Virus record (IMG/VR): IMGVR_UViG_3300010883_021048
Location: 1 to 64,000 of that record
Length of the DNA: 64,000 nt
Strand: one strand, 5' to 3'
Origin: a virus
Below the pieces are notes generated by a model, which saw nothing but the letters and a program-made list of their open reading frames with translations, was not told where the DNA came from and ran no database searches. Of the stretch, positions 1-64,000 are shown piece after piece (the first letter of the stretch is position 1; each line of letters starts with the position of its first letter). The translations under genes and the position numbers were made by a program.

Positions 1-1
1 C

Positions 2-763
2 GTAAATTAAAACGTAATCATTTGCAGCGTTAAGCGTTGTTGTTGCTGTAGCCGTATTAGGATCAACATATACCGCGCCACCAGATCCGGCGCCGCCGAT
101 TATATTTAAACCACCATTTGTAGCTGTATCAATATCAACGGTAACCCCAGCAGAGTTGTTATAGCTGGTATTTCCGAGACCATCTCTAAGAGCCAGCGGA
201 TTACCGAGTGTGGATAAAGATGAAGCTGCCGCCATGAGATTACCAACAGTTATCTTCTTTGTGAATCTAGCAGTTGGTAGTGATGTATCGTAAATAAACA
301 ACAGATCATCAGCAGCTGGTGTTGTACTGATAGAGTCTGAAACATCGCTTATGTTTAGTGCGAGACCGTTAGACGTCTTCACTATACCAGCGTTATCAAA
401 TAAATCAACCTTCACAGTGGCAGTTGAGGATCCGTTATATGTGAAGTTCTCTATACCATCTGCTTCCGCGCCGCTCAAAGTGGCGCCGGTTCCAAGAGTT
501 GCAGATATTGTCACACCGCCAGAAGAGTCTTCAGTAACAGTTACAGAGCCAGAGCCTTTTATGAATGCAGATCCCGCGGCGTCAAGTAAACGTGTACCAA
601 CCTGCACACTTCCCTTAACAATGAGCCCCTTCTTAAACTCATCGTCATCAAGCCCAATCTGGAAGGTCTGAGGCGTTACTACTTTTGCGATGTTCTGATT
701 TTTAGTTTGCCTAATTACCAGAAAGTCTTTCTTTCGTAACTCTGTTCTATTTTTTTGACTCAT
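2..763 (-). CDS. Putative tail fibre/virion structural protein, N-terminal part (runs off the window edge)
   Basis: Not in the ORF track because no stop lies within the window. ATG at 763 opens MSQKNRTELRKKDFLVIRQTKNQNIAKVVTPQTFQIGLDDDEFKKGLIVKGSVQVG..., a G/S/T/A-rich beta-strand composition directly downstream of the 2082 aa structural gene. Confidence 0.7.
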   Translation of the reverse strand, partial: MSQKNRTELRKKDFLVIRQTKNQNIAKVVTPQTFQIGLDDDEFKKGLIVKGSVQVGTRLLDAAGSAFIKGSGSVTVTEDSSGGVTISATLGTGATLSGAEADGIENFTYNGSSTATVKVDLFDNAGIVKTSNGLALNISDVSDSISTTPAADDLLFIYDTSLPTARFTKKITVGNLMAAASSLSTLGNPLALRDGLGNTSYNNSAGVTVDIDTATNGGLNIIGGAGSGGAVYVDPNTATATTTLNAANDYVLIY

Positions 764-790
764 TTATTGATCCATTATTGAGCCTGGATC

Positions 791-3700
791 TTACTCAACT
801 GTTACAGACTCAGAATTAAATATAATCTCTCGTAACACTTCACCCTCAATAAAGGGTTTTGATGAAGTCATTGCAGTAGAGAGATTTAGACACGTCGTCC
901 TTGTAGCATCTGATACGGGCGCACCAGCGGAATCGACAAAAATGCATGTTACAGCAGAGCTGGTTTGCCCTTCCTTATTATATTCGTCGCCGTAGCTGTA
1001 GGTCTTACTATATAACCTTTGTTCCAGCATGTCTCTAAACTGTCCAAATGTGTCACCTCTATGAACCGTAGAGGGAGACAAATGGTCACAATTCATATAT
1101 CCATACTTAAAGCCAGCCGGATGGAGTCCAATACCGTACGCCAATCCGCTAGCGGTGAAACCTGCGCCGGCGTTTGACCAAGTTGCAATATACCTGTCAG
1201 GGGACATGTCTATTTTCTTCCTATTTTGTCTGCCATAACCAGCAAACACTGCAAAGAATGTTCTAAATGATTTTACCGGTACATCCCGTCTGCTTGTGGA
1301 GGTGAATGCGCCGAGGACACTGCCGGTGCCGGTGTCAGAGGCAAAGTTTAAAACGTTTGCCATATTTTTTATTCCGCCGATTGCGGATGACCATAGCGAT
1401 AGATTAGAGGCGCCAGCAGCGTCTATTTTTGCTTCTATGGCTAATTTTGACAGATGGTTTATTCCATCAGGTGATTGTCCAGGAGCGAAGATATATTGAC
1501 CGGGATCTTCGCCGAACTGGTTGCTCAGCGTAACTGGGGCGCTCCCAGAGAGCTGTGAAGGAGCACCGTTGCCTATAGAGAGCCCACCATTCGCACGAAG
1601 ATTATTTATATTTCGGCCCGTAAGTCTTGAAACATTAGAATATTTGCTTTCAAACGGAAATGAGTCAGCCCACGTGCCGGAAAAAGCGTAGCCTATTCCG
1701 GTGAAGAGGCCGGCTGCTGAGTAGGTGTCATAGACCGCGGCGCTGGAACTAGCGATCTTCGCTGAGGGGAAATGCATATTTACAACCGTACTACTACCCG
1801 GCCCCGAAGGCGTATAGAATTCATCGATTTCAGCTATTTGAAACGGGTCCTGTATTAGCGTATCATAAAATACTTGACTATTCTCTGCAGAGCGTACGAA
1901 TCTTTGAAAGCTTCCGCTAAAAGTTAAGCTACCGTCTTTTACTGAACCAGCTACGCCTCTTGTATATCCTGTGACCGGGCTGCTTTGTATAGTAAGAATG
2001 GATCCCGTAATATGCTCTGACAGATAGCTTGAACCGTACTCTGATTCCGCGTCGACCATAAACTGGTCCAGAACAGGTTCGCCAACCGCTTCATGAACAG
2101 CGGATGATCTTAATTTCTGGGTTGAGCTGTTGGAGTGATGTTTACCGTTTCTTAAAAAAGTACCGTATAGTACTATCTTGCTAGGACCAGCTAGCATCGT
2201 CAAACCATGAGATGGTTCATACGGGTCTTCAAGATTAATTTCAGCGTCAGGTCTTGGAAAACCATTTGCGTCAACATCACCAGCTATAGCGGTACCATCT
2301 CGGCCAGATGCTGTATAATCCCATACACCGTATTTCTTAGAATGTCTGTTGTTAGGTAATCCAGAGCCAGGGTTCCATCCAGGCAGTGATGGTTGTACAC
2401 CTAGTATTAACTTATCACTTGGCTGCAGTATATACAGGGCGTCGTTAGCTTGACTTGTGGGACTACCTTTTGAACCGGAGACTTGTGTTCTATATGATAT
2501 TGTTTGTAAAGTAGGCTTGTCGTTGTAGCCGGGAGGTGCCGGTGTTTTTATTCCGAGTACTGTACCAGCGGTGTCGACATCCGAACTGACGTTGTAGAAA
2601 GGAGACGCACCGAAAGAGAAGGGTCTGGTAGCGACTACCTGCTTTTGATTTACTGCTGAAGCTTGACCTACAAACATTCGGCCTGAATTAATTCCTTTCT
2701 GATCAGGTCCAGGGGTAAAGCCGCCTTCGACAATGGCGGCAGAGAACCTTCGATGGTATCTTTTCGCAGAAAGAGCTGTCTGGTACGCTTGACCGTTAGT
2801 CCGGTTTGATTGATTATTCGTCACGATACCAGCTGTACCATCAGTACCCGCGTAGTTGTTGGCGTAATAACAACGATCTTGTGGCTCGTGGTATGATCTA
2901 TTCGGTCCGGTGTTGGTTGTCTCCTTGCTATAAAACATGACATATGGATCTGGAGCTGTGAATAACCAAAAACCGCCAGGTTCTACGTCACTAGGAGGAA
3001 TAGACCTTACAGGAACGTCTATCTTAAAATCTTTACGGTAATTTAAATATTGACGCTTATAAACGTTTGCCTGTAAGGGTAAAGAAGCGGACTCTCTGCC
3101 AGGGGACTCCAGAGGCCTCCAACATGTTGATGCGGTCATCAGCGTAAAGCCACACCAGTTATCTGGAATGTCTGGGTTTACACCTTGATGCTTATCACCA
3201 GTTGTCAACCGTATGTTTAGATCACGACTGAGGCCACTATCTAGCCAGCTAGCAGGAGAAGATTTATCAACTCTAAATGAACCATATTTTACTAAATCTG
3301 GAACTCTATTGATTACCGGTGTTCCACTTGCAAGATATGCGGGGGTTGATATAACTGAGAACCCTGAGCCTGCTGGTACTTTTGATGGAATAGCGTTATC
3401 AGCGAACTTCCACCCTTCTACTTCATCGTAGTCGACAACAGTAGGGTTGCCAGTGTACGTATCTAATGAGTATGCTGTACCTGGATGAACTGGGGCGTTG
3501 GCTCCATCCGGCGACGTGGTGTCGGAATCTTGTGAACCAGATAATGCGTAACGGGCAGCAAAGAGAGGTCCTGTTCGGTTTCTAGTAGCAGAATCGTTTT
3601 CTATCTCTAAGTCCCACTGACGCCCCTGTTTGGCGGTAGGAAGATAAGCAAACTGCCCCTGGTAGGAGTCAGGCAAGTCCGAAAACATTGATATATTATT

Positions 3701-6700
3701 GGCGTTGCCTTTGGGGATGACACGCTTAATATTTTCAATATTCGCGGGGATAATTGACCAACCAATATCTGGATACACAGCATATTTCATGGCTTGACCA
3801 AATAAAACCGCTCTTCGAGGGGCGCCGGTACCGCCAGAGCCTTTGAAAAGCTGTTTTTGAAACACTAAGTTGTGAGCTGATCCTGATGCGTACGTCATGG
3901 CGCTCGGGTCTGTCCATAAGGTATCGACGTATGAATCAGCTGCGTTTACGTAGCCGTAATGTGTCATTTGACCAAACGTTATTATCTCTCTAGATGTTGA
4001 TCCAGAAATTGGGATCGTAGAGTTAACAGTCATGACACCGTCAGTGATCTTGCCGTTTGAGTAGTACTCGTCAAACCTCGCGTCCATTGCCGTCTTGCCG
4101 TAATCTATACGGTTATCAGCTAAGTCCTGGAGTTGCGGCGTAAATGGTGCGCCACTGTTCACGATGTTCTTCTTAAGGGTGTTAGAGTTTGTTCTTATGT
4201 ACGGCTGCATTGCTCCTTGATAGGGAGCTATGGGAAACATTACTAGATCAGAGCCTACGCTAAGTTTATATTGTTGAACTATTGGAGGACGAGAAGCTAT
4301 CGACTGTCTTAATAAGAAGAATGAATCAGCTCTCCAAAATGGCGTACCTCCCGTTGGATCCTGCTCGTCGGCGGCAGTCTCGGGATTCAGCCATGTGTTC
4401 ATACCAGGATGCTCTTTATTAGGTTGTAGTACTAGATGAGGACCACCCTTGGTGGCACTAGTGGCCAAAGATGCATCAGGATAAGAACCTAACGCGGTGA
4501 GTGCCGGTAAGCTGCCTGTCACTACGCCGTTAACGCCTCCGGCCAAGACGGGCATATATGAAACAGGTCCTTTCACGCTGCTATCACCAACTAATAGACG
4601 AGAGGTATTTGTCTGGGGTCGTGCTGGTTCGACATAACTCGAGCCGCGAGGTCCAATAGAAGTTTTCAGAAAGATAGTTCCGGAGTACGTTCCTCGGGCG
4701 CTGTTGTGCTCGACTTTAATGGTACCAGGACGAGACCGAAGTCCGTACTGACCTGTAGCGCTAACCCCAAGGCGGTTCTGTGTTATAATAGAATTTAAAT
4801 TGTCTGCAGAGCTCGACATATACATATCGGTCGGCGCCATCGTTCTATCATACGTTTCGATATCTCTAACGTTTGAGCCGTTAATAAACGAAGCTCTAGT
4901 TGATGAAACGTAGTTAGGGTATAAAACCTGTTGACTTGTAAGGAGGCCCGTCGGTTGACCGGAGACCTTAACTTGTTGGTCGATATACTGCGTGGAACCG
5001 GGAACTGAGGAGTTATCTAGGTCTGGTATTTTGTACCCAAGAGAGTGAGGTCCAGAATCTTCAATCGCGGCGCCAAACTCGAACGAAACACGCTCAAGTA
5101 AAAACGGGGCGTTGATGTATTTACTCATATCGATGAGTTGTCCGGCTTTTGCCTCGTATTTTTGGTGTATAGGAAAGCCGTAGTTCGACGTTGGAGATGC
5201 TCTTTGACTTAAAGGTGCAAGCACTTTATCTGGCTCGTCTAGTGGCTGATCTGTAAGAATAGAAAAACCAGAAGTTCCTGCAAAAGCAACAGATGAATCA
5301 TCAAGTACCCTGAACGACTGTATTTCTGCGCTTCTCTGAATCTGGCCGGGGCGGAGGGTACCGTTCCATGAGCCAGTTGCAACTGCCAAAGGTGTCTGGA
5401 CTATGAACTCGTTATTCTTGCCTTCAGTCTCCCACTGCTTTGTATCGAAATTAAAGTATGCTATAGATGTTATTTTACCAGTTGCTACTCCATCTACATT
5501 TCTGTCGACACCTATTGTAGAATCAGATGTTGGACTTAAGTCTATAGTGATGGCAATATGGTCAGACATTTTTTGCTGAAGGTCTGGATACACTGAGGCA
5601 TCGACGGCAGGAGTTATTTTATCAACCAAAGAATTTGAATCGTCAAACGGAGCGACGGTGCCGCCAAGAAAATCTTTGTCTTTAGACGTCGTTATAGGAG
5701 AATTTCTAGATGAAAGATTTAGCAATCTAGTTTCTTTATGTGATAAACCACGCTTCGGCTGCCCAGGAGCAACTAGTCTTTTATCCCATGGCGTATTGTG
5801 GACGTCCCTAAAGAACTTTCTTGGATTTCTTACATCACCACGGAGAGGACCTTGTGGATCTTGAGCCAAGACGTTGGAACCTGAAAACAGTTTAGCTGGT
5901 ATCATTTCAGGAAACATCATCATTTCGTTAGATGTGCTTAAAGAACCAGACATATAGCTGTATGCCTCTTGATCGTTAAACGCAGTAGCGAGTATCTTGG
6001 GTTGCGCGGGATTAGAGGATATAGGATATGTACTTTTTGTATCGAATATCTGCTGAACGATACTAGGGGGCCTGTTGTTGAGCCCAGACTTGAAGTGATT
6101 TTTCCCTAAATGAGATTTAGCTATTAGATCTATTTCACTACCTGTCAGGTTCCCACTAAATACTACTAGCTCCGCAACTTCTACATCTCGTAAAAAGTCG
6201 GTTAAAGCAAAATTGTTGTTTACGCCGCCGTTTGGTTCTCCGTACCCTACATACACGTTGGGTGATGTAACATCTACTACTGGATCTGTCGAGTTGACTA
6301 TGGACAAGTCTAATAACTTGTTACCTAAGGCGGTAGAATATATAGCTCCGGCTCCAAGGGTTGGTCTTATAGTTGAGCCGCTCTTTGTAGTACTGGTATT
6401 AATAAATAACGTTATCCACTCATTAAGCGGAGTTGTTCCAGCTGCGACTGTCTGGACTGCTGCTGTACCGGATGCTGTCCTGTGCTTAAACTCTAACACG
6501 TTTGTACTAGTTAGCCCAACGCTGAATGTTGTTTTAGCTGTACCTGGTTCACCCACCATTAAAATTGACTGATTATTGTGGTTGCTTCCAACCTTTACCT
6601 TTAACATAAAGCAAAGTTTTCTACCGTCAATAGATGGGTTAAGGTTTGGACAGTTGGAATTTACAAGAAACTTACGAGTGACTGTAGAAGAAGAGTTACC

Positions 6701-7039
6701 ATCTAAAGGAAAACTAATTCCTCTTTGCATCATTGGAACTGTTAACCCAACATTACCGTATAGCTTCATGTCTGTGTATACAGTCTCGCCGTATATCTTA
6801 AAGTCTGTCAACTTTGCATCAGTGGTGTTAAATTTACCGTTTGATGAAGGGATACCAATCGCTATGTTATAGGGCTTATTAGAAGAAAAGTCACTTATAA
6901 AAGATCCGGATACAGCATTATCACCCGTAAATTTATTGAATCTTGTATACGAAAGAGTGGTAAACTTTTTGATACCTTGAGATGTTTGTACAGACGTTGA
7001 CAGGTCTGAAATAAACGGAGATTTTCTGTTATCTTTCAT
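791..7039 (-). CDS. Very large virion structural protein (2082 aa), LamG/concanavalin-like region near the N-terminus
   Basis: Long ORF in the baseplate/tail operon; LamG-like pattern (FMLKVK...SILMVG...FSVGL...PLNEWITL...VAELVVFSGNLTGSEI); at least 15 [S/T]GS motifs. Confidence 0.65.
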   Translation of the reverse strand: MKDNRKSPFISDLSTSVQTSQGIKKFTTLSYTRFNKFTGDNAVSGSFISDFSSNKPYNIAIGIPSSNGKFNTTDAKLTDFKIYGETVYTDMKLYGNVGLTVPMMQRGISFPLDGNSSSTVTRKFLVNSNCPNLNPSIDGRKLCFMLKVKVGSNHNNQSILMVGEPGTAKTTFSVGLTSTNVLEFKHRTASGTAAVQTVAAGTTPLNEWITLFINTSTTKSGSTIRPTLGAGAIYSTALGNKLLDLSIVNSTDPVVDVTSPNVYVGYGEPNGGVNNNFALTDFLRDVEVAELVVFSGNLTGSEIDLIAKSHLGKNHFKSGLNNRPPSIVQQIFDTKSTYPISSNPAQPKILATAFNDQEAYSYMSGSLSTSNEMMMFPEMIPAKLFSGSNVLAQDPQGPLRGDVRNPRKFFRDVHNTPWDKRLVAPGQPKRGLSHKETRLLNLSSRNSPITTSKDKDFLGGTVAPFDDSNSLVDKITPAVDASVYPDLQQKMSDHIAITIDLSPTSDSTIGVDRNVDGVATGKITSIAYFNFDTKQWETEGKNNEFIVQTPLAVATGSWNGTLRPGQIQRSAEIQSFRVLDDSSVAFAGTSGFSILTDQPLDEPDKVLAPLSQRASPTSNYGFPIHQKYEAKAGQLIDMSKYINAPFLLERVSFEFGAAIEDSGPHSLGYKIPDLDNSSVPGSTQYIDQQVKVSGQPTGLLTSQQVLYPNYVSSTRASFINGSNVRDIETYDRTMAPTDMYMSSSADNLNSIITQNRLGVSATGQYGLRSRPGTIKVEHNSARGTYSGTIFLKTSIGPRGSSYVEPARPQTNTSRLLVGDSSVKGPVSYMPVLAGGVNGVVTGSLPALTALGSYPDASLATSATKGGPHLVLQPNKEHPGMNTWLNPETAADEQDPTGGTPFWRADSFFLLRQSIASRPPIVQQYKLSVGSDLVMFPIAPYQGAMQPYIRTNSNTLKKNIVNSGAPFTPQLQDLADNRIDYGKTAMDARFDEYYSNGKITDGVMTVNSTIPISGSTSREIITFGQMTHYGYVNAADSYVDTLWTDPSAMTYASGSAHNLVFQKQLFKGSGGTGAPRRAVLFGQAMKYAVYPDIGWSIIPANIENIKRVIPKGNANNISMFSDLPDSYQGQFAYLPTAKQGRQWDLEIENDSATRNRTGPLFAARYALSGSQDSDTTSPDGANAPVHPGTAYSLDTYTGNPTVVDYDEVEGWKFADNAIPSKVPAGSGFSVISTPAYLASGTPVINRVPDLVKYGSFRVDKSSPASWLDSGLSRDLNIRLTTGDKHQGVNPDIPDNWCGFTLMTASTCWRPLESPGRESASLPLQANVYKRQYLNYRKDFKIDVPVRSIPPSDVEPGGFWLFTAPDPYVMFYSKETTNTGPNRSYHEPQDRCYYANNYAGTDGTAGIVTNNQSNRTNGQAYQTALSAKRYHRRFSAAIVEGGFTPGPDQKGINSGRMFVGQASAVNQKQVVATRPFSFGASPFYNVSSDVDTAGTVLGIKTPAPPGYNDKPTLQTISYRTQVSGSKGSPTSQANDALYILQPSDKLILGVQPSLPGWNPGSGLPNNRHSKKYGVWDYTASGRDGTAIAGDVDANGFPRPDAEINLEDPYEPSHGLTMLAGPSKIVLYGTFLRNGKHHSNSSTQKLRSSAVHEAVGEPVLDQFMVDAESEYGSSYLSEHITGSILTIQSSPVTGYTRGVAGSVKDGSLTFSGSFQRFVRSAENSQVFYDTLIQDPFQIAEIDEFYTPSGPGSSTVVNMHFPSAKIASSSAAVYDTYSAAGLFTGIGYAFSGTWADSFPFESKYSNVSRLTGRNINNLRANGGLSIGNGAPSQLSGSAPVTLSNQFGEDPGQYIFAPGQSPDGINHLSKLAIEAKIDAAGASNLSLWSSAIGGIKNMANVLNFASDTGTGSVLGAFTSTSRRDVPVKSFRTFFAVFAGYGRQNRKKIDMSPDRYIATWSNAGAGFTASGLAYGIGLHPAGFKYGYMNCDHLSPSTVHRGDTFGQFRDMLEQRLYSKTYSYGDEYNKEGQTSSAVTCIFVDSAGAPVSDATRTTCLNLSTAMTSSKPFIEGEVLREIIFNSESVTVE

Positions 7040-7965
7040 TAGTATTCACCAACCACCAGATTGTTGTTAAAGGCAATAGACCCGACGTCACTATTAAGTG
7101 ACACTCCTCTTGTGGCAGTCTTCAAAAAAGGATCAGAAATACTATCACATGATGAGCTGTTTAATAATCTTAACGCTAACATCATATCCTCGCTATTATG
7201 TGCCATTATAGAAGAATATACCTTACTATGATAATCGGTCTCTATATGAGGCAGTTCAGGAGGTGTGGATATATCTTGATATGCCTGTAGCGCTATAATC
7301 GTCGATGATTCTTCAACTGTTGGAAGTGTTAAAGGAGAATCTAAAAACGATGGTAAGGTTGACTGATTTATAAACCACGAGTCAGTTATCTCTACACTAC
7401 CCCAAGGTCTTTCAGACGAAGAACCAACGACGGAACCTTTTATTGCGTGACCTTCGTACTTCGAGTCGACATCACCAAGAATTTGCCTTCTAATATCTAG
7501 TGGCTCGATGACTCCATCATATTCATGATCTGGCAGTGATCCTATATTCCATAGATTAACAGGCCACATAAATTCATTTTGATCTTGCAAATAAGCTACG
7601 GGATCAAACGAAGTCATGTCAGCATATGGTTCACCTTGCGGGGTCTCAGGTGGTTGTCCGAAAGCTAGCCTCTCTAGTGAAAAGGATATGACTTCTTTCA
7701 CAGGAGGTTCAGCGGCTGAGCCACCCATATCACTAAGCGTATTGTTTATTGTAATGGAGTCGTCAAACGTCTCTCTAGACAATAACTTGCCATTTCTATG
7801 TAGCTCGAGTCTATCAGCAGATCCCATTCGTGGAAGAAGGCTGGTTGCATATGACGTAAAGCTGTCTGAATTGACTCCTTGATAGAAGTATTCTGCAGAT
7901 CCAGATAGTGTGGCTGTTGAGCCCTTTGTTACACTTCCGCTTTTTACTCTTTGACTTTCCGGCAT
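7039..7965 (-). CDS. Hypothetical virion protein (308 aa)
   Basis: Tightly coupled between two structural genes (1-bp overlap and 2-bp gap); no recognisable enzyme motif. Confidence 0.6.
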   Translation of the reverse strand: MPESQRVKSGSVTKGSTATLSGSAEYFYQGVNSDSFTSYATSLLPRMGSADRLELHRNGKLLSRETFDDSITINNTLSDMGGSAAEPPVKEVISFSLERLAFGQPPETPQGEPYADMTSFDPVAYLQDQNEFMWPVNLWNIGSLPDHEYDGVIEPLDIRRQILGDVDSKYEGHAIKGSVVGSSSERPWGSVEITDSWFINQSTLPSFLDSPLTLPTVEESSTIIALQAYQDISTPPELPHIETDYHSKVYSSIMAHNSEDMMLALRLLNSSSCDSISDPFLKTATRGVSLNSDVGSIAFNNNLVVGEY

Positions 7966-7967
7966 GG

Positions 7968-10900
7968 CTAAAACTTCCTTATGTTAGCTAGAAGTTGTCT
8001 TAAAAATATTGATCCCTTTAAGTTTCTTCTATCATTTTCGCCAAGGTATATGTCTCCGCTTCCGTATGGGACCCTGCTTCTCTCTAGTACATGACCTTCA
8101 ACTATCATATTAAACCCCAGATAATTAGTTTTCTTAGGTATGAGTTTTTCTATAATGGTGTCAAAAGATTCATCTAACCATCTAAAGAATTCGAAGAAGC
8201 TAGTATAATTTACATCACCAACTAGACGATTGAAATATATCTCTCTTAGCTGTCTTAACTCATAATATTCTTCGGAAAACATTGCGTTTGGAGATCCTAA
8301 GGCAGTATCCAACGTTTCTAGTGTTGCAAAGATCTTCATTATATCTTCATTCAAGGCCTGAGCTGATGAAAACTCTATCGCAAACCTAACATCGTCTTTA
8401 GGTTCTGACGCCGCTGGAATCTCGTATATAGGCGCAGGTAAAGTATCAAAGTTGTGTATATTTTCACCTTGAGTCATTCCGGCTATGCGTACTTTATTCT
8501 CAGACGATGGCTCATCAAAGAGGTATGATATAGCGCTATAATCGAATCTTTCTGGCTTTATTATCTTTTTGTTAGGCTCAAATCCTCTAGCTATCGATAA
8601 GCCACCTAGAGATGAAACAGTCTTGAACTGTTGTGAAAAGTCAGTTAGCGTAACAGCACCTCCGGGGGAAGCGTCTATACTGGGTTGATCTGTTGATATA
8701 TCTAGTCTTAGCTTCTCGAATGATCCTGTTACCTCATGTGAAAAACCAAAGTTCTTTAATGGGTTAACAACACCTAGCGAAGAAAAATTCCTAACGTGCT
8801 CTCTAGTCTCACTCTCAGTAAGAGCCTTAGACCAAAACCTTATATGGCCTGCTAAGCCAGAAAACATCGTAGTCCTGGCAACAAGAGGTACTGATGAGGC
8901 ATTTAGATGCGAAGAGGCAGAGGTATCGATAGATTGATTACCGACCACTATAAACGATCCAGATGAATTTTTTTCCGTACCGAGATACTTTCTTTTCTGA
9001 AATGCATTTTCTCCTCGAGACAAAGAGTCAAGAAACATAGACGACGTTGTATAGAATTCTACAATTTCACCATTTTCTTGCCTAGACAAGTTTAAGAAGT
9101 AACTCGATGATACAAAACTATTGACTTCATCGTTCCTGCTACGCCCTGCGGATACATGCCACTTATCACCGTTGAATATATTTCCACTGTTAATTTGTAG
9201 TTTTAGTAGAGGTGCTGATGCAGAAAATCCTGGTCGACACCATAACGTCATTGAAGGGTCGTCTTTAACACCATCTATATTTGGATCTGCCACTACGTTT
9301 AAGACAACAGACTGATGCGCTGATGACCCAGTTGTATGTAATCTAAAAAGACTTTGAGGAGAAAAGTTTTTAGTCTTGTTCGGAAATTTAAATATTCCTT
9401 CCACTGTCCAACTACCTGATGTTAGCAGACCATCATTCCGTGAATTAGATATTCCATGAGGCGGGTAGGTAGCCTTATCAACAAACGTACCGGATATAAT
9501 AGGGTAACCTGTTTCTATTCTTGATCCTGTTAAGTACGAACTTATGATATTAGGAGAATGTGAGCTAAAGCCTTGAGCATCTATTGTTGCGGAAGGATTA
9601 TAAGTTATACTACCAGAAAAATCTAACATTGTAGATATTTCAGTTATTTTTTTCCTAGACTTCCCAAGCCTAAAGTCGGTACCGCCGCCGTATTCTACAA
9701 ACCTAAACATTCTATTCGGATCGATTCCGGAAGACCGAAATAAAGATTTTATAGAATGTACTGTCCCTTTAGAGGTTATAATCTCTGGCAAGTTCGTTAA
9801 AATTCTTCTCCATATCTGGTTCTGCAGCTGACTCAAATTGTTTGTACCTACCGACGTCACATTTTCGCCGCTAAAGAATTGGTCATAATCAGCGTTACGG
9901 AATAAGTTGGGAAGGTCGAACCCGTAATATTGGGCAAGAAAAGGTAGAAATTGATCGGCTACGCTAGTGTTTGAGTCATAATCAATGTGAACCAACTCAG
10001 AAACATGGTCAATCATCATTTTTAATTCGTCGAATGTTCTAGCCCACATAAACAATAGGGCAGAAATTATCTGTGGCTGACTTATGTTTGCAGCTCCAGG
10101 AACAGCGTACTTATCACTAGTCGAATTAAGACCGGTAACACTGTCAGGTAGTGACGTTTCATAAGAATTATATCCCGTGGCTTTCGCCAACTCTAGATAA
10201 TGCGCTGGTATAAGCTTCGTTATTAAGTTAGGATTATTCTCGTCATATACCGATCCAGTTGAAAGTAGGGTGTTGTTTAACGAGATCACATCAGGATGTC
10301 CTGGAAATAACGTAGGATGGTATACGGACGCCTCGAACTCGCATAAAGTGCTGTATGGCCGGGCGGACCTCATTTCATTTCTATAATTTGATATTTTAGA
10401 GTGTAAGCTCTGTCCAGAGTGGTCAAGCGTTATATCAGAATTTTGATAAGATCCTGTTGCTTCGTTAAACCTAAAATTTAACTTCAAATTTGATTCATCG
10501 TCTGTAAACAAGCTTCTCTTCGTATATCTCTGTATTTCAGGTGCAGTTCTAAGACTGTGGAACATACGAAAATTATTTATCGAACCTGATAGAGTTTTAG
10601 TAGGTGTGAATGTACTACCAGCCATGCTAAAAGCTGACCCTGTACCGATCAATAAAGCGCTTCCAGCAGTGTCGATAGAATCGAAATTAAATCTATTAGA
10701 TGTCCCTATTACTTTAGACCCGCTTAAGATCTTTGCAATCTTTCCAGAGGGGCTAGCGTCATATTGCATACAAAGGTGAGAAAAACGACCTTTGTTTATT
10801 ACAGCATTTGCAGTTGTGTAGTTAGATCCACTTATTATAGAAAAATTAACTTCAGCGGTAGAAGTAGAGGGGCTACTTTTCAAGTAAGCGGCGTATCCAA

Positions 10901-11489
10901 CACCTGCTGTAGATATGTGGTGAAATAAGAACTGGTCAGGCGAAGAGGTATTCGGTATGGCTATGTCTAACTCTACGAAAAAAGAGTTCTTCTTAGGATT
11001 CATAACTGTGGTTGCATTATTCTTTTTTGATATAGATGGAAAAACAACGCCCGATTTATCTACTACTTTTATGCTCTCATTGTTACCGTGAAGAGTTAAA
11101 TACCCAGTATAAGACGGGTACCGATCTAAGATATGTTTTTCAAAACCTGTTAAGCCATCTATCCATGTATCATAATCGCTTTTTGTTCCCTCAAATGGAA
11201 ACTCATTAATTATTTTTTCATATGTGATGTTTATATTAGACACAGCCGAGCTAAAGAATGTATGGTTCTCGAACCTAGAAAAGTCAACAGGCAACTGCTG
11301 CGAAGATTTTATAGGAGAACCGGGGGCATCGAACCTAAAAGAACCTGTGACAGATGTGTCTACGACAGTAGATCCAGACATGCTAGTTAGGGTTTGATTT
11401 CTCAGTATACCTGATGAGTTCGTAAATCTTCTGACCACGCTAGGGCCAAAAAGCTTCTGGTTTTCAAATACTCTTTTTTTTCTTGACAT
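7968..11489 (-). CDS. Baseplate wedge/tail protein (T4 gp7- or P2 gpI-like core) with two LamG-like domains
   Basis: LPFLAQYYGFDL...QIWRRILTNLPEIITSKGTVHSIKSLF resembles the gpI/gp7 KGT signature; LamG-like segments (SGSINNFRMFHSLRTAPEI; WHVSAGR...GLAGHIRFWSKALTESE); lies downstream of the gp25- and gp6-like genes. Confidence 0.65.
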   Translation of the reverse strand: MSRKKRVFENQKLFGPSVVRRFTNSSGILRNQTLTSMSGSTVVDTSVTGSFRFDAPGSPIKSSQQLPVDFSRFENHTFFSSAVSNINITYEKIINEFPFEGTKSDYDTWIDGLTGFEKHILDRYPSYTGYLTLHGNNESIKVVDKSGVVFPSISKKNNATTVMNPKKNSFFVELDIAIPNTSSPDQFLFHHISTAGVGYAAYLKSSPSTSTAEVNFSIISGSNYTTANAVINKGRFSHLCMQYDASPSGKIAKILSGSKVIGTSNRFNFDSIDTAGSALLIGTGSAFSMAGSTFTPTKTLSGSINNFRMFHSLRTAPEIQRYTKRSLFTDDESNLKLNFRFNEATGSYQNSDITLDHSGQSLHSKISNYRNEMRSARPYSTLCEFEASVYHPTLFPGHPDVISLNNTLLSTGSVYDENNPNLITKLIPAHYLELAKATGYNSYETSLPDSVTGLNSTSDKYAVPGAANISQPQIISALLFMWARTFDELKMMIDHVSELVHIDYDSNTSVADQFLPFLAQYYGFDLPNLFRNADYDQFFSGENVTSVGTNNLSQLQNQIWRRILTNLPEIITSKGTVHSIKSLFRSSGIDPNRMFRFVEYGGGTDFRLGKSRKKITEISTMLDFSGSITYNPSATIDAQGFSSHSPNIISSYLTGSRIETGYPIISGTFVDKATYPPHGISNSRNDGLLTSGSWTVEGIFKFPNKTKNFSPQSLFRLHTTGSSAHQSVVLNVVADPNIDGVKDDPSMTLWCRPGFSASAPLLKLQINSGNIFNGDKWHVSAGRSRNDEVNSFVSSSYFLNLSRQENGEIVEFYTTSSMFLDSLSRGENAFQKRKYLGTEKNSSGSFIVVGNQSIDTSASSHLNASSVPLVARTTMFSGLAGHIRFWSKALTESETREHVRNFSSLGVVNPLKNFGFSHEVTGSFEKLRLDISTDQPSIDASPGGAVTLTDFSQQFKTVSSLGGLSIARGFEPNKKIIKPERFDYSAISYLFDEPSSENKVRIAGMTQGENIHNFDTLPAPIYEIPAASEPKDDVRFAIEFSSAQALNEDIMKIFATLETLDTALGSPNAMFSEEYYELRQLREIYFNRLVGDVNYTSFFEFFRWLDESFDTIIEKLIPKKTNYLGFNMIVEGHVLERSRVPYGSGDIYLGENDRRNLKGSIFLRQLLANIRKF

Positions 11490-11494
11490 TTATG

Positions 11495-13048
11495 TTAAAC
11501 CACCATGAACGATACATCTGGAAGACTTATTAAGCGCTCTATACCGTGATCTTTAACGAGTAGATCTGTGGTATATAGTCTGCCTTTTGCTAACCCAGAT
11601 GTAAGAAAAGATATATACATACCTTCTGAATCTGTCGATACTCTCGTCGAGTTTCTTTCATTATCAAAAGGTACTACGATCTTGCCTGTATCTTTATCGA
11701 CTATTCTGTAATGTATACTATCAACAACAATACTCTTTTTTGTCATAGGAAGCTTATAGGCTTTCTCAGTGACGTCGGCGTCTAGATCATCTATAAACAA
11801 TCTTATGACAGCTTTTGAACCTGCCCTGTAGTTAGGTTGTGCATTGTAGGATGATATTAAGATCCTCCTATTAGAAAAACCAGATGTCGTTCTCTTTTGC
11901 TTCGCTATTTTTATAGAGCCAGTGTAGAACCCTTTCTGTAAGTCGTTAGTTGACCAGATCTCTTTAAGCTCAACATCATCTCTAGTTGTCATAGTATTAC
12001 CAAAGAACGTAGTATTAAATTCGCTTAAGTTGAATGTTCCAGAATATATCCCTTTGGTTCCCTGACCGTCCGTTGAGCCCGTGTGTTGGGATGCTAAGAC
12101 AGAGAAGGTCGTCTCATTGTTTGTACCAGATCCAGATATTAACCGGAGTGTCAGACAGTCTGGGCCCTTTAACTCTGTTAGCGATGAGTCGCTAACTAGG
12201 TTCATCAACTCACCAGATGATAAGTTTGTTAGAAACAACGACGAAGAAACGTTTGTTTGCAAATCTATATGACGGTCTCTGATACTGTCATCCCATGTTA
12301 AAAGTATTCTAGGAGATAACAGTTTGTTCTTTGAATGTCTGGATACAAACCTTTTTACAAATCTTGTCTTTGTATCACTCTCGTCGGATCCGCTAAATGT
12401 TAGTCTAAATCCATTGTTCGTGATATTATTAGCAAGAGAAGATGAAACGACTTTTGTGATATCTAACTCTATGTCACCTGGGCCATCTTCGAAGTACTGA
12501 GAAGACCCAAAGTCTATTTCTGATCCACCAATGGCTCCGCTAGTGATGTAATCTATATTTGAAGAATTTAGATAGCCACCTTGTCCCGAGCCTGATATGT
12601 TCCATAATGAAGGTGATCCAGCAGTTATTGAGGCTGTAATAAAGTTTGTCGTATCAACATCTGAAAACTGGGAAGTACTTCTACCAGACCCTTCGTCAAA
12701 CTTAACTGCCAAAGGGTAACCAACTATGTTAAAGTTTAAAGGGACGGGAGTTCCGGATGGCACTTCTGTTAGTCTTAGCATGGCTTTAAAAGAAGGACTA
12801 TTTATATCTAGACTCTGTGACGTTAATGGAACTAAATTAGAGTAGTCAAATTTTATTAAAATCCTAGATATTTCTTCTACAGAAGAAGTTATTCTGGTAC
12901 CAGACTCTATGAACGAAGACTCGTCATAAAGTTTAAACAAATCCAGGGTACCGGCCATACCGACGTTTGCGTCTGTGGCTCTAAACTTATTTTGCAGTAT
13001 CTTATTTGTTATGTAAGTGTCTGCGCTTGCTGTTAGAATATAAAACAT
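11495..13048 (-). CDS. Virion structural protein with a DNRLRE/CBM96-like N-terminal domain
   Basis: ADTYI...SRILIKFD...IELDITKVV...NNGFRL...PRILLTW pattern; inside the baseplate operon. Confidence 0.5.
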   Translation of the reverse strand: MFYILTASADTYITNKILQNKFRATDANVGMAGTLDLFKLYDESSFIESGTRITSSVEEISRILIKFDYSNLVPLTSQSLDINSPSFKAMLRLTEVPSGTPVPLNFNIVGYPLAVKFDEGSGRSTSQFSDVDTTNFITASITAGSPSLWNISGSGQGGYLNSSNIDYITSGAIGGSEIDFGSSQYFEDGPGDIELDITKVVSSSLANNITNNGFRLTFSGSDESDTKTRFVKRFVSRHSKNKLLSPRILLTWDDSIRDRHIDLQTNVSSSLFLTNLSSGELMNLVSDSSLTELKGPDCLTLRLISGSGTNNETTFSVLASQHTGSTDGQGTKGIYSGTFNLSEFNTTFFGNTMTTRDDVELKEIWSTNDLQKGFYTGSIKIAKQKRTTSGFSNRRILISSYNAQPNYRAGSKAVIRLFIDDLDADVTEKAYKLPMTKKSIVVDSIHYRIVDKDTGKIVVPFDNERNSTRVSTDSEGMYISFLTSGLAKGRLYTTDLLVKDHGIERLISLPDVSFMVV

Positions 13049-13052
13049 TTGT

Positions 13053-14897
13053 CTACCTTACTGTTACAATCAGATCCCTATTGGGATATCTTATTTCAAA
13101 AATAGAACCAGGAGGACCGACCACCATCTTTTGTATAGTATTAGCGTTAACATTAAAAGAGTTCTGTGAATACTGTCTATCTTCTATCACTCCAGTAATG
13201 TTTGCTACCTTAAAGTCAACTAGAGATATCACACCTTCACTATTTATAATAGAGTTCATTATATCAGAAGTTGGAATTGGTTGGTCAATTTGTATATTTT
13301 TTATATCTAAAAGAGAAGCTAAATTAGCTATTATCTTTTGTGCTACTTGAGACTTGTTGGCTTCAGGATGAGCTACAACATCAACATTCACGCCTAGATT
13401 TATTATTTTAGCGTCCATTATATCATATGCATCGCTAACAGCCCTGAACTCATTTAGATAAGTTCTAAGGTTTTTCTTTAGAGTATCAGAAGACATTACC
13501 AACAAGCCTGATTTCTGTCTTGACACTATAAAGATTTGAGACGCAAGGGAATTAATAGGGTTAGGCCGTATTCCAGCTCTGTACACTCTACCAAAAGCGT
13601 TGGGTAAGGTGTATATTCTTGATATTAGATCTGACTTGGTTACTATTCTTGACTGGCTATTTCTTGCAGCGGGTATTTGTGATCTTAGGTTCTCTAGAGT
13701 GGGTGCCCTATCACCATCCATAGCTGGTAATGGGTTTGAGACGTCTATGCTGGATCTTACTGCGCTCGCAGACTTGGCTGATGCACGAGCAGAAAACTTT
13801 AAGAAAAGCTTAGTTACAGTCCTCACCATATCTTGTCCTACGTTATGTCTAAGACCTCCGCCTGATCTATATGACACTGTCAAGACAGTATTTCTAGGGG
13901 CGATTCCAAGCGTTTGCGTTTGCATTAATTTATTTGGGTCAAGAGCAAAGCGAGCAAAAGTCTTTTTACCGTACAGCGGAATTGCCAATTCTGAAGGATC
14001 TGGTAACAGATCATTATCTGTTGTAGTTGCGTCTCCAGAGCCGAATTGTATGGTAGTTAGTTTTGTATCATAATCGTAAGAAGAGATGTACCTGTAAGGA
14101 GCGGGAATAACTTCTAGATTATAGTCTACGTTGTCAGAATCTTCAGTCACATTCGCGGTGCGCTTAAATACCGTGTCTTGAGAGAGAGATTCTACCTCGT
14201 AAAACTCATTACCATCAGAGTCCTTCACACTTACTATAGACGTCACATTTTCGTCTGGAAGTATTATCTTCCTAAAAGGTGTAGATACATTCGGTATCGG
14301 AAATTTTTCTTGTTTTCTCGCCCCAGATATAGCCAGTCCCGTTCTAACTACTACGAATGATGTAGGTATAGAAAAGTCATCAGTCTGGACTACTACAGCA
14401 TCGTACAAATATTCTCCTGTAGTCTTCTTCTCAGCAAAATCTACATCTTCTAATAAGCTGAACGGCACACCATCGTTTGAAACGAATGTAGTAGATGATA
14501 AAACTTTAGGTAATAGATCCGGATCTGGAGTTGTGTCTCCCCCTGTGGTGACGGCGGGAAGCTCAAAATATATTTTTATCATTACTACGGAAGGGCTAGC
14601 ACCTCTAGCTTTAACTCCAGCATTACGCAAATGTCTTTTTATATTTCTGTTTTCTACGGCCGTTGACCAATTTAGCTCGTTAAATTGATGATCAAGATAA
14701 AATGACATTGAGTCGCCGACGTACGCGGCCATATCGAGCAGAAGCCCTCCAAGACCTGGCTCCGTAAAGTCTTGTATTTTGTCCGAAAAGAACAGCTTCG
14801 CATGAGAATAAAGCTCATTTCTAAAAGACTGGAAATCTTTTGCCAGATAATTTCTTTTCGTCGCGTTCTTTAATTGTCTCTTTACGTTTATAGCCAT
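13053..14897 (-). CDS. Baseplate wedge subunit, T4 gp6 / baseplate J-like
   Basis: NYLAKDFQSFRNEL...QDFTEPGLGGLLLDMAAYVGDSMSFYLD, IQFGSG, YRSGGG, and SQSRIVTKSD (compare the gp6 AQNRAVT..DY motif). Confidence 0.85.
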   Translation of the reverse strand: MAINVKRQLKNATKRNYLAKDFQSFRNELYSHAKLFFSDKIQDFTEPGLGGLLLDMAAYVGDSMSFYLDHQFNELNWSTAVENRNIKRHLRNAGVKARGASPSVVMIKIYFELPAVTTGGDTTPDPDLLPKVLSSTTFVSNDGVPFSLLEDVDFAEKKTTGEYLYDAVVVQTDDFSIPTSFVVVRTGLAISGARKQEKFPIPNVSTPFRKIILPDENVTSIVSVKDSDGNEFYEVESLSQDTVFKRTANVTEDSDNVDYNLEVIPAPYRYISSYDYDTKLTTIQFGSGDATTTDNDLLPDPSELAIPLYGKKTFARFALDPNKLMQTQTLGIAPRNTVLTVSYRSGGGLRHNVGQDMVRTVTKLFLKFSARASAKSASAVRSSIDVSNPLPAMDGDRAPTLENLRSQIPAARNSQSRIVTKSDLISRIYTLPNAFGRVYRAGIRPNPINSLASQIFIVSRQKSGLLVMSSDTLKKNLRTYLNEFRAVSDAYDIMDAKIINLGVNVDVVAHPEANKSQVAQKIIANLASLLDIKNIQIDQPIPTSDIMNSIINSEGVISLVDFKVANITGVIEDRQYSQNSFNVNANTIQKMVVGPPGSIFEIRYPNRDLIVTVR

Positions 14898-14900
14898 TTT

Positions 14901-15398
14901 TTATCCCGCAGAATATAGAATAACTTCTATATTTCTTATCTTTGTAAATAGTTTTGGAATGCTGTATCCAACAACTATACCAATTTTAGCAACATCTTTG
15001 TTATCAAAGTTTTCCACTATGGGTGAAAAAGTTTCTAAAGAAACGTATGGCATGTATTTTCTAACAGCAGTGCTTATCCTGGTCATGGCCTCGGATTGTC
15101 CTCCCTCTTCCTGCATTTCAAAAGTAAGCTCAGCCAAATTTGCACCAAACTTAGGATGTCCTAATCTTTCGCCATGATTAGTTAGTATCAGATTAAGAAG
15201 GTTATCGTGTAGTTGGTCAGGAAAATTATTATGCATTTCCAAGAAACTTTTTCCTGTTTCAGATAACGTTAAGGGTGTCTTTACTCCAACAGGTGGCAGC
15301 TCTGGGGTGCTTCTTGCTAATTTCTTACTTAGCTCAGCAGACTTTCCTACAGATTTAAAACTGTATACTTTTCTATTTGCATCTCTTGTTACTGACAT
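14901..15398 (-). CDS. Baseplate wedge protein, gp25/GPW-like
   Basis: LLNLILTNHGERLGHPKFGANL matches the gp25 L.T..GER...P.FG motif; directly upstream of the gp6-like gene. Confidence 0.85.
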   Translation of the reverse strand: MSVTRDANRKVYSFKSVGKSAELSKKLARSTPELPPVGVKTPLTLSETGKSFLEMHNNFPDQLHDNLLNLILTNHGERLGHPKFGANLAELTFEMQEEGGQSEAMTRISTAVRKYMPYVSLETFSPIVENFDNKDVAKIGIVVGYSIPKLFTKIRNIEVILYSAG

Positions 15399-15450
15399 AT
15401 TATATAATCACCGCCATCCCTAAATATCCTGGTGCAGAAAATAGTGGCAA

Positions 15451-15714
15451 CTATAATAGCACACCAGTACCGACTCCGATGCCAGTACCTACTACTGGCC
15501 CTACAGCACTAGCTCCAATAACGGCAGTATTAACTATAGTAACGTTTACTATTGCTTGAGTTACATACGCATTTACTGCAGTCGCGATGTCTGACGCTAA
15601 CGTGTTAATAATCGTGTCTGGACTTGCACCATCTCTTTCTCCGTCCGCTTTAGCTTTTCTAAAAGCTGCCGCTATTTGTAACTCTAAAGGTATTACTGCT
15701 ACTGACAATGGCAT
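15451..15714 (-). CDS. Small hypothetical protein downstream of the spike gene (possible spike-associated protein)
   Basis: GGAG RBS; Ala/Val/Gly-rich C-terminus; located between the spike and gp25-like genes. Confidence 0.55.
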   Translation of the reverse strand: MPLSVAVIPLELQIAAAFRKAKADGERDGASPDTIINTLASDIATAVNAYVTQAIVNVTIVNTAVIGASAVGPVVGTGIGVGTGVLL

Positions 15715-15723
15715 ATCGTTCTC

Positions 15724-17559
15724 CTATTCTCCGAATATTCTTTCTGATTGAACTGTTGAGATATTACTCTTCAAACTACCCGCTATCTCACTTTTTAGTT
15801 CGGTGACTGCTTGATTAAGCTGTATAGATGGCGCACCGTATCCTGGAGTAGTGTGAGTCAAGACTTTATCACAAAACGCGGTTAACGCGTCCATTGTGCT
15901 ATGCCATAGAGTCTCTAGATCAGAATATCTAACATAAGGTTGTGAACCGCCTTCGCCAGGTCCGGCTGCGGATCCTTCGTCAGCTTCGGAACGACCGATA
16001 ATAATTTTAGAACCGCTTATCTGTATAGTGCCATCTGGTAACATCAGAAAAGCTGCCAGATCCTCGTTAGGGACACCCTCCTTAATTAATCTTATAGAAC
16101 CATTGATTTCTGGAGCACCAGGTACAGGGACGTCTGGTGACATCTTTCTTGCTATTATTCTTATTTCATCAGCCTTTGTAACAACAGCTGATGGATGATC
16201 ATCCTCCCTGTTAATCAAATCATATTGACCGAAAGTTTCGCCTATAGGACTCGGGATAGATTCACCAGGAGTATCGATAGTAAAGTTTTCGTCTACGTTA
16301 GATGAGTGAGATACTATTATTCGGGCAGCGTCAACAAAAAAGTCGGGGTCACCCTCTGTAGGATTGTCTTTTCTATTTTTTTCAGCGTTGTTTGTTTCCT
16401 GAGGATTTTTATTAACTTCCACCCACGCTTGACGACCTGTCTCAGGATTAGGAGAGTTTTTAATAACTCTTGAAGTTGGAGGTGCTGGATCTTCGCTTAT
16501 CTCTGTTTTGACATCTTCGTTCAATACACGCCAGTTATATCTTCCTCGGCCGGCTACGATATCAATCACGCCCCAGGGTTGATCTTTTCTTTCATCAATT
16601 ACTGTGTCGTCTTCGGTCGCATTTGACACAACACTTGTAACGGGATCATCTCCATTTTTCCACCCTCTAGATTCACCTAAGCATATCAACGTATTATTCG
16701 AGCCCTGTATTACCAGATCACCCGGACGTTTTGTGTATCGTGGAACATCTTGCCCCCTAAACTGCTTATATGCTCCGGATATGTTTACTATATCTTCATA
16801 TGCAAACTCATCTTTTAGAGTATATCCCTCACCCTCTCCGGTGCCATTAGGAAAGCCAAAAATCCTATCGTCTAATTTGTCACCATTTAAATCAAACGAC
16901 TCTTCGGTACCTTGTGCTTCGCCTGAGGCTGGTGGGTCACTAATCGGCTGTTGGGGATCATCACCTGTTGCAGCATCAGCTTTTTCTTTTGATGATTTTT
17001 CAGCCGTAGATCCTACAAATTTTCTATCACCATGAGTGTAGTTTATGTCATCGACGTGATCTGGCTCCGTTATACGACACATCCAATACATGATCTTAGA
17101 TGGCATGTCAGATGAGTCCGTCACCAACCAGACTTGCTCTCCAGGTTTCAGGGGCATACACAAGTGGGGTGGAAAAAATGGGTAAGCCAGTATACCGACT
17201 TCACCAACTTTTTCTTTCTCAGGTATAGTTTCTCTATTCTCTACAGCTGCTTCTTGCTCTTCCTCTGTAGGCTTCTCTCTAGCTTCTGGCGCTTTTTTGT
17301 CCGCGCCACCAGTTATTACTCTAGCTATAATAGAGTTTCTAGGAGCCGTCTCCAACAAAGCAGGGGCGTCGATGAGCGTTTTCATTTCCTCTATATCTTC
17401 ATCAGGAAATGCAGCTAAATCATAGAGTACTTCAACCACAACAGCACGTAATAATACTTGATTAGGTGGAGCTAACGCTGCAGCATCTACTGTACTGGCT
17501 ACAGATGATTGTGAATTTAAGGATTCTGAAATTGCATCGGTGCCGGTATTCGCTGCCAT
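15724..17559 (-). CDS. Baseplate hub/central spike protein (gp5/gpV-like)
   Basis: OB-fold-like YPFFPPHLCMPLKPGEQVWLV, GDLVIQGSNNTLICLG, and C-terminal LTHTTPGYGAPS resembling a spike tip; lies upstream of gp25/gp6. Confidence 0.6.
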   Translation of the reverse strand: MAANTGTDAISESLNSQSSVASTVDAAALAPPNQVLLRAVVVEVLYDLAAFPDEDIEEMKTLIDAPALLETAPRNSIIARVITGGADKKAPEAREKPTEEEQEAAVENRETIPEKEKVGEVGILAYPFFPPHLCMPLKPGEQVWLVTDSSDMPSKIMYWMCRITEPDHVDDINYTHGDRKFVGSTAEKSSKEKADAATGDDPQQPISDPPASGEAQGTEESFDLNGDKLDDRIFGFPNGTGEGEGYTLKDEFAYEDIVNISGAYKQFRGQDVPRYTKRPGDLVIQGSNNTLICLGESRGWKNGDDPVTSVVSNATEDDTVIDERKDQPWGVIDIVAGRGRYNWRVLNEDVKTEISEDPAPPTSRVIKNSPNPETGRQAWVEVNKNPQETNNAEKNRKDNPTEGDPDFFVDAARIIVSHSSNVDENFTIDTPGESIPSPIGETFGQYDLINREDDHPSAVVTKADEIRIIARKMSPDVPVPGAPEINGSIRLIKEGVPNEDLAAFLMLPDGTIQISGSKIIIGRSEADEGSAAGPGEGGSQPYVRYSDLETLWHSTMDALTAFCDKVLTHTTPGYGAPSIQLNQAVTELKSEIAGSLKSNISTVQSERIFGE

Positions 17560-17562
17560 CTG

Positions 17563-17931
17563 TCAGTCCTGTATTTGCGAAAATAAATCGTCTGAATTTA
17601 TCTGGCTGTATTCGCTCTCTGATTTATTCATGAGCTCCGCCAATTTTATTAATTGATCGTTTGCCTTGTTCATACGTTCGATATATTTTGATAAGGTGGC
17701 TCCTAGAACAGCATGTTCTGTTGTTCCTTGACTCATCGCAGTGTACGCTTCTACAAAAAGAACATGAGCATTTTGACGATCAAGGTTTGCATTTTCGTAT
17801 ATTTCTTTCCATAGGATCTTCTTTTTCGCGTCAGCATGTTCAATCTTTCGCAGAACATCCTCAAATCCTTTTGTCTTATTTTTTAGCTTATCGAAGTCTT
17901 GGAGCGCGCCGGAAACTTTTTCTATAGACAT
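17563..17931 (-). CDS. Hypothetical helical protein (122 aa)
   Basis: Clean ORF between the sigma-like gene and the spike gene. Confidence 0.6.
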   Translation of the reverse strand: MSIEKVSGALQDFDKLKNKTKGFEDVLRKIEHADAKKKILWKEIYENANLDRQNAHVLFVEAYTAMSQGTTEHAVLGATLSKYIERMNKANDQLIKLAELMNKSESEYSQINSDDLFSQIQD

Positions 17932-17940
17932 ATCATTATC

Positions 17941-18678
17941 CTAAAGCAAATCTATCAATTTGTCATCATGAACTATCTGCTTATAATGCTTTCTTATTTT
18001 TGACATTGCAACCGAAAGTTGCTTAGAGTTTAGTCCAGATATTTCTCTGATATATACGTATATCGCCCGCTTGTTTAAGAAGTCAAGGTTCTCTACGTTA
18101 TTGAACACTGTCTTGATGGCGGATACACATAATACTTCATTTTGCTTCTTAACCCTTCCTTCTAGCTCATCAATAACTTTCATTATTTCGTTCTTAAAAT
18201 TAGCTTTCTCTAAAACCTCGTCAGGACCGGGTATCACCTGGTAGTTCGCTATCGTGTGCTTGTCGGCGGCGCTTAAATGAGCCATCTCAGACATAGAGAC
18301 ATGACGGTGGTAGTTCTTTTTAGCATTTCGACATCTAATGATTAACCAGTTTTTTGCAACAACATTAAAATAAGAGAAAGCTTTTGTACCTCGTGCAGGA
18401 TCCCACTTGTGTATCGTCTCATATAAGAACGCGACACAGTCTACTTTCATGCTATTAACTGTTTCATACGGAGAATTAAATCTATAAACGTATATTAAGC
18501 TTTCAGCCAGTTGCTCAAACGCATTAGAGATATCATCTTTGTATATTTTCTCTCTTAACGTTTTGTCTGGTTCATTCTGATACGTTTCTATAGAAGCCTG
18601 CGTATCTTTGGTGAAATACATGTTTCTTTTCGTACCAGGTTTTCTTCTGATTATTTTCTTTTTCTTTGTTATAGTCAT
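17941..18678 (-). CDS. Late-transcription sigma factor, T4 gp55-like
   Basis: YFT...FEQLAESLIYVYRF...DCVAFLYETIHKWDPARGTKAFSYFNVVAKNWL resembles the sigma region-2 FDP..S.AF.YFT motif of gp55-type proteins. Confidence 0.65.
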   Translation of the reverse strand: MTITKKKKIIRRKPGTKRNMYFTKDTQASIETYQNEPDKTLREKIYKDDISNAFEQLAESLIYVYRFNSPYETVNSMKVDCVAFLYETIHKWDPARGTKAFSYFNVVAKNWLIIRCRNAKKNYHRHVSMSEMAHLSAADKHTIANYQVIPGPDEVLEKANFKNEIMKVIDELEGRVKKQNEVLCVSAIKTVFNNVENLDFLNKRAIYVYIREISGLNSKQLSVAMSKIRKHYKQIVHDDKLIDLL

Positions 18679-18995
18679 TATGTTTGTATCTCCGGCGCTT
18701 CGTTTTCTTCGCTCATAGAACTAGAAAGAGCATTAGCAACGTCCATCATGGCATCTCTAGATCGTGTCATATCACTTTTAAGGCGCTTTATCTCAGGGCT
18801 GTCAGAGAATAGTGGTATTGCTAGAATTTCGTCTATAGAGTCAATTCTATTATCTATTATCTCCAAGCTGTCCTCTAGAGTATCTTGTACAGTAAGAACA
18901 AGGATGCCTGTTTTATATAACATAGATGCTAACCATGCGTTCGCTACCCCTTGAATAACAAAGAGTAGAAGTAATATTATCTCAAGAATTGTCAA
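18678..18995 (-). CDS. Hypothetical membrane-anchored protein with a coiled-coil tail
   Basis: Hydrophobic N-terminus (ILEIILLLLFVIQGV); overlaps both neighbours. Confidence 0.6.
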   Translation of the reverse strand: MTILEIILLLLFVIQGVANAWLASMLYKTGILVLTVQDTLEDSLEIIDNRIDSIDEILAIPLFSDSPEIKRLKSDMTRSRDAMMDVANALSSSMSEENEAPEIQT

Positions 18996-20163
18996 CTATG
19001 ACCCCAAGCTTTCTGCTATACTCATCCATAACAGAATTAATGTTAAATAAATTATTGATTTTTTCGCTTGACTCTTTCGCCCACTTAGTAGGGAGTTCAC
19101 TTGATTTTCTAAACTTTTTTACTCTCGATTTAAAGCTTTCTTCGTTAGGCTCTGCCCATCTCGCGCCTTGAACCCAAATCCTACCGTCGCACATTTGCGG
19201 AGGTACGTTGATTAGTTTAAAAGTTACATCAAGATATTTTGTATGTTTCAAGAAGTCTAAGTGACCAGAATGACCTGTTGCTATTATTGGTAGCCCAGAC
19301 GCGGCTGCGTCTAGAATAGGTAAGCCCCATCCTTCACCTCTCGTTGGCGCGCACAGTACATTAACACTCTCGTGCTTGTATAACGCACCGATCTCGTCTG
19401 GACTTAATAATCCGTGGAGAACGTGAACTCTAGGGTATTTGCCAGGTCTTATTTCTGACAATACTTGAGAAATCATCTTTTCTGTATGCGTCCTATCTTG
19501 GCATGTCATTCTTCCCATATTGGTTTTTATAATGATACCAGCGGAAGCATCGTCTTTAAGCTCTTCACATAACCACTTTAGACAATTAAATGTATTTTTC
19601 CTGTCTGTCTGTACATCATGAGAAGTAATTTGACCAAACATAAGAAAGTTAAAATCTGTTGATAGAGCGCTAAGCTTATCGTTTAATTTATCAACATCCG
19701 GTGTGATATTAAAGTTACAAGTTATCGCTTCCGGAATGCTCATTATTTTCTGGGGATTTAGCCCTCCATTTAGGAACGCTACCTTAGAATATTCACTCGG
19801 TACTACAACTGATGTCATTTTTTCCGCAGCGGCGATCCAGCTCTGGTTGCATTTATCTGCCTCGATACCTGCGGTGACGCCTATATTAATCTCTGCTAAA
19901 TTAGGATCCCACTCGTCTGGTAGCTGGACTTGTAGTGATAACCCAGTTTTTAACGAAGGATTAGGATCTTGAGACCTACTCATGATATCGCCTATGATAC
20001 CCTCTTCGGCTGCTGGATCTATATGGTAGGTACACATTCCCCATGGTACTATAGACGCGTAAACATCCCACCCTTTTTGTGATCTAGCCCATTTCCATAT
20101 CTGTCTTGTATGGTTTCCGTATCCTGTTACGCTAAGTAGCGGACCTCTTACGATAACGATCAT
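18982..20163 (-). CDS. Glycosyltransferase, GT4 (GT-B)
   Basis: TGYGNHTR; TRGEGWGLPILDAAASGLPIIATGHSGHLDF (GT4 E-x7-E/D motif). Confidence 0.9.
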   Translation of the reverse strand: MIVIVRGPLLSVTGYGNHTRQIWKWARSQKGWDVYASIVPWGMCTYHIDPAAEEGIIGDIMSRSQDPNPSLKTGLSLQVQLPDEWDPNLAEINIGVTAGIEADKCNQSWIAAAEKMTSVVVPSEYSKVAFLNGGLNPQKIMSIPEAITCNFNITPDVDKLNDKLSALSTDFNFLMFGQITSHDVQTDRKNTFNCLKWLCEELKDDASAGIIIKTNMGRMTCQDRTHTEKMISQVLSEIRPGKYPRVHVLHGLLSPDEIGALYKHESVNVLCAPTRGEGWGLPILDAAASGLPIIATGHSGHLDFLKHTKYLDVTFKLINVPPQMCDGRIWVQGARWAEPNEESFKSRVKKFRKSSELPTKWAKESSEKINNLFNINSVMDEYSRKLGVIVDNS

Positions 20164-20166
20164 AAG

Positions 20167-21423
20167 CTATAACTCCGTGACGCTGTATCTTGGAACAACT
20201 CTTTCACCAGCCTTCCAGTTATTAGATAATTTTAGTAAAGATTCATGCCACATATCAATAGTTGTTTGCATTGAAAACTCAGACATGACATATTCTCTAG
20301 CCTTTATGCCTAGAGCCTTTCTTTCATTACTGCTCATTGAGTATAATTTGTATATAGCATCGGCTGTGTCATCAAGACATACATAGTCTTCGTATATATA
20401 AGGAACAGACTGGGAACCTACTAGTGTCTTGGTTTTTATATCTAGTCCTACACCATTCTCTGTGCCGTCACGATGATCTATAACTTGTCTTGTTAAGCCA
20501 CCCGTCTTGGCGGCTATAATAGGGTTTGCTACCTGCATAGACTCTAAAGTCGCAAGACCAAATCCTTCGGCATATGCTATGTTTATGCATGCATCAGATA
20601 TGTTATGCATAGTGTTCATAACCTCAAAGTCAACTCTTTCATTTGAGAAAATTACGCTATTAGTAATACCTAGCATGTCAGATACCGCCAAAAGGTTAGG
20701 GCCTTCTTGATCATGAGGATCTGTGTGCATTAAAAGAGTCGTTTTATTTTTCTGGTGTGGTGTAAGCTTATCTAGAAACTTCTTCCATGCTGCCAAAACA
20801 TCGGACGGTCTTTTTCTTTTTGCGTTTCTATTAACCCAAAATAATACAAAGTTATCTTTCTTATCGTAGCCTAGCATTTTTTGCTTAGCGTGCTTAATAT
20901 CATTATCTTCCATAGGATAGAAAAGATTATCAGGGAGTGCATGAGGTATGAAGTTAGTTCTTTCAGGAAACTTTTCCTTGACTATTTCATATGTCAAATA
21001 AGAATGACAATTTATTAGATCGGTTGACCTGTAGTAGTCTTCGTTATAGGCAGGAGAGGGATAGTTGTCCCAAACATGCCAATATGCAATTGGACATATC
21101 TGATGAATCTCATCTTCCATAGCCCATAACCACGTAAAGAACCTGGGATCTGTGAAGATCATCAGTATATCTGGTTTTTCTGCTGCTAAAGCGATACGTA
21201 GCATATCTGGATTACCAAAACCATCAATTGGCTTGATTATAAAATCTGGATTAGGAGCTTGTACTTCATAATCAAGATGCTTTAAAGCGGCACCGAACTG
21301 TCTAACTGTCCAGTTGCCCTTTTCTATTAAACCATTCATCAAGAATCTTGACTGGCAACCAACACCTGACGTGCTTAGAGCGTGATCAGATAGCAGCAGT
21401 ATTTTTAATTTCTTTTTATTGAT
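20167..21423 (-). CDS. Glycosyltransferase, GT4 (GT-B); true start probably upstream of the track's TTG at 21342
   Basis: NRNAKRKRP and AEGFGLATLESM. The frame stays open upstream as (I)NKKKLKILLLSDHALSTSGVGCQSRF until an in-frame TAA at 21430-21432. Confidence 0.88.
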   Translation of the reverse strand: MNKKKLKILLLSDHALSTSGVGCQSRFLMNGLIEKGNWTVRQFGAALKHLDYEVQAPNPDFIIKPIDGFGNPDMLRIALAAEKPDILMIFTDPRFFTWLWAMEDEIHQICPIAYWHVWDNYPSPAYNEDYYRSTDLINCHSYLTYEIVKEKFPERTNFIPHALPDNLFYPMEDNDIKHAKQKMLGYDKKDNFVLFWVNRNAKRKRPSDVLAAWKKFLDKLTPHQKNKTTLLMHTDPHDQEGPNLLAVSDMLGITNSVIFSNERVDFEVMNTMHNISDACINIAYAEGFGLATLESMQVANPIIAAKTGGLTRQVIDHRDGTENGVGLDIKTKTLVGSQSVPYIYEDYVCLDDTADAIYKLYSMSSNERKALGIKAREYVMSEFSMQTTIDMWHESLLKLSNNWKAGERVVPRYSVTEL

Positions 21424-21508
21424 ATAGCGTTAACTCACATCAAAAGAATTATATCCCCATGTGTGTAATCATATTAAATGATCTACAGAAGTATATTTAT
21501 CTAACATA

Positions 21509-22384
21509 TTAACCGGGACAGTTGGGCGTACTCTTAAACTCACAGAACAAGCAAGAGTTTCTATTTTTTAAGAATATTCCTCTACGAACTGATTTTATCA
21601 TGCTTCTTAGAATAGAAAGAGCGTTTTCTTCAGCCTTTGGACCGACCGACACTTTGACTAGTTCGCATGTATTATCTTTTGGAGCACCGCGCTTTAACAA
21701 AACAAACCCACATTTGACTTGCTTTGTGTCGAGATTATTTTTCTTCATCCAAAAAGACTTGTATAAAGCTATCTGAGCCCATGTTAGGATATCCCTTCGC
21801 TTCGAAGCGTACCACCCTTTATCACCAGCTGTCTTCCAGTCTATCACATAATAGAACTCTTTACCCTTTATCTTTACTTTTAGAAGTGCGTCGATAAAGC
21901 CCTTAAAGAATATGTCATAGCCATCCACAAATTCGTACAGTTGCTCTTCCGCTGATATTACAGACCATTCATCAAACTCGCTGTCAAGAAATGAAGGTAA
22001 CTCATTAAGGGAGTTCGTGGCCCACTCTAGCCATTCATCAATGTAATTATGCTTCTTAGGTCTCCAACCTTGACTAACTCTGTAATCCGCTTGAGATTTT
22101 ATCCATTCTTTAGTATCAAAACCGTGAGTTTCCCACTGTGATTTTATCTGCTCTAAAACAGATGTAGTGTCCATGTCACCTGTTTTAAGAAACTTTTCTA
22201 TGCCATCGTGGAGAGCAGTACCGTAAGAAAGGTATGGGCTTGGCTCATCCTTTACTATCTTGTCTATATACGTCAGCTTATGATGCCACGGACACTCTTT
22301 CCAAACGCGTACTTCAGAATATGACACATGTGGCTTGTTGGTTGGAAACTCTACTTCGCTTATTCTTTTATCTACGTTACTCAT
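21509..22384 (-). CDS. PD-(D/E)xK exonuclease, Cas4/RecB-like with Fe-S cysteines
   Basis: SYSEVRVWKECPW, GTALH, KGFIDAL...VIDWKT, QIALY, and C-terminal CLFCEFKSTPNC. Confidence 0.85.
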   Translation of the reverse strand: MSNVDKRISEVEFPTNKPHVSYSEVRVWKECPWHHKLTYIDKIVKDEPSPYLSYGTALHDGIEKFLKTGDMDTTSVLEQIKSQWETHGFDTKEWIKSQADYRVSQGWRPKKHNYIDEWLEWATNSLNELPSFLDSEFDEWSVISAEEQLYEFVDGYDIFFKGFIDALLKVKIKGKEFYYVIDWKTAGDKGWYASKRRDILTWAQIALYKSFWMKKNNLDTKQVKCGFVLLKRGAPKDNTCELVKVSVGPKAEENALSILRSMIKSVRRGIFLKNRNSCLFCEFKSTPNCPG

Positions 22385-22401
22385 AAATACACCTCAATGC
22401 T

Positions 22402-22430
22402 ATTATATCGCGCATAGAGTGAAAGTACAC
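22402..22430 (-). promoter_or_regulatory. Putative sigma70-type (early) promoter GTGTAC-17-TATAAT
   Basis: Perfect -10 and 17-nt spacer upstream of the GAGGT RBS of the Cas4-like gene; shares TGTAC...CGATATAATA with the site at 35302-35330. Confidence 0.6.
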
Positions 22431-22463
22431 GAGTAGACATGAGGACTTTTGTAACGTTGGTTA

Positions 22464-23432
22464 TTACTTACTTTTGATAAGAGAAAGATCTGATTCGTAC
22501 ATCATCTCTGCAAGTTGATCTAAATCTATTGTCGATTCCCAATCTAGAACTTTCTTTGCCTTTGAAGCATCACCTAATAATAGAGGCACTTCCTGTGGCC
22601 TGAACAATCTTTCATCAATCTTTACGTATTTGTCAACATCAAGATCAGCTATGGCAAAAACCTTATAAAGAAACTCTTTAACAGTGTAAGTCTTACCAGT
22701 TGCTATGACATAATCATCAGGGGTTGGCTGCTGCAACATTAACCACATCGCGTGCACATAGTCACCAGCAAATCCCCAATCTCTTTTTGCATCTAGATTT
22801 CCTAAGCGAAGCTCATTCTGTATACCGAGTTTTATTCTTGCTGCCGCTAGTGTAATCTTTCTCGTGACGAACGTTTCTCCTCTACGAGGTGATTCATGAT
22901 TAAAAAGAATCCCGCTTGAGATATGCATGCCATAAGACTCACGATAGTTTCTACAGATATTATGAGCAAACGCTTTGGCGCATGCGTAAGGACTAGCTGG
23001 CATTAGCAAGGTATCTTCGTTCTGAGGAGCCACTGGATTATCACCAAACATCTCTGATGAGCTAGCCTGGTATATCTTTATGTCTTTATTGACAAATCTA
23101 ACGGCCTCCAGTATTCTTAGGGTGCCCATAGCTATTGTGTCAACAGTCTCTAGAGGAACATCAAATGAAACCCTTACATGAGATTGTGCGGCTAGATTAT
23201 AGAATTCTCGTGGCTCATATTTTTCTAGAAGATAGTATAAAGAACAAGGGTCATGAAGAGAATAATATTCTAGAGAGAACATCGGGTTGTTGTAGATGGC
23301 ATCAACTCGCTCTGTAGATATTATACTTGTTCTCCTCTTTAGCCCAACAACCCTATATCCTTTAGATAATAGAAATTCTGCTAAATACGATCCATCTTGA
23401 CCAGTTACGCCTGTTATCATTGCAGTTTTCAT
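22464..23432 (-). CDS. gmd: GDP-mannose 4,6-dehydratase
   Basis: ITGVTGQDGSYLAE, NLAAQSHVRVSF, YQASSSEMFG, SPYACAK, GILFNHESPRRGETFVTRKI, LGNLDAKRDWG. Confidence 0.97.
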   Translation of the reverse strand: MKTAMITGVTGQDGSYLAEFLLSKGYRVVGLKRRTSIISTERVDAIYNNPMFSLEYYSLHDPCSLYYLLEKYEPREFYNLAAQSHVRVSFDVPLETVDTIAMGTLRILEAVRFVNKDIKIYQASSSEMFGDNPVAPQNEDTLLMPASPYACAKAFAHNICRNYRESYGMHISSGILFNHESPRRGETFVTRKITLAAARIKLGIQNELRLGNLDAKRDWGFAGDYVHAMWLMLQQPTPDDYVIATGKTYTVKEFLYKVFAIADLDVDKYVKIDERLFRPQEVPLLLGDASKAKKVLDWESTIDLDQLAEMMYESDLSLIKSK

Positions 23433-24365
23433 TTAATTAACACCTCTAACGTTTGGATATTCATTCTTGAACCATTCGCATGTCTTTGCTATACCTTCTT
23501 CTAGAGAAGTATATGAGTTATCATCCCATCCTATATCAAACAATCTTTCGCTACTGCTGGGCTTACGAAATTGTCCTGTTGGCTTTGATACGTCCCAAGC
23601 TACTTCGCCAGTGTACTCAAGACAATCACAAACAATCTGCACGACGTCTTTTATACTACATTCATTGGTCAAACCTATATTAATTGGTAGCGCCTCATTA
23701 TAATTTTCCAGCATAAAGATAAGAATTTGAGCTATGTCTTCAGAGTAAGTAAATTCCCTAAGCGCGGCGCCTGTGCCCCAAAATGAAGGTACAGTATTAT
23801 TTATCTTAGATTCCCAAATTTTACGTATAATCGCTGGAATAACATGACCTGTTTCAATACTAAAGTTGTCTTTTGGGCCGTATAGGTTATTTGGTATCGC
23901 ACAAATAAAATTACATCCGTACTGTTCCCTTAACGTGCGAGACTGGACGTCTAGCATTCTTTTTGCATATGCGTACCCGAAATTACTTTTATGTGGTGGG
24001 CCAAGATGCATCTGGTCTTCAGTCAAAGGGTACGTCGCAGAGTCAGGATATACACAGGTTGATAAAAGCGATAAGACTTTCTTGACACCACACTTACGCG
24101 ATGCATCAAGAACGTTTGTATTCATTCTTATGTTTTCAGAATAAAAATCTGCGACGAAATCGCTATTACCTTTTACTCCGCCTACCCTTGCCGCAAGATG
24201 GATTACTGCATCTGGACGTGTACATGTCAACATCTCTACAGTGGTGTGATAATCTGTTAAGTCGTACTGTCCAGATCCAACTAGAGTAAAAGTATGATCG
24301 GTTCTTTTTATATTATCAAATGTAGACCCCAGCATCCCAGTACCGCCTGTTACCAATATTCTCAT
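23433..24365 (-). CDS. fcl: GDP-L-fucose synthase / GDP-colitose synthase (Fcl/ColC epimerase-reductase)
   Basis: VTGGTGMLG, HLAARVGGV, LSTCVYP, YAYAKR, PNNLYGPKDNF, HVIPA, WGTGAALREF. Confidence 0.9.
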   Translation of the reverse strand: MRILVTGGTGMLGSTFDNIKRTDHTFTLVGSGQYDLTDYHTTVEMLTCTRPDAVIHLAARVGGVKGNSDFVADFYSENIRMNTNVLDASRKCGVKKVLSLLSTCVYPDSATYPLTEDQMHLGPPHKSNFGYAYAKRMLDVQSRTLREQYGCNFICAIPNNLYGPKDNFSIETGHVIPAIIRKIWESKINNTVPSFWGTGAALREFTYSEDIAQILIFMLENYNEALPINIGLTNECSIKDVVQIVCDCLEYTGEVAWDVSKPTGQFRKPSSSERLFDIGWDDNSYTSLEEGIAKTCEWFKNEYPNVRGVN

Positions 24366-24366
24366 A

Positions 24367-25524
24367 TTATTCCCCTATGACCGTGTTAACGATGTCACAG
24401 ATGAGCTTTATAGACTTCTCAGTAAGACCTGGATGATTTGGGACATACATACCAGATTTATCTACAATTTCAGCATTATCTAAAATGCATTTGCCGTATT
24501 CCTTTATATAGAAAGGCTGGACGCCCATGGATCTACAAAGCATTGGTCGCACTTCTACTTTGTGAGCGATAAGCTTTTTAGCGATTTCGTCTCTCTTTGG
24601 ATGTATTATGGGATAAGCAAAGTTTGAGATAAAAGAGTTTTCGCGGTACTGTGGCTTCCAATAAGAGTTTTTGATATTATCTTGGTAGATAGAAAAGTTT
24701 CTTTCGCGGAGGGCATTGACTTTATCTGCTTTATCAAGCTGGCCAATACCGATAAATGCTTGTAGATCAGTGGACCTCACATTAAAGCCGTGCATGTAGA
24801 ATGTATATAACGAATCAAATTCGCTAACGTCCCACTCTTTACGTAACTCTAGTTTCTTTTTGTCAGATAAATCACGATCCCAACCGTGGTTTCGAATACA
24901 GCGCGCTGCTTGAGCAACTTCTGGATCACTCGTACAAATAACACCACCCTCGATAGTTGATAGATGATGACCAAAATACGTCGAGAATGTTGACATTAGA
25001 CCGAACGTCCCCATTTTATTTTCTGTGTATCTTGATCCGAAAGACTCACATGTGTCTTCTAATAGAATAACATCATTGGCTTTACAGATATCTAACAACC
25101 GAGACATGTCTGGTACTAGACCAAGAACTGAAACAAACATAACAGCAGATATATCATGAGTGCTGCAAAGCTCTTCAAAGTGATCTAGACTTATAGACAA
25201 ATCTTCTAGGTTACAGTCACATAATATAGGATTAAAGCCAAGCTGCACGACGGGAGATAAGTCGGTAGCCCAAGCTAAAGCGGGAACAATGATGTTCGAT
25301 CCTCTTTTAACTTTACCAGTTTCCAAGAGCACCTGAAGCATTACAAGATTTGCAGAAGATCCAGAGTTTACAAAGATAGCTTCTTTCGTTCCAGTATACT
25401 CTGCCCACTTCTTTTCGAACTCTACGGTTAACGGGCCCTTAGTCAAGCGAGGGTAAGTTTTTAACCACTGTATGAGATCATCAATATCGCTGTTATTGAT
25501 TGTGTCTTCTACTAAATTTATCAT
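24367..25524 (-). CDS. colD: PLP-dependent DegT-fold enzyme of the ColD type (GDP-4-keto-6-deoxymannose 3-dehydratase)
   Basis: VNSGSSANL and LLEDTCES. TFSTYFGHHLSTIEGG has His in place of the Schiff-base Lys, as in ColD (SHHIATMEGG). Also RNHGWDR and GFNVRSTD; adjacent to fcl and gmd. Confidence 0.8.
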   Translation of the reverse strand: MINLVEDTINNSDIDDLIQWLKTYPRLTKGPLTVEFEKKWAEYTGTKEAIFVNSGSSANLVMLQVLLETGKVKRGSNIIVPALAWATDLSPVVQLGFNPILCDCNLEDLSISLDHFEELCSTHDISAVMFVSVLGLVPDMSRLLDICKANDVILLEDTCESFGSRYTENKMGTFGLMSTFSTYFGHHLSTIEGGVICTSDPEVAQAARCIRNHGWDRDLSDKKKLELRKEWDVSEFDSLYTFYMHGFNVRSTDLQAFIGIGQLDKADKVNALRERNFSIYQDNIKNSYWKPQYRENSFISNFAYPIIHPKRDEIAKKLIAHKVEVRPMLCRSMGVQPFYIKEYGKCILDNAEIVDKSGMYVPNHPGLTEKSIKLICDIVNTVIGE

Positions 25525-27494
25525 GTGATATCCTCGCTAGCGGTCCGGAAGAACTTGCCACCTTTTCGGCCATACCATACAACTTCACGTGAGAATAGCT
25601 TTTTATCATCGTAAATCTTGGAAGAATCAACTGTGATAGTCGATTGACATTCTACAAGATTCGCCAGCTGTCCAGATCTAGCTTCCTCAAAAAATTGGTG
25701 AATATTGTGAGAAGTGGTAAAGCTTGTAGAAGATGGAGGTTTAAAACTAACTACTCTCATTTTTTGATATGTTATAATATCCGATATTAGCTTTTCGTCA
25801 TCTTTATAGAAGGTATATTCATTCATAATGTGAGACTTAATTTCTTCATAAAATGTGTCAAGATTTTCAGAGACACGTAGATAAGAGGCTTCTTCAGGAG
25901 GCCAGGAGATATCTTCGAACCCAGGAACATACTGGTCATAGCCGCCCCCTGTAAAGACTCCGTCAATTAAATTGTCAACGTAACATAGCTCTTTTCCCAG
26001 TGTTGTATCTGGGTTATCTTCGCCATATTTCACTATGGCTTTATAGAAGTCGCAATATTTTACTCCGAAATGATATCGAAAAACAATGGCAACAATCTGG
26101 AGCAACCCTAACAAGTGCATACTTTGGATAGCCCACGCAAACTTGTATGTCTCTTTGTAAGAGTCTCTGTTCATTGTATTCGTACCAATAACGATGGTCT
26201 CAGTTTCAGTGACTTCTTCGTCATCTTTTTTGTCAGAGTGTGCTTGAAAGATAGGAATTTTAATAAGATCTAGACCGTGTTCTTTTTGATACTTTTCTTC
26301 TCCCATCTCAGCATTAGGCATTATAGAACAATTGTACATTACAATACCTGAGTGTTGCGAGTTGTCTAACAGCGTGTCAACACCTTCAACAAAAGACTCA
26401 TAGGTTTCCCCAGGAAGTGGTAGTATAAGCTCTGTGTAGGTAACAAGACCATTGGCTACGTACTTCTTTTGTAAGTCATTAAAGAATTTCATTTTGATAT
26501 TTTTTCTCTTAATGCTTTCTAATGTTGTTTCATTAAGCGACTGCATGCTGATGCTTACGCCTTTATTCATTCCGGCATCGGAGAATATTCTTGCTAGCTC
26601 AAACACTTTATCAGTGGAGTTCTTTGTGAAGCAAACTCTGAACTGATTTGGGTATCCTGTCTCTTTCTTTTTCTCGGCTAGTCTTAACGCGTAGTCTTTG
26701 TCTCTCGGGAATATCCCGAAGTTAGCGTCTGCTCCGAAAATAAGGTCAACTTCTTTTGATGAAAAATAATCAATCTCTGCCAAGAGCCTCTCATCGCTAA
26801 ATTTTCTAACTTTTGTCGCGACGGCAGAACCCCAATCACAAAATGTGCACTTAAATGGGCACCCACGGTTTGTTTCCCATGTTACCATCCACGAGTAATC
26901 TTTCGTCTGTAACAACCCATCGAATACACCAGTTAGATAGGGCGAAGGGATAGTGTTTAAGTCTTTTATTCTATCTCTACTCTCTCCTCTAGTACATTTG
27001 CTAGAAGACCTGTCGTGAAATGTGGTTCCAGCTATGGCAGATAAAGCTGAACGATCGTCTGGATCAAACTTCTTTAATATTTCTAAAAATGTTACTTCGC
27101 CCTCACCGTGAACTGTCATGTCAACAAAATTATTTTCTTTAAAAAATCCTTTTAGCTGGTTTGGAACTTGAGGCCCCCCGAATACTATTAGACAGTTAGG
27201 ATTTTTTTCCCTTACTTTCTCTGCCAATTTTAGACTTAAGGTCCAGTTCCAGACGTAGCAAGAAACGCCGAGGACATCGGCATCGCCGATCTTTTTAACC
27301 ATATCATCGAGCTTTTCGCGGATGAAGACGAAGTTGTTGAATAAAAAGTTGTCGTTTACATACGGGTCACTTTGTACGTATGACTGTAGCACACCGGCGC
27401 TGTATGGTAAATAAACTTGTGAGCCATACTTGTTATTCAGTTGTACCAGCTGTACTTTTGATCTTCTAGGCTTTTCTGTTGCTATATCAGACAA
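25521..27494 (-). CDS. B12-binding radical SAM enzyme (paralog 1)
   Basis: N-terminal cobalamin-binding domain (VYLPYSAG, GVSCYVWN, VFGGPQV, HGEGEVTF); ETNRGCPFKCTFCDW (CxxxCxxC); DANFG; ELILPLPGET. Confidence 0.92.
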   Translation of the reverse strand: MSDIATEKPRRSKVQLVQLNNKYGSQVYLPYSAGVLQSYVQSDPYVNDNFLFNNFVFIREKLDDMVKKIGDADVLGVSCYVWNWTLSLKLAEKVREKNPNCLIVFGGPQVPNQLKGFFKENNFVDMTVHGEGEVTFLEILKKFDPDDRSALSAIAGTTFHDRSSSKCTRGESRDRIKDLNTIPSPYLTGVFDGLLQTKDYSWMVTWETNRGCPFKCTFCDWGSAVATKVRKFSDERLLAEIDYFSSKEVDLIFGADANFGIFPRDKDYALRLAEKKKETGYPNQFRVCFTKNSTDKVFELARIFSDAGMNKGVSISMQSLNETTLESIKRKNIKMKFFNDLQKKYVANGLVTYTELILPLPGETYESFVEGVDTLLDNSQHSGIVMYNCSIMPNAEMGEEKYQKEHGLDLIKIPIFQAHSDKKDDEEVTETETIVIGTNTMNRDSYKETYKFAWAIQSMHLLGLLQIVAIVFRYHFGVKYCDFYKAIVKYGEDNPDTTLGKELCYVDNLIDGVFTGGGYDQYVPGFEDISWPPEEASYLRVSENLDTFYEEIKSHIMNEYTFYKDDEKLISDIITYQKMRVVSFKPPSSTSFTTSHNIHQFFEEARSGQLANLVECQSTITVDSSKIYDDKKLFSREVVWYGRKGGKFFRTASEDIT

Positions 27495-28524
27495 TTGCTA
27501 TCCCTTCTAGTGGAGGCGCAGTTATTTTAAAAAGACATCTTTCAGAATAAACTTCTAAAATATTTTTCCAATACTCTTCGACATTCTTTCTATTAAGATA
27601 ATTTTCGATAAAATCTATACCCCTAAGAGATAAATCGTTAGCTTCTTCAGGATGACTTTCAAAGTACTTTATTATGTCTAACAGCTCATCCGCGCTTTCG
27701 CAGTATTGTATTAATCCGCTGGCTTCGGTGGAGTGCTGCCAAAACTCTTTCTTATGTCCTTTGTCACTCAGATATATTACTATACTTCCAGTGGCCAACA
27801 TGTACATCGATCTAATGGTTCCAGATCTTACATCGGTATTACGAGGGTAACCATCAGTGACTAATTGGTATCTACACTTTCCTAACAGCTCTATAGGGTT
27901 CTGATACTCTCTTCCAGTCTTGAATAATGGGTTTGTGCTTCTTTCGTGTACCAAAAATTCTGAGCTCTCCACTATCTTAACCTTAATATCATCAAAAAGA
28001 ATTTTTCGATAAGGATAAATCGATCCCTTAAAGATCAAAGCGTTTTCTTTTTCTTTAAATGGCATAGTTCTTTCTCTAGAAAACTTTACGATTCTGTCCA
28101 TATCATTTTGATATTCTACTTTTTTGCTATTTTCACCATTTATTCCAGAGAAATATCCGTTAAAAAATGGAGTGGGAGCCAGTATTCTTCTTTTAACACC
28201 CCCAAACTTATCATCATCAAACATAACAAAGACAGCAGAATCCGATCCTACATCACTTTCTATTACAGTATCCATTGTGTAATATTTTAGTTCTGTATTC
28301 GGTAGGACGTAACCTGAATCTCTTAGCGCTGACAGCTGATCTAAGATATCACCATGGCGATCTTCATTAGTCAGGCCATTCATTACGTATATGACATTAT
28401 CAAATATTCTTATGTGCAGAGCTTGAGCGGGATTTCGGGTTGCGGAGATCTCTTCATAGCTAATGTTATGTGGAACAATCTTTTCCGCTAGTTCTCTTAG
28501 GGATACTGTAAGATCATTATTCAT
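27487..28524 (-). CDS. Glycosyltransferase family 90 (CAP10/POGLUT-like), divergent
   Basis: KENALIFKGS, CRYQLVTDG, YMLATGSIVI, and the C-terminal YFESHPEEANDLSLRGIDFIENYL...YWKNILEVYS resemble the GT90 C-terminal half. Confidence 0.6.
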   Translation of the reverse strand: MNNDLTVSLRELAEKIVPHNISYEEISATRNPAQALHIRIFDNVIYVMNGLTNEDRHGDILDQLSALRDSGYVLPNTELKYYTMDTVIESDVGSDSAVFVMFDDDKFGGVKRRILAPTPFFNGYFSGINGENSKKVEYQNDMDRIVKFSRERTMPFKEKENALIFKGSIYPYRKILFDDIKVKIVESSEFLVHERSTNPLFKTGREYQNPIELLGKCRYQLVTDGYPRNTDVRSGTIRSMYMLATGSIVIYLSDKGHKKEFWQHSTEASGLIQYCESADELLDIIKYFESHPEEANDLSLRGIDFIENYLNRKNVEEYWKNILEVYSERCLFKITAPPLEGIAIV

Positions 28525-29381
28525 AGTTCAATCATACCAAAATAATTTCTGATCAATTCTTTCGTTCGGCCCTTATATTCTTCAGAAGGATCCCTTCTGG
28601 ACACATCACAATGAAGGAATGTGACGGCACACCAATTAGATTCAAAAGGATTTCTGCCATACAACATATCGTCGTGTAGCATTAAAGGCATATTTTCGTC
28701 GCCCATAGAACAATGGTTTAGCGCACCATTAAAGATAACAACATCGGCGCTGCAATTTTTTAATGCGGCGGCTAGAAAAAGTTCATCTGTTATGGATCGG
28801 ACATAGTCTTTAGACCCGTAATATTCCTCGTAGTATTCCAGTACTTTTGTCATTACGAGTTGATTTTTTTCGTTATTACAAAATATAAACACGCCGCCGG
28901 CGTAAAAGTTATCTAGGTTTTCTAAACCAAGCATTGTCTTTGCTTGATGAAATTCCTGTATCGTCTGAGGCGTACATGCTCTTTGTTCGTATATCTCTAT
29001 GTTCGGTACCCAGAAGTGTCGGGTAACACCGAAACCATCGCCGACCTTATCACACGCTTGAGTTATGTTATTATTAGCCATCGCGGTGTCGCTATCAACG
29101 TACACACCATATTTTGTCTTTATATGCTGAGCCCCGATATACTTGTGCTTCCAGATTAAGTACCCAACTTTTTTTCCAGAATTAAAATCTATGGCATCAG
29201 GAAGATTAATAACTTCATACTCTTCATTTGATGACAGCTTATTCCCAAACTCAAGCACTAAAAAATTATAGTCACTAGATTTTGACTTTACGCTGCTGAT
29301 GGACTTCTTCATATTTTCATAATGAACGTCATAACCACCAACAGTGTATATAAATGTTATTTCATTCTCTCTTGTTGTCAT
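28521..29381 (-). CDS. GT-A glycosyltransferase (GT8-like)
   Basis: YVDSDT (DxD), FYAGGVF, TDELFL, TFLH. Confidence 0.65.
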   Translation of the reverse strand: MTTRENEITFIYTVGGYDVHYENMKKSISSVKSKSSDYNFLVLEFGNKLSSNEEYEVINLPDAIDFNSGKKVGYLIWKHKYIGAQHIKTKYGVYVDSDTAMANNNITQACDKVGDGFGVTRHFWVPNIEIYEQRACTPQTIQEFHQAKTMLGLENLDNFYAGGVFIFCNNEKNQLVMTKVLEYYEEYYGSKDYVRSITDELFLAAALKNCSADVVIFNGALNHCSMGDENMPLMLHDDMLYGRNPFESNWCAVTFLHCDVSRRDPSEEYKGRTKELIRNYFGMIEL

Positions 29382-31384
29382 AAAGGATCCTCGCTTTTAA
29401 CAGGCACTACTTCTTGAACTATAGATTTGTATCCACCTGTTCTCCTGCTATGCCATAAGACTTTCTTTGCCCACTCATAATTTTCCTGTATTCCAGAGCC
29501 TATAAACTCAATATCATTTTGTTCTTTTTTCAAAGCTGCCTTTTGCTCTATAACATTATGAATATTATATCCAAAAGATCTTGATTGAACACGCTCTCTA
29601 GGGTGGTTTAGTCTTGCATGCTGGTACATTAGGAGTTCTTGTAATACCTCTTCTTCTAGAGATATCTTAAGATGGTTTATCAGAAAGTTTGTAATATCTT
29701 TTTCAAAGCTTTCATAATCTAACGCAACTTTTATCGCGGTGGACTCATCGACACTCCAATTTATCTCAGAGACCTCAGGAACTACAATTCCCCAATGACG
29801 GTCATTTTGTAATATACTTTTCATATTATGCAAAATCAAGTGGTGCTCATCAGAAAGAAAAGACCCCTTGTCTTTATTTACATTGACATATTCAAGGAGT
29901 GAAGTGTAGAACTGCTTGTATGTAATACCTAAGTGGTTTCTAAGAAATCTAGATATAAATTGTGTGGGACCTAAGTAGTGTCCAAATATTACAAGCCATC
30001 TAAATTGGTGACCTTCAAGCCATTGTTCATGAGTAAACGTGTCTGTTTTAGTAACAAATTTAGATGTGTCTTCGCTCAACTTTCCGTCAATATGACGATG
30101 ATGAAAGCGTGGCTGTGTAACAGAGACTTCTATTCCGTATTTATTTATAAATTCCGGGCGACTGAATGGCGTATTAACAAGCGCAGTCATCAAATGGATA
30201 TCAAGGTAGTTGTGATAATCTAACTCTATGATTTTACATACACCATCGACAAATGTCTCGACTGTCTCTTCGGGAAGTCCCCATATGAGTTCAACGTAAC
30301 TTGATATATTTTTGCTTTCGTACATCTCGACAAACTCTTTTAGCTTCCCGCCGTCGACATTCTTTCTTTTAACAGCTTTTAAGACATCAGCATTCATCGA
30401 CTGTAGCGCGATGGTCATTCCCTTCTGGCAGCCGGCGTCTTCTAAAACTTTCGCAATTTCTAGTACTCTATCAGCTTGCCCTTTTACCCACGTAACTCTA
30501 AAAGCATGAGGGTAGCCAGTCTCTTCCTTCTTACTCTTAACGTACAAGGAGAGATCCATATCTAAATCATAATACATACCATAATTTGAATTTGCATCAG
30601 TAATATACTCTATCTTATTCTCTGTTATCCAGTCAATTTCTTGCTTGATCTTGTCGTAATTTTTGTATACTTTAGTGTAGTACTTTTCACCAATTTCACA
30701 AAATGCACATTGAAACGGGCACCCTCTAGCAGACTCAACAATAGCGCTGTATTCTAGACCTGAATCATTTTCTGATACAAGCTTATCATAGAAACCATTA
30801 AGATAAGGACTTTCATAGCTCTTTATGTCTTTTAGTCGGCTTCGTGGAATTTGCGGATGCTGTACTTTTCCATCGAAAAAAGTTATTCCAGCTATAGACT
30901 TATAGTCGGGATTTTGTGCTAACTTTTGTTCTAGTATCTCTACGAATGTAACTTCGCCCTCACCGTGAACCAAGATATCAACATAAGGATGATCCTCGAA
31001 AAAATTGCCTACTCTATCTGCTAGAGGTTGCTGCTGACCACCAAAAACTATTAAGCAGCCAGGATATTTTTCTTTTATACCTTTTGCTATCTTAAGATTA
31101 ATGTTCCAGTTCCATATAAAGCAAGAAAAACCTATAACGTCAGGCTCATGTATTTCTGATACTATCTCTTCATGTGGTTGACGATAGTAGAACCATTTCT
31201 TTAATTCATAGTTATCGGCAACTGCTTGATTTGCAAAAGCGTAAGAAGCCACGACACCTGTTGAGTATGGCAAATATACTTGGTTCGCAAATACGTCAGA
31301 CAACTCAAGCAGATACATATTTTTTTTCATGGTAGATATTTCTTTCCCATGAAGGAAGCTGTCATTAACTTCTTCTTTAGCCAC
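29378..31384 (-). CDS. B12-binding radical SAM enzyme (paralog 2)
   Basis: VYLPYSTG, GFSCFIWN, HGEGEVTF, ESARGCPFQCAFCEIG, DANSNYG, ELIWGLPEET. Confidence 0.92.
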   Translation of the reverse strand: MAKEEVNDSFLHGKEISTMKKNMYLLELSDVFANQVYLPYSTGVVASYAFANQAVADNYELKKWFYYRQPHEEIVSEIHEPDVIGFSCFIWNWNINLKIAKGIKEKYPGCLIVFGGQQQPLADRVGNFFEDHPYVDILVHGEGEVTFVEILEQKLAQNPDYKSIAGITFFDGKVQHPQIPRSRLKDIKSYESPYLNGFYDKLVSENDSGLEYSAIVESARGCPFQCAFCEIGEKYYTKVYKNYDKIKQEIDWITENKIEYITDANSNYGMYYDLDMDLSLYVKSKKEETGYPHAFRVTWVKGQADRVLEIAKVLEDAGCQKGMTIALQSMNADVLKAVKRKNVDGGKLKEFVEMYESKNISSYVELIWGLPEETVETFVDGVCKIIELDYHNYLDIHLMTALVNTPFSRPEFINKYGIEVSVTQPRFHHRHIDGKLSEDTSKFVTKTDTFTHEQWLEGHQFRWLVIFGHYLGPTQFISRFLRNHLGITYKQFYTSLLEYVNVNKDKGSFLSDEHHLILHNMKSILQNDRHWGIVVPEVSEINWSVDESTAIKVALDYESFEKDITNFLINHLKISLEEEVLQELLMYQHARLNHPRERVQSRSFGYNIHNVIEQKAALKKEQNDIEFIGSGIQENYEWAKKVLWHSRRTGGYKSIVQEVVPVKSEDPL

Positions 31385-32139
31385 TATGAATCCCTTTCAA
31401 AGACAGGTATCGGTACCATCTTATGCTTGTTGGATCTATGAAACTTGTTATAAATTTCTAGTACTTCTCTCTCTCTGTCATTCACAGGCTCATTGTTAGG
31501 ATGCTGCATAGCCCTCTCTAGCTCATTGTATGTTGCACCTATTTGGTCTTCATCTGTTCTTCCATCATCCCACAGACCGTCGGTGGGGGGTGCGGTAACT
31601 ATAGAATCTAATACACCAAGTGACATTGCCATCTGTTTTACTTCTGACTTGTATAGATCAGCGATAGGAGATATGTCAACACCACCGTCACCGTACTTGG
31701 TAAAAAACCCAATCCCAAAATCTTCCACCTTGTTTCCTGTCCCAACCACTATACCGTTAGAAGTTGAAGCTATTTGGTAAAGCATCATCATCCTTAATCT
31801 TGATCGTGCATTTGCAAGGCTTAAGTCAGACGTTTCATCATCAGATAATGAAGAGCAAAACGAGTCAAACGTAGAAGTTAGATCTTTCGTTATGCTAACA
31901 ACATTTTTAGAATAATTTGATAGTAGCCACTCAGCATGGTCTATAGAGAGATCATCTTGCTTTTTTATCTGATGAATCGGAAGCCGTAATATAACAGTCT
32001 TTAATCCTGTCATCGCACAAAGAGTTGACACAAGAGAAGAATCTATACCACCAGATATTCCAACCACCAGAGCCTTTTTGTTAGCAGCCAAAGCGTATTT
32101 GCTTATCCAGCTTACTACGTCTTCTGGGGCTGGAATCAT
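31384..32139 (-). CDS. nadE: NH3-dependent NAD+ synthetase
   Basis: GISGGIDSS, NARSRLRM, GTGNKVED, FFTKYGDGGVD, PIADLYK, PTDGLW, HKM. Confidence 0.93.
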   Translation of the reverse strand: MIPAPEDVVSWISKYALAANKKALVVGISGGIDSSLVSTLCAMTGLKTVILRLPIHQIKKQDDLSIDHAEWLLSNYSKNVVSITKDLTSTFDSFCSSLSDDETSDLSLANARSRLRMMMLYQIASTSNGIVVGTGNKVEDFGIGFFTKYGDGGVDISPIADLYKSEVKQMAMSLGVLDSIVTAPPTDGLWDDGRTDEDQIGATYNELERAMQHPNNEPVNDREREVLEIYNKFHRSNKHKMVPIPVFERDS

Positions 32140-32141
32140 TT

Positions 32142-33365
32142 TTACCCTCCTACTCTAATTACCGTTATACCATCTTGATCAGCGATATAACGGTGGGGAT
32201 CGATAACAACAGATCCTTGCGGAAACGAAAAGTTTTTAAATTCTTCGTGTTTACATCCTATCAAGAAACAACTTGCAGCGAAAGCTGGCAACTCATCTCC
32301 CAATTTAGGATCATAGCTGGTCACTTCATGACCACGCTCAACTAATATATTCTCTAATAGTATAGCTGGCGAACCCAATATAAGATTGGTTTCTGGCTTA
32401 AATGATCTTCCCATTATAACCTTAGGGAGGTCATGTTCTTCCATCAGGTCAGCTAGCCAGTCTGTTTGCTTTTCTCTACAAATCATTAAACTTTCATACC
32501 AATCGTAGCTGACATCTAACTTCCTAGCTAGCCAAGATAAAGCAATATTGTCACGAGGATGGCAACCACCACCGTCACCCATACCACCTTGCATATATTT
32601 GGTACTAATTAATCTTTCTGTTGCTAAAAATAAACCGTCCATAACATTATCACAATTGACATTCTCTGACTTGTGCGCTACTTCCATAATGATATTCGCA
32701 AGACATATTTTCATCGTGATATAAGTGTTATAAGAAACTTTTATCATTTCGGCTTCTTCAATCGTACACTTATAAACAGGACGGTCATGAATAGTAGCGT
32801 AGAAGTCTCTAGCTGTTTCATAGGCCCCTTGATCATCAACACCAAAGAGAACAAACTCAGGTTGTGTAAAGTCTTTTATTGTGGTTCCCATCGCGATGAA
32901 GAAAGGATTATAGCATAGCTTTACCAATGGGCTGAGAATCGGCTTTATTTCTGACCTCACAGTACCGGGAAGTACTGTGGATATTATAATAACGATTTTC
33001 TCGTTGCCTTGAGCCTCTACCTCATTAGACAGTGTGCTGATCCCGGCTTTGAGCCAGGTGTAGTCAAAATCAACTCTCTCTTCTGGAATTCTCGTGGTTC
33101 CTTCGTATTTCGGATCATGCGGAGTCTGTATCGGAACAAAGATTATGTCTGAATTTTCTACAACTTCTTTAACACTTCCAAAATTGATGTTGTGTGTCTT
33201 TAAGAGTTCTGGTGCTCCTTCTTCTCTGTAGGGTAGCTCCTTTGTTTCTAAAATATTCTTAACATTTTCGTCTATGTCATAGCCCCAAACAGAGTGCCCT
33301 GCTTTCTCAATAGCCAGCGCACAAGGCAACCCAAGCTTCCCTAAACCAATAAAACCTACTCTCAT
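32142..33365 (-). CDS. ugd: UDP-glucose/GDP-mannose 6-dehydrogenase family
   Basis: GLGKLGLP, IISTVLPGT, YNPFF, AEMIKVSYN, GGGCHPRD, SFKPET. Confidence 0.85.
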   Translation of the reverse strand: MRVGFIGLGKLGLPCALAIEKAGHSVWGYDIDENVKNILETKELPYREEGAPELLKTHNINFGSVKEVVENSDIIFVPIQTPHDPKYEGTTRIPEERVDFDYTWLKAGISTLSNEVEAQGNEKIVIIISTVLPGTVRSEIKPILSPLVKLCYNPFFIAMGTTIKDFTQPEFVLFGVDDQGAYETARDFYATIHDRPVYKCTIEEAEMIKVSYNTYITMKICLANIIMEVAHKSENVNCDNVMDGLFLATERLISTKYMQGGMGDGGGCHPRDNIALSWLARKLDVSYDWYESLMICREKQTDWLADLMEEHDLPKVIMGRSFKPETNLILGSPAILLENILVERGHEVTSYDPKLGDELPAFAASCFLIGCKHEEFKNFSFPQGSVVIDPHRYIADQDGITVIRVGG

Positions 33366-33474
33366 TTTTTAAACTCCTTAAATACTCATTTTATGCTATT
33401 TAACAGATAACAGTTAAAGTTATCTTAAATCTATCTTCTAGAAAAATCTATATCCAATTATAACTGTCTTATTT

Positions 33475-34389
33475 CTATTTATCATGCTCTATCCCTTTAG
33501 CAATATAGTTTTCCTCAAATTGTCGCTGGTCTAAAGGTGGCTGGCCTCTTGAAAACATATTCATATAATATACTAACAAGCTACGATAGAATTGTTTGGC
33601 ATCAATAGGATTACCATGCTGCGTACAGCCATAACTATCTGTATATTTCATACCAAAATGGTTAATAGCTGTGGTGTGAAGCGGCCAGCGACCGGAAGAT
33701 ATTTCATATGTTGAATCTTCCAGCTTACATTCATTATCACTAGAAATTACACTCTCTGGTAGTTTATCCATACCAAGAATTTGTAGCGCTTGGTTAGCTT
33801 TCTCTAGAAATACTAGACTGGTTGGGTGCTGAGGAATCAGAAACAGATTTCTTTTTCCCATATTTTCTTCTATAAAAGAGCTAATCTTGATATCTGTAAC
33901 TTCTTCTTTTTGTCTAAGAATGCTTATCGTCTCTGCATGTCTTCTAGAGTATTCCCAATCTATCTTATCAGCGTCGTATAATGAAATAATATCTTCATCA
34001 GTTAAATTTTCCCTTAGACTCTCTATTACTTCTGAACCATACCATCTTTTACAACTAGCATAGTGCGCTGCTTGAGATATCGGCCAGAAAGCAGAGTAGT
34101 ATGTGTAGGGGAAAGATACCTTCTTACAGCTAGGCTTTAAAAGAGAGCCGATTGAATCCTTTACAGACGAATCAGTAGAATACTCACCGTGTCTTGCCTG
34201 TAGCGGCTGATACAGGAACAGGTCTGCTGTCTTAACGTGATCGTGATCTATCGTGTGCGCACCTTGCATGACCATCCAATTTGCGTATTGGTGTACTTCA
34301 TACACTTCTTCAAATTGCTTACTTTTCTGCATGAAATTAACCATGCCAGTGTTATGACAATTGCCCCAGAATACGGCTTTCTTCTTCAT
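33475..34389 (-). CDS. WcbI-like polysaccharide biosynthesis protein (putative acetyltransferase)
   Basis: N-terminal WGNC, DLFLYQP, and LFLIPQHPT (compare WcbI LF.T.NHP). Confidence 0.7.
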   Translation of the reverse strand: MKKKAVFWGNCHNTGMVNFMQKSKQFEEVYEVHQYANWMVMQGAHTIDHDHVKTADLFLYQPLQARHGEYSTDSSVKDSIGSLLKPSCKKVSFPYTYYSAFWPISQAAHYASCKRWYGSEVIESLRENLTDEDIISLYDADKIDWEYSRRHAETISILRQKEEVTDIKISSFIEENMGKRNLFLIPQHPTSLVFLEKANQALQILGMDKLPESVISSDNECKLEDSTYEISSGRWPLHTTAINHFGMKYTDSYGCTQHGNPIDAKQFYRSLLVYYMNMFSRGQPPLDQRQFEENYIAKGIEHDK

Positions 34390-34395
34390 AAGATG

Positions 34396-35232
34396 CTACC
34401 CCTCGCTTGAATGCCGGCCATCATAATTATCATCTTTCGTAGGATAGTAATCCCTGAACTGATGAATTAGTGGGTGCGAGGAAGATCTCCATTGTGCATG
34501 ATGAAGACATTGTATTGATTCTGGATTATTTCCTTGTTCATACCCAAGAAGACCAAAGCATACTGGTATTGTTACGTCGCCTGCAGCACCGACAGTCCAA
34601 TGAGAAGATACTAAATCCCTAAAGACATCATCATTTTCTTTTATAAACTTGTGCACGTTATTAAACGCTTCTGACTCGTAGATATAAGGCCAGCCGTAGT
34701 TGTCTACTTCAACCGCTGATGCTCCTGATACTTTCTTAAAAACATCATTCCAGTTCGGTGTTGTTGACCACTTAGGCCAGCTAGTGCAATAATTAACAGG
34801 CTCGCATATAAGCTTATGGTCGGTCGGCATAGTAAGCTTACCTCTGACTAAAACGTCTGTTTCCATCATAAGCATATAGGGTTTCTGCGCGTACTCTACA
34901 GCAGCTTTGTTTCTATCCAGCCAACTCATACCGGTATGATATAACTTATCAAAATACTCTTTTTCTTTTTGGTCAATGCAGGGAGAGCCTTTTGGTGAAA
35001 TTTCGTTTATTAGATACTCAGCCATCCCGGGTTTCTGGCACCACCCGCGAGCGTCGTCTTCAATCGTTGTTTTAAGAAACGGATGCTTCTTTTCCAAATA
35101 AGAAAAATCATTTCCGCCATCAGAAACTAGATATACTGGGCACTCTGGATAAATTGAATAAAGCTTCTCTAAAGAGTACTCTATGGCTTTACCCTCTGTG
35201 TAACACGTAAAAAACACACCAAAATCCGACAT
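34396..35232 (-). CDS. Putative GT-A glycosyltransferase
   Basis: IYPECPVYLVSDGG and MMETDVLVRG (ExD); GGAG RBS favours the ATG at 35232 over the track's TTG at 35244. Confidence 0.6.
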   Translation of the reverse strand: MSDFGVFFTCYTEGKAIEYSLEKLYSIYPECPVYLVSDGGNDFSYLEKKHPFLKTTIEDDARGWCQKPGMAEYLINEISPKGSPCIDQKEKEYFDKLYHTGMSWLDRNKAAVEYAQKPYMLMMETDVLVRGKLTMPTDHKLICEPVNYCTSWPKWSTTPNWNDVFKKVSGASAVEVDNYGWPYIYESEAFNNVHKFIKENDDVFRDLVSSHWTVGAAGDVTIPVCFGLLGYEQGNNPESIQCLHHAQWRSSSHPLIHQFRDYYPTKDDNYDGRHSSEG

Positions 35233-35301
35233 ATCTAACTCCAAATACCTGTAAATATATTAAAATAGCGTGAGCTATTTGTAATGGTTATCAATAAACC
35301 T

Positions 35302-35330
35302 ATTATATCGTAGCAGAAGTACATGTACAT
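35302..35330 (-). promoter_or_regulatory. Putative sigma70-type (early) promoter ATGTAC-17-TATAAT
   Basis: Intergenic; same CGATATAATA -10 context and TGTAC -35 at the same spacing as 22402-22430. Confidence 0.6.
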
Positions 35331-35388
35331 ACCAAAAATCAGACACATGCCTTAAACTTAAATTGCTACAAACTAGCTTCGATAGCGA

Positions 35389-36339
35389 TCATTTGCTCAT
35401 AATCTTTTCGACAGCCGGAAGATATACATTCTTAATAACGCTAGTCCATGAAAACGTCTCTGCGTACTGTCTTATTTCATGTCTCATAGATGAAGAAATT
35501 TCTGCATTTTCTTTGAGCACTGATTGTACGTAAGATGTATTTGTCATCATTCTTTCTGGAATAACATGTATAAACTCTTTGTCTAGATCTAAATTGCCGC
35601 AAGCAAACTCAGAAAGAACTAGACCCAATCCGGCAGACATGGCCTCCATGCAGACAAGAGGATGAGCTTCGCCGTCGCTGAGAAGAGCTAAGTTTGCGTA
35701 TCTTGTTAGATTATCATATAAATAGTCTTTACTCCATTCTCCAAGATACATGTCGGATGAAGCATTAAACCTGCTGTCTGCAATATTTCCTGCGTAGTAT
35801 AGGTCTTCTATATCTTGAAATATGTGTTGTCTTTTACGAAAGTCTACCTTTGCTAGGTACATTGAGCGATCTTTAAATTCACACTCTTCTGTGAACCTAA
35901 ACAAATCGTCCCTAACTCCGTTATGCACAACGTGTATATTTTCTTTGTTGAATCCGAGTGAGGAATAAATGTTGGCTATACCAGGAGAAAGAGCAAAAAT
36001 ATTAACGTCTGTACTTAAGAATGTCTGTAATATTCTTCTGTATCCCGGATCAAATCTATGGGGTTGCTCTAGATATCCATAGTGGCTCGTTATAGCTATA
36101 TTATCACAATTAATATGTGGTACAATATCTATATGTTCATCGTACTGCACGTGTACAAAGTCAGCATTAATAAGGTTTGTCTGTCTTATTATTTCATTCT
36201 TATCTCTGACATTTACAATGTGTACTTCATGACCTAAGTCTTCTAAGGAGCACCTCATATCATGAATTAATATTTCTACTGCGCCCCAACCCGTCGGTGG
36301 GATAGGCATAATCCCTGGTCCTATTATAGCAATCTTCAT
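35389..36339 (-). CDS. Glycosyltransferase, GT4
   Basis: IIGPGIMPIPPTGWGAVE, VVHNGV, RKRQH, SDGEAHPLVCMEAMSAGL. Confidence 0.88.
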   Translation of the reverse strand: MKIAIIGPGIMPIPPTGWGAVEILIHDMRCSLEDLGHEVHIVNVRDKNEIIRQTNLINADFVHVQYDEHIDIVPHINCDNIAITSHYGYLEQPHRFDPGYRRILQTFLSTDVNIFALSPGIANIYSSLGFNKENIHVVHNGVRDDLFRFTEECEFKDRSMYLAKVDFRKRQHIFQDIEDLYYAGNIADSRFNASSDMYLGEWSKDYLYDNLTRYANLALLSDGEAHPLVCMEAMSAGLGLVLSEFACGNLDLDKEFIHVIPERMMTNTSYVQSVLKENAEISSSMRHEIRQYAETFSWTSVIKNVYLPAVEKIMSK

Positions 36340-36341
36340 TG

Positions 36342-37361
36342 TTACTGCTCCTTTTCTTTTGCTTCTTCCTGCTTTAGTTTTATCAAGCAGCTTTCACAGA
36401 TACAGAAGTTGTTCTTGGCATTGCCAGTTCCGGCACCATCTATTGAGATCGACCATTCTTGCAAAACAGTAAAATCCAACTCGCGAGTTTCAACTATACT
36501 ACAATTTGCGCACACGAATGGTACCTGGATATGGTGAGCATTAAGATTCCCTATCACTGTTTCCATTGAGTCTTGGGATATATCTGGTTTCCCACCCATA
36601 AATCTTGGAAACTCTGAATGAGGCTTATCAACATGAAGCATCATTGGAGTTAAGCCGGCGGCGGTTAGAACCTTATGCCAATGATGTTGGTCTGGCCACG
36701 CAAAGTTACAAGGTAGTGTGCGAATAAGATCATAATTTTTTAAAAACCAGCAGTTCATATGAGACTCATCATGCCAATCTGCGCACATATTTCTATTAGA
36801 ATCACCATCGATCATAAGCTCAAGTTCATTGATCATTTTTTCAACTACTGACAACTCACCTCCCCATAAGCATCCTTGATGGTAAAGTTTATCATTGAGA
36901 TATGATATGCCGTATTCACCTGACTTAAGGATATTTGCGTTACTGTCGCCCTCGACTATAAACGCGTTCCATTCTGGGTTCTCGAAATTGCCTGGGTGTT
37001 GAACTCCGACTATCGGCTTAGTACCGTCTCCGAAGATTGTATCATAGTCTATTTTCTCTAAAGGAAACAAATCTGCATCTAGAAACAACACATCATCTAT
37101 TTTTCTTTTTTTCATTTCTTCAAGAGAAGCTTTGATGAATTTAAACCTTAGTAAAGTAACAAACGGCCAGCGATGGTGAGGAATGATAGTGCGAACAACA
37201 TCGTCTTTTTTAAACATATCTTCTTCTACTCTGTCACTAAATGCAAAAATAGTCTTTTCACAATCATTTAACAGATTGGATGACACTGCTTCATACCACC
37301 TCGGAAAGAAGTCTGCGTACCTGGAGGTACCAATAAACACTAAACCTATATTCTTTTTCAT
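36342..37361 (-). CDS. Glycosyltransferase family 6 (ABO-like alpha-1,3-Gal/GalNAc transferase) with a C-terminal Cys tail
   Basis: IGLVFIGTSRY, WPFVTLLRF, FLDADL, GVQHPG, YHQGCLWGG, WHDESHMN (GT6 hallmark). Confidence 0.88.
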   Translation of the reverse strand: MKKNIGLVFIGTSRYADFFPRWYEAVSSNLLNDCEKTIFAFSDRVEEDMFKKDDVVRTIIPHHRWPFVTLLRFKFIKASLEEMKKRKIDDVLFLDADLFPLEKIDYDTIFGDGTKPIVGVQHPGNFENPEWNAFIVEGDSNANILKSGEYGISYLNDKLYHQGCLWGGELSVVEKMINELELMIDGDSNRNMCADWHDESHMNCWFLKNYDLIRTLPCNFAWPDQHHWHKVLTAAGLTPMMLHVDKPHSEFPRFMGGKPDISQDSMETVIGNLNAHHIQVPFVCANCSIVETRELDFTVLQEWSISIDGAGTGNAKNNFCICESCLIKLKQEEAKEKEQ

Positions 37362-37369
37362 AAAAATTC

Positions 37370-38641
37370 CTAATTTTCGTTAGATAATGATACTTGCCAG
37401 CCGTATCTAGAGACATATTCTAAATTATTGTAGTAATCAACTAGATTTTCACAACTAAAGTCTTGTAATCTGTTCCAAAGCATTTCATTTTTTAAAAATG
37501 CAGGATTATATTTGCTACTGTCATTGCCACGAGGGTGCTCTAAGTGAACGACATATGATTTTGTCAGTCTAACAATCCGGCCACCCAGCTTTATAAAACG
37601 AAAATATCTTTCGACATCCTCTGCACCCCAAGACTTAAACTGTTCATTTTCGCCGCCGGCGGACTTGTAGAACTCAGTACGAACAAAGATACTTTGACCG
37701 TACGCAGCTGAATGCTTTATAGTATGGTCAGGATTTGCTAGCTTATAAAAATCATTCTGGAAAGTTGCTTGAATCAAAGCGCTGGAGACTTCCTTAACAT
37801 CAGAATTAAAAACACGAAGCTGATAATTTCCGTTGATGGCATGCTCATAAGGATATACAACATCAGCACCCAAACTGTGTAATGCACGAAGAGAAGAATC
37901 TATGCTAGCTGTCGGTAGTATTATATCGGCATCATGATTACAAACGTATAATGTATCGGCGAGATTAATCATCTTGTTTAAGTATCTGGTTCTATGAAAA
38001 GGCTCGCCGTCTTCTCGTAACTCGACAGTGCACTTTATTCTAGAGCGAAAGTTATTATATAGCTCGGCATCATTCGGCGTGATGACCGGACATGGGATAC
38101 CTAGATTAGTTGATGGTATACTATCATCTACGTAATTAGCAGCAAACTCATAAAAGCTTAGACTGCTATTCATATCAGAAGAAAAAGAAAATAGCTGCGG
38201 AAGCTCTAGGACTTTATACATAAAGAAAGTGAAGAAATCGGAAGTAGCACAATCAAATGCAGACAGATCTACAGGAGCCGGCTCATTCATAACATCATCA
38301 AGATGTGCATGATTCTGGATATAGTTTGTTAAGTCTTCAACATATTGAGAATCAGATTGCTCTCGGCGAGTCCCAAACCAACCGGGCATATTATCAGCAA
38401 TATTTTTTTTAGTATCACAAATATGAATGCGCAAATTTGCGTTAGTATTTAGTAAAATCCATGAAACAGTATAGGTTAGATTGTTAAATCTTTGACCACT
38501 ATCACCACCGAATGGTATCATAAAGGTAAGGTTTTTGTGATCTATTTTTTCGTCAAAACAATTCATAACGCTCAACGCTGAATCGATTCGAGGTAAGTTA
38601 CAGTCTGGCGGAACGCTTTGTCCTTCAGGAAACCATGTCAT
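37370..38641 (-). CDS. Glycosyltransferase with a GT7 C-terminal (galactosyltransferase-like) domain
   Basis: FHRTRYLN, NHDADI, GGENEQFKSWGAEDVE, HLEHPR. Confidence 0.8.
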   Translation of the reverse strand: MTWFPEGQSVPPDCNLPRIDSALSVMNCFDEKIDHKNLTFMIPFGGDSGQRFNNLTYTVSWILLNTNANLRIHICDTKKNIADNMPGWFGTRREQSDSQYVEDLTNYIQNHAHLDDVMNEPAPVDLSAFDCATSDFFTFFMYKVLELPQLFSFSSDMNSSLSFYEFAANYVDDSIPSTNLGIPCPVITPNDAELYNNFRSRIKCTVELREDGEPFHRTRYLNKMINLADTLYVCNHDADIILPTASIDSSLRALHSLGADVVYPYEHAINGNYQLRVFNSDVKEVSSALIQATFQNDFYKLANPDHTIKHSAAYGQSIFVRTEFYKSAGGENEQFKSWGAEDVERYFRFIKLGGRIVRLTKSYVVHLEHPRGNDSSKYNPAFLKNEMLWNRLQDFSCENLVDYYNNLEYVSRYGWQVSLSNEN

Positions 38642-38666
38642 TTGTTATATCCCTTATGATCATATT

Positions 38667-39479
38667 TTATGCAATTAGCCAGTGACTACAGTATATAGAA
38701 CTATAGTCTTTAGGCCCGGTGAGACCAAACCAGTCTTTTGGAGCTATTATTCGTGATGAATTAGACAACCATGCTGCCCACCAACTAAATGATGAATTCG
38801 CTATAACATGTGTATCACACATTGACATCATACACATATCCTCATATTGGTTTTTAGCATTAGAAAATGAAAACTCACTTGGCATATTTTTTTTGCACCA
38901 TTCAATATCATCAGAAAAAACCATGATATGAGTGTTGTCAAACGATGTGATGATATTATTTATGGCGATGTTATAGTAAGTTCCGTCCAGGTTTGTATGA
39001 TACTCTGGTTTTTCCGAGTAGTCACCTCTTCTAACATGCACGGCACAAAGGTTCATGTCTGGGATAAGACATCTTACTTTGTCTATTTTTAAAGCAGACG
39101 CAGATCTAACATCGCTAGCGAAATCGAATTCTTTCTTAATAATATCTTTGTTATGTCCGAAATAACTTTCTGACTGGAAAAATCCGTGAATGTCTGTATC
39201 ATCTCTAGTTAAGAATATATTAGGATCAAAAGCAAAGCTTGGCTCCCTGTATTGTCTGTCTATACTTTCCATACCAGAGGAGGAAATCACTTTGGCAGTT
39301 AATTGTGGAAATGCTTGAAGCAGCTCATATCTTCCCTTAAGCGGAAAATCAGATCTTTCAATCGAATCAGGAATAGCAAACTCAGTATCATAATGCTTGG
39401 CTAGAGACAGTAGCGTAGCATATTGAAACATTTGGTTTCCTAGTCTACCGTTTAATCCCAATCCGCTGTAGGTGTACAT
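38667..39479 (-). CDS. Glycosyltransferase family 11 (alpha-1,2-fucosyl/colitosyltransferase)
   Basis: GRLGNQMFQYA, GFFQSESYF, HVRRGDY, FSDDIEWCK, IANSSFSWWAAWL. Confidence 0.93.
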   Translation of the reverse strand: MYTYSGLGLNGRLGNQMFQYATLLSLAKHYDTEFAIPDSIERSDFPLKGRYELLQAFPQLTAKVISSSGMESIDRQYREPSFAFDPNIFLTRDDTDIHGFFQSESYFGHNKDIIKKEFDFASDVRSASALKIDKVRCLIPDMNLCAVHVRRGDYSEKPEYHTNLDGTYYNIAINNIITSFDNTHIMVFSDDIEWCKKNMPSEFSFSNAKNQYEDMCMMSMCDTHVIANSSFSWWAAWLSNSSRIIAPKDWFGLTGPKDYSSIYCSHWLIA

Positions 39480-40276
39480 TATTTTTCACCATGATGGAGA
39501 TGTCCATCTTTCTTCCATTGCCAATCGTATACTCTTTCTTCACGATCACCAGTGATTATAGATGTTTTCTTGTATAGTTCATAATATGTATCTGCTAGCA
39601 AGAGAGGAACCCTAGCGTCATAGTCATCACTTTTCTTTTGGGTATAATCGATTAATTTGTCAGGTAAATTAGCAAATGTAAAGTGTGGGAATGCTCGGAT
39701 CCAAAGATGCAAATCTTCTGCTAGTGGAAATATCTGTTCATATCCGCCCAATACATCTAACAACGCTCTAGAAAATATAACAGAAGGATGACAAATGGGA
39801 TTTTGTCCATACATCATCATTCCTTTAATTTCGTTATTTTCTTCCGGATATGTTACAGGAACTCCAAATGTTCCAACATCTTGAGGCTTACCGTTTTCAT
39901 CTAGCAAATTTATTTGAGTACCTAGCACATGTACGTCTGTGTTCTCTTTAAGATAGCTCATTTGCTTCTCTAATTTTTCTGGTAACCAATAATCGTCACC
40001 ATCCTGCCTGGCTATCCAGTCGCCGGCTGCTGATCTAAGACCGGTGTTTAGCGCAGGAACAATACCAGGTTTTGAACATTTTAAAATTTTGAGACCCGGC
40101 ATGTCTAAAAACTCGTTCTCTATAATCTCTATAGTGCTATCAGTGCAGTTGTTATCAACAACTATTGTTTCGAAATCTCGAAAAGTTTGATTCTTTATTG
40201 ACATCAATGAACGACGAATTGTGTCTTCGCAATTGTACAGCGGGATCACTATCGATACGGCGGGGCTTGTACTCAT
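39479..40276 (-). CDS. Glycosyltransferase, GT2
   Basis: VSIVIPLYN, VDNNCTD, ALNTGL, RQDGDD, HPSV, AEDLHLW. Confidence 0.92.
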   Translation of the reverse strand: MSTSPAVSIVIPLYNCEDTIRRSLMSIKNQTFRDFETIVVDNNCTDSTIEIIENEFLDMPGLKILKCSKPGIVPALNTGLRSAAGDWIARQDGDDYWLPEKLEKQMSYLKENTDVHVLGTQINLLDENGKPQDVGTFGVPVTYPEENNEIKGMMMYGQNPICHPSVIFSRALLDVLGGYEQIFPLAEDLHLWIRAFPHFTFANLPDKLIDYTQKKSDDYDARVPLLLADTYYELYKKTSIITGDREERVYDWQWKKDGHLHHGEK

Positions 40277-42204
40277 TTTTCGTTTATGTCCCTGAATGCT
40301 TTTGGATGATTAGTGTTAATTGTTATATGCGGAACGCTACATGAGAAATCTACTTTTTCATGAAACACCCAGCCACCGAGTTCAGAACTAAGACGAGAGC
40401 TTAAAGCATCTATATCTTCATCCGTAACTTCAGACCATGGCTTATCAAACATCACGTTGTTTTCAGAAGTATCTTCAGTGTCATGTCGATATTGACTTTT
40501 CCAAAAAGACGCCCAATGTAGTTTGTACTGCTTTATTTTTCTAGATATATCGTACCAGGAATAGTGGTGGACTGAAGGTAACTGATCTATAGCTCTTTGA
40601 AACCAATCTTGGTATGCTAGCACAGCGTTATTATTTCCTGACAACCCGGCAGCACGAATATTGTGAGCTTGTTCGTTATAAAATCCTATGTGGGGAATTC
40701 TTTCTTTTGTTTCTGTATGGATGTAATCACATGTGTCAGTGCCTAAAGCAGCGAATATATTCCCTTCATCATCGAAACGCTGTAGCTCATTCGGAATTCC
40801 TTGTGTAATGAAATCTAGATTTCGACTTAGTCTCCATTTCCACGGGTTAACATCCATTCTTATTTTTTCATCGCCTCCCCAATATTCAATAACGGGTAAC
40901 GATACAACATCACAGTGTACAGGAAATGCCCTGAGTAGCTGATGTACTTTTTCATAGTCGTTTTCGTGCACTACTTCATCAGCGTCCATTTGCCAACAAA
41001 AATCGCTGGTGCAATAACTTCTGGCAGTAGCCTTTAGTTTTCCATCTGACTCGTAGGCAAAAGAAGGGTGATCGTTTAAAACAGGGTGCTGATATACTTT
41101 AAGCCTTCCGTCACCTTGAGCAGCAGACATTGCTTTTAATTCTTCCCATGTATCATCATCAGATCCACCATCCACCACTACAACTTCGTGACAGAAGCCA
41201 AGCATAGAAGTAACGGTCGCTTGCCACGGGTAGTTCATTCTGTTAGCATTTCTTACTGTCGTGTAACCGCTGACTGTTGATACATGATTTGATATGGATT
41301 TGATTGCTCTCCAGAATCGTTCTCGAGATGCGTATAAATACGACATCATATCGATATGTACTCCAGTGAACCACTCTTCCTTTGCATGCTGTACATCATC
41401 ATTAAGAATTAATTTGCAGCCTAATGCTTTTGCTTCTATAACCATCCTGGGACATGTGTCACCACCGCGTGGCATATACACGAAACCTTCAGATGTAGAA
41501 AGCTTTTGTAGCAGCTCATCATATGGAAGACCCCAGACGACTTCGTAGTCTAGATTGTTTTTCTTACAATAGTCTTCTGCATCTTCGAATCCTTTGATCC
41601 AAGATTCTGAGCCTAATACGATCCAGCCTTTTTTATCATCTTTATTCAAAGAATCTTTTACTGAATTCACATAGAGAAAAAAGCTTTCGTCGAATACGCT
41701 GCTTAGTACTACTGAGTCATTTTTTTCCAAAAATGGAAACCGTTCAAGATATCTTTTTTCTTGACTTTCACTCATCCACCAGAGACTCTTTGCTCCATGA
41801 AAGAACGCTGATATCATCTTACCATGAATTGACTCATGACAGTCACAGTCTTTCCCTGTTTCATTCCTGTGTTTCTCAATGCTTCTATATGCGCAGAATT
41901 TATAATCACATTCTACAATGGAATATGATAAGTTCCCTATTATGCTGGGAATTAGGTTTGGTCTCATTGTAGAAAAATTACAAAATACCCAATGCTTATC
42001 CGATCCAGCCTTAAGAAGATTCATGCTGATATCTTTAGATTTAATTTTTTGTACTACGATATCATTGGCCGAGGTTATCAAAGCTTCAGCTGTAAGTTCA
42101 GCTCCACCAACATAATCTTCCACGAACATATCTGAAACGAATATAACATCAGCGTTAGTGTCAATAGACAATGTACCGGCTGTATTGAAAGGACTGTTAA
42201 ACAT
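40273..42204 (-). CDS. Bifunctional glycosyltransferase (N-terminal GT4-like domain fused to a GT2 domain)
   Basis: GGAELT...KGFEDA...DTCPRMVIEAKALGC (GT-B), then VVVDGGSDDDT...QMDADE (GT-A). Confidence 0.8.
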   Translation of the reverse strand: MFNSPFNTAGTLSIDTNADVIFVSDMFVEDYVGGAELTAEALITSANDIVVQKIKSKDISMNLLKAGSDKHWVFCNFSTMRPNLIPSIIGNLSYSIVECDYKFCAYRSIEKHRNETGKDCDCHESIHGKMISAFFHGAKSLWWMSESQEKRYLERFPFLEKNDSVVLSSVFDESFFLYVNSVKDSLNKDDKKGWIVLGSESWIKGFEDAEDYCKKNNLDYEVVWGLPYDELLQKLSTSEGFVYMPRGGDTCPRMVIEAKALGCKLILNDDVQHAKEEWFTGVHIDMMSYLYASRERFWRAIKSISNHVSTVSGYTTVRNANRMNYPWQATVTSMLGFCHEVVVVDGGSDDDTWEELKAMSAAQGDGRLKVYQHPVLNDHPSFAYESDGKLKATARSYCTSDFCWQMDADEVVHENDYEKVHQLLRAFPVHCDVVSLPVIEYWGGDEKIRMDVNPWKWRLSRNLDFITQGIPNELQRFDDEGNIFAALGTDTCDYIHTETKERIPHIGFYNEQAHNIRAAGLSGNNNAVLAYQDWFQRAIDQLPSVHHYSWYDISRKIKQYKLHWASFWKSQYRHDTEDTSENNVMFDKPWSEVTDEDIDALSSRLSSELGGWVFHEKVDFSCSVPHITINTNHPKAFRDINEK

Positions 42205-42328
42205 ATGGCTTTACCTCACTCTAAACTATATTAGAGAGTATTCAGGTATTGTTTACGTCAACTTTTTTTGATTATTTTCTTGTACAAAGCTCGGATCGTC
42301 AGCTATTATATTCTGTATTCAGTATCCC

Positions 42329-42410
42329 AGTAATCAGTTAATCAGTTATCTAATATACAGTTAATCTATAATCTATAATCTATAATACAGTTAATCTATA
42401 ATCTATCTAG
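42329..42410. repeat. AT-rich tandem repeats (TAATCAGT x2; TAATCTA x3 + x2; 21-mer TACAGTTAATCTATAATCTAT x2)
   Basis: Read directly: TAATCTA at 42362-42382 (x3) and 42392-42405 (x2); 21-mer at 42356-42376 and 42386-42406; located in the largest intergenic gap (42205-42418). Confidence 0.85.
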
Positions 42411-42418
42411 TACTATTA

Positions 42419-45400
42419 TCATACATAATATCCACTTAACTTAACGCTGTAACTAAGATATCCAGCAGTTGCGTAACCGTTGGTCTGGGTAGCATCACCT
42501 GTTTGTGCATATTCATAAAATATACTGGAAGAACTATCATAGATAACTTTATATCCCATATAGATTTTGCTACCAGTTGTTAATGTAACAGCCATGGCGC
42601 CTACACTACTCAGGTCGACATAATAAGATGTGCCTGGTTCTAAAGCGGCAATTTCCACACCAGCTTGATGATCTAGCATTTTATTTCCGCCATCGGCAAG
42701 AAGAGAGTCGCTTATATAGCTGGTGCCGGCATCGGCATTAGTGATATAAGACTCGGTAGGCCCTACTTTAGCGATGCTTATTAAGACATCTGCTGCCGCT
42801 GTAGCGGCGGCGTTGTTGGGTCTTAGTTTATGTTCACCATGACATGAAACCGTCATTCCAGTAATCACAAGGTTTGCCGGGCATGCCCATCCCATGCTAT
42901 TATACTGCTCAAATCTTTCAGTCGTAGAAGCGGGCTGCCATTTATAGGTACCGCTGGTGGAACCGTTCAACGTCGTGGATTGGTTTCTAACTTCGAATCC
43001 TTTGATATTATTCCAGTATGACACGTTCTTGTCACCAGTGGCTCCTAAGTTAGAAAATAAGTATCTACGAGCAGCGCCAGCACCGGTGCCATTAGTAATT
43101 TGGTTCGAGGAGTTGTTGACTAGTATATTTAATCTGTACTCATCTGTAGTAAATTTTTGTAATCTCTCTTTTGCAGCTGTAGTATATAACTGCACATCTT
43201 TCAACTTAGCGACGGCTGACTGAGCGTCAAGCTCTGGAGTATTATCAAGATTAAAAGTAAATCTGGTTATGAGACCATCATCCATTGTGATTGTATCGCC
43301 ATCCGCGGATAGAATAATATCACCAGCCGCGTCCAGCGTTATATTTGTGGTTTTTGATTTAACAAAATCTGTTGATAATTTACCACCGACTATAACATCA
43401 CCTACGGAATCCACTGTGGTAATCGCTATAGTACCATCAAGTGACTTAATAACGTTATCACCTAATGTAAGCTCTCCGTCTATCTTCGTATTTCCTGAGC
43501 CGTCAAAAGTGATCCCACTCGTCGCACCAGCATCTTTTATGTTATTACCAGCGACTGTAAGGTCACCCTCTATCTTCGTGTTCGCTGAGCCGTCAAAAGT
43601 GATTGTGTTAGCCGCGCCAGAATCTTTTATGTTGTTTCCGACAACGGTAATGTCACCACCAACCCGTATATCATCGCTAAACATTACCATGGTTGGAGAA
43701 ATTATCATCTTAACTGTTGGAGCTGCTGCGGCCGGAGCTCTAACAAAGAATGACATAGAAGAAGGAGATTTTGCTGTACCAGTATGATTAGCTGTGGCGT
43801 TCGCTTCTATATATGCTCCAACACGCTCTGACTCCGCAGTAAGCTGTGAGTCACTGCTCCACCATTGTATTCTACCCAGCGAATCGCCTAGTACTATAGC
43901 TGGACTTGAATGAGTATTAGAACCCCAGGTTACAAGATTTAAAGTAGGAGGGTTCCACAAACCGCCGGGCTTATTAGCCACCAGAGTCAAAGAGCCTGAC
44001 GGCATCTTTGTGCCTATAAGGTACTCACTGTTATCAACTTTTGGCCAACCAGCACCAGCCCCGGGTGTTGAACCAGATAGCATAATAATAGCGCCTTGGC
44101 CATCTATTCTGACTCTAGGTCTGGTAGAATTATCGTTGCCACTTTCATCATACATTCTAAAAGACATGTGTCCAGTACCAGTCGACTGCTTTTTAGACAC
44201 TGTGATATTAGCAGTATGCTTGTTAGGAGTAAATGCACTAGATATGTCAAAAGCTAATTGTGAATATACAGTACTTCCGCCGGCAGCAGAATTACCAAGT
44301 AGTAAATTCGCCTTCGTCAAATTTGATGTAAGCTGATCTGTCGTAGCATTCGTATGCTCAATATGAAAGCTGCCAGTTGGGTCCTGTGACCTGGGCAGAT
44401 TCGATGTCGGCCAGGTAGCGCCGCCACCTACACCGATTGATGTCGATGCTCCGGCTGAGTTGAATGTCATTGCCACCGTATTATCTTGGATCACACTACT
44501 ACCGACAGCCGCGCCTGTGATTCTAAGTGGCTTTGTCCCATGAGGTGAAACACCCATATGCCAACCGCCCGTGTTTTGAACACCAGTGTTTGACTTAAAG
44601 TCGAGCGTGAGTATTGGAGCGTTATCAGTTACAACAGTATCATGCCGTGAACGTAACATTACCCAAGAATTACGATTGGCTTCCGATGCGCTTACAACTA
44701 AAGACGCCGCCGGGTCATATGCATCTGTTCCAAAGCCACCACCACCGACTCTTACAGAGCGCATGTTAGCGTCAATCATTATCGCGCCATTTTCCTGTGC
44801 TGTTGAATTCTTTCGTATAGAAAAGTCAGCCGCGGAATTGGGACTAACAAATATACCAGGCTTATTTGTTACTGCTCCTCCACCATAATTAAATAAGATT
44901 GATGTAGTATTACCAGCGCCGTTTGCATCTAATTCAATGCCTACTCCGCCAGTATCGGAAGACACTCTAAGCGGGTATCCAATTTGATCGGCAAGATTAC
45001 CGTCAGTGGATGGACCAATTTGCACACCGTTTGGTGAATATAGTCTATTACCTGTAAACACATCACCTGTAAATTCTGCTCTGCCATTGGCACCAGATAA
45101 AACAAGGAATGCCCCCGCGGCCAATTGGTCAACGCCGGATGCGTTTGATTGGACCCTAAACTTTAAGTCTGTCCCTTGCTGATAACTACTAGTCCAATCT
45201 TGCGCAGCTACAGCTGTTATCATCGCTCCTGTATGAGGTGCCCCGGTTGCAGGACCCATTCCAGACCATATAATATCACCTATAGGATCGTGTGTCTGTA
45301 TACTGGTATCATTTCTGGTTAGCTGAAACGAACTAGATCCATCCGCTTGATTTGCCTGTATTGAACCGGTGATGTTAAATCCACCAAGGTGCTCAATAGA

Positions 45401-45454
45401 GCCTGTAATGCTAGCCCCGTGAGATGAGCTTAGTAATCTTGTAAATACTGACAT
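42419..45454 (-). CDS. Tail fibre/receptor-binding protein (1011 aa)
   Basis: G/S/T/N-rich beta-repeat composition; repeated G.I.W/F...GA.I.A.A modules; 30-aa GD.TV.GNNIKD repeats. Confidence 0.7.
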   Translation of the reverse strand: MSVFTRLLSSSHGASITGSIEHLGGFNITGSIQANQADGSSSFQLTRNDTSIQTHDPIGDIIWSGMGPATGAPHTGAMITAVAAQDWTSSYQQGTDLKFRVQSNASGVDQLAAGAFLVLSGANGRAEFTGDVFTGNRLYSPNGVQIGPSTDGNLADQIGYPLRVSSDTGGVGIELDANGAGNTTSILFNYGGGAVTNKPGIFVSPNSAADFSIRKNSTAQENGAIMIDANMRSVRVGGGGFGTDAYDPAASLVVSASEANRNSWVMLRSRHDTVVTDNAPILTLDFKSNTGVQNTGGWHMGVSPHGTKPLRITGAAVGSSVIQDNTVAMTFNSAGASTSIGVGGGATWPTSNLPRSQDPTGSFHIEHTNATTDQLTSNLTKANLLLGNSAAGGSTVYSQLAFDISSAFTPNKHTANITVSKKQSTGTGHMSFRMYDESGNDNSTRPRVRIDGQGAIIMLSGSTPGAGAGWPKVDNSEYLIGTKMPSGSLTLVANKPGGLWNPPTLNLVTWGSNTHSSPAIVLGDSLGRIQWWSSDSQLTAESERVGAYIEANATANHTGTAKSPSSMSFFVRAPAAAAPTVKMIISPTMVMFSDDIRVGGDITVVGNNIKDSGAANTITFDGSANTKIEGDLTVAGNNIKDAGATSGITFDGSGNTKIDGELTLGDNVIKSLDGTIAITTVDSVGDVIVGGKLSTDFVKSKTTNITLDAAGDIILSADGDTITMDDGLITRFTFNLDNTPELDAQSAVAKLKDVQLYTTAAKERLQKFTTDEYRLNILVNNSSNQITNGTGAGAARRYLFSNLGATGDKNVSYWNNIKGFEVRNQSTTLNGSTSGTYKWQPASTTERFEQYNSMGWACPANLVITGMTVSCHGEHKLRPNNAAATAAADVLISIAKVGPTESYITNADAGTSYISDSLLADGGNKMLDHQAGVEIAALEPGTSYYVDLSSVGAMAVTLTTGSKIYMGYKVIYDSSSSIFYEYAQTGDATQTNGYATAGYLSYSVKLSGYYV
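43440..43660 (-). repeat. Intragenic 90-bp (30-aa) direct repeats
   Basis: tatcttcgt..t.c.ctgagccgtcaaaagtgat at 43481-43513 and 43571-43603; protein GDITVVGNNIKDSGAANTITFDGSANTKIE / GDLTVAGNNIKDAGATSGITFDGSGNTKID / GELTLGDNVIKS. Confidence 0.85.
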
Positions 45455-48400
45455 TAATCTTGATCCTCCAAAGGAGTTAGTCCCATTTTGTATTTTTTAC
45501 CGGTCAAATTATTAACAACAACCAACATATCTGGTTCCTCATATATAGTCCAATTACCACGATCATTTCTTAGATGAAGGTCGCCGGTATAGACATTGGC
45601 CCACCGGAAACTAGGCGACCCTAAATCGTAAGTATTATCAGCACCCGGGTATATGCTTCCTGTAACTTCCATTCTACCGCTGGTGGTACTGACAACAACA
45701 GATCCACCAGAACTGTTATTATGCAACCTTAATTTCTTAACCGAGTCTTCTGTAAGGCCGTAGATATATCTGGAATCATCTTGAAATCTTAGCTGATTGT
45801 TATTCTCAAATCTTGCGTTTGTACCAGAGCTGCCGGCCGCGAGTCTAAACACCTCTCCAGCAGAATTATGAAATCCTAAAGTGACGTCACTCACCATTTT
45901 TATTCTACTAGCACCTGAGCTTACAGATCCGGTGACAAAATCTAGACTACCACTTAGACCTAATACAACTTTATTATTTGTGGTACCCTTTATCTGAACA
46001 GGCGGAAACTGACCATCATAAGTGTTTATTATCGCGCCGGCGCCTGGGCTTAGAGTGCCGTATGCTGATCCTTGAGGCCCAGTGCTATAAGCATGATTCA
46101 AGCTCGATAAGTAAAAGGGCATTTCAGCTCTAAGCGTACCTGATACGTGAACATCCCCGCCGAATAGCGCTGTGGCTCTGGTTACCGGGCTTGAGCCGTC
46201 AGATCCAAGTGCACCACTGACGAAAAAGTATACATCATCTCCAATTGCAGTTGTATGACGTGGTGGTCCAGATGAAAGTATTCCAGTATCAAAAGAGAAT
46301 GAACCAGACGTCTTAACATATGAAGGCTCTCCTCCGCTTACGCTGAAGACCTCGGTGTTATCCGTAACAGATAGTGAGTTTAGATCAGTTAGTGTAACAG
46401 GTCCCGTATTATTGTCTTGGAACTTTAGATTATTCCCGTCTCTAAAAGCTCTAGTCGTCGAGTCGCTAAAGTGTATGTATGCCGTGGAAGAAGCAAGAGT
46501 TAAGTTATCTAAGTTTAGCACTCCGATGTCAGCAGTTCCGTTAATCTTTGTATTACCAGAAACTACCAGATCTCCTGCAACTAGAGTAACACCTCTAGTG
46601 TTCGTACCTCTAGAGCTAACGGATCCGCTTAATAGTGTTCGTACATCCCGGTGACGGGTCATAGAAAATAAGCTGTTCATCTGTGTAGCATTAGCGGCAG
46701 CCCCAAGGACTATAAATCCTTCCCTGCTTGTGCCGGCGCCGTATTCAGCGGAAGAAGATAACAGTATTGTAGGTCCACCAACAGCCTCGTTAGAAGAAGC
46801 ACTCATCATTAACAACGAAGTTGCAGGGCTCCCCGCCGCTCCCGGAACACCAGGATCGGAACCAACTTTTACACTAGCACCGCCCATGAAGAATGTGATG
46901 TCTCTATTGTCAGCTACCCCTGCAGCTGTTTTACCGTACACATAGCTTTTGCTGTTTTTAGGGAAGTACACCACTCCTTGACTACCATCACTACGACCAA
47001 CATTTAGCAATCCACCAAACCCGCCAACTGGACCTGTGATATCAACACCATTTGTATCATGTCCAGCGACTGTGTGGTTACCTAAAAATAACTTTTTATC
47101 TTGATCAATGTGAACGCCAGTGTTAACTTTAAACCTTAACGCTTCCGTTGTTATTAGTTTTATATCACCGTCGTTATTAGACATAGACATATGTGTAAGT
47201 GAACCAACTACAGATGCAGTGATTATTAGGTCAGCGCCCAAGCTCGGCAAAGAAAAACCGGCAGCTTCGATAACTACCGGCTCTGAATCAGCCAATGTAG
47301 TAACTACACCATCATTAACATCTTTTCTACCCGCGCGCCAGGAATTATTAACGCTTCCTCTACCGAACGTAAGGGCCTGTGGAGCCACGCTAGACCCTGA
47401 TGCGATAGCTATGCCACCATTACTATTGGTAGTAGTAGAACCTGACCCCATGAGGATCACAGGGTCTTCTACGCGTAAGTTCTCTACCCCTATTGAAACA
47501 GTGGAGCCAGAAACGTTTAAATCTCCTACAATGGTAACGTTTTTATTGAATGTGGCATCACCGGAACCGCTTAGGTAAATAACTGTGGCATTGCTTGCAT
47601 CTTTTATTTCATTACCATTAATTGTTAGATCGCCTGCAAGGGCAGTGTTTTGACTTCCGTCAAAGGTGATTGCTGCAGCGAGCCCAGAGTCGAATATATC
47701 ATTTCCGTTGACCAGCAAGTCTCCGATAACTGTGACTGCCCCGGAACTACCTAAAGTAAGGCACGCTCCACTTGCTCCCTTAATATCATTTCCTTTGACA
47801 GTTAAGTCACCTTCTACTGTAGTATCAACACCCGTAAAACTAAGCGCCAGTCCGGCAGATCCAGTAATACCATTGCTGGTTAGTGTAAAGTTTTTACCAA
47901 CAGATAAGTTACCACCTACATCTAAATCACCAGGAATCGTAAATGTTGACTCCGGTTCAATGCTTAGGTTACCAGATATGTGCAAATCACCGTCAAATAA
48001 TGCTAACCCTCGGTCATTTGAGCCCTTGACTCCTCTTGATCCCGAAACGTGAAAAAAGACATCACGATTAATAGCATTACCATATGTGAAGGTGTTGGAG
48101 GCACCTGCTACATGTTTAAAAGATATAGTGCCTGTACCGTTGGAACCGAGTGTCGGGGTGGTGGGATCAGCAAGAAATAACGCTTTTCCTGTGGTGGGGT
48201 TATTAGTAAATCCCTGGATTAGTTTGTTAGGTACCCTAAGATCTCCAAGGACTGTGTCATCAACTTCTACAACACTTCTTTCAGCCCAAAGCGTTCCGCT
48301 TACGACAACGTCACCCATAAATAGAACTGAGCTGCCATCGGTTCGCCCAGTTCCGTCAATGGCAGACATATTTCTAGAACCAGATACCGCCATCCAGATA

Positions 48401-48564
48401 TCGGTACCGACGTTAGTCAGAGATACCGAATTTCCTCCACCATAGTTTGTCGCTCTAGACCCACTGTAGAAAAGTAGCCCTAAGGTTGGTTTATCCCAAG
48501 CTGTAGAACCAGAACCAACAATAGTATGTGTTCTTAGTCTGTCTGCTCTAAAATCTTTTGCCAT
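45454..48564 (-). CDS. Tail fibre protein (1036 aa)
   Basis: Repeated GD.(V/L).(V/I)SG motifs; C-terminal DNTYDLGSPSFRWANVYTGDLHL...WTIYEE...NNLTGKKYK typical of fibre C-termini in marine myoviruses. Confidence 0.75.
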   Translation of the reverse strand: MAKDFRADRLRTHTIVGSGSTAWDKPTLGLLFYSGSRATNYGGGNSVSLTNVGTDIWMAVSGSRNMSAIDGTGRTDGSSVLFMGDVVVSGTLWAERSVVEVDDTVLGDLRVPNKLIQGFTNNPTTGKALFLADPTTPTLGSNGTGTISFKHVAGASNTFTYGNAINRDVFFHVSGSRGVKGSNDRGLALFDGDLHISGNLSIEPESTFTIPGDLDVGGNLSVGKNFTLTSNGITGSAGLALSFTGVDTTVEGDLTVKGNDIKGASGACLTLGSSGAVTVIGDLLVNGNDIFDSGLAAAITFDGSQNTALAGDLTINGNEIKDASNATVIYLSGSGDATFNKNVTIVGDLNVSGSTVSIGVENLRVEDPVILMGSGSTTTNSNGGIAIASGSSVAPQALTFGRGSVNNSWRAGRKDVNDGVVTTLADSEPVVIEAAGFSLPSLGADLIITASVVGSLTHMSMSNNDGDIKLITTEALRFKVNTGVHIDQDKKLFLGNHTVAGHDTNGVDITGPVGGFGGLLNVGRSDGSQGVVYFPKNSKSYVYGKTAAGVADNRDITFFMGGASVKVGSDPGVPGAAGSPATSLLMMSASSNEAVGGPTILLSSSAEYGAGTSREGFIVLGAAANATQMNSLFSMTRHRDVRTLLSGSVSSRGTNTRGVTLVAGDLVVSGNTKINGTADIGVLNLDNLTLASSTAYIHFSDSTTRAFRDGNNLKFQDNNTGPVTLTDLNSLSVTDNTEVFSVSGGEPSYVKTSGSFSFDTGILSSGPPRHTTAIGDDVYFFVSGALGSDGSSPVTRATALFGGDVHVSGTLRAEMPFYLSSLNHAYSTGPQGSAYGTLSPGAGAIINTYDGQFPPVQIKGTTNNKVVLGLSGSLDFVTGSVSSGASRIKMVSDVTLGFHNSAGEVFRLAAGSSGTNARFENNNQLRFQDDSRYIYGLTEDSVKKLRLHNNSSGGSVVVSTTSGRMEVTGSIYPGADNTYDLGSPSFRWANVYTGDLHLRNDRGNWTIYEEPDMLVVVNNLTGKKYKMGLTPLEDQD

Positions 48565-48613
48565 CTCTAAATCTCCATGATTCTTATAACTTTATCATCT
48601 GTGGCCAGCCGTG

Positions 48614-48973
48614 TTATGGCGACTCAGAAAGCGAGCCGCCACTGTATGTTATCGCTTCGACAGCCGGTGACACTGTTTCACCAATCTCTTTTATAGGTTT
48701 AACTGCGATAATTTTCCAAAAGAAGCTTTGCGATTCTGAACCTAAGTCTCCAGTGCCTGGTACACCGATACTTCTTAATATTTTAAACTTCCACCGATAC
48801 GTATCATGCTCTAGTGTGGTTATAGTAGCGTTAACATTCGCATATTCGCCGAAAGGTGTAACTACTATGACAGGATAAAATGAAGGGTCAGTTATTCCTG
48901 TGTTAATAGAATATGATGCGTACATACCCGCAGCGATTGTCTCTGTACCGGTGGCTAGAATTAATTCCGACAT
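48614..48973 (-). CDS. Small beta-rich hypothetical protein, probably fibre-associated
   Basis: In the operon upstream of the fibre genes; YPVIVVTP...NVNATIT resembles the neighbouring 116 aa protein. Confidence 0.55.
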   Translation of the reverse strand: MSELILATGTETIAAGMYASYSINTGITDPSFYPVIVVTPFGEYANVNATITTLEHDTYRWKFKILRSIGVPGTGDLGSESQSFFWKIIAVKPIKEIGETVSPAVEAITYSGGSLSESP

Positions 48974-48974
48974 C

Positions 48975-49325
48975 TTAAACCTGCATTGCCTGTAAGTGAA
49001 TAATGCCAGTTATGGCAGCCGTGGTCTCTACTATAACAGTGACAGTTTTGCCGCCGCCGGTAGGCACTGAGCTCAGCACAGCTGAACTTATCCATACATT
49101 AACATTGTTTATATCACCTAAAGGAGTTAGCGATATCGAAGGCAGCGATGAATATCTTCCTTCTAGAACGAATGTCTTACTACTTTCGTTAGCAAAGTTT
49201 ACTCTTAAAGCTTCAAGAACAACTTCGCCATCGGATTTAATTCCCATGTTCGGCTGTGGTCTGAATCTTGGATAGACTTTTCTAAATCGATTCCTGTCAT
49301 AGCTCTTCGTCTTTGTTGATCCCAT
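48975..49325 (-). CDS. Small hypothetical protein, probably fibre-associated
   Basis: GAGGT RBS and ATATTTA motif upstream; YSSLPSISLTP...NVNVWIS. Confidence 0.6.
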   Translation of the reverse strand: MGSTKTKSYDRNRFRKVYPRFRPQPNMGIKSDGEVVLEALRVNFANESSKTFVLEGRYSSLPSISLTPLGDINNVNVWISSAVLSSVPTGGGKTVTVIVETTAAITGIIHLQAMQV

Positions 49326-49364
49326 ATTAACACCTCTTGTTTAAATATGGAGAACAAAAGTGTT

Positions 49365-50684
49365 TTAAAGAATACTAGATGCAATCGACGCGATATTAGA
49401 TCTTTGTCCTTTTACTAGTTGTACGTGAGCAGACTCAGGCCGGTCTTTAAACTTATGAATAACAATAGATAGCCCGTTACTTAATCTGTCAATATAAGGC
49501 GTGTCTATCTGATCTGTATCCCCAAGTAGCACAATCTTTGAGTTCTTTCCAACACGAGTTATGATGGTCTTAAGTTCATGGATAGTTGCATTTTGTGCTT
49601 CATCAACGATTACATAAGCATCGTTAAAAGTTCTACCTCTGATATATGACAGCGGCGCGACTTCTAGTTCTCCACGTTCCATCATCATCTGAAAGTACGT
49701 GAAGTCTTTATCTCCCATCATACATCTAAAATTGTCCATTATGGGTGCCAGCCAAGGTGACATCTTTTCACCAACATCACCTGGTAAATATCCTAAGTCT
49801 CTACCCACAGGTTGTATCGATCGACTTATTACAATACGGTTATACCTTCCTTCTTGTAGTCCGTCTAGGCCAGCCATCAGCGCAACATAAGTTTTACCAG
49901 ATCCAGCAAGTCCAGTTAGCGTAACTAACTCTATATCATCTCTTAATAGCGCTTCAACTGCAAATTTTTGCTCTTTATTTTTTGAACGAAAATTTGACAT
50001 GGCCGATCCAGGCTCGTGCTTTAAAGCTGTTAACATTCCGGCTCTGTATATTGCTAATCCGGAGCTGCTAGAGTCTGGCACACTCAATATAACAAACTCA
50101 TTTTCTTCTAGTCCTGCTATATCACCTTCGTACTCTAGCACTCCATCATCAAAGAAGATGTCCATTTCAGATTTCGTTATGTCTATATTTGCGCTACCTG
50201 AGTAATCTGCGTTATCATCCTCAAGATGATCTTTGTAGTAATCCTCAGAAGCGATTCCTAATGCATCGCACTTAACTCTTAGGTTAATGTCCTTGGTAAC
50301 TACTATAAGAGGTCTCTGGTCATCACTGTTAACCTCTGACAGGCACGCTGCAAGTATCTTGTTGTCTGGTCTATCTATCTTAAGACCACTCGGAAGAGAA
50401 TTAGCAGGCTCATCAATCTTTATTGTCACAGTTTGATCTTCTGCGTACTCAACAGGTACGTGCACTCCTTCATCTAATCTGCCATATTCACGAAGCTCAT
50501 CTAAAAATCTGTTTACATATCTAGCTGCTTCACCGATAACTCCTGGTTTTTCTTTAAACTTATCTATCTCATCTATGACTTGAAGTGGCAAGATAATATC
50601 ATTACCGTGGAAAGAATGTATAGACGCTTTGTCATACAATAATACACTGGTGTCTAGAACAAATCGCTTTCTATTACTACTCAA
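49365..50684 (-). CDS. phoH: PIN-PhoH fusion protein (PhoH2/YlaK-like)
   Basis: PIN: FVLDTSVLL, EIDKFK, DNKIL, TKDINLRVK. PhoH: GLAGSGKT, GYLPG, RGRTF, VDEAQN, GDTDQID. AGGAG RBS favours the TTG at 50684 (track start 50714). Confidence 0.92.
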   Translation of the reverse strand: MSSNRKRFVLDTSVLLYDKASIHSFHGNDIILPLQVIDEIDKFKEKPGVIGEAARYVNRFLDELREYGRLDEGVHVPVEYAEDQTVTIKIDEPANSLPSGLKIDRPDNKILAACLSEVNSDDQRPLIVVTKDINLRVKCDALGIASEDYYKDHLEDDNADYSGSANIDITKSEMDIFFDDGVLEYEGDIAGLEENEFVILSVPDSSSSGLAIYRAGMLTALKHEPGSAMSNFRSKNKEQKFAVEALLRDDIELVTLTGLAGSGKTYVALMAGLDGLQEGRYNRIVISRSIQPVGRDLGYLPGDVGEKMSPWLAPIMDNFRCMMGDKDFTYFQMMMERGELEVAPLSYIRGRTFNDAYVIVDEAQNATIHELKTIITRVGKNSKIVLLGDTDQIDTPYIDRLSNGLSIVIHKFKDRPESAHVQLVKGQRSNIASIASSIL

Positions 50685-50755
50685 AATAAAATCTCCTTGA
50701 AAATATACTACCATCCGTTATAAAATAATCTCTATATGGGTTGGAGGTAAAGCCT

Positions 50756-51064
50756 GTGGGTAAAAAAATTAGTAAAAAAGATCCTTCGTTATTAAATCTA
50801 ATAGAAGATGAACCAATTATAAAAAATGAAACGTGTTTTAATTTGCATAAGAGCCTGTTTACAACCTGTGAATACTCCGAATGCCGATATTGGCAAAACA
50901 TGGGAGGGTCTAATCAGAACTGCGTTATTAACGCTGCGTCGCAAGGACCATTCACTCTTCAAGAAGTTGGTGACATATTCGATGTAACAAGAATGAGGAT
51001 ATGTCAAATAGAAAAAGCGGCTAAACAATTGTTGAAATTTTCTCTGGAAAAAGAAGATATGTGA
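50756..51064 (+). CDS. Stand-alone sigma-70 region-4 HTH protein with a Cys/His-rich N-terminal part
   Basis: FTLQEVGDIFDVTRMRICQIEKAA matches sigma70 region 4.2 (TLEEVG..F.VTRERIRQIE.KA). GGAGG at 50743-47 favours the GTG at 50756. Confidence 0.8.
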   Translation: MGKKISKKDPSLLNLIEDEPIIKNETCFNLHKSLFTTCEYSECRYWQNMGGSNQNCVINAASQGPFTLQEVGDIFDVTRMRICQIEKAAKQLLKFSLEKEDM

Positions 51065-51100
51065 ACGTCTCATAATCAACTATAAGTATATACTTGAATA

Positions 51101-51136
51101 TAAAAAAAGAGAGGGGTTGCCCCCTCTCTTTAGTTT
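51101..51136 (-). terminator. Rho-independent terminator (possibly bidirectional)
   Basis: 11-bp stem AAAGAGAGGGG/CCCCTCTCTTT (51106-16 and 51121-31) with a TTGC loop; U-tract on the minus strand; lies between convergent genes. Confidence 0.85.
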
Positions 51137-51154
51137 AGACAAATGCAATTTTTT

Positions 51155-51352
51155 CTAGTCGTCAGCTTTTTGTGCCTCTAATGTAAGCTTTACAAGTCCA
51201 CCAGCTGCGTTCTTGAGGTCTCTTAAACCTTTTCTTGCGCGTACACCGGCTGACTTATTTCCATGAGCGTTCTTATGTACGTCAAGCTCAAGCTCTTCCA
51301 CTAGAGACTTAAGAGCCTCCCAACTTTCTAAAATTTTTGTTGAATCATTCAT
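51155..51352 (-). CDS. Histone H1-like protein, Hc1 family
   Basis: GNKSAGVRARKGLRDLK matches the Hc1 GNKAA..RARK motif. Confidence 0.75.
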   Translation of the reverse strand: MNDSTKILESWEALKSLVEELELDVHKNAHGNKSAGVRARKGLRDLKNAAGGLVKLTLEAQKADD

Positions 51353-51635
51353 TTCCTACTCCTTCGGGATATAAAATTTTGCTTTTATAGATATTATTTT
51401 CGTCTTCCCCAAGATCTTCCTGTGGGTCAACACACTTTTTAATAGATAACATAGCGTCTCTATCTTCTAGTTCTAAAGCCAATAATCCTATTATAAGCTT
51501 AATTTGGTTTTGAGAAACACCGAACCTTAATATTTCTTGGGCAATGTCTCTTGTTTTTTTCGAATCGTTTAACCAGTCAACGTCATCTTTTTCAACTGAC
51601 TTGTTGGCATCTGTTGTATCATTGAGTAAATTCAC
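51345..51635 (-). CDS. Hypothetical protein
   Basis: Overlaps both neighbours (coupled ORF). Confidence 0.6.
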   Translation of the reverse strand: MNLLNDTTDANKSVEKDDVDWLNDSKKTRDIAQEILRFGVSQNQIKLIIGLLALELEDRDAMLSIKKCVDPQEDLGEDENNIYKSKILYPEGVGNE

Positions 51636-52099
51636 TCTATAACCTCACTTCTTGAAAAGGGTTCGATTTCAAACTTGCCTTTTCCTTTATACTTTAAAAT
51701 TTTACCGGATTTTCTTCCGTCGTTAAATTCTTGTGATAAAACTATAAAGTCCCCGATACATTCTTCTTGAATCATGAAGTTGATATGTTCATAGTCTGGT
51801 AGTTCTTTTTTATAGCTTTCCAAAATATCTCTTACAGATTCTTTTAGTTGTAATGCTATATCTTCCATCGTTAAACTTGAATTTGTTCCTTCAAAATTGT
51901 TTAGTATCTCTGAACGACAAACTTCAAGTATTCTATGAACCACGCCACAATTGTTACATGTCACTAACTTCTCTATCGTTCTATTTTTTTCCTGTATGGA
52001 GAAAGCAATAAATTGATGGATAGGAGGATCAGTCCTGTTTTTCATAGTTGGAAGAATACACCTACAGGTTATTAGATGTTTTATTCCGATACGATTCAT
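51632..52099 (-). CDS. Hypothetical protein with putative Zn-binding cysteines
   Basis: CRC, CNNCGVVH and VCRSE motifs. Confidence 0.6.
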   Translation of the reverse strand: MNRIGIKHLITCRCILPTMKNRTDPPIHQFIAFSIQEKNRTIEKLVTCNNCGVVHRILEVCRSEILNNFEGTNSSLTMEDIALQLKESVRDILESYKKELPDYEHINFMIQEECIGDFIVLSQEFNDGRKSGKILKYKGKGKFEIEPFSRSEVIE

Positions 52100-52101
52100 G
52101 T

Positions 52102-52317
52102 CTACATATCTTTTGTTGCGAGGATTGTATTGATGCTCCAGTTGACTGCTTCTGCTAAATCTCTATTTGTCTTTAAAGCTTGCTCTCTAGTTAACATTCC
52201 GTCGTTAACTAAGCCCGCTACAACTTCGCCAATCTTATCTGTAGATAGCTGTCGCGCTTCTGTAAACGCTTCCAGGACAACTGTCTTCGGTACTTTCTTT
52301 GTGGTCTTTCTAGTCAT
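52102..52317 (-). CDS. Hypothetical protein
   Basis: AGGAG RBS and a promoter-like sequence upstream. Confidence 0.6.
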   Translation of the reverse strand: MTRKTTKKVPKTVVLEAFTEARQLSTDKIGEVVAGLVNDGMLTREQALKTNRDLAEAVNWSINTILATKDM

Positions 52318-52335
52318 TAGTATTCTCCTAAATGA

Positions 52336-52364
52336 ATTTTATAACCTATCTGCTACATTGTAAA
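52336..52364 (-). promoter_or_regulatory. Putative sigma70-type promoter TTTACA-17-TAAAAT
   Basis: Near-consensus hexamers with a 17-nt spacer in the intergenic gap. Confidence 0.55.
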
Positions 52365-52376
52365 TGCTATTTAAGG

Positions 52377-52856
52377 TCATTTTGCATACGCATCTGCTAA
52401 CCATGAAGATGCCCAAGAATCAGGCTTAACTACGCACTGATATCCTTGTGATTTTACCCATGATGTTGCAGATGTAAATACTTGGGAAGATTTATACTTC
52501 TTATTAGGGTTGATATCGAGATGTACAAACATAAGTTCTCGATTAAGAAATGTAGAGATCATGTTGGCCAATTGTAACGCTAGCTCTGCTTCCTTTAATA
52601 ATCTAAGTTTCATATTAAGAAACAAAGATCGATTATTCTTTGATCTAGCGAAAAAATATGTACCGCCTCTGCCGGGCTCATAAATCGCGACTACAATAGC
52701 AAATATACATTTGTCTTTTATAAAATGTGAATCACATCCAACGTGGACTTCTGATTGTAGCTTCTTATTTTTTACACGGTATAGAACTGTATCTAGGCAA
52801 AGCACATTTGAGCTAGCATCACACCACGTTAATGTGTCTAGCCTAATATTCTTCAT
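52377..52856 (-). CDS. RNase H-like YkuK (DUF458) family protein
   Basis: VHVGCDSH, RLLKEAELALQLA, VHLDINP, KPDSWASSWLAD. Confidence 0.8.
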   Translation of the reverse strand: MKNIRLDTLTWCDASSNVLCLDTVLYRVKNKKLQSEVHVGCDSHFIKDKCIFAIVVAIYEPGRGGTYFFARSKNNRSLFLNMKLRLLKEAELALQLANMISTFLNRELMFVHLDINPNKKYKSSQVFTSATSWVKSQGYQCVVKPDSWASSWLADAYAK

Positions 52857-54109
52857 GGCTCTAGTTCTAGTATAGCTTTGACATTATCTATGGACTTTCT
52901 ATCTTGTTGCGCTCTTTTTATAGCTTTTTGCGCTTCAATTTGTGGTAGATATTCTACAGGATATTTTTCATCCATCTTAATAATACCTTGCTGCGCACAT
53001 TTTGAAAAGTAAGTAAAAAATCCTGCAACCCTATCTTCTATAAGACCTTTCTCAGATTCGTCAAATTGTAAATGCAGCGATACATTCCTAGCTGACATTC
53101 TAGCTATTCTTTCAGACAAAATATCACGTACATCCGTAACTCTTTCTTTCTCTAGAAGATCTTGAAGTCTCATACGACTTCTTGTGGCTCTGAGTGATCC
53201 TTCATAATCTAGCATTATTCTAAGTGCACCATTTTTTGAGTCGTAAAAACAACTTTGTTCGCTATAATCATCTAACGCTATGCTACTTAATCTAATTCCT
53301 GTTTCATTAGACACTGGTACCACACCAGCTATAGAGCATACATCCTTTATTTCATTTATAGAAAACAAAGAGTCTTCAAGAACAAAAGGTATAACATTCG
53401 TTTTTCCTTGCTGCCAGTTTACTAATAGTGTATTTGCAACATCATCTGAAAACGAAGATGCAATTATAACCACTTTGCTCTTTGTGTTGTACGACGCTTC
53501 TAATATATGATGAATTTCGCTAACTTCCACGACAGCGCCGGCGACAGGTATTATATGACAATCTTCTATATGCATCGTTGGAAAGTGGGGCTTAAAAAAT
53601 TTGTCAATTTTGCATAATGTTCTAAACCCTTCGATCATTTCCGTGTAAGGTTTAAACTCTCCATATCCTAACTGCTTGGTGGATATACAACCTGTCGTAC
53701 CGGCCTTGTACAGGGCCTCTAAAAGCACACCCATATTTTCCTGTAGGAACTCATCATTATTTCGCTTAAGCCCTCTGTGTAGCGTTTCTGAGCTTATCCT
53801 ACTATGTACAGTTTCCAGTTTTGGACTTGTATCTGTAAGTGTTTGAAAGTAGAGAGGTAACGCAAACGGACATGTCTTGTTAATAGAGTTGATACTCGAT
53901 ATAAGAAGCTTATTAAGGGTTGGGGAACCTTCAAGCTCGCTACTAAGAAATAGTCTGAATGAATCGTTCCATCCTAAACTATATATTTTAGTACTTGTTA
54001 TTAGAGACTTTTCTCTGCTATCGACTCTTTTTTTGAAATCATGTATGTGGTTATATAGCTTTTTTTTTGAAGCGTCTAGCTGACAACCGATGATGATTTT
54101 ATTTTGCAT
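52853..54109 (-). CDS. Degenerate GroEL/chaperonin-like protein
   Basis: VSEIHHILEASYNTKSKVVIIASSFSDDVANTLLVN resembles the GroEL apical domain and LSERIARMS resembles LQERLAKLS; no GDGTT motif. Confidence 0.55.
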   Translation of the reverse strand: MQNKIIIGCQLDASKKKLYNHIHDFKKRVDSREKSLITSTKIYSLGWNDSFRLFLSSELEGSPTLNKLLISSINSINKTCPFALPLYFQTLTDTSPKLETVHSRISSETLHRGLKRNNDEFLQENMGVLLEALYKAGTTGCISTKQLGYGEFKPYTEMIEGFRTLCKIDKFFKPHFPTMHIEDCHIIPVAGAVVEVSEIHHILEASYNTKSKVVIIASSFSDDVANTLLVNWQQGKTNVIPFVLEDSLFSINEIKDVCSIAGVVPVSNETGIRLSSIALDDYSEQSCFYDSKNGALRIMLDYEGSLRATRSRMRLQDLLEKERVTDVRDILSERIARMSARNVSLHLQFDESEKGLIEDRVAGFFTYFSKCAQQGIIKMDEKYPVEYLPQIEAQKAIKRAQQDRKSIDNVKAILELEP

Positions 54110-54124
54110 ATTATACCGGTTCTG

Positions 54125-54409
54125 CTAGTGAACGCTAGGATCATACTTCTTATTCTTATTTAACACTTCTTTTTTTGTTGCATTAAAAAGCTTAGATAGC
54201 GCTTGACCGAGCTCTTCTGCTTGCTCATTTAGCAATTTTGCAGTTGACTCAACCTCTTGTTGTTTTTCTTTCTTTTCTTGGATCTGTAAGGCTAATCTTA
54301 CGAAAGCTATTACAGCGCTCCCACCTGCAAGAGATAGTCCCCAGGTGAGGCTTTGGAAAGATATTACTCCGGCGAACAATAAGAATAACTCTGGATAACC
54401 GACTTTCAT
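54125..54409 (-). CDS. Hypothetical membrane protein
   Basis: Hydrophobic N-terminal ~40 aa followed by a charged coiled coil; AGGAG RBS. Confidence 0.6.
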   Translation of the reverse strand: MKVGYPELFLLFAGVISFQSLTWGLSLAGGSAVIAFVRLALQIQEKKEKQQEVESTAKLLNEQAEELGQALSKLFNATKKEVLNKNKKYDPSVH

Positions 54410-54418
54410 TTTGTCTCC

Positions 54419-56350
54419 TTAGCTGTCACGCCAGAGGTTGTTACTAGCGTATACTAGAATCTCCTCAGCTGACTCAGCTGTATAACCATATTCGTCTATC
54501 AGCGTTTGTACCATAGAAGAATATTTTTGCTTTTGTTCATCGTCTCTAGTCTTTGACTTTGTAACGATTCTTGCTAAGTCTTTTACAGAAGTTATTAAAT
54601 AGGTCTCGATGGCTTCTTTAAGTGGCTCGTATGAAGTGTAATCAACGATCTCACTTCTTCTCATTTTAGAAAACATGTATGCTGTTACATCTGCACGAAA
54701 GCCGTCTTTACCAGATCCACTAACACCGATTGTTGACTCTATAGATCTCATAAAGTTTTCATCAGGAGTCATTTCTTCGTTAGTAACCCTATCTTTCATC
54801 TTACCCTTAGTTGTATACGCTTCTGCATTATCAAGATAGTTCTCGAATATTGCTTGAGCTTGCTCTTCGTACGCCGTTATAAATGCCTTCGCGATTTCAT
54901 TCTCTAGAATCTTAAGATATTCGTTTCTTACAACATTTCGAATTAATTCAAGACATCTTTCTTGGAATTCTCTATCTACAATTTGATCCTTGACCTGTTT
55001 GATCAATGAGTCCATAATAGAGATAGGAGTAATATAAGCTTTGTCTGAGTCACTTAAAGCGTTATCAACAGCCTTCATTATAAATCTAGTTGATATACCA
55101 TTCATGCCTTCTAGAGGAGCTTCATCCCTAAGATCCCTAATGTCTATTTTCTTAACTCGTCCCTTTTCAACAACTTCTTCGCCATTGTAGAGCTTGAGCT
55201 TTGTCAATAGATCACACTTTTGGCTTTCTTTGAGTCGACTTAAGATGGAGAACATCGAAGCAACCCTGATCGTGTGTGGTGCAATATGGGCTTTAAAGTT
55301 TGACCTAGACAATATCTTCTTGTAGATCTTAATCTCTTGTTCCAACTCTAACACGTAGGGTACATTAACCTTTACGACACGGTCAAGGATTGCTTCATTA
55401 GTGTGCTCGCTCTGAAAACGATTCCACTCTGATTCGTTACAATGCGCTAAGATAACTCCATCGAAGTACAGCATGTCGTGCTTACCGGGTGACGGAACCC
55501 TCTTCTCCTGTGTCGCAGTAATTATTGTGTGGAGAAATTCAATCTCATTCTTAAACACTTCTACGAGCTCTACAATACCTCTGTTACCAACGTTGAATGC
55601 ACCGTTTAGGGATAACGCTCTAGGGTCATCTTCAGAGTATTTATCAAGCTTAGAGATATCCTCAGAACCAATCAGTACTGAAACGTCTTGACTGTTCGCG
55701 TCCATCGGAGGAACTGATGCAACTCCTCTACGAGCTCTTTGAGAAAATGTTGTTTCAGATACCTTGAACTGCTCGTATTGTCCATCATAGTTTTCAAAGA
55801 GGAGATGTCGTGCAACTGGAGATAAGTCTCCTTCTATATGTACACCTAACATTTCGCCAAACTTATCTCTTAACGATCTAGGTAACAATTGCAACGGCTC
55901 ACCACGCTGAGGATCTCCATCAAGGTGATAGTAGGGCTGACCATCAAGAGACTTCTTAATGTGTTCAGTAAGCGCAGACTTTCCAGCCCCAACAGGACCC
56001 ATTAGTAAAAGTACTTGTCGGCTTTCTTCACCCTTAAGAGCTGCAGAACGTAGGTATCGCATTAATTTAGCGATGACGTCCTCCATACCAAAAAACTCTT
56101 CCTGGAAATAGTCGTATGTTCTTACGTTATCCCCGTTAAAAAGCTTATGCTTACGTGGATCTGAATCTTCCATCCTTCCAACACCGAAGGACGTAATTGA
56201 ATCGAATAGTCTTTTATGAGCATGATCAGCAATCTCTGGATCATTTTCTACTAAAGCCAAGTATTCAAGGAACGTGCCCTTAAACTTCTTAGTCTTCTTT
56301 TGTTGTCTTTGCTCTTTTATTATATCTAAATAGTTGTTTTTCTTGGACAT
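54419..56350 (-). CDS. prkA: PrkA/YeaG AAA+ serine protein kinase-family protein
   Basis: EEFFGME, LLLMGPVGAGKS, GAFNVGNRGIVELVEVFK, AHCNESEW, NEAILDR, HIAPH, EGMNGISTRF, YGYTAESA. Confidence 0.95.
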   Translation of the reverse strand: MSKKNNYLDIIKEQRQQKKTKKFKGTFLEYLALVENDPEIADHAHKRLFDSITSFGVGRMEDSDPRKHKLFNGDNVRTYDYFQEEFFGMEDVIAKLMRYLRSAALKGEESRQVLLLMGPVGAGKSALTEHIKKSLDGQPYYHLDGDPQRGEPLQLLPRSLRDKFGEMLGVHIEGDLSPVARHLLFENYDGQYEQFKVSETTFSQRARRGVASVPPMDANSQDVSVLIGSEDISKLDKYSEDDPRALSLNGAFNVGNRGIVELVEVFKNEIEFLHTIITATQEKRVPSPGKHDMLYFDGVILAHCNESEWNRFQSEHTNEAILDRVVKVNVPYVLELEQEIKIYKKILSRSNFKAHIAPHTIRVASMFSILSRLKESQKCDLLTKLKLYNGEEVVEKGRVKKIDIRDLRDEAPLEGMNGISTRFIMKAVDNALSDSDKAYITPISIMDSLIKQVKDQIVDREFQERCLELIRNVVRNEYLKILENEIAKAFITAYEEQAQAIFENYLDNAEAYTTKGKMKDRVTNEEMTPDENFMRSIESTIGVSGSGKDGFRADVTAYMFSKMRRSEIVDYTSYEPLKEAIETYLITSVKDLARIVTKSKTRDDEQKQKYSSMVQTLIDEYGYTAESAEEILVYASNNLWRDS

Positions 56351-56362
56351 TTTTTCCCCAAA

Positions 56363-57667
56363 TTAAATTTCAAACGGTTCATCTTCTATTATAGTGTCTA
56401 GTTTCACTACATCACCCCATAAAACACTTATGTGATGACATACCGCATCGGCATAGTCTAGTTCAAGATCCCTACCATCATGCTCATGAATAAGACACAG
56501 TACATTCGATTCATCCACGTTATCAACCGCTATATAAGGAATACTATTACCTCCGACCTGTTTGATTAGGTCTTCTCTAATATTTTTCCATCCTTTTTCA
56601 TCTGACACGTCATCTACCTTGTACTCATCCTTGTGCAAAGAATAACTAAACAGCTCTAATTCTTCGCAATCTTCTTGAGTTAAGTATTGTCTTATGAAGC
56701 TTTCGTCGTTTAAAGATTCTCTAGCTATGAAGCATTCTTCAAGACCATGTCTTTCTTCAATTTTACGAAATAGGTGGAATCCTAAGTGATAGGGATTAAT
56801 GGATCCAGGATGAGGTCTTACAACCTCATTATGTGTTTTAAGGAATGGGATATGCATCGATGAAGGAAGCTCGAGCTCATGCATTAATCTATAATGCCAA
56901 TATGATGCCCACCCCTCATTCATTATCTTTGTCCTGATTTGAGGCATAAAGTAGTGTGCCTCCTCCTCGACAATAGATATTAACTCTCTCTGCCATTCCT
57001 CTAAATTAGGGCTATAATCTGCTATAAACGCTAGAATGTTTTCTTCTTCCTTTATAGGAACCCTATTTACATCCGGGAGCTGTGGTGCGTTATCGTGTAA
57101 GCCAGACTTTATTTCTTTGACAAGCTGCTCTCTCTGTTCTTTTTGAGGCATGTATCTGCTATATCTTCTAGGTATATTCATGGATAAAGCATGTGCTGAA
57201 TCTAGTATTTTTTCAACAGCAGCTACGCCTATACTCGGATCCTCTATTAGCTTATCAACATAGCGCTTGGCGTTTCGCATTCTTAGTATAATGTTCTCTG
57301 GATGAGTATGCTGAAACGTTCTGTTATTCTTAAAGAAGTCAGAGTGTCCAATACAGTGCGCCATGATTAACACTTGTAGATACATAGGATTTTCTTCCAT
57401 TAAGTAAGCTAAAGACGGATTACTGTTAATAATAAGCTCATATGGAAGGCCCGTCTGGCCAGTGTTATACATTAAATGTTGACGTTCAAATGATTTCCCG
57501 AAACTCCAGTGGGCGTAGTGCGATGGCATACCATGATATGCCATTGACCCGATCATCTCGAAGTAGTCGCACGTTTCGTAGGCCAACTCAAACCAGTCAA
57601 GTCCATGCTCTTTTGCCATACCACATAGTATGTCATCCCACTTTTTAATTTCTTCTAAAAATGTCAT
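56363..57667 (-). CDS. spoVR: SpoVR/YcgB family protein
   Basis: GMPSHYAHWSFGK, YELIINSNPSLAYL, AHCIGHSDFFKNN, YFMPQIRTKIMNEGWASYWH, NPYHLG. Confidence 0.95.
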   Translation of the reverse strand: MTFLEEIKKWDDILCGMAKEHGLDWFELAYETCDYFEMIGSMAYHGMPSHYAHWSFGKSFERQHLMYNTGQTGLPYELIINSNPSLAYLMEENPMYLQVLIMAHCIGHSDFFKNNRTFQHTHPENIILRMRNAKRYVDKLIEDPSIGVAAVEKILDSAHALSMNIPRRYSRYMPQKEQREQLVKEIKSGLHDNAPQLPDVNRVPIKEEENILAFIADYSPNLEEWQRELISIVEEEAHYFMPQIRTKIMNEGWASYWHYRLMHELELPSSMHIPFLKTHNEVVRPHPGSINPYHLGFHLFRKIEERHGLEECFIARESLNDESFIRQYLTQEDCEELELFSYSLHKDEYKVDDVSDEKGWKNIREDLIKQVGGNSIPYIAVDNVDESNVLCLIHEHDGRDLELDYADAVCHHISVLWGDVVKLDTIIEDEPFEI

Positions 57668-58833
57668 ACTTCACCCTTAAAAAAACTGTTAAATGCTCCC
57701 CAAATATCTTCTTTGCTAGCGATTGTAGCTGTCTTTAGTTTGTCGTTTGACATGTCGCTAAACAGCGCCCCTAAGCTAGAATCTCTAAGCCAAGCTAATC
57801 TTTCTTGTGACGGTTCAATTTCACAATAGCCATAGAATTGCATCTTATGTAAAGACGCGTCAATGGCCTCTTTAACATTATCATTATCTGTTGGCCAGTT
57901 GTCTCCGTCAGAAGCGTGGAATGTGTATATGTTCCATGACGAAGGGTGATATCGTGAGTCTATAATATCATTGACCATCTTAATACCGGTTGAAGCTATA
58001 GTTCCACCAGAAGACCCTCTTTCAAAAAAGCTTTTTTCATCGACTTCGTAAGCTTGCGATTCATAGGCAACAAACACAATATCAACTTTGTCGTACCTTG
58101 ACCTTATAAAATGATAAAGCAAAAAGAAAAAGCTTCTTGATAAGAATTTTTTAGCAGTCCCCATAGATCCAGATATATCCATTAAGAAGAAGATTACTGC
58201 ATTGGACGTCTTCTTTTCTGTCACGGCGTAGTGCTTATATCTTAGGTCTTTCTCTATATACGAAAATGATTCTTCTGAGTCTTCCGACCTCTTACCGGAA
58301 AACTCATCTTTTTTCATACGCTTTATTCTCTGTATCGCAGACTTTTTCTTGTCTAGTCGAGGACGTATACCTTTTGATCTATATCCTCTGCGCTTTATCT
58401 TCTTAGACAAAACTTGGGAATTCTTCTTCTTCTCAAAGTTAGGGAGCTTTAGATCTTTAAACAGGTACTCTGCAACCTGATCAAGTGTAAGCTCTACCTC
58501 ATAAAATTCTTCGCCTGCTTCGTTTCCTGGCTTACCTGGTTTACCTTGGCCTTTCTTTTTTTCTTTTTTGCCAATAGTCTGACCACGTTGCACATCATTA
58601 TTCTCACCGGATCCAACAGAGTGTCTTCCATTATCTCCGTATACAAACCTATATTCTTTAATTCCCCTAACGGGTATCTTAAACTTCTTCTTGCCACTTT
58701 CGCCAATTATTGATTCTTCTGCGACAATGTTATGAATACCTTCTTTAATTGCTTTTTCAATCTTTTTACGATGCCGCGCCCGATCACCTGCTGACCGGTC
58801 TGCTATCGTTTTATGTTTTTTGAATATAGACAT
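57664..58833 (-). CDS. yeaH: YeaH/YhbH (DUF444) vWA-like protein
   Basis: KIPVRGIKEYRFVYG, DLRYKH, AVIFFLMDISGSM, SGGTIASTG, WNIYTFHASDGDNW. Confidence 0.93.
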   Translation of the reverse strand: MSIFKKHKTIADRSAGDRARHRKKIEKAIKEGIHNIVAEESIIGESGKKKFKIPVRGIKEYRFVYGDNGRHSVGSGENNDVQRGQTIGKKEKKKGQGKPGKPGNEAGEEFYEVELTLDQVAEYLFKDLKLPNFEKKKNSQVLSKKIKRRGYRSKGIRPRLDKKKSAIQRIKRMKKDEFSGKRSEDSEESFSYIEKDLRYKHYAVTEKKTSNAVIFFLMDISGSMGTAKKFLSRSFFFLLYHFIRSRYDKVDIVFVAYESQAYEVDEKSFFERGSSGGTIASTGIKMVNDIIDSRYHPSSWNIYTFHASDGDNWPTDNDNVKEAIDASLHKMQFYGYCEIEPSQERLAWLRDSSLGALFSDMSNDKLKTATIASKEDIWGAFNSFFKGEV

Positions 58834-58871
58834 TCGTATCCTTGCTTATATAAGATATAACTATTCGGCCT

Positions 58872-59309
58872 CTATGTATTATAGCCATCCGCGTCCGCGG
58901 AATAAAAGTGCAATGCACTCGGTATTAAAAAATCTAGACATTTAGTACAAAAGTCATCCTTTGTTACCCACTTGAACCCAACATGTTCTATTATTCCTGT
59001 GTGGGGGTTGGCTATTATCATAGGTGTATTATCTGTGCTAGCGCAAAAGACCGATAATATACCACTCTTGTAAGGTAAAGAGTCAAACAACATGTCTGAG
59101 CCTTCGACAGTTATAGAGCATTCTTCAAAACACTCTCTTATCGCCGCTGTCAGTTCAGGCTCTCCAGGTTCTATTACTCCCTTTGGTATATCATATAGCC
59201 CATCTTCTCTGATCAAAGCCAGCATTAAAGGCTCTGGAGGTACGGTAGACTCTTTTTTAAATAATAAGAATCCAGCTCCCTTCCTATGGTTACGTTTTAC
59301 TTCTCCCAT
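58872..59309 (-). CDS. Nudix hydrolase (Ap4A hydrolase-like)
   Basis: Nudix box GVIEPGEPELTAAIRECFEECSI; also GAGFLLF, DIPKG, EHVGFKWV. Confidence 0.88.
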   Translation of the reverse strand: MGEVKRNHRKGAGFLLFKKESTVPPEPLMLALIREDGLYDIPKGVIEPGEPELTAAIRECFEECSITVEGSDMLFDSLPYKSGILSVFCASTDNTPMIIANPHTGIIEHVGFKWVTKDDFCTKCLDFLIPSALHFYSADADGYNT

Positions 59310-59640
59310 AATCATCCTCCAGTCTAACTACATCATCTAAGTAGTTGGTACTAACTTCAATTACCTTCACATATGACTTATCTGTTGCCCCAAACCGATG
59401 TATGGTACCTACCGGGATGTGTAATGATTGTCCTGGGAAAAAACGGTGCTCAACGTCATTTTCGTCGTAGTTAATGAGCACGCCTTCTACAACATAGATT
59501 GTTTCTTCTTTTTTCTGGTGGTACTGCTTGGATAATCGTGCTCCAGGATTTATACAGATCAACTTACCAACATAGCTGTTAGTGTTTGCCCATATCTCTT
59601 CGTATCCCCACGGCTTATCTATTGTCTTTTTTTTACTCAC
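59290..59640 (-). CDS. Cupin, mannose-6-phosphate isomerase (ManC C-terminal)-like
   Basis: KPWGYEEIW, INPGARLSKQYHQKKEET, IPVGTIHR, DDVVRLEDDYGR. Confidence 0.82.
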   Translation of the reverse strand: MSKKKTIDKPWGYEEIWANTNSYVGKLICINPGARLSKQYHQKKEETIYVVEGVLINYDENDVEHRFFPGQSLHIPVGTIHRFGATDKSYVKVIEVSTNYLDDVVRLEDDYGRSKT

Positions 59641-60121
59641 CTGTAGCTCCTACGAGTAATGATGAGCTTTGTACTTTACCTCCACCAACTCCTAAGACTA
59701 CTTCACACCCAATCTGTTCACATGTGTTCCATTCTGGAATTACCTTAGGATCGTCTCTGTCTCCGCCCTTGGTAAAATAATCTGGTTGAAACAGTAATAT
59801 GGCTGCATCAACAGTTTGACAGCCATCATACCATTCTACGGCTAAGTCCACTCCACCGATCCCAGCGACAATCTCTAGTCTTTCTTTTGCGATCATAAAT
59901 GGCTTTCCTTTTTTATCTATTAGGAATTGATCTCCGTTAACCAAGACAACAACTTTGCCGTTATTGTTTTGTGCCATTTCCGCGGTATGTTGTAGACATC
60001 TCAGGTGACCAATATGTAATGGATCAAACCCTCCTGATGTCATATAAATTTTATGACCAGATTCTTTCCACTCTTTTATTACTTTTATCGCTTCTGGATG
60101 AGGCTGAATTGTTGTGTCCAT
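59633..60121 (-). CDS. HIGH-motif nucleotidyltransferase (TagD/RfaE-like cytidylyltransferase)
   Basis: SGGFDPLHIGHL, KKGKPFM...ER, KGGDR, KVQSSS. Confidence 0.85.
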   Translation of the reverse strand: MDTTIQPHPEAIKVIKEWKESGHKIYMTSGGFDPLHIGHLRCLQHTAEMAQNNNGKVVVLVNGDQFLIDKKGKPFMIAKERLEIVAGIGGVDLAVEWYDGCQTVDAAILLFQPDYFTKGGDRDDPKVIPEWNTCEQIGCEVVLGVGGGKVQSSSLLVGATGE

Positions 60122-60142
60122 TTTAGTCTCCCTTCTTTCTCT

Positions 60143-61777
60143 TTATATTATACTGTTCTTAAAATCACTTGGAAAAAACTGCTTGTTCCTAGAATAGAAT
60201 GTATCGAAATCTGAATCTAGAATATATGTAACAGCTGAATCGTCTTTTGATCTAACCGACCTACCTACAGATTGTACAATTGTTTTAGCGGTCTGTAAAG
60301 AATACCACCACTTCCACTTATTCATTTTTTTTCTGATCAGTTTATCTCCAAGGTATGGGTATGGTACTTTACATATAATCTGAAACCGACTTAAGTCTCC
60401 CTTGAGGTCTATACCTTCCGACATCGACGGAGATATTAACACGGTAGCAGTCTTAGATTTCTTATGCTTCTCTAAAATTATATCCCTGTTATCTGATCCG
60501 TGGATTAGTAGCCTAGAGCTTCTTATATTATTCTTTAAAAAGTGTGCAACTTTGTAAGAGTGACAATGTATTATACCCTTATCATTCTTGTGTTGTTTTA
60601 GTATAGCTTTAACGGCATCCACCATTCTAGGTAATGTCTCACCGATGTTTGATGAATTCATCTTTCCGATGCCGCTATAAATAATGGGCCTGTTCTCTAC
60701 AGGGAACGGAGACCTTAAGCTGATAAATGCGACTTGATCTGTAGGAATACCCACACACTCTATAAACGCATCTTTATCAAGGATAGTCGCACTCATCATG
60801 ATCACTACATCTCCGTAGCTGTACAGCATTTCGTCTGCATATGGTGCGATGTCAATAGGCTTAAATTGAACTTTCTTACTAGTGTATTTATCACCCTCTA
60901 TCTCGTTCATAATCCAATTATCTTTGTTGTATAGCTCTAGAAATCTACGTACCTTACACACATGCTTATCTAGCATATCATATTTTTTAGCTATAGAAGC
61001 AAATTCACCACTCTTTATTTTGTCTTGTAATCCTACATACTTCTCTAGCATCTTGCTTAAGTGTTTGAGCTTTGAAGAAATTGTGGTCATGTATGTGTCA
61101 CTAACCCACTGGATATATTGGAATTGTGTCATCCCGGTTGGGAGCCTAAAATTAAGAAAAGATTGACAGAACTTATCTGTTATTGTAATTTCAATAAACT
61201 TGCTAAGTTCAGAATCTATGTTATGCGCCTCATCGATAACCATAACTTGCTTTGGTAATAGCTTACCAGAGTATTGCGTCTCCGCAAGGAAATAAGGGAA
61301 ATTCGTAACTCCCTCCGAGCCGCCGATAAAGCTTTCCTTAGCCTTTCTATAGACACAATTAAATGAGCATGATTTCCAGAAGGAAGTACTCTTATCAGCT
61401 GTCTTTAAAGCCCTCAGGCTTTCCCCACATGAGGTCTTTCTATTAAAGTTGCATGTATAGTTGGATGATGATTTAATAGACTTCATGGGACCCTTGAAGC
61501 CTCCAAAGTCTTTAACATACTGATCTTGCAAGATCTTCTGTGTTGTTAAAAAGTAAGATCCAGACTCTTTATTCGTCGGCGTTGTTGTATCATTATACAA
61601 ACACCGAGCCACTGTCAATCCGATAGCGCTCTTACCGACCCCTGTACCGGCCTCAATGATTATAAACTTCTTACCCTCTTCTTTGATCGACCTAAGAGCG
61701 AAATCAATTGCCTCTTGTTGCTGGTCTCTAATAGAGGAATAAGGGAAAAACTTCTTAATATCTTGAGTCATGTACAT
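60143..61777 (-). CDS. DinG/Rad3-like superfamily 2 helicase
   Basis: Q motif IRDQQ, EAGTGVGKS, IDEAH, MSAT, SPFP, EGIDLKGDLSRFQIICKVPYP, QSVGRSVRS; Fe-S-type cysteines. Confidence 0.9.
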   Translation of the reverse strand: MYMTQDIKKFFPYSSIRDQQQEAIDFALRSIKEEGKKFIIIEAGTGVGKSAIGLTVARCLYNDTTTPTNKESGSYFLTTQKILQDQYVKDFGGFKGPMKSIKSSSNYTCNFNRKTSCGESLRALKTADKSTSFWKSCSFNCVYRKAKESFIGGSEGVTNFPYFLAETQYSGKLLPKQVMVIDEAHNIDSELSKFIEITITDKFCQSFLNFRLPTGMTQFQYIQWVSDTYMTTISSKLKHLSKMLEKYVGLQDKIKSGEFASIAKKYDMLDKHVCKVRRFLELYNKDNWIMNEIEGDKYTSKKVQFKPIDIAPYADEMLYSYGDVVIMMSATILDKDAFIECVGIPTDQVAFISLRSPFPVENRPIIYSGIGKMNSSNIGETLPRMVDAVKAILKQHKNDKGIIHCHSYKVAHFLKNNIRSSRLLIHGSDNRDIILEKHKKSKTATVLISPSMSEGIDLKGDLSRFQIICKVPYPYLGDKLIRKKMNKWKWWYSLQTAKTIVQSVGRSVRSKDDSAVTYILDSDFDTFYSRNKQFFPSDFKNSII

Positions 61778-61792
61778 CTCCTAATCTTCCTA

Positions 61793-61821
61793 ATTTTAAC
61801 AAGATCTTAAAAGATTTACAA
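61793..61821 (-). promoter_or_regulatory. Putative sigma70-type promoter TTGTAA-17-TAAAAT
   Basis: Upstream of the helicase AGGAG RBS. Confidence 0.5.
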
Positions 61822-61823
61822 CA

Positions 61824-62612
61824 CTAGTTATCTTTAAGAAAGTTGTTAATTAATTGTACAGTATCATTTGGCGAATTAACCATAAATGACCTATTCATAG
61901 TCGATAATTTTTCATAGATGTGCCAATCGTTGCCACCCTTCATACATTTATCCCCAGCAAAAAACACAGTATGTTCAGGGTAGTGTCTTAATGCGTAAGT
62001 TTTATCCCAGCCCTTAGGATATATGTCTAGACTAGTCGAGCCTCCTAACGCTATAGTAGCCTTCACACCCTTCATTGAACAGATATGTGTTATCGCTTCT
62101 GCGTAGTATTCTCTTATGTTATGTTTGTTATCTAAAGCAGTCCACGCTTCTCGCTCATGAGCAGTTGCATTTCTTCCGATAGGACACCAATTTAAGAGTG
62201 ATCCTCTATACTGCAAAAACGTGCCGGTGTAAGGGAGCTCTTCGTACATTGACATTATGATCAACTGATATGCCAAGCATCGTCTCAGTAATAAGGTGTG
62301 GTTTTGTGTACCTATTTCTTCTATCATGTTTGCACTAGATTGAAGCTTGAAGTCACCAGTACCCGTCGATACATATTTTTTCGTACCGTTGCAAGGCAGC
62401 AAGTCGATTCTATCACCGGGGATTCCTCCGGGTTTAAATGCTTCGCTCATTTGTTGCATTATATAGTCATAGTCAGATCCTGTTACTACACCAATCCTGT
62501 AATCCTTAGACAGCGTTTTTAAGGCATAGATTGTTTTTTGCTCTATTTGCCCCCTGACAGGTGTAAGCGTACCGTCCATGTCGAATAGAAATATTTTTTC
62601 TTTTGAACTCAT
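61824..62612 (-). CDS. Eukaryote-type phosphomannomutase (HAD-IIB, PMM2/Sec53-like)
   Basis: FDMDGTLT, VTGSD, FLQYRGSLLNWCPIGRNA, GGSTSLDIYPKGWDKTYAL, GDKCMKGGNDW. Confidence 0.88.
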   Translation of the reverse strand: MSSKEKIFLFDMDGTLTPVRGQIEQKTIYALKTLSKDYRIGVVTGSDYDYIMQQMSEAFKPGGIPGDRIDLLPCNGTKKYVSTGTGDFKLQSSANMIEEIGTQNHTLLLRRCLAYQLIIMSMYEELPYTGTFLQYRGSLLNWCPIGRNATAHEREAWTALDNKHNIREYYAEAITHICSMKGVKATIALGGSTSLDIYPKGWDKTYALRHYPEHTVFFAGDKCMKGGNDWHIYEKLSTMNRSFMVNSPNDTVQLINNFLKDN

Positions 62613-62633
62613 TGTTTATCTTCCTGATAATTT

Positions 62634-62640
62634 ATATTTA
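62634..62640 (+). promoter_or_regulatory. Putative phage late-promoter motif ATATTTA
   Basis: About 22 nt upstream of the protease start; the same ATANTTA motif precedes several minus-strand genes. Confidence 0.45.
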
Positions 62641-62661
62641 GCATTATACGGGAGGTCTAAA

Positions 62662-63450
62662 TTGCGAAGAGTAAAGGAAAAACTCTCATCAATAATTTTT
62701 GGGTTAGTAATATTGGTTCTTACCCTAACCGGATGTCTAAACCTTAAGATCCCTGGTAAGATAATAAGAACTTCTAACAACGTTGTAATCAAAAAAGCGA
62801 ATACTCTTTTCCCTATAGAGTCCTTTGTGATGATTAATCAACGCTTTTTGATAAGTCGGCAAGAATGTTTAGAGGGCGTGTGTGAAGATGTTGTGATCGG
62901 AACAAACGCGGGCAGTGGTTCTGGATTTATTGTTAAAAACTCTGCTAGCGAATCGTATATCATGACAGCAGGTCATGTATGTACACCCCCTCCCCCAAAC
63001 TTTCAAGTAGATCCCGACTCAATAAGCGTAGCATACAATATAAAACTAAAGACTGGCTTTGGAAGAGAGTCAATGGGCGAAATTATAGCTATAGATTCTG
63101 TTAATGATCTTTGTCTACTTAAAGCCTCCGGCGGACTCGGGGATGCTCTAGAAATTAGTGAGAATGATCTAATGCTACATGAGGAAGTATTTAATATGGC
63201 CAGTCCTGCGGGCCTAGCGGCGTCATTAGCTGTCCCCGTATTTGACGGATACTATGTAGGTAATATAGCCAACTTAAGTATATTTTCTATTCCAGCTGTC
63301 CCTGGTTCATCGGGATCGCCGATAATGACTGAGAACAACGAAGTAGTATCTTTAGTCTCCGCTGCAGCTATCAAATTTGATGAGTATGCAATCGGTCCTT
63401 CAACAAGATCAATAAGAGAATTCTTGCTGGCCTACTTACCCAACGATTAG
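62662..63450 (+). CDS. Trypsin-like serine protease with a putative lipoprotein signal
   Basis: GSGSGF, TAGHVC (His), DLCLL (Asp), PGSSGSP (Ser); lipobox LTGC. GGAGG at 62651-55 favours the TTG at 62662 (track start 62578). Confidence 0.85.
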   Translation: MRRVKEKLSSIIFGLVILVLTLTGCLNLKIPGKIIRTSNNVVIKKANTLFPIESFVMINQRFLISRQECLEGVCEDVVIGTNAGSGSGFIVKNSASESYIMTAGHVCTPPPPNFQVDPDSISVAYNIKLKTGFGRESMGEIIAIDSVNDLCLLKASGGLGDALEISENDLMLHEEVFNMASPAGLAASLAVPVFDGYYVGNIANLSIFSIPAVPGSSGSPIMTENNEVVSLVSAAAIKFDEYAIGPSTRSIREFLLAYLPND

Positions 63451-63723
63451 TAGTCGTCTAATAATAGCTTCTTTAATCTTAGAGTCAAGTATACTTGTTA
63501 GCTTATTAGACAGATTGATTGCAAAAAGATTCGCCTCTTGCTCAGAGTTAAACTTTTGTAGACCAGAGTTGTATCCCAACTCATCACACGTTATGGTCAC
63601 TGCTGTCGAGCCAAAGTCAGTAGGGTATATCTCTGTTGTAACTCTTTCGTCATTAAAATGACTAATAGGCTCGTTACCTAATGTTCTATAGTTGCTACCA
63701 ATACCGTCTTCGTTAATGTTCAT
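63436..63723 (-). CDS. Hypothetical protein
   Basis: ORF convergent with the protease gene, with a short overlap. Confidence 0.55.
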   Translation of the reverse strand: MNINEDGIGSNYRTLGNEPISHFNDERVTTEIYPTDFGSTAVTITCDELGYNSGLQKFNSEQEANLFAINLSNKLTSILDSKIKEAIIRRLLIVG

Positions 63724-63726
63724 AAG

Positions 63727-63978
63727 CTAGGGTCCTTCGTAGACATGCTTTCTAGTTAGTGTATTGCATGTGTTATCAGTCGAAACCGTTATTGTGCTTC
63801 CGATAGATAGATGATCTATATTGATTACGTCAAACTCGAACTCTTCAGGAGGTCTATTACTCCCGCTATTATCTTTTACAAAAGAGTCTTGACATGCTTT
63901 TGCTTCACTCATACAGGAATAAACGCCTAGTATTCTAGATCCGTCCCATCCTTTTATCGTTAGTATTACTACTTCCAT
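63727..63978 (-). CDS. Hypothetical protein
   Basis: GAGG RBS; ILGVYS....A motif common in small phage proteins. Confidence 0.55.
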   Translation of the reverse strand: MEVVILTIKGWDGSRILGVYSCMSEAKACQDSFVKDNSGSNRPPEEFEFDVINIDHLSIGSTITVSTDNTCNTLTRKHVYEGP

Positions 63979-64000
63979 TTTTCAAGCCTCTATGGAGTGG

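Follow-up and report, generated by a model that had tools for sequence, protein, structure and literature searches.

Motif enrichment in the virion proteins

This locus raises the question of why the structural proteins of an uncultured jumbo phage are so rich in the tripeptide [S/T]-G-S, and whether the glycan genes lying between the structural genes act on it. The answer favored here, with a probability of about one half, is that an O-glycosylation pathway encoded by the phage and confined to the cytoplasm most likely uses the tripeptides as its acceptor sites. The DNA analyzed (the window) comprises positions 1 to 64,000 of IMG/VR record IMGVR_UViG_3300010883_021048, and every gene whose coordinates are given below lies on the minus strand.

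The [ST]GS counts of 15, 14, 5, 14, and 6 that an earlier note on this DNA gave for five structural proteins were reproduced exactly on recounting, and all five proteins were 2.4- to 7-fold above composition-matched shuffles (500 shuffles each). The 2082 aa virion protein (positions 791 to 7039) has 15 sites, 11 of them with a hydrophobic residue before the motif, against a shuffle mean of 4.0 (p = 0.002). The corresponding values are 14 and 2.1 (p = 0.002) for the 1173 aa baseplate protein (7968 to 11489), 5 and 1.2 (p = 0.012) for the 517 aa baseplate protein (11495 to 13048), 14 and 3.2 (p = 0.002) for the 1036 aa fibre (45454 to 48564), in which 10 sites follow a hydrophobic residue, and 6 and 2.5 (p = 0.05) for the 1011 aa fibre (42419 to 45454). 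When the 308 aa baseplate-module protein (7039 to 7965; 2 sites) is included, the six virion proteins together contain 56 sites where 13.7 would be expected. SGS and TGS rank first and second among the over-represented tripeptides of the window's virion proteins (expected count of at least 2), and in the outward-facing particle proteins of this phage and its relatives the ordered motif occurs at 4 to 6 times chance.

The enrichment is specific to the order of the residues, as the permuted motifs GS[ST], [ST]SG, and G[ST]S were not enriched, and SG[ST] was enriched only because SGS is common to both motifs. The permuted motifs, together with conditional preferences, also rule out a local S/T/G-rich composition as the cause. 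The preference for a hydrophobic residue at position -1 that had been reported held up (66% of the 56 sites versus 30% in the background). The 56 sites represent 48 distinct 9-mers with varied codons that track background use, which indicates that the motif acts at the protein level and rules out a DNA-level signal as its origin.

Within the particle the motif is unevenly distributed. As claimed, it is absent from the gp6-like baseplate wedge protein (13053 to 14897) and the gp25-like baseplate protein (14901 to 15398; Pfam GPW_gp25), and the enzymes, for which 0 to 2 sites each had been reported, have 0 or 1 each (8 in total versus 7.7 expected). The buried portal, tube, gp6, and tape measure proteins have 2 sites among them versus 5.3 expected; the tube has 0, the capsid has few, and the motif is not C-terminal. 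The proteins that carry it span unrelated folds, including LamG-like domains, fibres, sheath, and capsid. Outward-facing virion proteins bear a genuine tag, hydrophobic-[S/T]-[G, less often A or S]-S, which depends on residue order and acts at the protein level. It is found on fibres, the outer baseplate, the sheath, and capsid insertions, where a beta-strand is predicted to end or the loop after it to begin.

Conservation and structural setting of the sites

Site conservation was evaluated with two homologue sets, 16 homologues for the 1173 aa protein and 24 for the other set (mean identity, 55%). Position 0 was retained as S/T in 0.96 to 0.97 of cases, position 2 as S in 0.89 to 0.92, and position 1 as G/A/S in 0.98, versus 0.41 to 0.51 for non-motif Ser and 0.69 to 0.70 for non-motif Gly in the same sets. 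These alignments point to the motif hydroxyls, rather than the turn glycine, as the most constrained feature, with Gly apparently replaceable by Ala or Ser. This pattern supports the sequon reading because the hydroxyls are conserved above Gly.

The 1173 aa protein is predicted to contain two ConA/LamG-like jelly-roll domains, with a LamG-like domain at residues 165 to 320. It has a Pfam Laminin_G_3 match slightly below the curated cut-off (E = 6e-6), and Foldseek matched its AF2 model, which is poor except for the two domains (pLDDT 44), with jelly-roll lectin-like domains, among them that of pentraxin PTX3 (E about 1e-5 to 1e-6). Sequence and predicted fold thus both indicate a LamG/pentraxin-type jelly-roll. 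Sequence searches of the PDB with the fibre and 2082 aa proteins gave no match. The AF2 model of the 517 aa protein has a pLDDT of 68.8. Of the 10 sites in regions that the two AF2 models predict with confidence, 9 are at a strand end or loop start, which is a property of the models only. The earlier note had regarded burial of the sites as evidence against its proposal, but the models place them at predicted exposed strand-to-loop junctions of outward-facing proteins.

The same geometry is the starting point for the main rival to the sequon reading, a lineage-specific beta-hairpin idiom. According to this alternative, which we consider possible but rather unlikely, the motif is purely structural, forming strand-[S/T]-G-S-strand tight hairpins whose hydroxyls cap or hydrogen-bond the turn, and the island is unrelated: during infection it would alter a glycan of the host envelope (LPS or capsule) by way of the host lipid carrier, flippase, and ligase. 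G-S is a favored two-residue type II' hairpin loop, and in a pentraxin alignment the [ST]GS sites of the LamG-like domain coincide with the canonical turn glycines of the fold. That the sites are beta-turn positions and strand-loop junctions at which G-S is favored counts against the sequon reading. However, a positive-phi turn glycine predicts the opposite of the observed pattern, in which the hydroxyls on either side are retained even where Ala or Ser takes the place of Gly, and a structural idiom does not readily explain why one tripeptide dominates across unrelated folds.

Distribution of the motif among phages

The comparison set consisted of a 281-kb relative (G001) and three cultured phages, Flavobacterium phage vB_FspM_immuto (immuto), Microcystis phage Mel-JY01, and Rhodothermus phage RM378. 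Genome-wide, [ST]GS was 3.1-fold above expectation in the window, 2.6-fold in the 281-kb relative, 2.5-fold in immuto, 2.9-fold in Mel-JY01, and 2.6-fold in RM378, versus 0.64 in T4, 0.84 in phiKZ, and 1.3 in both KVP40 and P-SSM2. Both SGS and TGS are among the top four virion-protein tripeptides in all four relatives but not in T4, KVP40, phiKZ, or P-SSM2, the last of which has collagen-like top tripeptides. The homologue of the 2082 aa protein in the 281-kb relative (37% identity) has 10 sites versus 2.6 expected, and [ST]GS is 2.8- to 7.6-fold enriched in the baseplate proteins of 44 IMG/VR relatives with gp6 identities of 30 to 79%. As far as these sequences indicate, the enrichment is specific to the lineage. 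T4, phiKZ, and KVP40 rule out the motif being a generic feature of phage fibres.

The lineage specificity of the motif across unrelated folds supports the sequon reading and is difficult to reconcile with a purely structural idiom. Hairpin physics is universal, yet virion proteins of T4 and phiKZ show no excess (0.64 to 0.95), and the first residue of xGS is S/T in 8 to 14% of cases in those phages versus 48 to 66% here. Observations in other phages favor the structural explanation. HTVC008M proteins of at least 500 aa are 2.0-fold enriched with no match to the island's GT4a or GT4b glycosyltransferases or to Glycos_transf_1, P-SSM2 also has single proteins rich in [ST]GS despite having no GT4a/b match, and a TG[ST] site in the sheath of the present lineage is shared with both phages. 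The [ST]GS-rich proteins of these two phages without a GT4a/b match count against the sequon reading. P-SSM2 does have a glycosyltransferase match but only 1.3-fold enrichment, which rules out the notion that any glycosyltransferase island gives rise to the motif and is also in line with a structural origin.

A search for motif-rich relatives devoid of glycosyltransferases, which would have spoken against the original proposal, instead found the motif and a glycosyltransferase set together. The single weak negative is LR756508, in which GT4a is present, GT4b is absent, and genome-wide enrichment is 1.4-fold; even so, five open reading frames (ORFs) within about 10 kb downstream of its gp6 have 5 sites versus about 1.8 (hand sum). 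A search for further relatives of LR756508 recovered near-identical contigs only. Within the family the motif and the glycosyltransferases are not separable by correlation, as all 44 relatives keep the motif and all with enough upstream DNA keep the GT4 pair. The co-occurrence may therefore reflect a single inherited event, because no relative has one without the other.

It is also conceivable, though very improbable, that another lineage-specific reader recognizes the motif, such as a different Ser modification (e.g., phosphorylation) or an assembly chaperone, or that the motif forms a hydroxyl-rich surface that binds a host polysaccharide. The case for a trans-acting reader (lineage-specific, fold-independent, hydroxyls conserved) names no particular reader, and the window clade has a PrkA-type Ser kinase module and a GroEL-apical-like protein. 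However, apart from a weak GroEL-like match, neither has a homologue in immuto or Mel-JY01 (blastp E < 1e-4), whereas the glycosyltransferase pair is common to all motif-rich lineages.

The glycan island

The island spans positions 18982 to 42204 (23.2 kb), between the fibre and baseplate genes. The earlier note had it directly bracketed by structural genes, which does not hold on the baseplate side. Between GT4b and the gp25-like gene there are a 105 aa ORF, a gp55-like late sigma factor (17941 to 18678; PHROG 234; conserved in immuto, Mel-JY01, and LR756508), a 122 aa ORF, and a conserved 611 aa protein (15724 to 17559). The count of the T4 late promoter TATAAATA, considered as a marker of late expression, was at chance level. 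On the opposite flank, a 643 aa protein with a GT2 domain and an N-terminal half without assignment (40273 to 42204) adjoins the fibres; it is conserved beside them and 73% identical in the 281-kb relative. About 10 glycosyltransferases had been claimed, and nine have Pfam support; the tenth (286 aa; 28521 to 29381) has no family match.

Comparison with the 281-kb relative revealed that the flanks of the island are conserved and its core is swapped. The variable core (25521 to 36339), absent from that relative, encodes two B12-radical SAM enzymes, a GT90, the 286 aa ORF, an NAD-synthase-like PP-loop enzyme, a UDP-Glc/GDP-Man dehydrogenase, WcbI, a 282 aa ORF, and an Agl16-like GT4. On one side of it are genes for GDP-mannose 4,6-dehydratase, an Fcl-like reductase/epimerase, and a DegT-fold enzyme whose best family match is RfbH, a 3-dehydrase (22464 to 25524). 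On the other are Pfam-supported GT6, GT7C-like, GT11, and GT2 glycosyltransferases (36342 to 40276).

Each island protein has at most one hydrophobic 19-residue segment and none has a membrane span; thus, the island encodes no Wzx, Wzy, phosphoglycosyl transferase, or ligase. Pfam searches of the island likewise gave no match to initiating phosphoglycosyl transferase, flippase/transporter, polymerase, or ligase families. The multi-pass membrane proteins that are the hallmark of Wzx/Wzy- or ABC-dependent O-antigen and capsule loci are therefore lacking. O-antigen glycosyltransferases are also soluble, and so the absence of membrane proteins is compatible with remodeling of a host glycan, a role reportedly suggested for the LPS gene clusters of cyanophage P-SSM2. 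The position of the island between fibre and baseplate genes and beside a late sigma factor, without an initiating transferase, argues against that role.

The conserved GT4 pair and a TibC-type fusion

A PD-(D/E)XK nuclease (21509 to 22384) precedes a pair of GT4 genes across the lineage. The first gene of the pair, GT4a (20167 to 21342; Pfam), has the chlorovirus glycosyltransferase B736L as its nearest solved relative and small-molecule GT4 enzymes, e.g., MshA and BshA, as its best family matches. The second, GT4b (18982 to 20163; Pfam), has an E-X7-E motif that ends in D, with orthologues in immuto and Mel-JY01, a weak one in RM378, and none in LR756508. The trio is as old as gp6 in the lineage and, wherever the DNA extends far enough upstream, all relatives with 42 to 79% gp6 identity have it no more than 10 kb upstream of gp6.

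In RM378 and LR756508 the GT4 genes are among replication and nucleotide-metabolism genes, which counts against the sequon reading. One alternative, which we regard as improbable, is that the trio modifies phage DNA, with the pair glycosylating a hydroxymethylated base, the nuclease destroying unmodified DNA, and the protein motif being unrelated. The nuclease is always the first gene of the trio, the RM378 trio lies among replication genes, a ThyA-family gene is directly upstream in LR756508, and a divergent thymidylate-synthase-family gene (127 bits) of the 281-kb relative is a possible hydroxymethylase gene. DNA-decorating phage glycosyltransferases are documented in work cited in PMC12619734. 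However, a PF00303 gene is lacking in Mel-JY01 and RM378 although both have the pair, the pair forms one gene chain with the late sigma factor and the baseplate in the window clade, and DNA modification leaves unexplained both the motif and the large island with its GT6, GT11, GT90, and radical SAM genes.

A further argument against DNA as the target comes from Mel-JY01, in which a single 1226 aa protein joins a GT4b-like domain to a TibC homologue (E = 1.4e-69) that keeps all four iron-finger Cys. Mel-JY01 is thus predicted to encode a true TibC-type protein O-heptosyltransferase homologue. The fusion gene lies beside the gene for a 508 aa structural protein, which has the highest motif density among the structural proteins of Mel-JY01 (13 sites versus 2.5 expected), an arrangement that supports the sequon reading. 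PF01075 and PF21129 had no match in the window or the 281-kb relative, phmmer with the Mel-JY01 TibC module found no match in any of the window-clade loci searched, and no BAHT gene is present in the window, the 281-kb relative, immuto, or RM378. No motif-rich proteins flank the BAHT homologues of the huge phages LR756501 and LR756504, which counts against the sequon reading.

Comparison with known glycosylation systems

One system close to the proposed pathway is that of TibC and Aah (BAHT), cytoplasmic soluble enzymes that hyperglycosylate many Ser/Thr residues of the beta-rich surface proteins TibA and AIDA-I. Aah recognizes strand-end/loop-start geometry (PMC3835316), the arrangement that the AF2 models predict for the [ST]GS sites. 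Unlike the strict conserved tripeptide of the window phage, the Aah acceptors have no sequence consensus, and BAHT enzymes use ADP-heptose, whereas the island implies GDP-6-deoxyhexoses and others. The hallmark of BAHT enzymes, a TibC_1st N-terminal beta-barrel, a GT9-like domain, and a four-Cys iron finger, was found only in the relative Mel-JY01 and not in the window. The GtfA/GtfB O-GlcNAc transferase of serine-rich repeat adhesins is similar in having two adjacent GT4-type genes, acceptors that are S-x-S-type serine arrays of a surface protein, and a cytoplasmic reaction. However, its DUF1975 insertion was not detected in the window, where Pfam matches are of the Glycos_transf_1 type only; the GtfA/GtfB partner is non-catalytic, whereas GT4b keeps a catalytic-type E-X7-D motif; and its acceptors are long disordered repeats rather than isolated tripeptides in folded beta domains.

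As summarized in PMC12619734, Freeman et al. 2023 found that mycobacteriophage glycosyltransferases decorate their own virion proteins in the cytoplasm, the glycans being carried C-terminally by the capsid and tail-tube subunits. The window shares with actinophages the location of glycosyltransferases near structural genes, nine Pfam-supported ones lying between fibre and baseplate genes, but its motif is in fibres, baseplate, and sheath rather than at capsid or tube C-termini, the tube having none. Its gene set is also far larger than that of the mycobacteriophages and adds sugar-nucleotide synthesis. Chloroviruses and mimiviruses glycosylate capsid or fibrils with virus-encoded GMD, nucleotide-sugar enzymes, and soluble glycosyltransferases and no host lipid carrier. 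The window resembles them in its virus-encoded sugar-nucleotide enzymes, in gene clusters that vary by clade, and in the relatedness of GT4a to B736L; they differ in being giant viruses of eukaryotes, and chlorovirus glycans are N-linked at atypical sites. We know of no comparable tailed phage described with such a system.

Moraphages, aquatic jumbo phages with predicted Bacteroidota hosts, have four core glycosyltransferase orthogroups, the target of which the authors left between DNA, host, and virion, and they report no motif (PMC12619734). No enzyme of the window was labeled as a protein glycosyltransferase in NCBIfam, PHROGs, or the protein atlas, and neither the window nor the 281-kb relative has a member of a proven protein-glycosylating family, including DUF1975 proteins. 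This lack among the window enzymes counts against the sequon reading.

A proposed pathway and its implications

The earlier note had proposed that the motif is an acceptor sequon and that the island builds and attaches an O-glycan. Motif statistics, conservation, and relatives bear out its observational basis; glycan attachment is the part that does not follow from them, and we give the whole proposal an even chance. Sugar attachment, the identity of the priming enzyme, and the role of the glycan are the parts that we infer. A soluble transferase, either the GT4a/GT4b pair conserved across the lineage or another, would place the first sugar on Ser or Thr. Further soluble transferases, from the swappable island, would then extend it with phage-made GDP-6-deoxyhexoses and other activated sugars, and virions would exit the cell with a strain-specific glycan coat.

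The family to which this might apply comprises more than 580 IMG/VR contigs by gp6, including cultured immuto, Mel-JY01, and RM378. With somewhat less confidence than for the sequon reading itself, and a little short of even odds, it may be proposed that this large aquatic myovirus family runs a sequon-directed, fully phage-encoded, cytoplasmic O-glycosylation in which the GT4 pair primes the Ser/Thr of the tags, at hairpin starts, on every exposed virion protein (in Mel-JY01 along with the TibC-type enzyme) and the swappable island confers a strain-specific virion glycan "serotype."

To our knowledge, virus-encoded glycosylation of the particle is established for a few actinophages and giant eukaryotic viruses but not for T4-like phages or jumbo phages of aquatic bacteria, and we know of no phage for which a short acceptor motif has been defined. 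Should the motif prove to be structural only, the virion proteins of this large phage lineage would still have no stronger local sequence signature, and a structural explanation would be needed. The three cultured relatives make the sequon reading practical to test. If it is correct, the tripeptide would predict glycosylated virion proteins from sequence, the role of the large "LPS-like" islands in marine phages would become testable, and the adsorption, stickiness, and protease or grazer resistance of the particles would depend on a glycan made by the phage.

Excess of [ST]GS in the virion proteins

The [ST]GS tripeptide was previously proposed to be an O-glycan acceptor sequon on virion proteins that bracket a glycan island of ca. 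23 kb. The hand counts behind that proposal were exact: the 2082-aa virion protein, the 1173-aa and 517-aa baseplate proteins, and the 1036-aa and 1011-aa fibres have 15, 14, 5, 14, and 6 sites, respectively, versus shuffle means of 4.0, 2.1, 1.2, 3.2, and 2.5. The permuted motifs GS[ST], [ST]SG, and G[ST]S were at expectation while [ST]GS was in excess, and thus a composition rich in Ser, Thr, and Gly cannot account for the excess. A hydrophobic residue preceded 66% of the sites (background, 30%). As the earlier note had stated, the gp6-like baseplate wedge protein and the gp25-like protein have no sites; all non-structural proteins combined have 8, with 7.7 expected. In six virion proteins, SGS and TGS were the two highest-ranked tripeptides, in that order, of those with expected counts of 2 or more. 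The 56 sites represent 48 distinct 9-mers and codon use equals background, which places the signal at the level of protein, not DNA.

The window makes up the first 64 kb of a virus contig 73.7 kb long, and every gene between 791 and 62612 is on the minus strand. The minus-strand order begins with the PrkA-SpoVR-YeaH module, GDP-mannose supply genes, and PIN-PhoH, followed by the two fibres (1036 and 1011 aa), the 23-kb island (18982-42204), a gp55-like late sigma factor with three unknown ORFs, the gp25-like and gp6-like proteins, and finally proteins of 517, 1173, 308, and 2082 aa. The PrkA-SpoVR-DUF444 (YeaH) module (54419-58833) is complete and 81-88% identical in G001, a 281-kb relative; blastp found none in phages immuto or Mel-JY01. 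A 449-aa protein (49365-50714) fuses a PIN domain to PhoH; immuto and Mel-JY01 have PhoH only. With genes for a NUDIX protein, a mannose-6-phosphate-isomerase-type cupin, a cytidylyltransferase-like nucleotidyltransferase, a helicase, and a phosphomannomutase (58872-62612), the phage may itself provide GDP-mannose, or a different activated sugar, at the steps preceding GMD. No enrichment of the T4 late promoter TATAAATA was seen in the window.

Distribution of the motif among phages

Searching IMG/VR with gp6 yielded 56 close contigs; a profile search yielded 583. Proteins downstream of gp6 had 2.8 to 7.6 times the expected sites (44 loci, 30-79% gp6 identity). Distant cultured relatives, linked by ca. 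30% gp6 identity or by a shared GT4a, are Flavobacterium phage immuto, Microcystis phage Mel-JY01, and Rhodothermus phage RM378. Genome-wide observed/expected ratios were 3.1 for the window contig, 2.6 for G001, 2.5 for immuto, 2.9 for Mel-JY01, 2.6 for RM378, 1.4 for LR756508, 1.6 for HTVC008M, 1.3 for P-SSM2, 1.3 for KVP40, 0.84 for phiKZ, and 0.64 for T4, whose baseplate and fibre proteins have practically no [ST]GS. In G001, immuto, and Mel-JY01, the excess falls on sheath and outer baseplate proteins, on fibres and tailspikes, and on a few "structural proteins"; 2 sites, versus 5.3 expected, occur in the portal, tube, gp6, and tape measure combined. Across the lineage, 48-66% of GS dipeptides are preceded by Ser or Thr, versus 8-19% in T4, phiKZ, and KVP40. 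Enrichment, class restriction, and xGS preferences across phages led us to reject both a general trait of beta-rich phage proteins, given the low values in T4, phiKZ, and KVP40, and a by-product of any glycosyltransferase island.

G001 encodes two tandem sheath paralogues (116849-123134; 1062 and 1020 aa, 34% identical) that are far longer than T4 gp18 and have most of their [ST]GS sites in the extra domains. In P-SSM2 proteins of at least 500 aa (L136-L148), the most over-represented tripeptides are the collagen-like PTG, PGP, TGP, and GPT, not SGS or TGS; one 597-aa P-SSM2 protein has 15 [ST]GS versus 3.8 expected.

Constraint and structural location of the sites

In alignments of 16 homologues of the 1173-aa protein and 24 of the 517-aa protein (mean identity, 55%), position 0 was kept as Ser/Thr at a frequency of 0.96-0.97 and position 2 as Ser at 0.89-0.92, compared with 0.41-0.51 for the remaining Ser residues. 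Position 1 was kept as Gly at 0.82-0.86 (remaining Gly residues, 0.69-0.70) and as Gly, Ala, or Ser at 0.98. Sites pass through the series SGS, SAS, SSS, TSS, TAS, and TGS; Ser and Thr exchange freely at position 0, a small middle residue suffices, and the two hydroxyls are the most conserved feature. Judged from these alignments, the pattern is that of a putative recognition tag, because a positive-phi turn Gly would not give way to Ala or Ser with its neighbours fixed.

It is also possible, with a lower likelihood than virion glycosylation, that the motif is a structural idiom and that the island acts on host glycans. The 1173-aa protein has two jelly-roll domains of the ConA/LamG/pentraxin type, and when it is aligned with pentraxin the sites take the place of the turn positions that are canonical for this fold. 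Of the 10 sites in confidently modeled regions of two AF2 models, 9 are at the last strand residue or the first residues of the next loop, and two sites form two-residue hairpins. The site positions in the 1173-aa and 517-aa proteins are exposed as modeled. This strand-loop location fails to separate a tag from a structural element because a pure G-S turn would sit exactly there.

Fibres of immuto and Mel-JY01 have tandem forms, such as hydrophobic-TGS-hydrophobic-x-hydrophobic-SGS-hydrophobic. Residues 800-1000 of an immuto tailspike (L001:35281-38439) give a C-terminal match to trimeric autotransporter adhesin head repeats (BpaC, Hep_Hag; E = 6e-10).

Candidate readers of the motif

The motif is order-specific, has conserved hydroxyls, is confined to exposed virion proteins, and occurs on unrelated folds in a single lineage; in combination, these properties argue for a lineage-specific factor that would read it. 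The only lineage-wide candidate readers found were glycosyltransferases, and another kind of reader seems the least probable of the explanations considered.

A PD-(D/E)XK nuclease, GT4a (20167-21342, minus strand), and GT4b (18982-20163, minus strand) are orthologous across the window clade, immuto, and Mel-JY01 (26-34% identity, a depth equal to that of gp6). GT4a also occurs in RM378, next to a weak GT4b-like gene, and in LR756508, where GT4b is missing; the control phages lack both. In every relative examined (42-79% gp6 identity and enough upstream DNA), the GT4 pair is less than 10 kb upstream of gp6 and chained to the late sigma factor (17941-18678 in the window, between the pair and the baseplate genes); the order of pair, sigma factor, and baseplate genes is preserved down to 42% gp6 identity. 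That the pair instead glycosylates DNA is unlikely. In favour of that reading, the pair adjoins a nuclease and in two lineages lies among replication or nucleotide metabolism genes. In LR756508 (302656-306748), a ThyA-family gene, a PD-(D/E)XK nuclease, a 152-aa ORF, and GT4a form a row, a context that hints at a role for GT4a in DNA or nucleotide metabolism.

Mel-JY01 (PP395634) encodes a 1226-aa protein (L027:4750-8427), annotated "methyltransferase FkbM," in which a GT4b-like domain (2e-22 versus the GT4b profile built here) is fused to a complete module of the TibC/Aah autotransporter heptosyltransferase (protein O-heptosyltransferase) type. The alignment of the module to PDB 4rap (E = 1.4e-69) spans TibC residues 23-383 of 406 and includes all four of the iron-finger cysteines given in PMC4358343. 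TibC and Aah are cytoplasmic protein O-glycosyltransferases; the module is a TibC-type homologue by sequence. Directly ahead of this gene lies the one for the structural protein with the highest motif density in Mel-JY01 (13 sites versus 2.5 expected). This fusion is the strongest new link, albeit a predicted one, between the motif and protein glycosylation. No publication on Mel-JY01 turned up in the literature searched, and we know of no description of the fusion. Huge phages (636-735 kb) have TibC-type homologues 41% (LR756501, L269:20001-21170) and 37% (LR756504, L270:20001-21098) identical to the module, with no [ST]GS richness in the surrounding 40 kb.

We assign virion O-glycosylation at [ST]GS a probability of about 0.5. 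Against it are the turn positions of the sites, the lack of an enzyme of a proven protein-glycosylating family in the window clade, the nuclease and nucleotide metabolism neighbours of the GT4 pair, and single [ST]GS-rich proteins in P-SSM2 and HTVC008M, which lack the pair. No independent losses were found, and the co-occurrence of motif and GT4 pair may have been inherited just once.

Content and turnover of the glycan island

The earlier note counted about 10 glycosyltransferases in the island; nine have Pfam support and a tenth does not. The nine are two tandem GT4 enzymes, GT90, a further GT4, GT6, a GT7C-like enzyme, GT11, GT2, and a 643-aa GT2-like protein. Other enzymes are GMD, an Fcl-like protein, a DegT-fold enzyme closest to 3-dehydrases, two B12-radical SAM proteins, a sugar dehydrogenase, a PP-loop enzyme, and WcbI. 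No window enzyme carries a label proving a protein acceptor. Each island protein has at most one hydrophobic segment, and so the island is without a flippase or transporter, an initiating transferase, a polymerase, or a ligase.

The window island (22464-42204) and that of G001 (36771-50297), from phages with 77% identical gp6, share flanks comprising the 643-aa GT2-like protein, GT2, Fcl, the DegT-fold enzyme, GMD, and the nuclease-GT4a-GT4b trio, and their cores are fully swapped. From this comparison, the island appears to act like a swappable glycan cassette, and the pattern is that of a locus probably under diversifying selection for glycan structure.
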